29,094 nucleotides of DNA, from the NCBI GenBank assembly GCA_964498815.1, contig CAZCKI010000001.1, positions 1 through 29,094 of the forward strand. Direction: 5' to 3'. Below are positions 1 to 29,094 of the stretch, piece by piece. The DNA is from an uncultured Burkholderiales bacterium (GTDB lineage Bacteria > Pseudomonadota > Gammaproteobacteria > Burkholderiales > Usitatibacteraceae). The translations under genes were made by a program, and so were the position numbers. Numbering within the stretch: position 1 is the stretch's first letter; every line of letters begins with the position of its first letter. Below the pieces are notes generated by a model. That model was not told the origin of the DNA and ran no database searches. It worked only from the letters and a program-made list of their open reading frames with translations.

Positions 1-87
1 GACGGCAAGGAAGAATCGCACGACTCGCCCAAGACCAAGGACGAAGCCGACATCAAGAACCTGGTCCGCTGGATCCTCAGCCGCTGA
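1..87 (+). CDS. mtoD: C-terminal fragment of a class I monoheme cytochrome c, MtoD-like (5' end outside window)
   Basis: Frame 1 reads DGKEESHDSPKTKDEADIKNLVRWILSR*. The '..IKNLVRWILS' terminal helix is typical of c551/c552-type cytochromes, and His sits where the distal Met normally is. It lies directly upstream of NapC/NirT-mtoA-mtoB. The CxxCH motif is not in the window, so the call is contextual. Confidence 0.6.
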   Translation, partial: DGKEESHDSPKTKDEADIKNLVRWILSR

Positions 88-119
88 CATCGACCCGCTA
101 ACCGACCGAGGACGCCGCC

Positions 120-719
120 ATGTTCAAAACCATCTGGACCGCTTTCCGGGAAAAATATCCGACTCGCATCAAGGCATTTCTGGTGTTCGGTGTGGCCATG
201 GTCGGCGTCATCTTCGCTTCGGCCTTGCTGATGACGGCGGGCGCCGCCGGCCTCGCCTGGACCAATACCGAAGAGTTCTGCACCGGTTGTCACGAAATGC
301 GCGACAACGTCTATGCCGAATACAAGGGCACCATCCACGACACCAACCGCACCGGCGTGCGCGCCATCTGCCCCGATTGCCACGTGCCGCGCCAGCCGGT
401 CGATCTGATCAAGCGCAAGATGGCCGCCAGCTTCGAGCTGTGGGGCCACTTCACCGGTGTGATCGACACCAAGGAGAAGTTCGAAGCCGAACGTCCCAAG
501 CTCGCGCAGCACGTCTGGGCGCGCATGAAAAAAACCGATTCGCTCGAATGCCGCAACTGCCATCACGCGGAAAGGATGAATTCGGAATTGCAATCGGACA
601 AGGCCAAGGCGCGCCACGCCAAGGGCAAGGCGGAGGGCAAGACCTGCATCGATTGCCACTTCGGCATCGCCCACAAGGAACCGTCGGGTCCGGGGCCCGG
701 GGAGATGAAGCTTGACTAA
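120..719 (+). CDS. cymA: NapC/NirT-family membrane-anchored tetraheme cytochrome c (CymA/ImoA-like quinol/quinone oxidoreductase)
   Basis: One N-terminal TM helix and four heme motifs: CTGCH(EM), CPDCH, CRNCH, CIDCH. Family motifs TNTEEFC and CHFGIAH are present. Confidence 0.93.
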   Translation: MFKTIWTAFREKYPTRIKAFLVFGVAMVGVIFASALLMTAGAAGLAWTNTEEFCTGCHEMRDNVYAEYKGTIHDTNRTGVRAICPDCHVPRQPVDLIKRKMAASFELWGHFTGVIDTKEKFEAERPKLAQHVWARMKKTDSLECRNCHHAERMNSELQSDKAKARHAKGKAEGKTCIDCHFGIAHKEPSGPGPGEMKLD

Positions 720-724
720 TTTTT

Positions 725-753
725 AACCGGTGCGCGTTGTGCAACCGGTTTTT
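725..753 (+). other. Intergenic stem-loop between the tetraheme and decaheme genes (weak terminator or mRNA-stabilising hairpin)
   Basis: aaccggtgc (725-733) pairs with gcaaccggtt (741-750) with one bulge, followed by a short T run. Confidence 0.3.
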
Positions 754-774
754 GCTTCAAAGAGAGGAACGAGA

Positions 775-1833
775 ATGAAGACGAATCGAATCAACTCTCA
801 ATTGTTGCGCATGATCGTCGCGCTACTCGCCGCTGTCCTGTTGTACCTGCCGATGGCGGGCGCCGAAGAGGCCGCTGTCAAGCCGGCCGTCGTCAAGGCC
901 GACCTGGTGCTGCGCGGCGACGCCAAATGCACCAAGTGCCACGATGCCGGTGACGATTACCCGGTGCTGGCGATCGGCCAGACCCGCCACGGCGTCAAGG
1001 CCGACGGCCGTACTCCTACCTGCACCAGTTGCCACGGCGAAAGCGACAAGCACATCAACAAGCCGGATGGCGCCAAGGAGCGTCCGCACCCCGACGTGGT
1101 GTTCAAGGGGACTTCCAAATCTCAGACGGCCGCCATCAACGGCGCCTGCCTCTCCTGTCACGAAGCCGGCAATCGCACGCATTGGGCAGGCAGCCGGCAC
1201 GAGACTACCGATGTGCCCTGCAGCAGTTGCCACGCCGTGCACACGCCACACGACAGGGTCCTGGCAAAAGCTTCGCAGCCGGAGGTGTGTTTTTCGTGCC
1301 ACAAGACCGAGCGTGGACAGACGCATCGCGTCTCGACCCATCCTATCGCCGCCGGCAAAGTCGGCTGTTCGGACTGCCACAATCCGCACGGTTCGACCGG
1401 TCCCAAACTGCTGGTGAAGAATTCGGTCAACGAAACCTGCTTCACTTGCCATGCCGAAAAACGCGGCCCGTTTCTTTGGGAGCATCCTTCGGCCAGCGAC
1501 GATTGCATGAACTGCCATACGCCGCACGGCTCCACCAATCCTCCATTGCTCAGGGCGCGTACGCCGTGGCTGTGCCAGGAATGTCATGGTGATGGAGCGC
1601 CGCATCCGGGCAATGTGTACAGCGCGGCCAGTCTTCCCGGCGGTGCCGCCGCCAATGTCAACGCTACCGGCGGCGTTTCCGGCACGACGCAACTCGGCCG
1701 GATCAATCCATTGACCGGGGCAAAGATCACCCAGAACAATCCGCCCGCGCAGCTCGCGTACCGTGGCTGCGTCAATTGTCATTCACAGGTTCACGGCTCC
1801 AATCATCCCGCGGGGAACCGCTTCCTGCGCTGA
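775..1833 (+). CDS. mtoA: Periplasmic decaheme cytochrome c, DmsE/MtrA/MtoA/PioA family
   Basis: Ten CxxCH motifs (CTKCH, CTSCH, CLSCH, CSSCH, CFSCH, CSDCH, CFTCH, CMNCH, CQECH, CVNCH), family motifs EKRGPFLWEH and VHGSNHP, and a signal peptide. ATG 775 with SD gagagga upstream is preferred over GTG 730. Confidence 0.95.
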   Translation: MKTNRINSQLLRMIVALLAAVLLYLPMAGAEEAAVKPAVVKADLVLRGDAKCTKCHDAGDDYPVLAIGQTRHGVKADGRTPTCTSCHGESDKHINKPDGAKERPHPDVVFKGTSKSQTAAINGACLSCHEAGNRTHWAGSRHETTDVPCSSCHAVHTPHDRVLAKASQPEVCFSCHKTERGQTHRVSTHPIAAGKVGCSDCHNPHGSTGPKLLVKNSVNETCFTCHAEKRGPFLWEHPSASDDCMNCHTPHGSTNPPLLRARTPWLCQECHGDGAPHPGNVYSAASLPGGAAANVNATGGVSGTTQLGRINPLTGAKITQNNPPAQLAYRGCVNCHSQVHGSNHPAGNRFLR

Positions 1834-1861
1834 ACGACAGACCGAGTCAAGGAGAACGCAC

Positions 1862-4273
1862 ATGAACACCCTTTCCAGCCAACGCAAGGTTCGCGCACCG
1901 GCGCTTACTCTGATCGGCGCCGCCATCGCTCTCATTTGCGCCTCGCAGGCCCATGGCGCCGATTCGGATGAGGACGCAGTCCGGGACTTGGCGCAACGGG
2001 CGAGCCAAGCCGAAATCGGCGTCGGCAATGTCAGCAAGAGTTCCGCGAAGTTCGGCGAGTACAACGCACTCAACAAAAGCGGTACATACACCTTGGGCAA
2101 TTTTCAGATTTACGGCCCAGGCGATGACGGCAGCGCCTATCGCTGGCGCATCATCGGCAAGGATCTCGGAACCGACAATCGGAGCGCGCTCGGGGATGCC
2201 GGTGTCCAGGGCTTGTGGCGCGTCAACTTCAGCTACGACGAGTTCAAGCGAAATTACTCCGATACTTACAAGACGCTGTGGCAGGGCGCGGGGACCACCA
2301 CGCTGGCGTTGCCCTCGGCCTACCCGGCGGCCGCTACCAGGTTATCGGTAACCAATAGCGCCGGCGGCATCCTGGCCAACTGGAACAACATCCAGTCGCC
2401 GAATGCCACGTCGACCTCTACCGGCGACGGGCCGGGCTATCTCATCCCCAGCCTGATGCGCGATTTCGCCGTCGGCAGCGAGCGCAAGAAAACCGGGATT
2501 GGCGCCAGCATCGTCCTCAATTCGCAATGGGACTTGAGGCTCTCCGCCAAGCAGGAAGACCGCACCGGTACCAAACTGACCGGCGTCAATATGGGCCGGT
2601 TCTCCGGCGTGAGTTCCATTCTGCCGGAGCCGCTGTCGAGTACCACCAACCAGTTCGAAGCCGTGCTGGCGTTCAAGGGTGACAAGGGGCATTTCAGCCT
2701 CGGCTACTACGGCTCGTTCTTCAAGAACGATATCAACCTCTGGACCGTGGAAAGCGCCGGCGCAAACAACGCCGTGATCAACAATCTCGCCAGGCTGGGC
2801 AGCCCGCCCGACAATGAAATGCAGCAGTTCAACCTGAGCGGCGGCTACAAATTCAGCCCTTCGACCAGACTCGTTGTCACGGGATCGACGGCGAGGCTCA
2901 CGCAAAACGAGACCTTTGTCGCTGCCCCGACCGGTTCCACCTGGGTCTTGCCCGCCAATTCCGCCGACGCCAAGGTCATCAACACCTACTTTCAGGCAAA
3001 AATCTCTTCCCGCCTGCTGCCGAAGCTGAACGTCAACGCCTCGTACAAATATGAGGATCGGGATAACAAGACACCGATACGCAATTTCTTGACAACCGGG
3101 GGCGATTCGCCAGGTGCCTCCACGCAATTCACCAACGAGCCGCTCAACCGCAGATTGCAGCAGTTCAACCTCGATGGCGATTATTCGCTGGGTTACGGTA
3201 AGGCAGTGCGCGCGGAGTTTGAGCGCCAGGAAATACGGCGCACCGCAAGAGGCGACGAAACGCCGTTTCGCGCCGACAAGACACACGAGAACATCGTGCG
3301 GCTGGAATTTCGCAGCACGCTCGGCGACAGCCTGACCGGGCGCGTTTCATATGCTTATTCCGAACGCAGGGTTTCGGATTACGAGGAAGGCAATCCGCGG
3401 CCTACCAGCCCGCTGGCGCCGTTGCCGGCGGCGGACCCGCTCCTCACCGGCTTCGAGCAGTTTTTCCTCGCCGATCGCAATCGGGACAAGCTGCGCAGCT
3501 CGCTCAACTTCGATGCCGGCGAAAAAGCGTCGATCCAGGCGGGCCTGGACTACAACAAGGATAACTATGCCAACTCGCCGTTTGGGCTGAAAAAATCAGA
3601 GAGCTGGGTGTTCAGTGTGGACGGCAGCGTTATCGCCAGTGACGCTTTGTCGGTCAACGGGTTCCTCACCTACGAAGACATGAAGAATCGGCTGGAAAGC
3701 CTCGCCATCGCCCGCGGCCTGACCACGACCACGCTGGTGCCGCACACGTCCGGCCCACCCTGCGCGGCCTATACCAACGTGGCCAACACCCTGCCTGCCG
3801 ACTACTTCACCGACTCTTGCCGGCAGTGGACGCAGGAGCAGGCGGACAAGATCACCACGGTCGGTTTCGGTTTCAAGTACAAGGGGCTGCTGGCCGGCAA
3901 ACTCGATCTGCAAGGGGACCTGGCCTACTCGCGCGCGAAGACGCCCATCAGCGTCACCGGTGGAACGTACTACAACAACGGCATTCCCAATTCACCGACC
4001 GGTAACGTCTATATTCCCGCGCAGTCGTTCCCGGACGTCAGCAGCGAGATGACCGATATTCGCCTGGCGGGCACCTATAGTCTCGACAAGTGGTCGGCGG
4101 TGCGGGTCAGCTATATGAACCGCCGGCTGAAGTCCTCCGACTGGGCGTACGATGCCTATACGAATTCGCAACTGGGGGTGCTGGCCGTGCAGGGCTACCT
4201 TGGACCCGGCATCGCTTCGCCGAATTACCGTGTGGATGTCATTGGCGTTACGTACATCTTCCGCTTTCGCTGA
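1862..4273 (+). CDS. mtoB: MtrB/PioB/MtoB-family outer-membrane beta-barrel (decaheme-associated porin)
   Basis: About 800 aa with a signal peptide, amphipathic beta-strand patterning, FGEYNAL and PDN..Q motifs and an aromatic C-terminus (VTYIFRFR). It directly follows the decaheme gene. ATG 1862 has SD aaggaga; the track's 1763 start overlaps mtoA. Confidence 0.93.
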   Translation: MNTLSSQRKVRAPALTLIGAAIALICASQAHGADSDEDAVRDLAQRASQAEIGVGNVSKSSAKFGEYNALNKSGTYTLGNFQIYGPGDDGSAYRWRIIGKDLGTDNRSALGDAGVQGLWRVNFSYDEFKRNYSDTYKTLWQGAGTTTLALPSAYPAAATRLSVTNSAGGILANWNNIQSPNATSTSTGDGPGYLIPSLMRDFAVGSERKKTGIGASIVLNSQWDLRLSAKQEDRTGTKLTGVNMGRFSGVSSILPEPLSSTTNQFEAVLAFKGDKGHFSLGYYGSFFKNDINLWTVESAGANNAVINNLARLGSPPDNEMQQFNLSGGYKFSPSTRLVVTGSTARLTQNETFVAAPTGSTWVLPANSADAKVINTYFQAKISSRLLPKLNVNASYKYEDRDNKTPIRNFLTTGGDSPGASTQFTNEPLNRRLQQFNLDGDYSLGYGKAVRAEFERQEIRRTARGDETPFRADKTHENIVRLEFRSTLGDSLTGRVSYAYSERRVSDYEEGNPRPTSPLAPLPAADPLLTGFEQFFLADRNRDKLRSSLNFDAGEKASIQAGLDYNKDNYANSPFGLKKSESWVFSVDGSVIASDALSVNGFLTYEDMKNRLESLAIARGLTTTTLVPHTSGPPCAAYTNVANTLPADYFTDSCRQWTQEQADKITTVGFGFKYKGLLAGKLDLQGDLAYSRAKTPISVTGGTYYNNGIPNSPTGNVYIPAQSFPDVSSEMTDIRLAGTYSLDKWSAVRVSYMNRRLKSSDWAYDAYTNSQLGVLAVQGYLGPGIASPNYRVDVIGVTYIFRFR

Positions 4274-4311
4274 CAGGATCCGGCCCCAGAGCCGGTATGC
4301 TGCGCCGATCC

Positions 4312-4354
4312 ATCCCGAAGTCCGACTGCAATTGGTTGGCTTCGGGATTTTTTC
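4312..4354 (+). terminator. Rho-independent terminator of the mto cluster
   Basis: atcccgaag (4312-4320) / cttcgggat (4340-4348) stem with an inner ccgac/gttgg extension, followed by a T tract. Confidence 0.75.
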
Positions 4355-4415
4355 TTGCCCGTCGCGCCCGGCAGCCAATGCGTTGCAAGCCGTATAGGCT
4401 GAATATCGGGCCCAA

Positions 4416-4430
4416 TGATAAAATCGCCTC
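4416..4430 (+). promoter_or_regulatory. Extended -10 promoter candidate for tRNA-Ser
   Basis: TGa-TAAAAT (4416-4424) followed by a GC-rich discriminator (cgcctc), just upstream of the tRNA. No good -35. Confidence 0.5.
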
Positions 4431-4435
4431 CCAGT

Positions 4436-4525
4436 GGAGGTGTGGCCGAGCGGTTTAAGGCACCGGTCTTGAAAACCGGCGACGGCGCAAGTCGTCCGTG
4501 AGTTCGAATCTCACCGCCTCCGCCA
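4436..4525 (+). tRNA. tRNA-Ser (anticodon TGA)
   Basis: 90-nt cloverleaf: acceptor GGAGGTG/CGCCTCC, anticodon arm CCGGT-CT TGA AA-ACCGG, long variable arm, T-arm GTGAG-TTCGAAT-CTCAC, discriminator G, encoded CCA. Confidence 0.97.
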
Positions 4526-4676
4526 GTTTTTCGCGGAGGCGAGCGAGCCAACAGTTTGGCTCGCGGGTGAGATTCGAATGGCATCGCGATGTGCCGAAGG
4601 CACCGCGTGCCGGGGTCGCGGGACGTGACCGAATCTCACCGCCTCCGCCAGTTTTTCGCGGGGGCGAGCGAGTCAA
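4505..4676 (+). repeat. 47-bp direct repeat (4505-4551 and 4630-4676, 2 mismatches) duplicating the tRNA 3' end and flank; 125-bp period
   Basis: cgaatctcaccgcctccgccagtttttcgcgg(a/g)ggcgagcgag(c/t)caa occurs twice, 125 bp apart. Confidence 0.9.
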
Positions 4677-4853
4677 TGGGGACTCACCCATATTCCGGCC
4701 CCATAGGCCGATAGCGGATTTTGATTGATTTCCCACCTGTTCGGGTGGGGACAGCAGGCTCCTGCCCGTGCTAACTTCCGCAAACTTGGGGGTGGTGTGT
4801 GCCTACCGCAGGCTTACGACTGTCCTCAGGATTTTTTAGGTAATTCGCGGTTT

Positions 4854-4871
4854 GTGTGAACTACTTCACAC
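4854..4871. promoter_or_regulatory. CRP/Clp/Vfr-type operator (TGTGA-N6-TCACA)
   Basis: gTGTGAactactTCACAc: a perfect consensus with palindromy extended to 7 bp per side. Confidence 0.75.
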
Positions 4872-4888
4872 TTTCATCCTTGCGGAAT

Positions 4889-4897
4889 TGCTAAAAT
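4889..4897 (+). promoter_or_regulatory. Extended -10 element of the putative giant-protein/Rhs operon promoter
   Basis: TGc-TAAAAT. It places +1 at about 4904 and the CRP-type box centre at -41.5. Confidence 0.55.
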
Positions 4898-5116
4898 CGC
4901 GATCGCCGAAAAGCCGCAAGATAAGCGGGCATCGGCAAAAAATAGAATATTGCTGTATTACGCGCACTGACTGATAGGGAGATTCCATGTTGTTCTGTTT
5001 GCCTTCCCGGCACGACCTGACTTGCTCCCGTTTTCCGGCTGTTTGCCGTCGCTAGACTGTTTCTCGCCACTACTTTCCCCAAGCCTTTTCCGCACCCCAT
5101 TTCCCGGACCGACGCT

Positions 5117-8100
5117 ATGCGCCTGTGTAAGCCTCTTATTGCCTGCACTTTGTTTGCAGCCACTCTCCTGTCCTTCGGCGCCGGCGCGCAGCAGTTGCCG
5201 AAAGTCACCAGCGGATTGAATTGGTTGCAAGGCAAGATCGCTGCCGACGGCAGCGTCACGGGCGAGGCGAGTGCTATCGCCACTGCGCACCAGGCACGCG
5301 TTGAAACCTACCTGACGCTCAAGCAGCTTGGCACCTCCACGGTAGCCGAGGTCGATGCGATCGGCGCGGAAGTGGATAACAACAACGAATACACCGCACG
5401 CAAGATCGTGACCTACAGCCTGGCCGGCCGCGACGCCTCGGCGTTCCTCACCCAATTGCTCGCTACCCAGAACAGCGACGGCGGCTTCGGCGCCTATGCC
5501 GGCTCGCAAAGCAATGCCCTCGATACCGCCTGGGCGCTACGCGCGTTGGCCGCTACCGGCAATACCACCGGCACCGCCACCGGCAGCGCATTGACCTACC
5601 TGCAATCGGCGCAGGGCAGCGACGGCTCGTTCGGCATCTACGACCAGCCTTCGACCTACGTCACCGCCATCGCCTTGCTGGCGATGAACAGCCTGTCGGC
5701 GCAGAACACGCTCAGCAACCCGATCACGCTCGCCAACAATTATCTCGTCAGCCAGCAGATCGCCAACGGCTCCTGGGGCAGCGTCGATCTCACCAGCCTT
5801 GTTTATCTCGCCATCCACGATTGGCAACCGGCACAACCGATCGCCACCACGCTCGCCAATTTCTTCGCCAACAGCCAGGCCGTCGACGGCAGCTGGGGCT
5901 CCGGCGACCCGTATATCACAGCCCTCGCGTTGCGCGCCTATGCGCTGACTGCGGTCGCCCCCAGCAATCCAACCCTCGGCGCCGTCACTGGCGTCATCAA
6001 GGACCAGCAGCTCGGCCTGCCGCTGCCCGGCGTCATCGTCACCCTGGTCAGCGCCACCACCTCGACCACCACCACGGCGGCCGGCGGACAATTCTCCTTC
6101 GGCAATCTCGCTCCCGGCAATTACGGGCTGCTGATTTCCCTCGCCGGCTACAGCTCCATCGGCACCGCCATCGACATCACCGCCGGGCAGACGCTCAATC
6201 TCGGCAACATCACCATGGACAAGCTCCAGGGTGGCAACGCAGTCACGATCGCCGGCACGGTGACCGATGCGGTTACGAGCGTGCCGGTAGCGGGCGCAAC
6301 CGTGTCGATCGTCGGCCAAACACTGTCTGCATTGACCGATGCCGGCGGCAACTACGAAATCACCAACGTTCCTGTCGGCACCGGTGTTTCCTCGATTACC
6401 GTGAAGGTCGTCGCCAACAGCTATCTGACCGCTCAAGTGGTGACCACCTTGGCCACTTTCGCACCGAGAGTGCTTTCCTTGCCGTTCACCCTGGTTCCCA
6501 GCGCCGGCAATGGCGCCACCACCACCATCGTCAGCGGCCATATCGTCGCCAACGCCACCGGCCTGCCGCTGGCGGGTGTCGCCGTTACCGCCTTCAGCGG
6601 CACCTTCCGCACCACTACCGACGCCAGCGGCAACTACAGCCTCAAGGTCACCCAGGGCGGCTTGACCACCCTGAGCGCGTCGCTCACCAATTTCGATACA
6701 GTCAACGTGACCATCACGATGAGCACTGGCGGCGTCCTGTTCTCGCCGCGCATGTTCGCCGCCGGCACCTCGACCACCGCTTCCAATAATACCGGCGCCA
6801 CCGGCATCGTGCTTGATGCCGCCACCAACGCGCCGCTTGCCGGCGTGACCGTGGTGGCTGCGGCCAGCAATTTCCTCACCACGGTGACCACCGGCGCCGA
6901 CGGCCGCTTCTCATTCTTCGGCCGCTATTCCGGCACCGTCAACATCACCTTTTCGCTCGCCGGCTACAACGGCCTCGCCCTCCAGACCTTTACGCCGCTG
7001 GTATCGCAATCGGACATCGGCCAGATCCGCTTGAGAAGCAACAAGACCACCTCGCTGCTGCCCGATCTCACCCTCGCCTCGGTGAGCCGCAGCGGCGCAA
7101 ACACCGACCCGCAGTCGCTGGTGTTGAGCGGCACGGTCACGGCCAACGTCGCCAATATCGGCTTCACCCCGGTGACGGCCAACGTCCAACTGCTCGCGTT
7201 TTACGACGCCAACCGCGACGGCATCTTCACTGCCGGCACCGACACGGTGCTGGGCAAGACCGTGTTGACCGGCGGCATCGGCGCCGGTGTCACCACCGCC
7301 GTGTCGATACCGGTGCAGGGGCTGCTGCCGTTCCGCGATGCGCCGATCTCGGTGTGGGTGGACAGTGCGGACAACATCCTCGAGCGCAACGAGGGCAACA
7401 ACATCAAATCGACCGCCAGTGCCGCCACTGTCATTCCCAATAAGGCAGCGTTCGCGCCGGTACTCAAGTGGCAATGGAACGGGGACCCGTTTCATTCGTT
7501 TGGCTCGATTGCGACCCCCATGGTGGGGCCGCTGGTCGACACCAACGGCGATGGCAAGGTCGACGACAAGGATATTCCTACTGTCATCATGGTTGATGCG
7601 CTCGGTATCGACAATTCCAGCGGCATCATCCGTGCGTTGTCCGGCAAAGACGGCCACGAATTATGGAACGCCAATTCGTCGGCGCTGTTCACCTCGTCCG
7701 AATCGCACCCCGCGATCGGCGATATCGACGGCGACGGCAAACCCGACGTGGTCTTCCTTCTGGCCGGGGGCGGCTCGGCTGCCCTCAACGGCAACGGCAC
7801 CCTCAAGTGGACCAGCGCCTTCCCGCCCAGATTGGCGGCGGGTCCGATCGTCATCGCCGACCTCGACGGCAACGGCCATCCCTCGATCCTGGCGCGCAAC
7901 TACATCCTCAATAACGACGGCACGCTGCGCCTGCATTTCAACGCCGCGTCCGAGACCGCGCAAGGCGCCAACCTCATTGCGCCCATCGTGGCCGACCTGG
8001 ATGGCGACGGCAAACCCGAAATCATCGTCGGCAACACGGCGGTCCACGCGGATGGCTCGCTCTATTGGCAGAACACCGCCATTCCGCAAAACTGCCGCTA

Positions 8101-11100
8101 CGCGGTCGGCAGCTTCTTCGGCAACGGCAAGCCGCAACTGGCCTGCGTGGCGCCCGGATTCCTGTATCTGATCGACTTCAACGGCACCATCCTGTGGGGC
8201 CCTGTCGCCTTCAATAGCCAGGGCTACGGCCTGCCGGTCATCGCCGATTTCGACGGCGACGGCGTTCCCGACATCGGCGTGTCCGGCGTCAACAAGTACA
8301 GCGTCTATAACGCCGACGGCAGCCTGCTCTGGAACTCGACGATCAACGACGGCTCCGCCGGCACCGGCTCCACCGCCTTCGATTTCGACGGCGACGGCCA
8401 CCCCGAGATCGTCTACTTCGACGAGCAGAACCTGCGCGTCTACGACGGCGCCACCGGCAACACGGTTTTCAGTATTCCCAACCAATCGGCCACCGCGTCC
8501 GAATATCCCGTCGTCGTCGACGTCGACGGCGACGGTCACGCCGATATTCTCGTCGTGCAGAACAACAAGAACCCGGGCCTGCGAGTATTCCAGGACCAGA
8601 ACAACGCCTGGGTGCGCACCCGCAAGATCTGGAACGAATTCAACTACCGCGTCACCAACGTCAACGACGACGGCAGCATCCCGCGCCACGAAGCCAATAG
8701 CTGGCAGGTCACGAATACCTACCGCACCAACCTGCAGCCTTCCTACGCAGGCTCGGCCGTGCCCGACGTTTCCGCATCCTATGTGCAGATCCAGGACCGC
8801 GGCGGACTCTCGCCGTCCACGCTCACGGTGCGCGTCGGCAATGCCGGCGGCTATCCGCTCGACCCCGGTATCAAGATTGCCTTTTACAAGAACGCGGTCG
8901 GTACGCTGATCGCGGTCGGCCAGACCACCAAGCTACTGGTACCCGGCGATTACGAGGACGTGTCGATCTCGGTGTCCGGTTCCCTAGCCGGCGTCAGCCA
9001 GCTCATCATCGTCGCCGACGACAATGGGGCAGGGGTCACCGCGACGCAGGACTTCGACCGCACCAACAACAAGGTCACCTTTGCGATGTCGGCGCTGCCG
9101 GGCTCGCTGTCGGTCGCCGCTGCCACCGACCAGCCCAGCTATGGCGCCAACGCCAACGTATTCGCCTCGGCCGCCATCGTCAACGCCGGCAGCTTTGCCG
9201 CCACCGCCACCACGCGATTCACCGTCGAAAGTGCCGATGGCGCGACCAGCGTCGCCACACTCACCGGCATCGCCCCGGTGGTGGTCAATGCCACCGGCAC
9301 CGCGACCGTCACCGCCACCTGGAACACCGGCACCACCTATGTCGGCAATTACCGCGTCAAGGTCGAGTTGATCGGCAGCGACGGTCGCCCCTACGCCACC
9401 GCGTTTGCGCCGTTTGCCATCATCGCTGCCGCCGGCGCGCCGGTCGATACGCGCGTCACCACCAACAAATTGATCTATCCGCCGTTCGATACGGTATCGC
9501 TCAGCGATCGCATCCAGAATCGCTACGTCAACCAGATCCTCAGCGGCCTCACCGCCAGGACCACCGTCCTGGCCCCCGACAACAGCGTGTTCTGGACCAA
9601 TAGCGCGGCACTGCCGCAGCTGGTGCCGGGCGCAATGAAGGATCTCGCCTACAACGTCCCGCTCGCCACTGCCGGAGCCGGCACCTATACCGCGACCCTG
9701 CAAGTGCTGGACGCGACGTCCACGGTAGTCGCCACCACGCAGGCCACCTTCATCGTGCAATCCAGCGCCGACACCGGCGTCGGCCTGCGCGGCAGCGTGT
9801 CCGCGACTCCGTGGCGCGTCGATCTCGGCGATGCGCTCACGCTCAACGCCAGTGCCACCAACAACGGTAACTCCGCCATCAACCTGGCCGGCAGCATCAG
9901 CGTCGTCAATCCGCTGGACGGCACCGTCGTCCAGCAATTCCCGGTCGCGATCAGCTTGCCGGTCGGCGGCCAGCAGTCGTATGCGCAAGCGTGGACCGTT
10001 CCTTCCACGCTGACGGCCGGCACCTACCTGCTCGCCTTCAGCGCACAAGCCGGCGCCAACGCCATCCTGCTCGGCCAGGACATCATCGTTGTCGGTGCCG
10101 CCACCAGCTTCAGCTTCAACGCCGTCACCAACGCACCGCGTTCGACCTTGCTGGTTTCCAATACCGTCGCCATCAATGGCCTGGTCGCGCCCGACGGCAT
10201 TTCCATCACCGGCGGCGAATACAGCATCAACGGCGGCGCCTTCACCGGCGCGCCGGGTGTGGTCAACAGCGGCGACCTGGTCGCCGTGCGCCAGACCTCG
10301 GCGATGAACTACGGCACCAAGACCACCGCCGTGCTCACGGTCGGTGTCTTCACAGCACCCTTTGACGTCACTACCCTCGCCGCCCGGGTCACGCCCGACG
10401 CCTTCAGCTTCACGGCTCTTGCCAATGCCGCCTTCGGCGCCACGGTGCAAAGCAATGCCGTTGCCATCACCGGCATCGATATCGGCGTGCCCGTCACTAT
10501 TGCCGGCGGTCAGTACGCCATCAATGGCGGACCGTTCACCGGCGCAGCCGGTGTGATCAACCCCGGCGACAGCGTGGTGGTTCAGTTGCAGGCCTCGGCG
10601 CAGCCGTCCACGCTCACCACCGCCATCCTCACGGTGGGCGGCGTCTCGGCCACCTTCGGCGTCACCACGGTGGCCGCCATCACCACGCCCGATCCGTTCG
10701 GCTTCGCGGCGCTTGCCAATGCACCGATCAATACTCTGCAAACGAGCGCTGCCATCACCGTCACCGGCATCAACGTGCCGGTGCCGGTCAGCATCGTGGG
10801 CGGCGCTTACAGCGTCAACGGCGGCGCCTACACGGCAGCACCCGGCACCGTCAGCGCCGGCGCCAGCATCAGCGTGCAGCAGACCTCGTCCTCGCAATAC
10901 GGCACGCTCAGCTCGGCCGTGCTCAGCGTCAGCAACGTCTCGGCGAGCTTCGACATCACGACGGTCGCCGCGCGCATCGTGCCGGATGCCTTCGCGTTCG
11001 CGCCGGCCACCAACGTCGCGCTCAACTCGGTGCAGACGGCCGGACCGATCACCGTCACCGGCATCGACATCGCCGTGCCGATTTCCGTCGGCGGCGGCGC

Positions 11101-14100
11101 TTACAGCATCAACGGCGGCACCTTCACCAGCGCGCCGGGAGCCATCAGCCCGGGCGACACCGTCAGCGTGCAACAGACCGCGTCCGCGCAATTCAGCACC
11201 AAGACCACCGCCGTGCTGACCATCGGCACCGTTTCGGCCGGATTCGATGCAACGACACTGGCGGCGATTACGACGCCCAGCCCGTTTGGCTTCACCGCCG
11301 TCACCAACGTGGCGTTGAACTCGGTGCAAACCTCCAACGCCATCACAGTCGGAGCGATCAACACCTCGGTGCCGATCTCGATTGTCGGTGGTAGCTACAG
11401 CATCAACGGCGGTGCGTTCACCAACGCGCTGGGCAACGTCAACTTCGGCGATACCGTGGTTGTCCGCCAGTCTGCCTCGGCGAGCTTCAGCACCAAGACG
11501 ACTGCGGTCCTCACCATCAGCACGGTCTCGGCGGGCTTCGATGCAACCACCCTGGCCGCCATCACCACGCCCAGCCCGTTCGCCTTCACTGCGGTCACCA
11601 ACGTCGCTTTGAACTCGGTGCAAACGTCGAACGCCATCACCGTCGGAGCGATCAACACCTCGGTGCCGATCTCGATTGTCGGCGGCAGCTACAGCATCAA
11701 CGGTGGCGCCTTCACCAGCGCGCCTGGCAACGTCAACTTCGGCGATACCGTCGCCGTCCGCCAGACGGCCTCGGCAAGCTTCAGCACCAAGACAACTGCG
11801 ACGCTCACGATCAGTACCGTCTCGGCCGGCTTCGATGCGACTACGCTCGCGGCCATCACCACGCCCAGCCCGTTCAGTTTCACTGCCGTTACCAATGTGG
11901 CGCTGAGCTCGGTGCAAACGTCGAACGCCATTACCGTAGGAGCGATCAACACCTCGGTACCGATCAGCGTCACGGGCGGTACCTACAGCATCAACGGTGG
12001 AGCCTTCACCAGCGCCGCGGGTAACGTGAGCCTTGGCGATACCATCGTGGTCCGCCAGACCGCGTCCGCGTCGTTCAGCACCAAGACCACCGCGACGCTT
12101 ACCATCAGCACGGTGTCCGCCGGCTTCGATGCCACCACCCTGGCCGCGATCACCGCGCCCAATCCGTTCAGCTTCACGGCGCAGACCAATGTCGCCGTCG
12201 GTGCGGTCGCGACGTCCAACACCGTCACCATCACCGGCATCAACACCGGCGTGCCGATCAGCGTCAGCGGCGGCAGCTACAGCCTCAACGGCGGTGCTTA
12301 CACCAGCGCGGCCGGCACGGTGAACCCGAACGATATGGTGAATGTGCGCCAGACGGCATCGGCATCGTTCAGCACCAAGACCACCGCCACCGTCACCATC
12401 GGCGGCGTGGCCGCGGGCTTCGACGTCACCACTCTGGCGGCGGTCACCACGCCGGACCCGTTCAGCTTCACGGCGCAAACCAACGTGGCACTCAGTACCG
12501 TGGCGACGTCCAACTCCGTCACCATCACCGGCATCAATACCGGTGTGGCCGTCACGGTCGCGGGCGGCAGCTACAGCCTCAATGGCGGCGCGTACACCTC
12601 GGCTGCGGGCACCGTGCATGCGGGCGATACCTTGAGCGTGCGCCAGACCTCGTCCGCCACCGGCGGCGCCAAGACCACCGCTACTCTTACCGTAGGTACG
12701 GTCTCGGCCGGCTTCGATGTCACCACCACCGCGGCCGTCACCACGCCCAACGCCTTCACCTTCGTAGCCCAGACCAACGCCGCGCTGAATGCCGTGGTCA
12801 CGTCCAACACCGTCACCATCACCGGCATCACCGTGGCGGTGCCGATCAGCATCACCGGCGGCAGCTACAGCATCAACGGTGGCGCCTTTACAACAGTGGC
12901 GGGCAATACCAACCCCCACGACCACGTCGCCGTCCGCCCCCCCGCGAGCGCCCGCAACGGCGCCACCACCACCGCGATCCTGACCATCTCCACCGTCAGC
13001 AGTCCGTTCGCGGTAACCACCGTGGGATCGCAATTGCCGACCGTACTCAACGAGATTACCCGCGACACGCGCCTGCTGGTGCTGCTCTCCTGCGAGAACA
13101 GCCAGGGCAACGCCGACCCGGCCTGCCTGGACCAGAAGAAGACCTTCCTCACCGCGTATCTCAGCGGCCTCGGCATCGATTTCAGGATCGACACCGACAC
13201 CGACAGCTTCCAGAGCGATTTGCGCTGCGGTTACTACAACACCTACTGGATCGCCGGCGGTGCGCTGAAGCTGAAGAACAACCTGCCACAGGAAATCGCC
13301 GAAGCCGTGTTCCGCGGCGACAGCCTGATCGTCGACGGTGCGCACGACAGCCGCAATGGCACCCTCGACCCGATTCTCGGCATTGCCCTCAACGGCAACC
13401 TTCCGCAGGCGACCACCGTATTGCTCTCCAGCAATCTGCTGCCGTCCGGCTCGTTCGCCTTTGCCGGCGACAAGGTCAACAAAACCAAGCTGACCACCGG
13501 CGGTATCCTGGCGACCTTCGACAGCGCCAACGGCAACGCCGCCATCGTGCTCAACAGCTACGGGCAAGGGCGGGGGCTGGTGTACCTGTTCGACCTGGTC
13601 GCCACCCTGCAAGCGCAAAGCGGTTCCACCTTGCTGGCGGCTCTCGTCAACCAGTCGCTCACTGCCGTACTGCCGGCGGTGCCGGCGAGCGTGATCGGCG
13701 ACGCCTACGTGCCGCTCGATACCAAGGTCACCAATCCCGCCAACAGCGCACAGACCGTGGACGTGATCGCCACTGTGCCGCTGGCGCTGGTAGCGCAGCC
13801 GCCACTGGTGCCGGCGCCCGCCAGCACCGTCACCAACGCCTCGAGCGTGGTCTACACCTGGCACCTCATCGTGCCCGCCAACGGCAGCCAGTTCATCGAC
13901 TGGGCAGTACGCGCACCCAGCGTGAGTGGCAGCTACACCATCGGCTACCAGGTGAACCTGATCAACGGCGCCACCAGCACGCCGCTCATTGGCAACAACG
14001 TGACCATCACCGTGGCCGGCGCCGACCAGGGCGCCGCGCAAACGGTCGCAGCACTGCAAGGCTTGGCGACCAGCGGCAACGCGGATAACAACGCCCGCAA

Positions 14101-15088
14101 TGCCGCGGTGAGCGATGTGCAAACCGCCAACAGCAAAGTTACCGCCGGCTTGTACGAAGACGCAGTGACCAGCTACGTCGCGGCAGTCACCGAGCTCGCC
14201 AAGATCGGCAGCGTGAGCACCACAGCCAACGAGCTTTCCATCGACAAGCTCCTGCAGGAAGCCGGCCGCAAGTGGTGCCGCGCCGGATCCAGTTGCGCGG
14301 TCTCTACCGCCGGCCTGCCCGCCAATTACAACGTCACCGTCTTCGGCAGTGCGAGCTTCAGCAACGGGCAAAGCGACGGCTCGCTCGGTGTCGGTGGTGC
14401 GGCCAGCCTCAGTTCCTGGGGTGTGGCGGCCAATCTGCATGGCGATGCGGCGCGCCTCATCGTCGGTGGCAGCTTGAGCTTCGGTAACGGCAGCGTCGGC
14501 CAGAACGGCAGCGGCGTCATCAAGGTCGCAGGCTCCGCATCGGTGAGCCAGAGCGTGGGCCGCGCCAGCCTGCAGACCGCCACCGTCGTCGAAGACTGGG
14601 TCGCGATGAAAACCCAGTACCTCACCTTCACCGACCGCCTGGCGAGCCTCACCGGCGCAGCGGTGACGGCCGGGGCAGGGGGCGCATTTACCTGCGCGGG
14701 CAGCGACCCGGTGTTCAACGTCTGCACGCTCACCGGCAGCCAGCTCACGCTGGCGCGCACGCTCAACTTCAATTACCCCAACACCGCCAGCGTGCTGGTC
14801 AACGTCACCGGCACCGCAGCCGCCACCGCCAGCAACGGCCAGGCCAACTGGAACGGCCAAGCGCTGTCGGGCAGCAGCTACGCGAGCCATGTATTCTTCA
14901 ACTTCCCGCAGATGACCGGCCTCACCGTCTCCGGCTTCGGCATCGGCGGCACCGTCCTCGCCCCGCGCGCGTCACTCAGCCATAGCAACTCGGCGATCGA
15001 CGGGCAGGTGATCGTCAACAGCCTCTCGTCCACCGGCAGCTATCGCTGCACGGGGACGTTCCAGGGCGCTTTGCCCATGGGCTTTTAG
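5117..15088 (+). CDS. Giant (3323 aa) secreted multidomain adhesin/scaffold: QW-repeat alpha/alpha toroid, 4 carboxypeptidase-regulatory-like domains, CARDB, FG-GAP/VCBS beta-propeller, Ig-like domains, 10 tandem ~98-aa repeats, GATase-like alpha/beta domain, C-terminal choice-of-anchor A
   Basis: Signal peptide MRLCKPLIACTLFAATLLSFGAGA|QQ; QxxDG(S/G)(F/W)G repeats; four 'GxVxDxxTxxPLxG' starts; PDL...VDSADNILERNEGNN (CARDB); seven DxDG(D/N)G-type loops plus one degenerate; and a C-terminal 'VLVNV...VFFNFP...GTVLAP' beta-helix pattern. Consistent high-GC3 codon usage. Confidence 0.9.
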   Translation: MRLCKPLIACTLFAATLLSFGAGAQQLPKVTSGLNWLQGKIAADGSVTGEASAIATAHQARVETYLTLKQLGTSTVAEVDAIGAEVDNNNEYTARKIVTYSLAGRDASAFLTQLLATQNSDGGFGAYAGSQSNALDTAWALRALAATGNTTGTATGSALTYLQSAQGSDGSFGIYDQPSTYVTAIALLAMNSLSAQNTLSNPITLANNYLVSQQIANGSWGSVDLTSLVYLAIHDWQPAQPIATTLANFFANSQAVDGSWGSGDPYITALALRAYALTAVAPSNPTLGAVTGVIKDQQLGLPLPGVIVTLVSATTSTTTTAAGGQFSFGNLAPGNYGLLISLAGYSSIGTAIDITAGQTLNLGNITMDKLQGGNAVTIAGTVTDAVTSVPVAGATVSIVGQTLSALTDAGGNYEITNVPVGTGVSSITVKVVANSYLTAQVVTTLATFAPRVLSLPFTLVPSAGNGATTTIVSGHIVANATGLPLAGVAVTAFSGTFRTTTDASGNYSLKVTQGGLTTLSASLTNFDTVNVTITMSTGGVLFSPRMFAAGTSTTASNNTGATGIVLDAATNAPLAGVTVVAAASNFLTTVTTGADGRFSFFGRYSGTVNITFSLAGYNGLALQTFTPLVSQSDIGQIRLRSNKTTSLLPDLTLASVSRSGANTDPQSLVLSGTVTANVANIGFTPVTANVQLLAFYDANRDGIFTAGTDTVLGKTVLTGGIGAGVTTAVSIPVQGLLPFRDAPISVWVDSADNILERNEGNNIKSTASAATVIPNKAAFAPVLKWQWNGDPFHSFGSIATPMVGPLVDTNGDGKVDDKDIPTVIMVDALGIDNSSGIIRALSGKDGHELWNANSSALFTSSESHPAIGDIDGDGKPDVVFLLAGGGSAALNGNGTLKWTSAFPPRLAAGPIVIADLDGNGHPSILARNYILNNDGTLRLHFNAASETAQGANLIAPIVADLDGDGKPEIIVGNTAVHADGSLYWQNTAIPQNCRYAVGSFFGNGKPQLACVAPGFLYLIDFNGTILWGPVAFNSQGYGLPVIADFDGDGVPDIGVSGVNKYSVYNADGSLLWNSTINDGSAGTGSTAFDFDGDGHPEIVYFDEQNLRVYDGATGNTVFSIPNQSATASEYPVVVDVDGDGHADILVVQNNKNPGLRVFQDQNNAWVRTRKIWNEFNYRVTNVNDDGSIPRHEANSWQVTNTYRTNLQPSYAGSAVPDVSASYVQIQDRGGLSPSTLTVRVGNAGGYPLDPGIKIAFYKNAVGTLIAVGQTTKLLVPGDYEDVSISVSGSLAGVSQLIIVADDNGAGVTATQDFDRTNNKVTFAMSALPGSLSVAAATDQPSYGANANVFASAAIVNAGSFAATATTRFTVESADGATSVATLTGIAPVVVNATGTATVTATWNTGTTYVGNYRVKVELIGSDGRPYATAFAPFAIIAAAGAPVDTRVTTNKLIYPPFDTVSLSDRIQNRYVNQILSGLTARTTVLAPDNSVFWTNSAALPQLVPGAMKDLAYNVPLATAGAGTYTATLQVLDATSTVVATTQATFIVQSSADTGVGLRGSVSATPWRVDLGDALTLNASATNNGNSAINLAGSISVVNPLDGTVVQQFPVAISLPVGGQQSYAQAWTVPSTLTAGTYLLAFSAQAGANAILLGQDIIVVGAATSFSFNAVTNAPRSTLLVSNTVAINGLVAPDGISITGGEYSINGGAFTGAPGVVNSGDLVAVRQTSAMNYGTKTTAVLTVGVFTAPFDVTTLAARVTPDAFSFTALANAAFGATVQSNAVAITGIDIGVPVTIAGGQYAINGGPFTGAAGVINPGDSVVVQLQASAQPSTLTTAILTVGGVSATFGVTTVAAITTPDPFGFAALANAPINTLQTSAAITVTGINVPVPVSIVGGAYSVNGGAYTAAPGTVSAGASISVQQTSSSQYGTLSSAVLSVSNVSASFDITTVAARIVPDAFAFAPATNVALNSVQTAGPITVTGIDIAVPISVGGGAYSINGGTFTSAPGAISPGDTVSVQQTASAQFSTKTTAVLTIGTVSAGFDATTLAAITTPSPFGFTAVTNVALNSVQTSNAITVGAINTSVPISIVGGSYSINGGAFTNALGNVNFGDTVVVRQSASASFSTKTTAVLTISTVSAGFDATTLAAITTPSPFAFTAVTNVALNSVQTSNAITVGAINTSVPISIVGGSYSINGGAFTSAPGNVNFGDTVAVRQTASASFSTKTTATLTISTVSAGFDATTLAAITTPSPFSFTAVTNVALSSVQTSNAITVGAINTSVPISVTGGTYSINGGAFTSAAGNVSLGDTIVVRQTASASFSTKTTATLTISTVSAGFDATTLAAITAPNPFSFTAQTNVAVGAVATSNTVTITGINTGVPISVSGGSYSLNGGAYTSAAGTVNPNDMVNVRQTASASFSTKTTATVTIGGVAAGFDVTTLAAVTTPDPFSFTAQTNVALSTVATSNSVTITGINTGVAVTVAGGSYSLNGGAYTSAAGTVHAGDTLSVRQTSSATGGAKTTATLTVGTVSAGFDVTTTAAVTTPNAFTFVAQTNAALNAVVTSNTVTITGITVAVPISITGGSYSINGGAFTTVAGNTNPHDHVAVRPPASARNGATTTAILTISTVSSPFAVTTVGSQLPTVLNEITRDTRLLVLLSCENSQGNADPACLDQKKTFLTAYLSGLGIDFRIDTDTDSFQSDLRCGYYNTYWIAGGALKLKNNLPQEIAEAVFRGDSLIVDGAHDSRNGTLDPILGIALNGNLPQATTVLLSSNLLPSGSFAFAGDKVNKTKLTTGGILATFDSANGNAAIVLNSYGQGRGLVYLFDLVATLQAQSGSTLLAALVNQSLTAVLPAVPASVIGDAYVPLDTKVTNPANSAQTVDVIATVPLALVAQPPLVPAPASTVTNASSVVYTWHLIVPANGSQFIDWAVRAPSVSGSYTIGYQVNLINGATSTPLIGNNVTITVAGADQGAAQTVAALQGLATSGNADNNARNAAVSDVQTANSKVTAGLYEDAVTSYVAAVTELAKIGSVSTTANELSIDKLLQEAGRKWCRAGSSCAVSTAGLPANYNVTVFGSASFSNGQSDGSLGVGGAASLSSWGVAANLHGDAARLIVGGSLSFGNGSVGQNGSGVIKVAGSASVSQSVGRASLQTATVVEDWVAMKTQYLTFTDRLASLTGAAVTAGAGGAFTCAGSDPVFNVCTLTGSQLTLARTLNFNYPNTASVLVNVTGTAAATASNGQANWNGQALSGSSYASHVFFNFPQMTGLTVSGFGIGGTVLAPRASLSHSNSAIDGQVIVNSLSSTGSYRCTGTFQGALPMGF
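10103..13029 (+). repeat. Ten tandem ~294-bp (97-98 aa) intragenic repeats, probably Ig-like stalk domains
   Basis: Recurring TTPxPFxF...SNxxTxxxINTxVPISxxGGxYSxNGGAFT...GDTVxVRQTASAxFSTKTTAxLT...FDxTT motif. cacgcccagcccgtt-type anchors recur at a 294-bp period (about 11273, 11567, 11861). Confidence 0.9.
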
Positions 15089-15152
15089 GCCGCGCACCGT
15101 GAACACACAAGCCATTCTTCGGCAACAACGAATCGAACCCAGGACTGTCAGC

Positions 15153-18100
15153 ATGAGCAAAAACATTTTCAAAACCATCCTCGGCGGCGCGCTGCTCGCC
15201 GCGCTGACGGTGCCGGGCATTACGCCGGTCCTCGCTGCCACGCCTACGGCCAACGCATCGGCTGCCGCGCGTCCAACGTTTCCGGCCAAGTTCAGCCTGC
15301 GCGAACGCCAGGTGCGCGCGCCGTACACGACGCAAGCCGAGATGAATCGCTTCCTGTCGGGCAGCACCGGGTCCGGCGCTGCGGCCGTCACCTTGCGCGC
15401 CGCCGCCAGTCCGCTCGCCGCCATCACGCAGTCGGCACCCGCCGCTCCCACCGCCGCCGACCTCGCCGAAACACCGGATATCGTCCTCACCGCCGCGATC
15501 CGCAGCTTGGCCAGCTCGCTCAACAATAACCCTGTGCTGATCTACAACTGGGTGCGCAACAACATCGAATTCGCGCCCACCTACGGCTCGATGCAGGGCG
15601 CCGACATGGTGCTGCAAACCCGCCGCGCCAACGCCATCGATGGCGCCAGCCTGCTGATCGCGCTCTATCGCGCGGCCGGCATCCCCGCCCGGTACGCCTA
15701 CGGCACCGTCGAAATTCCCGGCGCCATGGCGGCCAACTGGGTCGGCGGCGTCGCCACCCCCGCCGCGGCACTGACCTTGCTCTCGCAAGGCGGCGTGCCG
15801 TCCACCTCGGTGGTCTCCGGTTCCACCATCACCGCGATCCGCGTAGAGCACGTCTGGGTCGAAGTGTTCGTCGATTACACGCCCTCGCGCGCCGCCATCA
15901 ACCGCAGCGCGTCGCTGTGGGTGCCGGTCGATCCGTCGTTCAAGCAATCGGTGTTCGCCGCCGGCCTCAACCTGCAAGGCGGTGTGACCCTCGATACCCA
16001 TTCCTTCGTCTCGCAACTGCAGCAGGGCGCCACGCTCAACGCCAGCGAAGGCAGCGCCGGCAGCTTCAACCGCGCCGCAGCTACGACTTCGTACGCCGCC
16101 TACCAGAACGCCGTCGCCACCTTCATTGCTGCGCAAAAACCCAACGCCACCGTCGGCGACGTGCTCGGCACCGTGTCGATCACCGCCGAGAATCACCCCA
16201 TCCTCACCGGCACGCTGCCCTACAAGATCGTGCTGCAATCGGCCCGCTACGCGGCGCTACCCGATACGCTGCGCTGGAAATTCCGCTATGCGCTCTACGC
16301 GAACGACAGCGACCACGTGCAAAACGTCTCCATCGTGTTCAACGAGAGCGCGCTGCCCTCGCTGGGCGGCAAGCGTGTCTCACTCAGCTTCGCACCGGCC
16401 ACCAGCGCCGATGCGACGGCCCTCAACGCCGCACTCACCACCAACCCGCTGCCCGCGACCCTGCTCGGCTTCAACTACCGTCTGAAAGCGCAACTCAAAA
16501 TCGACGGCGCGCTGGTGGTCGAGGGCGGCAGTTTCATCATGGGCACCGGCCTCGTCGCCGCGACCTCGCTGTTCGATCCTTCCACCGGTCTCTGGCAGGA
16601 AGCCGCGCCGCACGCGCCCACCGCCGGCGAAACCATCGCCGTGGTGGTCGCACCGCAAGGCGTCAGCGCCTTGCAACTTGCCGCCAGCCGCGATCGTCTC
16701 AGCGCCACCAAACTGAAACTCGACGGCCAGCAATTCGCCGGCCTGGGAACCGAGGACGTCACCACCGAACCCCTCTACTACGCCGCACTCGCCTACGCCG
16801 CCACCATCGAATCGAACGCACGCCTCAGCGCCAAGGCCTTCGGCGTCGCGACCGCGGTATTGCCGTCAGTAGTGCGTGCGCAGATCAGCAGCGAGACCAC
16901 TTTTTCCGCGGGCGCCCCGCAGAGCGTGCGTTTCTCCGGTGTGGCCCTCGACGTGGATAGCTACAGCCAGATCGCGGTCTCGCAATCCGGCAGCACCAGC
17001 GCGCCGCACGATTTCCAGCGCGCCGTCGGCGAACGCGCCTCGGTGTTCGGCCACCTGATCCTGGAAACCCTGTTCACCGACAGCCAGCACGCGGGCGAGG
17101 GCGCCTCGGCGCTCAAGACGCTGTCGCGCGCCAACGATGCCGGGCAGAAACTGTTCGTCGTCACTGCCGCCAATTTCAGCGCGGTGCAACCGCAGCTGGG
17201 CGCCAGCGCCGATGTGAAGCAGCAGCTCGACAACGGTACCCGCGCCGGCAAGCAGGGCCTGGTGCACCAGAACGATCTCAGCCTCGGCGCCTGGACCGGC
17301 ACCGGCTACGTGGTCGAAGACACGACCAGTGGCTCCGGCAATTACGAAGTGCGCGGGCAGGTCACCGCCGTCCTGTACCCCAACGGCGGCTGGTCTCCGC
17401 TCGCGCTTGGCGGACAGGCGATCGCGGCCGGCAACGGCGGCCCGGTCGGCAGCGGCCTCAGCAACATTTTCGGCCAGGCGATCGGCGCCTACGCTTCGTT
17501 CAGCGCCTTGCTGGGCGACTATCGCGCGGTGCCCTGGGCGAGCTTCGCCGGCGCCGGCGCTTTCACCGCGACCGAATGGTTACAGGCAGTGCAGCCGACC
17601 TTGGTCGGCCAGCTCGGCAACGGCTACGGCGGGCTCGGCCTGTCGCTCGCCGCCAACGGCATCACCACCCTCAATGGTGCGGTGCTGGTCAACAATCCGC
17701 CCGTCTTCACCAGCAACCCCGTGACCGCTGCCGCCAGCGGCCAGCTCTATCGCTACTTAGCCACCGTCACCGATCCGGAAAACGATCCGGTCGGCTTCCA
17801 GTTGATCGGCCCGCCCCCAGGGATGTCGGTCACCTCGGCGGGCCTGGTCACCTGGATCTCGCCCGTCAACGGCACCTATTCGATCGTCGTGCGCGCCAAC
17901 GACGGCCACAGCAACGTCGATCAGCGCTACACCCTCACCGTTACCGATGTGCTGCCGCGCGATCTGACTCTGGTCGTCACCCCGCGCTACGTCGGCAGCG
18001 GCGACGCCGTCACCGTCACCCTCGCCAATATTGGTGGTGTCGGCAGCGTCACCAATACGCTCACCGTCGATGGACAGGCGGTTGCGCTCGATGCCTCGGG

Positions 18101-21100
18101 CCAGGCGCACCTCATCGCCGGCGCCGCCGGTCCGCACCTGATTGTCGCCACCGCCACCGATAACTCCGGCACCATCACCCGCTCCAGCGCCTACGGTGTC
18201 CGCAGCGCGGCCGACACCACGCCGCCGGTGGTTGCCATCCTCAGCCCCGCCACCGGCACCGAGATCCGCTCGGCCATCGAAATCGTCGGCACCGCCAGCG
18301 ATGCCAACCTGGTCGAATGGCAATTGCTGGTGTCGCCGGCAGGGCAGGGCTTGTACAGCGTGCTGGCAGCGGGAAACACTTCGCAGACCGGCGCGGTGCT
18401 GGGCCGCTTCGATCCCTCGCAGCTCGTCAACGGCCAGTGGGATGTGCTGCTGCGCGCCGCCGACGCCAACGGCCAGGAAACGAGCCTGCGCGTCACCTTT
18501 GAGGTCAACGGCAACCTGAAGATCGGCCAGTTCTCGCTCTCGTTCCTCGACATGAGTCTCGACGCGGCCGGCATCCCGGTATCGGTCACGCGCAGCTACG
18601 ACACCCGCCGCAAAAACGAATCGCTCGATTTCGGCTACGGCTGGACCGTCGATTACCAGAACGTGCGCGTGCAAAAGAACCTCACGCCCGGCATCGGCTG
18701 GCAGATCTACAATCAGGGCCTGCTGAACGTCTGCATCCGCCCGATCGGCAAACGCACCATCAGCATCGCGCTGCCGGACGGCAAGCTGCATCGCTTCGAT
18801 GTCGGCGCCAATCCCGAATGCGCCACCGGGCAAGCGCCGTCCGCGTTCCAACCCACCTTCACCCCGCGCGCCGATACCACCTCCACGCTGGTCGACGCCG
18901 AGGCCGCACCGCTGCTGATCCAGGGCGACACCGTCTATAACGTCGACGGCCAGCCCTACAATCCCGGCAAGTTCCAGCTCACCACCGTCGAAGGCTTCGT
19001 CTATACGCTGGACCAGAATTTCGGCATCAAATCGGTGAAGGAGCCCAACGGCAACACCGTCACCTTCGGCGCCAACGGCATCGTCCACTCGGCCGGCCTC
19101 AGCATCACCTTCACCCGCGACGCGCAAGGCCGCATCAACAAAATCACCGACCCGTCGGGCAAGTTCCTCGTCTATGCCTATAACGACAACGGCGACCTCA
19201 TTTCCGTCACCGACCGCAGCGGCGGCGTTTCGGCGATGACCTACAACGCAAGCCACGGCCTGCTCACCTTCACCGACCCGCGCGGCATCCAGTTAGCCAA
19301 GAACGAATACGACGCCAGCGGCCGCCTCACCGCGCAGTACGACGCCGCCGGCAACAAAATTGACCTGTCCGCACGCGACATCCCCGGCCAGCGCGAAACC
19401 GTGCGCGACCGCCGCGGCAACGCAACCGTCTACGAATACGATACCTCCGGCAACGTTACCCGAGTCACCGACGCGCTCGGCGGCGTCACGACCTATAGCT
19501 ACGATAGCCAGGGCAACGAACTCTCCAAGACCGACGCCAACGGCAACACCGTCAACCGCGTGATCGATCTCAACACCGGCAAGGTGTTCACCGAGACCGA
19601 TGCGCTCAACCACAGCACCAGCAACGCCTACAACACGGTGCCCGGCGCCAACGGCCCCAGCCCCAATACGCTGAAGACCCTGACCGACGCCAACGGCAAC
19701 GTAACCACCTTCGGCTACGACCCCAACGACAACCCCACCAGCATCACCGACGCCAACGGCAAAGTGACCGGCATGCAGTGGAACGGCGGCAACCTCACCC
19801 AGCTCAAAGACGCCCTCGGCAACGCCACCCAGTACGTCTACGACAGCAAAGGCCGCCGCACCAAGGAGACCGACGCCACGGGAGCCGTCACCCAATACGG
19901 CTTCGATGCCAACGGCAACCAGACCAGCACCACCAGAACCCGTACGGTCAATGGCCAGGTAGTAGCGATGAGCACCAGCCGCACCCTCGACGGAGACGGC
20001 AATGCGCTCACCGAAACCGACGCCCTCGGCAACGTAACGCAGACGAGCTACACGCCGCTGAAGAAGGTCGACACCAGCACCGACGCCAAGGGCCGCATCA
20101 CCCGCTACGGCTACGACAACCGCGGCTACCAGACCAGCGTAACGCTGCCCGACGGCACCAGCGAGCAGACCGCCTTCGACGCCAACGGTAACGAGACCAT
20201 CCACATCGACGCGGCAGGACGCAGCACCGTCACCACCTTCGATGCGCTCAACCGCCCAACCCAGGTCACCAACCCCGACGGCAGCTTCACCCAGAGCCAA
20301 TACGACGCCGGCGGCCGCCTCACCCAAACGACCGACGAGCGCGGCAATACCAGCAGCTTCGAATACGACGCCGCCGGCCGCCGCACCAAGATCACCGACG
20401 CGCTGGGCAATATCACCCTCTCGGCGTATGACGCCAACGGCAACCTGACCCAGATCACCGACCCGGCCGGCAACGTCACCACCTACACCTATGACGCCAC
20501 CAACCGCCGCACCAAGACCACCTTCGCCGCGGTCAACGGGGTTACCAGCAGCGTCACCACCGGCTACGACGCGGCAGGCCGCAAGGTAAGCGACACCGAC
20601 GAAGCCGGCAACGTTACCCAATACGGCTACGACGGCGTCGGCCGCCTCACCAAGGTCACCGACGCAATGGGCGGCATCACCCAATACGGCTACGACGAGG
20701 CCGGCAACAAAATCTCCCAAACCGACGCCCTGGGCCACATTACCCGGTGGGATTACGACCACCTCGGCCGGGTGACCAAGCGCACGCTGCCCGAAGGCAT
20801 GGCGGAAAGCTTCACCTTTGACGCCGCCGGCAATGTGGCGAGCCACACCGATTTCAACGGCGCCGTGATGAGCTATACCTACGACGCCAATAACCGCCTG
20901 CAAAAGCGCACCGACCCCATCATCGGCACCAGCGCCACCACCGACACCGTCTACACCTACACCCTGACCGGGCAAGTCGCGACTGTCACCGACCAGAACG
21001 GCCAGATCGGCTACACCTATGATCAAAGAGACCGCCTCACCAAAGTGCAGAACCCGGATGGTTCGCAGCTGAGCTACACCTACGACCCGGCCGGCAACCG

Positions 21101-22958
21101 CGCCACCATCACCAGCCAAACCGGCGCCGAGGCGTCGCGCACCACCGGCTACAGCTACGACAACCTAAACCGCCTCGCCACACTGACCGACCCCAATGGC
21201 AAGCAGACCACCTATGCCTACGACGCGGTCGGCAACCTGAAGAGCACCACGCTGCCCAACGGTATCCGCACCGACAACTTCTTCGATGCGAGAAACCGCC
21301 TGACGGGCATCGAACACCGCCGCGTGGCCGACAACGTGCAGTTGGGCAGCATTACTTACACCCTCAGCGCCAACGGACTGCGTGCGCAGGTTTCGGAGAA
21401 CTTCGCCGCCAACGGCGCAGCCGGTGCAGGAGCCACGCCGACCCGAACGATCAGCTACCAATACGATGCCCTCAAGCGCCTCGTCCAGGAAACGCAGACC
21501 AACGGCACCAGGAGCATCCATTACATGCTCGATGCGGTGGGTAACCGGGTTGCGGCGGATGGGCAACTGGCCGGTACGTCAGTGTTTGACAGGAACGACC
21601 GGATCCAGAGTGTCAGCCAGCCGAATCAGAGCCAGACCTTTGGCTATGACTTGAATGGGAATACGACGCGGGTGCAGACCACGGCAACTGGTGCGACAGC
21701 GCCGACGACGGCTGACCTAAGCTGGGATGCGAATGGGCGTCTGATCGGGCAAAACCTTACTGCACCCGGCAGCACGCCAATTGCCAGCCGCTTTACGTAT
21801 GACGCGGATGGGATTCGTATCGCTGCGACGAGAGGCACTACGCCGACCATCACCAATGCCACGAACTACGTCTACGACAAGAACCGTGCCTATGCGCAGG
21901 TGCTGGAGGAGCGGGATGGGGCGGGGAGTTTGGTGGTCAGCTATGTCTACTCGGATGCAGGGCCTATCAGTCAGACTCGGAATGTTGGGACGGTTGCTAG
22001 CCCGGTTTGGGCAACTAGCTATTACTTGACCGATGGGTTGGGGAGTGTGAGGTTGCTCGCCGACGCAACGGGTGCGACTAGTGATTCATTTGACTTCGGC
22101 ACGTATGGAGAGTTGCTGGGGCAGGGGAGTACGGGTAGCCAGACTGCGAATAGTATTTTGTTTGCGGGAGAGCAATACGACCCCACGCTTGGTCTCTACT
22201 ACAACCGGGCGCGGTATTTGAATCCCGGGGTGGGCCGGTTTAGCAGTTTCGACTCGTGGGCCGGCAACGCAAGAAACCCGCTGACGCTAAACAAGTATGC
22301 ATACGCGAACGGTAATCCGATTAGTATGCGCGACCCAAGCGGAAGGATTGGTCTTGCCGAAATTGGAACTGGAATTGGAATTTCGGTTAGTCTTAACATT
22401 GTCGGCAATTTCATAAGTGGTGATACGTCACCTCAGGCGCTGGGCCAAAGCGTTCTGTGGGGAACGGTGGAAGGTGTTGCGTTCGTCGGTGTCGCAGCGG
22501 CGATTGGCAAGACTGCGCTTATCGCGGGTAAAGCTCTGAAGTCCGCGTATTTTGCGCGGCAAATAGCCAGAACTTTCTCGCTCGTCGAGCAGTCAGGGCC
22601 AGCCATCAACGGCTTCAAAAAGCTGGGGTTACAGTCTATTCTTAGGACACGCGCTGGAAAATTTGTCGTTAGTTCAGGTACCGATGCAGCGGGCAATATT
22701 ACGGGTGCGCTCAAGCATGTAATTCAAGATCAGATAAACAAGTATGGGATTGGCGCTGCCGCAACAACTGAATTCTCAGAAGCGTTGCTAATTCAAGAAT
22801 TGAAAGCAATCCTAGAAGAGGCTGCATCTTCTGGAATCGTATATGGAGAAAAAATGCTAGTAACAACTCAAGGTGGATTTACATACGAAATTATTTTAGA
22901 CGTGGCCCGTGCATCTGATCAGGTTGGTCGCATCTTTCATATTCTTCCGAAGTTCTAG
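15153..22958 (+). CDS. Rhs/YD-repeat polymorphic toxin (~2600 aa) with Sec signal peptide, transglutaminase-like domain, cadherin/Ig-like domains, Rhs shell and core, and an unclassified 204-aa C-terminal tip
   Basis: ATG 15153 (SD agga) gives signal peptide MSKNIFKTILGGALLAALTVPGITPVLA|AT; the track start is GTG 15099. Contains ALYRAAGIPARY..HVWVEV..WVPVDPS, SVTRSYD..DFGYGW, many YD repeats, and core FAGEQYDPTLGLYYNRARY...NPISMRDPSG (DPSG at 22332-22343). Confidence 0.93.
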   Translation: MSKNIFKTILGGALLAALTVPGITPVLAATPTANASAAARPTFPAKFSLRERQVRAPYTTQAEMNRFLSGSTGSGAAAVTLRAAASPLAAITQSAPAAPTAADLAETPDIVLTAAIRSLASSLNNNPVLIYNWVRNNIEFAPTYGSMQGADMVLQTRRANAIDGASLLIALYRAAGIPARYAYGTVEIPGAMAANWVGGVATPAAALTLLSQGGVPSTSVVSGSTITAIRVEHVWVEVFVDYTPSRAAINRSASLWVPVDPSFKQSVFAAGLNLQGGVTLDTHSFVSQLQQGATLNASEGSAGSFNRAAATTSYAAYQNAVATFIAAQKPNATVGDVLGTVSITAENHPILTGTLPYKIVLQSARYAALPDTLRWKFRYALYANDSDHVQNVSIVFNESALPSLGGKRVSLSFAPATSADATALNAALTTNPLPATLLGFNYRLKAQLKIDGALVVEGGSFIMGTGLVAATSLFDPSTGLWQEAAPHAPTAGETIAVVVAPQGVSALQLAASRDRLSATKLKLDGQQFAGLGTEDVTTEPLYYAALAYAATIESNARLSAKAFGVATAVLPSVVRAQISSETTFSAGAPQSVRFSGVALDVDSYSQIAVSQSGSTSAPHDFQRAVGERASVFGHLILETLFTDSQHAGEGASALKTLSRANDAGQKLFVVTAANFSAVQPQLGASADVKQQLDNGTRAGKQGLVHQNDLSLGAWTGTGYVVEDTTSGSGNYEVRGQVTAVLYPNGGWSPLALGGQAIAAGNGGPVGSGLSNIFGQAIGAYASFSALLGDYRAVPWASFAGAGAFTATEWLQAVQPTLVGQLGNGYGGLGLSLAANGITTLNGAVLVNNPPVFTSNPVTAAASGQLYRYLATVTDPENDPVGFQLIGPPPGMSVTSAGLVTWISPVNGTYSIVVRANDGHSNVDQRYTLTVTDVLPRDLTLVVTPRYVGSGDAVTVTLANIGGVGSVTNTLTVDGQAVALDASGQAHLIAGAAGPHLIVATATDNSGTITRSSAYGVRSAADTTPPVVAILSPATGTEIRSAIEIVGTASDANLVEWQLLVSPAGQGLYSVLAAGNTSQTGAVLGRFDPSQLVNGQWDVLLRAADANGQETSLRVTFEVNGNLKIGQFSLSFLDMSLDAAGIPVSVTRSYDTRRKNESLDFGYGWTVDYQNVRVQKNLTPGIGWQIYNQGLLNVCIRPIGKRTISIALPDGKLHRFDVGANPECATGQAPSAFQPTFTPRADTTSTLVDAEAAPLLIQGDTVYNVDGQPYNPGKFQLTTVEGFVYTLDQNFGIKSVKEPNGNTVTFGANGIVHSAGLSITFTRDAQGRINKITDPSGKFLVYAYNDNGDLISVTDRSGGVSAMTYNASHGLLTFTDPRGIQLAKNEYDASGRLTAQYDAAGNKIDLSARDIPGQRETVRDRRGNATVYEYDTSGNVTRVTDALGGVTTYSYDSQGNELSKTDANGNTVNRVIDLNTGKVFTETDALNHSTSNAYNTVPGANGPSPNTLKTLTDANGNVTTFGYDPNDNPTSITDANGKVTGMQWNGGNLTQLKDALGNATQYVYDSKGRRTKETDATGAVTQYGFDANGNQTSTTRTRTVNGQVVAMSTSRTLDGDGNALTETDALGNVTQTSYTPLKKVDTSTDAKGRITRYGYDNRGYQTSVTLPDGTSEQTAFDANGNETIHIDAAGRSTVTTFDALNRPTQVTNPDGSFTQSQYDAGGRLTQTTDERGNTSSFEYDAAGRRTKITDALGNITLSAYDANGNLTQITDPAGNVTTYTYDATNRRTKTTFAAVNGVTSSVTTGYDAAGRKVSDTDEAGNVTQYGYDGVGRLTKVTDAMGGITQYGYDEAGNKISQTDALGHITRWDYDHLGRVTKRTLPEGMAESFTFDAAGNVASHTDFNGAVMSYTYDANNRLQKRTDPIIGTSATTDTVYTYTLTGQVATVTDQNGQIGYTYDQRDRLTKVQNPDGSQLSYTYDPAGNRATITSQTGAEASRTTGYSYDNLNRLATLTDPNGKQTTYAYDAVGNLKSTTLPNGIRTDNFFDARNRLTGIEHRRVADNVQLGSITYTLSANGLRAQVSENFAANGAAGAGATPTRTISYQYDALKRLVQETQTNGTRSIHYMLDAVGNRVAADGQLAGTSVFDRNDRIQSVSQPNQSQTFGYDLNGNTTRVQTTATGATAPTTADLSWDANGRLIGQNLTAPGSTPIASRFTYDADGIRIAATRGTTPTITNATNYVYDKNRAYAQVLEERDGAGSLVVSYVYSDAGPISQTRNVGTVASPVWATSYYLTDGLGSVRLLADATGATSDSFDFGTYGELLGQGSTGSQTANSILFAGEQYDPTLGLYYNRARYLNPGVGRFSSFDSWAGNARNPLTLNKYAYANGNPISMRDPSGRIGLAEIGTGIGISVSLNIVGNFISGDTSPQALGQSVLWGTVEGVAFVGVAAAIGKTALIAGKALKSAYFARQIARTFSLVEQSGPAINGFKKLGLQSILRTRAGKFVVSSGTDAAGNITGALKHVIQDQINKYGIGAAATTEFSEALLIQELKAILEEAASSGIVYGEKMLVTTQGGFTYEIILDVARASDQVGRIFHILPKF
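19463..21992 (+). repeat. Rhs core repeat, copy 1 (2530 bp, apparently identical to 24667-27196)
   Basis: Constant 5204-bp offset. Sense and antisense ORF-track translations are identical across both copies, and spot-checked DNA is identical. Not aligned base by base. Confidence 0.9.
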
Positions 22959-22960
22959 AT

Positions 22961-23512
22961 ATGTTGTGGCTAACTCTTGCTGATAGTTCAGCGAAAAGCG
23001 ATTCGTTGCCAAATTGCCGAGTATTGGCAGACACCCCATATGTTTTCTCGTTGCAACTAGTTCATGAGCGCGGAAGGCCGATTGCAATGTCTCTGCCCGC
23101 CTTCGATTTTCAATTGGAAGGTAGCTCGCGTGGACCAGTAGTTCAGTTGATCATTTGTGGTGGTCGCATCCAGGCGATTGACGGCCTAGTTTTTCGTCGG
23201 ACACAGATTACAAATTACCAATCTCGACATTCTGCGACCGAAAATACTATCGATCATGTACCCCTGTTGGGGTTAATACCTGTGGCTCACGGACAAGCGC
23301 CTGTTGTTACGGGGAACACGGTTGTTCAGAACGCCATTGTCACTATTCAAGCATATGAAGATGCGCTAGTGTTTTCATTTGATGATTTCAAGGCTGCATT
23401 TGCGACGCTGGTCGCGAAGGATTTCGCGATGGGCGTCTCCGCAGAGGGGTATCTTGGTTCGTTTATCTTTTTTGGCAGTCTCGCCAAAGAGATTCTTTCT
23501 AAAGCTAACTAG
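22961..23512 (+). CDS. Putative cognate immunity protein for Rhs tip 1
   Basis: Begins 2 nt after the Rhs stop and shares the AT-richer composition of the toxin tip. An alternative start at ATG 23087 has SD ggaagg. No recognisable family. Confidence 0.6.
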   Translation: MLWLTLADSSAKSDSLPNCRVLADTPYVFSLQLVHERGRPIAMSLPAFDFQLEGSSRGPVVQLIICGGRIQAIDGLVFRRTQITNYQSRHSATENTIDHVPLLGLIPVAHGQAPVVTGNTVVQNAIVTIQAYEDALVFSFDDFKAAFATLVAKDFAMGVSAEGYLGSFIFFGSLAKEILSKAN

Positions 23513-23575
23513 GAGCTACAAGTATAGTTGACGCGAAATAGCTGGCCGAGACCATGACAGCGGTGACTGAATCAC

Positions 23576-24451
23576 ATGTTTAAGCGCCAAGAAATTTCGC
23601 AAACTGATTTGCCAGCGTTGTTCGCGCCGGACGCTGGCGGGGCAATCGCCGGCAACCTGCGCCAGAAGGATGCTGCCGCAGCATATATCTTAAATTTTCG
23701 AAATGCGCCTTACACGCTCGTAGCATTTTTGCCGCCGGCTAAGAGCCAATTCATAGACTTTGCGTGCCTTACCGATTTTGATCAACAGTTGGCTGGTGAT
23801 CTTGCCCCGACACTGGCGGATCGCCTGCAAATGAGCAAAGAGCTACAAAAGGCCGGAGTGCCAGTGGAATCGGCTCGCGCCGTTGCTCCGATTGTGCCCT
23901 ATGGGGGCGCAAAATTTGTAGTGCTACCGACCTCGGTCCGTGACTGGTGTTTGGATTTCCATGATGAATTGGCGAGCGGCGTTTTGCCCGCATTTGTTGA
24001 AGAGGATCCTATTTTTCGAGGGATTTGGGGCCGGCCGCTCGAAGAATTCAGTGTGCCAAGCTGGTTTTTCCCGCTTACAAGTTATGGAGACTATTCAATA
24101 AGCGAAAGAATTGCATTGGCCGACGCATTTTTAAGTGCATCGAGCCGAGTTAGATCGGAACTAACTAGCGTTGACAACAAATTTATGCACGAAGCATTTA
24201 TGTCAATTAACCTAAAACTAGATGACACGCCGGAATTGGCAAAACTTGTTTCATTGCGTATAGAAATCGTGCGGTATTTAGGTTCTGCCTTATTTAGAGG
24301 CGAGCTATCCAGATTCTTGATTTCTCTTAAAAGTAATGAAAATGGCGGCAAGCTTCGGACGTCTATCGCGCGCAATTGCCAACAATATCTTGATAATCTC
24401 GCAGTCAAATTGCCAGTTATCAATCAAATATTTTTGAATTACAGGAATTAG
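23576..24451 (+). CDS. Hypothetical protein (291 aa) within the toxin/immunity cassette
   Basis: Uninterrupted 291-codon ORF in AT-richer DNA with globular composition. No motif recognised. Confidence 0.7.
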   Translation: MFKRQEISQTDLPALFAPDAGGAIAGNLRQKDAAAAYILNFRNAPYTLVAFLPPAKSQFIDFACLTDFDQQLAGDLAPTLADRLQMSKELQKAGVPVESARAVAPIVPYGGAKFVVLPTSVRDWCLDFHDELASGVLPAFVEEDPIFRGIWGRPLEEFSVPSWFFPLTSYGDYSISERIALADAFLSASSRVRSELTSVDNKFMHEAFMSINLKLDDTPELAKLVSLRIEIVRYLGSALFRGELSRFLISLKSNENGGKLRTSIARNCQQYLDNLAVKLPVINQIFLNYRN

Positions 24452-24562
24452 AAGGGTCCATCGAGCTTTCCCTGTCTTCATAGGAACCGCGTTTTCGAAA
24501 GATCAATGACGTTTCCTCCGCGATTTCCTCGCGGCCGCTAGAAATATTCTCATCTCTTAGCC

Positions 24563-27500
24563 GTGAATAGTTACCTAGCCAACTTCCGCCACGCCATCGC
24601 CGTAATCTGCGCGATGGCGTTTTCATTTGTGGCAGGTGCAATGCCAACCTCCGGCAACGTCACCAAAGTCACCGACGCGCTCGGCGGCGTCACGACCTAT
24701 AGCTACGATAGCCAGGGCAACGAACTCTCCAAGACCGACGCCAACGGCAACACCGTCAACCGCGTGATCGATCTCAACACCGGCAAGGTGTTCACCGAGA
24801 CCGATGCGCTCAACCACAGCACCAGCAACGCCTACAACACGGTGCCCGGCGCCAACGGCCCCAGCCCCAATACGCTGAAGACCCTGACCGACGCCAACGG
24901 CAACGTAACCACCTTCGGCTACGACCCCAACGACAACCCCACCAGCATCACCGACGCCAACGGCAAAGTGACCGGCATGCAGTGGAACGGCGGCAACCTC
25001 ACCCAGCTCAAAGACGCCCTCGGCAACGCCACCCAGTACGTCTACGACAGCAAAGGCCGCCGCACCAAGGAGACCGACGCCACGGGAGCCGTCACCCAAT
25101 ACGGCTTCGATGCCAACGGCAACCAGACCAGCACCACCAGAACCCGTACGGTCAATGGCCAGGTAGTAGCGATGAGCACCAGCCGCACCCTCGACGGAGA
25201 CGGCAATGCGCTCACCGAAACCGACGCCCTCGGCAACGTAACGCAGACGAGCTACACGCCGCTGAAGAAGGTCGACACCAGCACCGACGCCAAGGGCCGC
25301 ATCACCCGCTACGGCTACGACAACCGCGGCTACCAGACCAGCGTAACGCTGCCCGACGGCACCAGCGAGCAGACCGCCTTCGACGCCAACGGTAACGAGA
25401 CCATCCACATCGACGCGGCAGGACGCAGCACCGTCACCACCTTCGATGCGCTCAACCGCCCAACCCAGGTCACCAACCCCGACGGCAGCTTCACCCAGAG
25501 CCAATACGACGCCGGCGGCCGCCTCACCCAAACGACCGACGAGCGCGGCAATACCAGCAGCTTCGAATACGACGCCGCCGGCCGCCGCACCAAGATCACC
25601 GACGCGCTGGGCAATATCACCCTCTCGGCGTATGACGCCAACGGCAACCTGACCCAGATCACCGACCCGGCCGGCAACGTCACCACCTACACCTATGACG
25701 CCACCAACCGCCGCACCAAGACCACCTTCGCCGCGGTCAACGGGGTTACCAGCAGCGTCACCACCGGCTACGACGCGGCAGGCCGCAAGGTAAGCGACAC
25801 CGACGAAGCCGGCAACGTTACCCAATACGGCTACGACGGCGTCGGCCGCCTCACCAAGGTCACCGACGCAATGGGCGGCATCACCCAATACGGCTACGAC
25901 GAGGCCGGCAACAAAATCTCCCAAACCGACGCCCTGGGCCACATTACCCGGTGGGATTACGACCACCTCGGCCGGGTGACCAAGCGCACGCTGCCCGAAG
26001 GCATGGCGGAAAGCTTCACCTTTGACGCCGCCGGCAATGTGGCGAGCCACACCGATTTCAACGGCGCCGTGATGAGCTATACCTACGACGCCAATAACCG
26101 CCTGCAAAAGCGCACCGACCCCATCATCGGCACCAGCGCCACCACCGACACCGTCTACACCTACACCCTGACCGGGCAAGTCGCGACTGTCACCGACCAG
26201 AACGGCCAGATCGGCTACACCTATGATCAAAGAGACCGCCTCACCAAAGTGCAGAACCCGGATGGTTCGCAGCTGAGCTACACCTACGACCCGGCCGGCA
26301 ACCGCGCCACCATCACCAGCCAAACCGGCGCCGAGGCGTCGCGCACCACCGGCTACAGCTACGACAACCTAAACCGCCTCGCCACACTGACCGACCCCAA
26401 TGGCAAGCAGACCACCTATGCCTACGACGCGGTCGGCAACCTGAAGAGCACCACGCTGCCCAACGGTATCCGCACCGACAACTTCTTCGATGCGAGAAAC
26501 CGCCTGACGGGCATCGAACACCGCCGCGTGGCCGACAACGTGCAGTTGGGCAGCATTACTTACACCCTCAGCGCCAACGGACTGCGTGCGCAGGTTTCGG
26601 AGAACTTCGCCGCCAACGGCGCAGCCGGTGCAGGAGCCACGCCGACCCGAACGATCAGCTACCAATACGATGCCCTCAAGCGCCTCGTCCAGGAAACGCA
26701 GACCAACGGCACCAGGAGCATCCATTACATGCTCGATGCGGTGGGTAACCGGGTTGCGGCGGATGGGCAACTGGCCGGTACGTCAGTGTTTGACAGGAAC
26801 GACCGGATCCAGAGTGTCAGCCAGCCGAATCAGAGCCAGACCTTTGGCTATGACTTGAATGGGAATACGACGCGGGTGCAGACCACGGCAACTGGTGCGA
26901 CAGCGCCGACGACGGCTGACCTAAGCTGGGATGCGAATGGGCGTCTGATCGGGCAAAACCTTACTGCACCCGGCAGCACGCCAATTGCCAGCCGCTTTAC
27001 GTATGACGCGGATGGGATTCGTATCGCTGCGACGAGAGGCACTACGCCGACCATCACCAATGCCACGAACTACGTCTACGACAAGAACCGTGCCTATGCG
27101 CAGGTGCTGGAGGAGCGGGATGGGGCGGGGAGTTTGGTGGTCAGCTATGTCTACTCGGATGCAGGGCCTATCAGTCAGACTCGGAATGTTGGGACGATCG
27201 CAAATCCGGTTTGGGCGACTAGTTATTTCCTGGCGGATGGGTTGGGGAGTGTGCGTCTCATCGCCGATGCGAACGGGGCCGTATCCGACTCGTTTGATTA
27301 TGGGGCGTATGGGGAGTTGTTGTCGCAGGGCAGCGCGGGGGCAGCTACGGCGAACTCTGTGTTGTTTGCTGGGGAGCAATACGACCCAACGCTCGGTCTT
27401 TATTACAACCGGGCGCGATATTTGAATGTGGGGGTGGGGCGCTTCGCCGCGATGGACTCGTTTGCGGGCAATTTATATCGCACAAGCAGCTTAAACAAAT

Positions 27501-28201
27501 ATGGATATGCTGAAGTAAACCCGATCAGCAGGACTGATCCCAGCGGACGCTATTCGCTTGCAGAACTTGGTGAGAGTATAGATGTGCAAGGAGCTTTGAC
27601 AAACTTTGCGAAAGATCAGGCTTCCAGCTATTTTCGCAGCAAGATTTTTGGTGAGGACGACCGGGTAGATGGAACCCCAAGCTTGTATGAAATGTTGCTT
27701 GGAATGCTTATTAAGAATGTTGCCGGCTCTTTCTCTACACCTAACGGGTTGAATCCGCCAGTCGGGCTGGTTTCACTAGCTGCAGTTGGTGGTGGGAAAA
27801 CGCAAGGGCATCACGTCATTCCTGAATATATGTGCGGAGCGTCAAAACAAATTGACCTTGTAGACTTGCCAACAAGCCAGCACTCCTTACTGCACAATCA
27901 GTTGTACGCATTTAAAACGGCCGTTACGTTAGGTTCAACCATCTATAGACTGACGTTTAGAAAGAAAATAAGCCCAGAATCGCTTGCCCCAATTGCTGAA
28001 GTTGCCAGGACGCACCAAGGCCGCCTCGCAATTGGCATCGGTTTGGCAGCTTTCTATAGCGAATTCGGGTTCGGTGGCGCTTCTTGGATGGAACTAGGCA
28101 TCGGTCAGAAAACAAAAGCGCCGCTTGGGGTGGTGCTCGGCTTCGAAGCAATCGAGTTTGCTGGAAATAATCATAGTTATCCAACTTGTAAGAAACAATA
28201 A
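24563..28201 (+). CDS. Second, N-terminally truncated Rhs module (orphan-type) with an HNH/His-Me-finger-like nuclease tip
   Basis: 28 unique codons, then the duplicated YD core, a diverged core end with NPISRTDPSG (27536-27547), and a 217-aa tip containing GHHVIPEYMCG...LVDLPTSQHSLLH. The start codon is uncertain (GTG 24563 has no SD). Confidence 0.8.
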   Translation: MNSYLANFRHAIAVICAMAFSFVAGAMPTSGNVTKVTDALGGVTTYSYDSQGNELSKTDANGNTVNRVIDLNTGKVFTETDALNHSTSNAYNTVPGANGPSPNTLKTLTDANGNVTTFGYDPNDNPTSITDANGKVTGMQWNGGNLTQLKDALGNATQYVYDSKGRRTKETDATGAVTQYGFDANGNQTSTTRTRTVNGQVVAMSTSRTLDGDGNALTETDALGNVTQTSYTPLKKVDTSTDAKGRITRYGYDNRGYQTSVTLPDGTSEQTAFDANGNETIHIDAAGRSTVTTFDALNRPTQVTNPDGSFTQSQYDAGGRLTQTTDERGNTSSFEYDAAGRRTKITDALGNITLSAYDANGNLTQITDPAGNVTTYTYDATNRRTKTTFAAVNGVTSSVTTGYDAAGRKVSDTDEAGNVTQYGYDGVGRLTKVTDAMGGITQYGYDEAGNKISQTDALGHITRWDYDHLGRVTKRTLPEGMAESFTFDAAGNVASHTDFNGAVMSYTYDANNRLQKRTDPIIGTSATTDTVYTYTLTGQVATVTDQNGQIGYTYDQRDRLTKVQNPDGSQLSYTYDPAGNRATITSQTGAEASRTTGYSYDNLNRLATLTDPNGKQTTYAYDAVGNLKSTTLPNGIRTDNFFDARNRLTGIEHRRVADNVQLGSITYTLSANGLRAQVSENFAANGAAGAGATPTRTISYQYDALKRLVQETQTNGTRSIHYMLDAVGNRVAADGQLAGTSVFDRNDRIQSVSQPNQSQTFGYDLNGNTTRVQTTATGATAPTTADLSWDANGRLIGQNLTAPGSTPIASRFTYDADGIRIAATRGTTPTITNATNYVYDKNRAYAQVLEERDGAGSLVVSYVYSDAGPISQTRNVGTIANPVWATSYFLADGLGSVRLIADANGAVSDSFDYGAYGELLSQGSAGAATANSVLFAGEQYDPTLGLYYNRARYLNVGVGRFAAMDSFAGNLYRTSSLNKYGYAEVNPISRTDPSGRYSLAELGESIDVQGALTNFAKDQASSYFRSKIFGEDDRVDGTPSLYEMLLGMLIKNVAGSFSTPNGLNPPVGLVSLAAVGGGKTQGHHVIPEYMCGASKQIDLVDLPTSQHSLLHNQLYAFKTAVTLGSTIYRLTFRKKISPESLAPIAEVARTHQGRLAIGIGLAAFYSEFGFGGASWMELGIGQKTKAPLGVVLGFEAIEFAGNNHSYPTCKKQ
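24667..27196 (+). repeat. Rhs core repeat, copy 2
   Basis: Matches 19463-21992 at +5204. Homology with 3 mismatches extends back to 24647/19443 and continues, diverged, to 27547/22343. Confidence 0.9.
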
Positions 28202-28206
28202 AGAAA

Positions 28207-28569
28207 ATGAAAATAATCCCGCGATCGAAATTGCCAAAGCGACACTATACTTTGGCTGCAGAATGCCGCCTCGACTTTGAAAACATGTTGGAGCGACTCA
28301 ATGTTAAGCCGACTCGAGGAACGTTTCGCGACGAATTAATATTTCCTAATAGATATAGATTTGTTTGCCTTCAGCTAGCAACGGGGCGGTTTGGCACACT
28401 CACGCAGACCGAAATGGACCCATCAACTGTTGAGATTGGCCTTGAAATTAAAGGGAGCGAATTCTTTTACGAAGCTGATTTGCTCGAGGTTCAAGATTCC
28501 ATTGGAATTGAGGGCGCGAGTGTTGTGAGAATGGAAGGAGACTTTAAATGGATACCGGCAAAAAAATAG
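28207..28569 (+). CDS. Putative cognate immunity protein for the HNH-type tip
   Basis: Small 120-aa ORF 5 nt after the Rhs-2 stop, with the same low-GC composition. This is the canonical toxin-immunity arrangement. Confidence 0.7.
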   Translation: MKIIPRSKLPKRHYTLAAECRLDFENMLERLNVKPTRGTFRDELIFPNRYRFVCLQLATGRFGTLTQTEMDPSTVEIGLEIKGSEFFYEADLLEVQDSIGIEGASVVRMEGDFKWIPAKK

Positions 28570-28727
28570 ATGGCACATAGTGGTGTGATCTTGCTTTCTT
28601 CTGGAAAAAAATGAATTAAAGGGCCAGGCTGAATTGTTTCCCCGGTACGTGTCATATCTGATGGCAATTCTCCGCAACTCCTTATTCCTAAACTGCCCCG
28701 TCCAGATGTCCAACGAGCATTCCCCAT

Positions 28728-28961
28728 GCGCTCAACCGCCTGAAGACGCTTGCCTACTCCGACGAAAACCTAAGCTTCACCTACGGCGAAGACCCCGCCG
28801 CCCCCGCCACCAGCACCAACAGCCGAGGCCGCCTCGCCAAGGTCAGCGACGCCAGCGGCAACACCGTCTACGCCTACGACCCGCAGGGCCGCGCCGCGAG
28901 CAAGACGCAGACGGTCACGCTATCCGGCGGCAGCGGGCACCATAGAGGGCACTCGATATGA
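28728..28961 (+). pseudogene. YD-repeat (Rhs) fragment without a start codon
   Basis: Frame not in the ORF track: ALNRLKTLAYSDENLSFTYGEDPAAPATSTNSRGRLAKVSDASGNTVYAYDPQGRAASKTQTVTL...*. It is a GC-rich island in AT-rich DNA, bounded by in-frame stops at 28689 and 28959. Confidence 0.7.
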
Positions 28962-29094
28962 CGTTGGTGCGCCTGGCGGCTGGGGAAATCTGCTGAAGCA
29001 ACTTTGTAGAGGAAATATCTGAGAATAAATGGGGTCAGACTGATCTTGCCCACGCTTGATGGACGCCCTAACGGGGGGATACTTACCCTGTTAG

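Follow-up and report, generated by a model that had tools for sequence, protein, structure and literature searches.

A giant exported protein and an inactive-transglutaminase Rhs toxin form a recurrent gene pair that points to Sec-dependent deployment of swappable toxins

The window analyzed here, a stretch of 29,094 nucleotides from a 76%-complete metagenome-assembled genome (MAG), carries two very large genes, A and B, together with variable toxin tips, candidate immunity genes and an orphan toxin cassette. The features are listed below with the evidence that defines each of them.

4436..4525, plus strand: tRNA-Ser(TGA) (ARAGORN)
5117..15088, plus strand: gene A, giant modular exported protein of 3323 aa (ORF, Pfam/NCBIfam)
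5117..7036, plus strand: conserved block 1 of A, with signal peptide, toroid repeats and CarboxypepD_reg (Pfam)
7514..8716, plus strand: variable insert of A, FG-GAP beta-propeller, aa ~800-1200 (Pfam FG-GAP_3, FG-GAP)
9092..10111, plus strand: conserved block 2 of A, aa 1326-1665, Ig/CARDB-like sandwiches (homologue coverage)
10214..13036, plus strand: variable insert of A, tandem Ig-like repeats of ~98 aa (translation, TRF)
13058..14290, plus strand: conserved block 3 of A, aa 2648-3058 (alignments, AF2 model)
14318..15040, plus strand: variable C-terminal domain of A, choice-of-anchor A / pAdhesive_15, aa 3068-3308 (Pfam 8e-40, TIGR04215 5e-33)
15153..22958, plus strand: gene B, exported Rhs polymorphic toxin, 2601 aa from the ATG (ORF opens at 15099)
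15450..17378, plus strand: conserved module of B, ORF aa 118-760, with a Cys-less transglutaminase core at aa 144-279 (alignment)
17394..18458, plus strand: helical linker of B (aa 766-855) and three cadherin/Ig-like domains (aa ~864-1120) (AF2 model)
18460..22343, plus strand: Rhs/YD-repeat shell of B up to the Rhs-associated core with DPSG (Pfam/NCBIfam)
22344..22955, plus strand: toxin tip 1, ~205 aa, Gly-rich hydrophobic helices followed by an unclassified domain (translation, hydropathy, G+C)
22961..23512, plus strand: candidate immunity gene 1, 183 aa, 3 nt past the B stop (no family match)
23576..24451, plus strand: unclassified ORF of 291 aa between the two toxin cassettes (ORF)
24563..28201, plus strand: orphan Rhs core fragment with toxin tip 2 (DNA identical to the B core)
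28207..28569, plus strand: candidate immunity gene 2, 120 aa, 5 nt past the orphan stop (no family match)

Genes A and B are co-oriented and separated by 64 bp (15089-15152), with the likely ATG of B at 15153, and a simple scan of this gap found no terminator-like site. The N-terminus of each protein combines charged residues, a hydrophobic segment and an AxA-like motif, as judged by eye and by hydropathy, which peaks at residues 3-21 of A and at residues 23-41 of the B ORF. The scan and the hydropathy profiles reproduce what a first-pass annotation had read from the DNA, i.e. two giant co-oriented genes 64 bp apart with a terminator-free gap and signal-peptide-like N-termini. As part of the explanation that we favor as a whole, A is probably a conserved accessory protein in which three conserved blocks are separated by lineage-specific inserts of adhesin type. 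In block 1, which is covered in ~50 of the 64 loci with A matches, a signal peptide (aa 1-24) precedes alpha/alpha toroid repeats of the prenyltransferase/SQHop-like type (aa ~30-285) and four CarboxypepD_reg domains (aa 290-640, Pfam). Block 2, covered in ~54 of these loci, yields weak PDB profile matches to Ig-like N-domains, and its residues 1326-1665 are called Ig/CARDB-like solely through homologues and these weak matches. Block 3 is composed of a GATase1/ThuA/GIFT-like alpha/beta domain, in which the alignments contain two conserved cysteines, as well as a CARDB-like sandwich and a four-helix bundle; its AF2 model (pLDDT 85.7) aligns with PDB entries 2gk3 and 7bob (Z 18.6) and 3rht (Z 17.5) in VIA-align. 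The inserts are distributed very differently: only ~9 of the 64 A homologues have an FG-GAP propeller, a choice-of-anchor A domain is likewise found in ~9 of 64, and the Ig-like tandem array, the core of which occupies 11008-12888 with a period of 294 nt (TRF), is shared by only 3 close homologues. Taken across A and its homologues, the adhesin-type inserts are FG-GAP, VWA, He_PIG, Big_9 and choice-of-anchor A, and the proteins are modular and of soluble type, with sizes of 2000-6000 aa. The prenyltransferase repeats and FG-GAP that had been assigned to A in the first-pass annotation were recovered, but CARDB had no Pfam match at E<=0.01.

The part of B that co-occurs with A is a module of ~640 residues built around a transglutaminase core (PF01841, 1.9e-15). 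Members of the family carry the motif G-N-[A/D/S]-x-D and retain the His and Asp residues, and the catalytic Cys position is occupied by Ala (75), Asp (13) or Ser (8) among 96 aligned relatives, the residue in the window being Ala. With the cysteine lost throughout, the transglutaminase fold of the B family is predicted to be catalytically dead. The AF2 model of the module has a pLDDT of 82.8, and the only PDB matches within its 640 residues are to the transglutaminase core (3isr, Z 10.2). Fold searches of the module returned nothing beyond Ig/cadherin domains and this core, the matching AFDB clusters were all uncharacterised 'transglutaminase-like' proteins, and the protein atlas clusters were labeled 'hypothetical protein' only. 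The 7TM-fused inactive transglutaminase of Shewanella, considered as a relative, belongs to a separate family (PMC12096838). Downstream of the module and linker, the three Ig-like domains have cadherin-domain structural matches with Z scores of 10-12, and they are followed by 20 stretches of RHS repeats (PF05593, 1e-132; TIGR01643, 1e-99) and an Rhs-associated core (TIGR03696, aa 2336-2415) with DPSG at its end. B therefore has the repeat shell, and the core with DPxG before a variable tip, that characterize Rhs/YD polymorphic toxins.

The tip that follows DPSG is unrelated to the tip of the orphan, and the two genes share 2530 bp of identical DNA in their core regions (24667-27196 matches 19463-21992 at an offset of 5204), so that recombination across this 2.5-kb core could allow the silent orphan cassette to replace tip 1. 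These features bear out the earlier description of a full Rhs protein with DPSG, variable tips and candidate immunity genes, the evidence being the TIGR03696 match, the two tips and the ORFs located 3 and 5 nt downstream of them. The tips and small ORFs coincide with a fall in G+C content from ~0.65 to ~0.50; none of them has a Pfam match at E<=5, and no toxin family was recognized for either tip. Upstream of A, the 20-mer at the 3' end of tRNA-Ser recurs at 4631-4650 (two copies in the window, none expected by chance), and the tRNA gene with its repeated end may mark an island border.

The Rhs toxins of diderm bacteria are mostly cargo of type VI secretion systems (T6SSs), and the MAG does contain one PAAR gene and a weak gpD-like match, both outside the window. 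B as T6SS cargo is nevertheless highly improbable: it has a Sec-type signal peptide and lacks a PAAR/VgrG-interacting region, no vgrG, hcp or Eag-type gene is present in the window, and no TssC was found in the genome, although absences from this genome are weak evidence because the MAG is 76% complete. Pfam and NCBIfam searches of all ORFs in the window detected no PAAR, VgrG, TPS, autotransporter, RTX or T9SS domain, in line with the first-pass reading, and neither the window nor the flanks of the relatives contain a TPS domain or an Omp85 TpsB/CdiB gene of the kind used in two-partner secretion and CDI. A second possibility is a toxin of the Tc-like (ABC) or teneurin-like kind made up of A and B, in which A provides a propeller or gate for the Rhs cage. 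This analogy had been drawn from the sequence at the outset, and it draws on the FG-GAP repeats and TTR-like CarboxypepD_reg domains of A, on a TTR_TEN1-4 match in one A homologue, and on a TEN_YD-shell match in B that is sub-threshold at 23 bits against a cut-off of 50. Because so few A homologues contain FG-GAP, however, the propeller cannot be the core of the mechanism, and because the FG-GAP, tandem-repeat and choice-of-anchor A segments of A are all variable, the analogies to Tc toxins and teneurins fail. Moreover, Pfam and NCBIfam detect no SpvB, TcA, VRP1 or TcB-type domain in A or B, and most B partners have no Rhs cage. We consider a toxin of this kind as implausible as T6SS delivery.

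The pairing of A with B extends far beyond the window. Among 78 species-genome loci that encode the B module, an A-like gene with at least two conserved A blocks adjoins it in 49; the others have one A block (7), flanks that are too short (17), or informative flanks that lack A (5). Three different gene orders occur at the A-B loci. An A-like gene is next to B in all seven contig contexts of the full-length homologues (35-60% identical), being upstream in L009, L013, L014, L015, L016 and L011; in Dokdonella fugitiva (L010) it lies downstream, beyond the immunity gene. In L011 the contig ends within the upstream gene, which tblastn matched to block 2 of A only, and in L014 and L015 A is split into 2-3 genes. 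When five genomes were searched with an A profile, the sole match was the gene next to B. Within one family represented by 201 genomes, A is present in 7, and ~192 have neither A nor the B module; in six of the seven carriers A and the B module are neighbors on one contig, and the seventh is fragmented. Sequence distances of A and B are correlated (Mantel r 0.60, with 0 of 999 permutations as high), a value that still includes shared genome ancestry. The genes that flank the pair are unrelated housekeeping genes, with no outer-membrane component conserved there, so that conservation is confined to A, B and the small ORFs. B can also exist alone, as five informative B loci have no A within 10 kb and a search of their genomes with profile A2 detected no A in three. 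A complex prediction for B aa 118-700 and A aa 2648-3058 with separate alignments gave a score of 0.00, which counts neither for nor against binding. Taken together, these sequence comparisons support A and B as an evolutionarily conserved unit in about fifty genomes from several phyla, with hosts that include Alcanivorax, Marinobacter, Cellvibrio, Endozoicomonas, Archangium, Geobacter and Nitrospirota, and the neighborhood check that the first-pass annotation had proposed thus came out in favor of a unit.

This distribution bears directly on the idea that B is a free, diffusible Rhs bacteriocin that leaves the cell through the general Sec and type II secretion (T2SS) pathways, with A being an unrelated adhesin co-inherited on the same mobile island. 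Bcn-A of Xanthomonas perforans is an experimental precedent for a secreted, T2SS-dependent Rhs bacteriocin (PMC7259588), the setting beside tRNA-Ser with its repeated end is island-like, and a few genomes contain B without A. Island co-inheritance, however, cannot explain adjacency across several phyla at 25-40% identity, and it is at odds with the three gene orders, the split or fused forms of A, the otherwise unrelated neighborhoods, and the mutual presence or absence of A and B in the 201 genomes. We judge it unlikely that B acts in this way.

Most relatives of B lack Rhs and instead end in a swappable hydrophobic tail that is followed by a gene for a small membrane protein, whereas roughly one in four of the sampled family members has an Rhs toxin cage with immunity genes. 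It is thus the 640-aa Cys-less transglutaminase module, and not the Rhs cage, that forms the conserved partner of A. By hydropathy, a short-type B protein begins with a signal or anchor and has 1-4 hydrophobic helices at its C-terminus; the tails contain 2-4 predicted transmembrane (TM) helices. These tails could be plain membrane anchors, in which case the module would be periplasmic and not on the surface. Proteins of this type that are 92-100% identical drop to 11-30% identity over the last ~150 aa, and in three independent genome pairs the DNA homology ends ~400 nt before the B stop and returns past the small ORF(s). Multi-TM ORFs of 75-175 aa lie at -4 to +30 nt from the short-type B genes, and they resemble one another only where the preceding tails are at least 71% identical. 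Judged by these sequence comparisons, the C-terminus of B and the downstream ORF are swapped together, in the manner of a cassette. Several loci additionally contain N-terminally truncated copies of B. Since most B relatives are Rhs-free and their tails are swappable, the pair represents a wider polymorphic-toxin platform with two cargo formats. In a tree of the B module without a fixed root, the change between the Rhs and short formats happens once and could have gone in either direction, and the proposal that Rhs is a late add-on was set aside.

The same proteins can be read in another way, in which A and B are linked as a cell-envelope or adhesion complex and B, a pseudo-transglutaminase located in the periplasm or tethered to a membrane, serves to assemble, fold or anchor A, with the Rhs and other tips as secondary passengers. 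The topology of short-type B, with its N-terminal signal or anchor and C-terminal helices, fits an inner-membrane tether, and the adhesin-type inserts of A, together with the lack of an outer-membrane component conserved beside the pair, fit such a complex as well. A simple anchor, however, leaves unexplained both the abrupt replacement of tail and small ORF as a cassette between near-identical strains and the orphan-like truncated copies of B, and bona fide Rhs cages with immunity genes in about a quarter of the sampled family also argue against it. We therefore regard an envelope complex as rather unlikely.

In Undibacterium, A-B is immediately preceded by a complete T2SS-like cluster in the same orientation, and T2SS-type genes precede A in L013; a T2SS-like cluster next to A-B is confined to two lineages, Undibacterium and one MAG. 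The genome of the window has a cluster orthologous to that of Undibacterium on contig C45, and seven secretins in all. The T2SS-like secretin type is present in 77 of the 201 genomes of the family (a tally that includes the unpublished genome G126, on which no conclusion depends), as compared to 7 that have A-B, and 2 of the latter lack this secretin type. A dedicated T2SS machine was rejected, as this secretin type is far commoner than A-B and the adjacency is limited to two lineages. As regards the comparison of T2SS and T6SS co-occurrence that had been suggested at the outset, a T2SS-like cluster adjoins A-B in Undibacterium and nothing T6SS-like is attached to B. By analogy to Bcn-A, which is found in culture supernatant and loses its activity in a mutant of the T2SS secretin xpsD (PMC7259588), a general T2SS route across the outer membrane is plausible for A-B.

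The locus is probably best explained as a Sec-dependent polymorphic-toxin system comprising two large exported proteins and immunity genes. In our model, B would be the toxin carrier, in which a signal peptide, dead-transglutaminase module, helical linker, three Ig-like domains and Rhs cage precede a swappable toxin; a cognate immunity gene would follow B, and then a silent orphan cassette. We infer that A and the B module would bind each other outside the cytoplasm, with A either displaying or aiming B or aiding its exit from the cell. Passage through the outer membrane would use a general T2SS-type machine, and the tips would presumably kill competitors. A broader claim, which we put forward only tentatively, is that A and the B module may represent a previously unrecognized and widespread class of Sec-dependent polymorphic-toxin delivery in diderms (Pseudomonadota, Myxococcota, Thermodesulfobacteriota and Nitrospirota), in which the giant exported protein would act as a platform for both display and targeting, and interchangeable cargo, whether an Rhs-caged enzyme or a short membrane-active tail, would be docked onto it by the dead-transglutaminase module.

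What is understood of polymorphic toxins in Gram-negative bacteria, Rhs proteins among them, comes almost wholly from the T6SS, T5SS/CDI and Tc machines. To our knowledge, the 'signal peptide only' class of toxins has been a black box since 2012, and we know of no accessory factor for it. The conserved giant partner gene is a concrete, testable component for this class. With the Rhs-free cargo format found on the same module, the family becomes about three times as large and takes in marine oil degraders, symbionts of sponges and corals, myxobacteria and Nitrospirota. Cultured carriers include Duganella sp. CF458 and Root336D2 and Dokdonella fugitiva for the Rhs format, and Marinobacter algicola DG893, Alloalcanivorax venustensis ISO4 and Cellvibrio fibrivorans for the short one. 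Several carriers grow in culture and are amenable to genetics, and the questions of how Sec-exported toxins exit the cell and reach their targets can therefore be addressed directly.

The pair has partial likenesses to several known systems. It shares the Rhs cage, DPxG-bounded tip and candidate immunity gene with the PAAR- or VgrG-linked Rhs effectors of T6SSs, and the orphan cassettes of those systems similarly contain a core fragment with long identity to the main gene that permits recombinational tip switching; however, B carries a Sec signal peptide in place of a PAAR, VgrG or chaperone linkage. Tc toxins (TcA/TcB/TcC) and teneurins likewise have a YD/Rhs shell, a beta-propeller and TTR-like domains somewhere in the system, but here the propeller is a dispensable insert of A and TcA/TcB signature domains are absent; in teneurins the TTR, FN-plug, NHL propeller and YD shell form one chain, whereas here A carries the TTR-like domains and propeller and B the YD shell. 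Bcn-A is also a diderm Rhs-family toxin with accessory ORFs and an immunity gene, but it has 1398 aa, no transglutaminase module or giant partner is reported for it, and its accessory ORFs are small and located downstream (PMC7259588). The MafA-MafB-MafI system of Neisseria (PMC4287609) and CdiB-CdiA-CdiI follow the same genetic logic, with an accessory gene, a signal-peptide toxin carrier, and immunity and orphan cassettes, and their carriers, like B, combine a conserved N-terminal part with a variable C-terminal toxin. They have no sequence or domain relationship to A-B, as A is not a lipoprotein like MafA or an Omp85 barrel like CdiB, and B has no TPS or DUF1020 domain.

The closest match is the class that Zhang, de Souza, Anantharaman, Iyer and Aravind described in 2012 as Sec/T2SS-dependent proteins with a signal peptide, inactive transglutaminase, Ig domains, RHS repeats and a toxin (PMC3482391). 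B has exactly this architecture, including the Cys loss, the variable toxin and, as a candidate, the immunity gene, and its transglutaminase fold likewise follows a signal peptide and has lost a residue of the triad. The architecture of B is thus already known, and the first-pass description of the system as undescribed does not hold for it; the partner gene, in contrast, is absent from the 2012 account, which lists no signature neighbor gene, ties the transglutaminase domain to RHS arrays and offers a surface-anchoring role for the dead enzyme as a guess (PMC3482391). No paper describing the A-B pair was found in the open-access literature. The loci analyzed here differ from that class in that they contain a conserved giant partner gene and in that most relatives of the module have short, swappable hydrophobic tails and no Rhs. 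It is this partner gene and second cargo format that appear to be new, and they point to a largely undescribed, two-protein, Sec-dependent deployment of swappable toxins.

The window is the entire contig C1 of a metagenome-assembled genome (MAG; 3.7 Mb, 698 contigs, 76% complete), and it contains two giant genes that were defined by ORF translation:

5117-15088, + strand, gene A
15099/15153-22958, + strand, gene B (ORF opens at 15099, ATG at 15153)

With the ATG at 15153 taken as the start of B, 64 bp separate the two genes, and a simple scan of this interval found no terminator-like site. Hydropathy shows that the N-termini of both proteins are alike and signal-peptide-like, with a basic, then a hydrophobic and then an AxA-like stretch. 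Pfam and NCBIfam searches assign toroid repeats, four CarboxypepD_reg domains, FG-GAP repeats and a C-terminal choice-of-anchor A/pAdhesive_15 domain to A, and a transglutaminase (TGase) core, 20 RHS repeats and an Rhs-associated core to B; PAAR, VgrG, TPS, autotransporter, RTX and T9SS domains are absent from every ORF in the window. B is followed, in order, by ORFs of 183 aa and 291 aa, an orphan Rhs fragment and a 120-aa ORF. From 24667 to 27196 the orphan repeats window positions 19463-21992 exactly (2530 bp), its variable C-terminal tip differs, and the G+C content falls from ~0.65 to ~0.50 over the tips. The ORFs, domains, repeat and G+C confirm the first-pass annotation's description of two giant co-oriented genes with signal-peptide-like starts, the second an Rhs gene with tips. 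The orphan's tip (27539-28198) matched no Pfam model at E<=5; it contains a G-H-H-V-I-P stretch possibly akin to HNH/GHH-type nuclease toxins.

Upstream of A, positions 730-4273 encode a multihaem cytochrome (Paired_CXXCH, NrfB-like) and then an MtrB/PioB-type outer-membrane porin (PF11854, 1.9e-134), a Mtr/Pio-like extracellular electron conduit located immediately upstream of a tRNA. A second copy of the last 20 nt of this tRNA-Ser(TGA) (4436-4525) and of flanking bases lies 125 bp farther downstream (4506-4525 and 4631-4650), with no third copy up to the contig end, and the repeat looks like an att-type scar marking the left edge of an A-B island.

Three blocks of A are conserved among its homologues:

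aa 30-640, block 1, toroid and CarboxypepD_reg domains
aa 1326-1665, block 2, Ig/CARDB-like sandwiches
aa 2648-3058, block 3, GATase1/ThuA/GIFT-like alpha/beta domain, sandwich domain and four-helix bundle

Using the non-Rhs N-terminal 1100 aa of B as the query, ~35 full-length TGase+Rhs proteins (35-60% identical) were found in Dokdonella, Rudaea, Undibacterium, Andreprevotia and MAGs, and an A-like giant gene adjoins B in all seven of their retrievable contig contexts (7/7). In one of these contexts (L011/L012) the contig stops within the upstream gene, which lacks Pfam annotation and whose sole link to A is a tblastn match to block 2. The usual order is A followed by B, Dokdonella fugitiva has B, immunity gene, A, and two records have A divided among two or three genes. 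Scanning one genome per species gave 308 relatives; 78 loci were retained and compared with segments of A and B.

Adjacency of conserved A blocks to B at the 78 loci
At least two A blocks adjacent: 49/78 (43 upstream on the same strand, 5 downstream, 1 divergent)
One A block adjacent: 7/78
Flanks too short to judge: 17/78
Informative loci without A: 5/78

The remaining flanking genes are unrelated housekeeping genes. In the reverse test, a profile of A's conserved C-terminal blocks matched only the B-adjacent gene in five carriers. Among 201 genomes of the family containing Duganella, A is present in 7; 6 of these carry the B module next to A on one contig and the seventh carrier is fragmented; one or two genomes hold a partial B alone, and ~192 have neither. 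In five genomes with B but no A within 10 kb, A lies elsewhere in two and is undetectable in three. Sequences that are distant in A block 2 tend to be distant in the B module as well (Mantel r 0.60, a figure to which shared ancestry contributes). By adjacency, the reverse test, co-occurrence and the distance correlation, the pairing is real, mutual and old, though not absolute, and the earlier inference that the two genes form a unit is supported by the neighbourhood test proposed with it. In two relatives (contigs G169:C18 and G200:C40) the A-type open frames reach 6284 and 5107 aa, and their B partners have frames of 3157 and 3487 aa; the platform can reach roughly twice the size it has in the window.

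Outside its conserved blocks A is variable. The FG-GAP propeller is found in only ~9/64 A homologues, as is the choice-of-anchor A domain (likewise ~9/64); a 98-aa tandem array occurs in three, and VWA, He_PIG or Big_9 inserts replace these elements in others. The analogy to Tc toxins and teneurins, which had been based on the propeller, therefore fails. Block 3 is predicted with confidence (pLDDT 85.7), and in the predicted model its alpha/beta domain matches 2gk3 and 7bob (Z 18.6) and 3rht (17.5). This GATase1/GIFT-like domain (window 13058-13700, A aa 2648-2860) has two nearly invariant cysteines near its start and the very conserved motifs Y-N-T-Y-W-I-S-G and R-G-D-x-L-I-x-D-G. It is A's best-conserved surface and a candidate functional or docking site.

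The conserved part of B spans aa 118-760 (predicted model pLDDT 82.8), in which fold searches matched solved structures over the TGase core only. The catalytic Cys position is Ala, Asp or Ser in 96/96 aligned relatives, with the His and Asp retained. B modules from Nitrospirota and Thermodesulfobacteriota (loci L061, L075, L083, L085, L089 and L090) have a Cys two residues before the canonical nucleophile position, in a C-N-[ADS]-x-D motif versus G-N-A-x-D in the others. Zhang et al. 2012 (PMC3482391) had reported such an inactive transglutaminase, placed between a signal peptide and RHS repeats, and gave no neighbour gene for this Sec-dependent class. B's architecture had been described before. 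No paper on the A-B pair was found in the open-access literature searched.

RHS repeats occur in only ~25 of the loci; in the remainder B is 1020-1090 aa long, starts with a signal or anchor, continues through a charged helical stretch and the module, and ends in a poorly conserved tail for which 1-4 TM helices are predicted. In near-identical strains these short B proteins are 92-100% identical, dropping to 11-30% across the last ~150 aa, and DNA comparison of three independent pairs (L076/L078, L070/L077 and L071/L072) shows that homology is lost ~400 nt before the B stop and regained past the small downstream ORF(s). The ORFs that follow short B (75-175 aa, mostly multi-TM) start at -4 to +30 nt and are alike only when tail identity is 71% or higher, and several loci hold extra, N-terminally truncated B copies. 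These features mark the tails as swappable and are the signature of toxin/immunity cassettes; we infer that the tails are membrane-active toxins. At L032:6788-19940 (Gallionellaceae MAG) a single A gene precedes four B-module genes in tandem, and L042, L057, L079, L080, L088 and L089 each have at least two B copies, some N-terminally truncated. In a tree of 88 B modules all short types fall into one well-supported clade and all Rhs types lie across that branch; the cargo format therefore switched once, a change to which the tree gives no direction.

A Sec signal brings proteins only to the periplasm, and no conserved outer-membrane component lies beside the pair in the flanks of the loci. A complete T2SS-like cluster (GspG, GspF, MshE-type GspE, PilN-like protein, secretin with STN, TPR and cohesin, and three pseudopilins) immediately precedes A-B, and is co-oriented with it, in Undibacterium sp. 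Ji83W, and T2SS-type genes are also upstream of A in one MAG. The window's genome, which has seven secretins in all, carries the orthologous cluster on contig C45; the secretin there shows 43-45% full-length identity. In the Undibacterium secretin (L104:14613-16988) a cohesin domain (PF00963, 5e-10) at the C-terminus accompanies STN and TPR elements, and the orthologue of this secretin is at C45:1013-3295; to our knowledge, secretins do not usually carry cohesin domains. We rejected the cluster as a machine dedicated to A-B, and consider it a general one, since this secretin type occurs in 77/201 genomes of one family versus 7 with A-B (the unpublished genome G126 is among those counted, and no conclusion depends on it). 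TssC was not found in the 76%-complete MAG, whose one PAAR gene is located outside the window. Dependence of an Rhs bacteriocin on a T2SS has a precedent in Bcn-A of Xanthomonas perforans (PMC7259588).

The conserved unit is A plus the dead-TGase module, a platform for two kinds of swappable cargo. A may tether B, aim it or help in its secretion, and the two proteins are proposed to bind each other. The two-gene unit of the first-pass annotation is retained, its propeller analogy and the novelty of B's architecture are not, and the conserved partner of A is the dead-TGase module. Compared with known systems, the A-B pair would belong with the polymorphic toxin systems, and there is a substantial chance that it constitutes a distinct delivery class.
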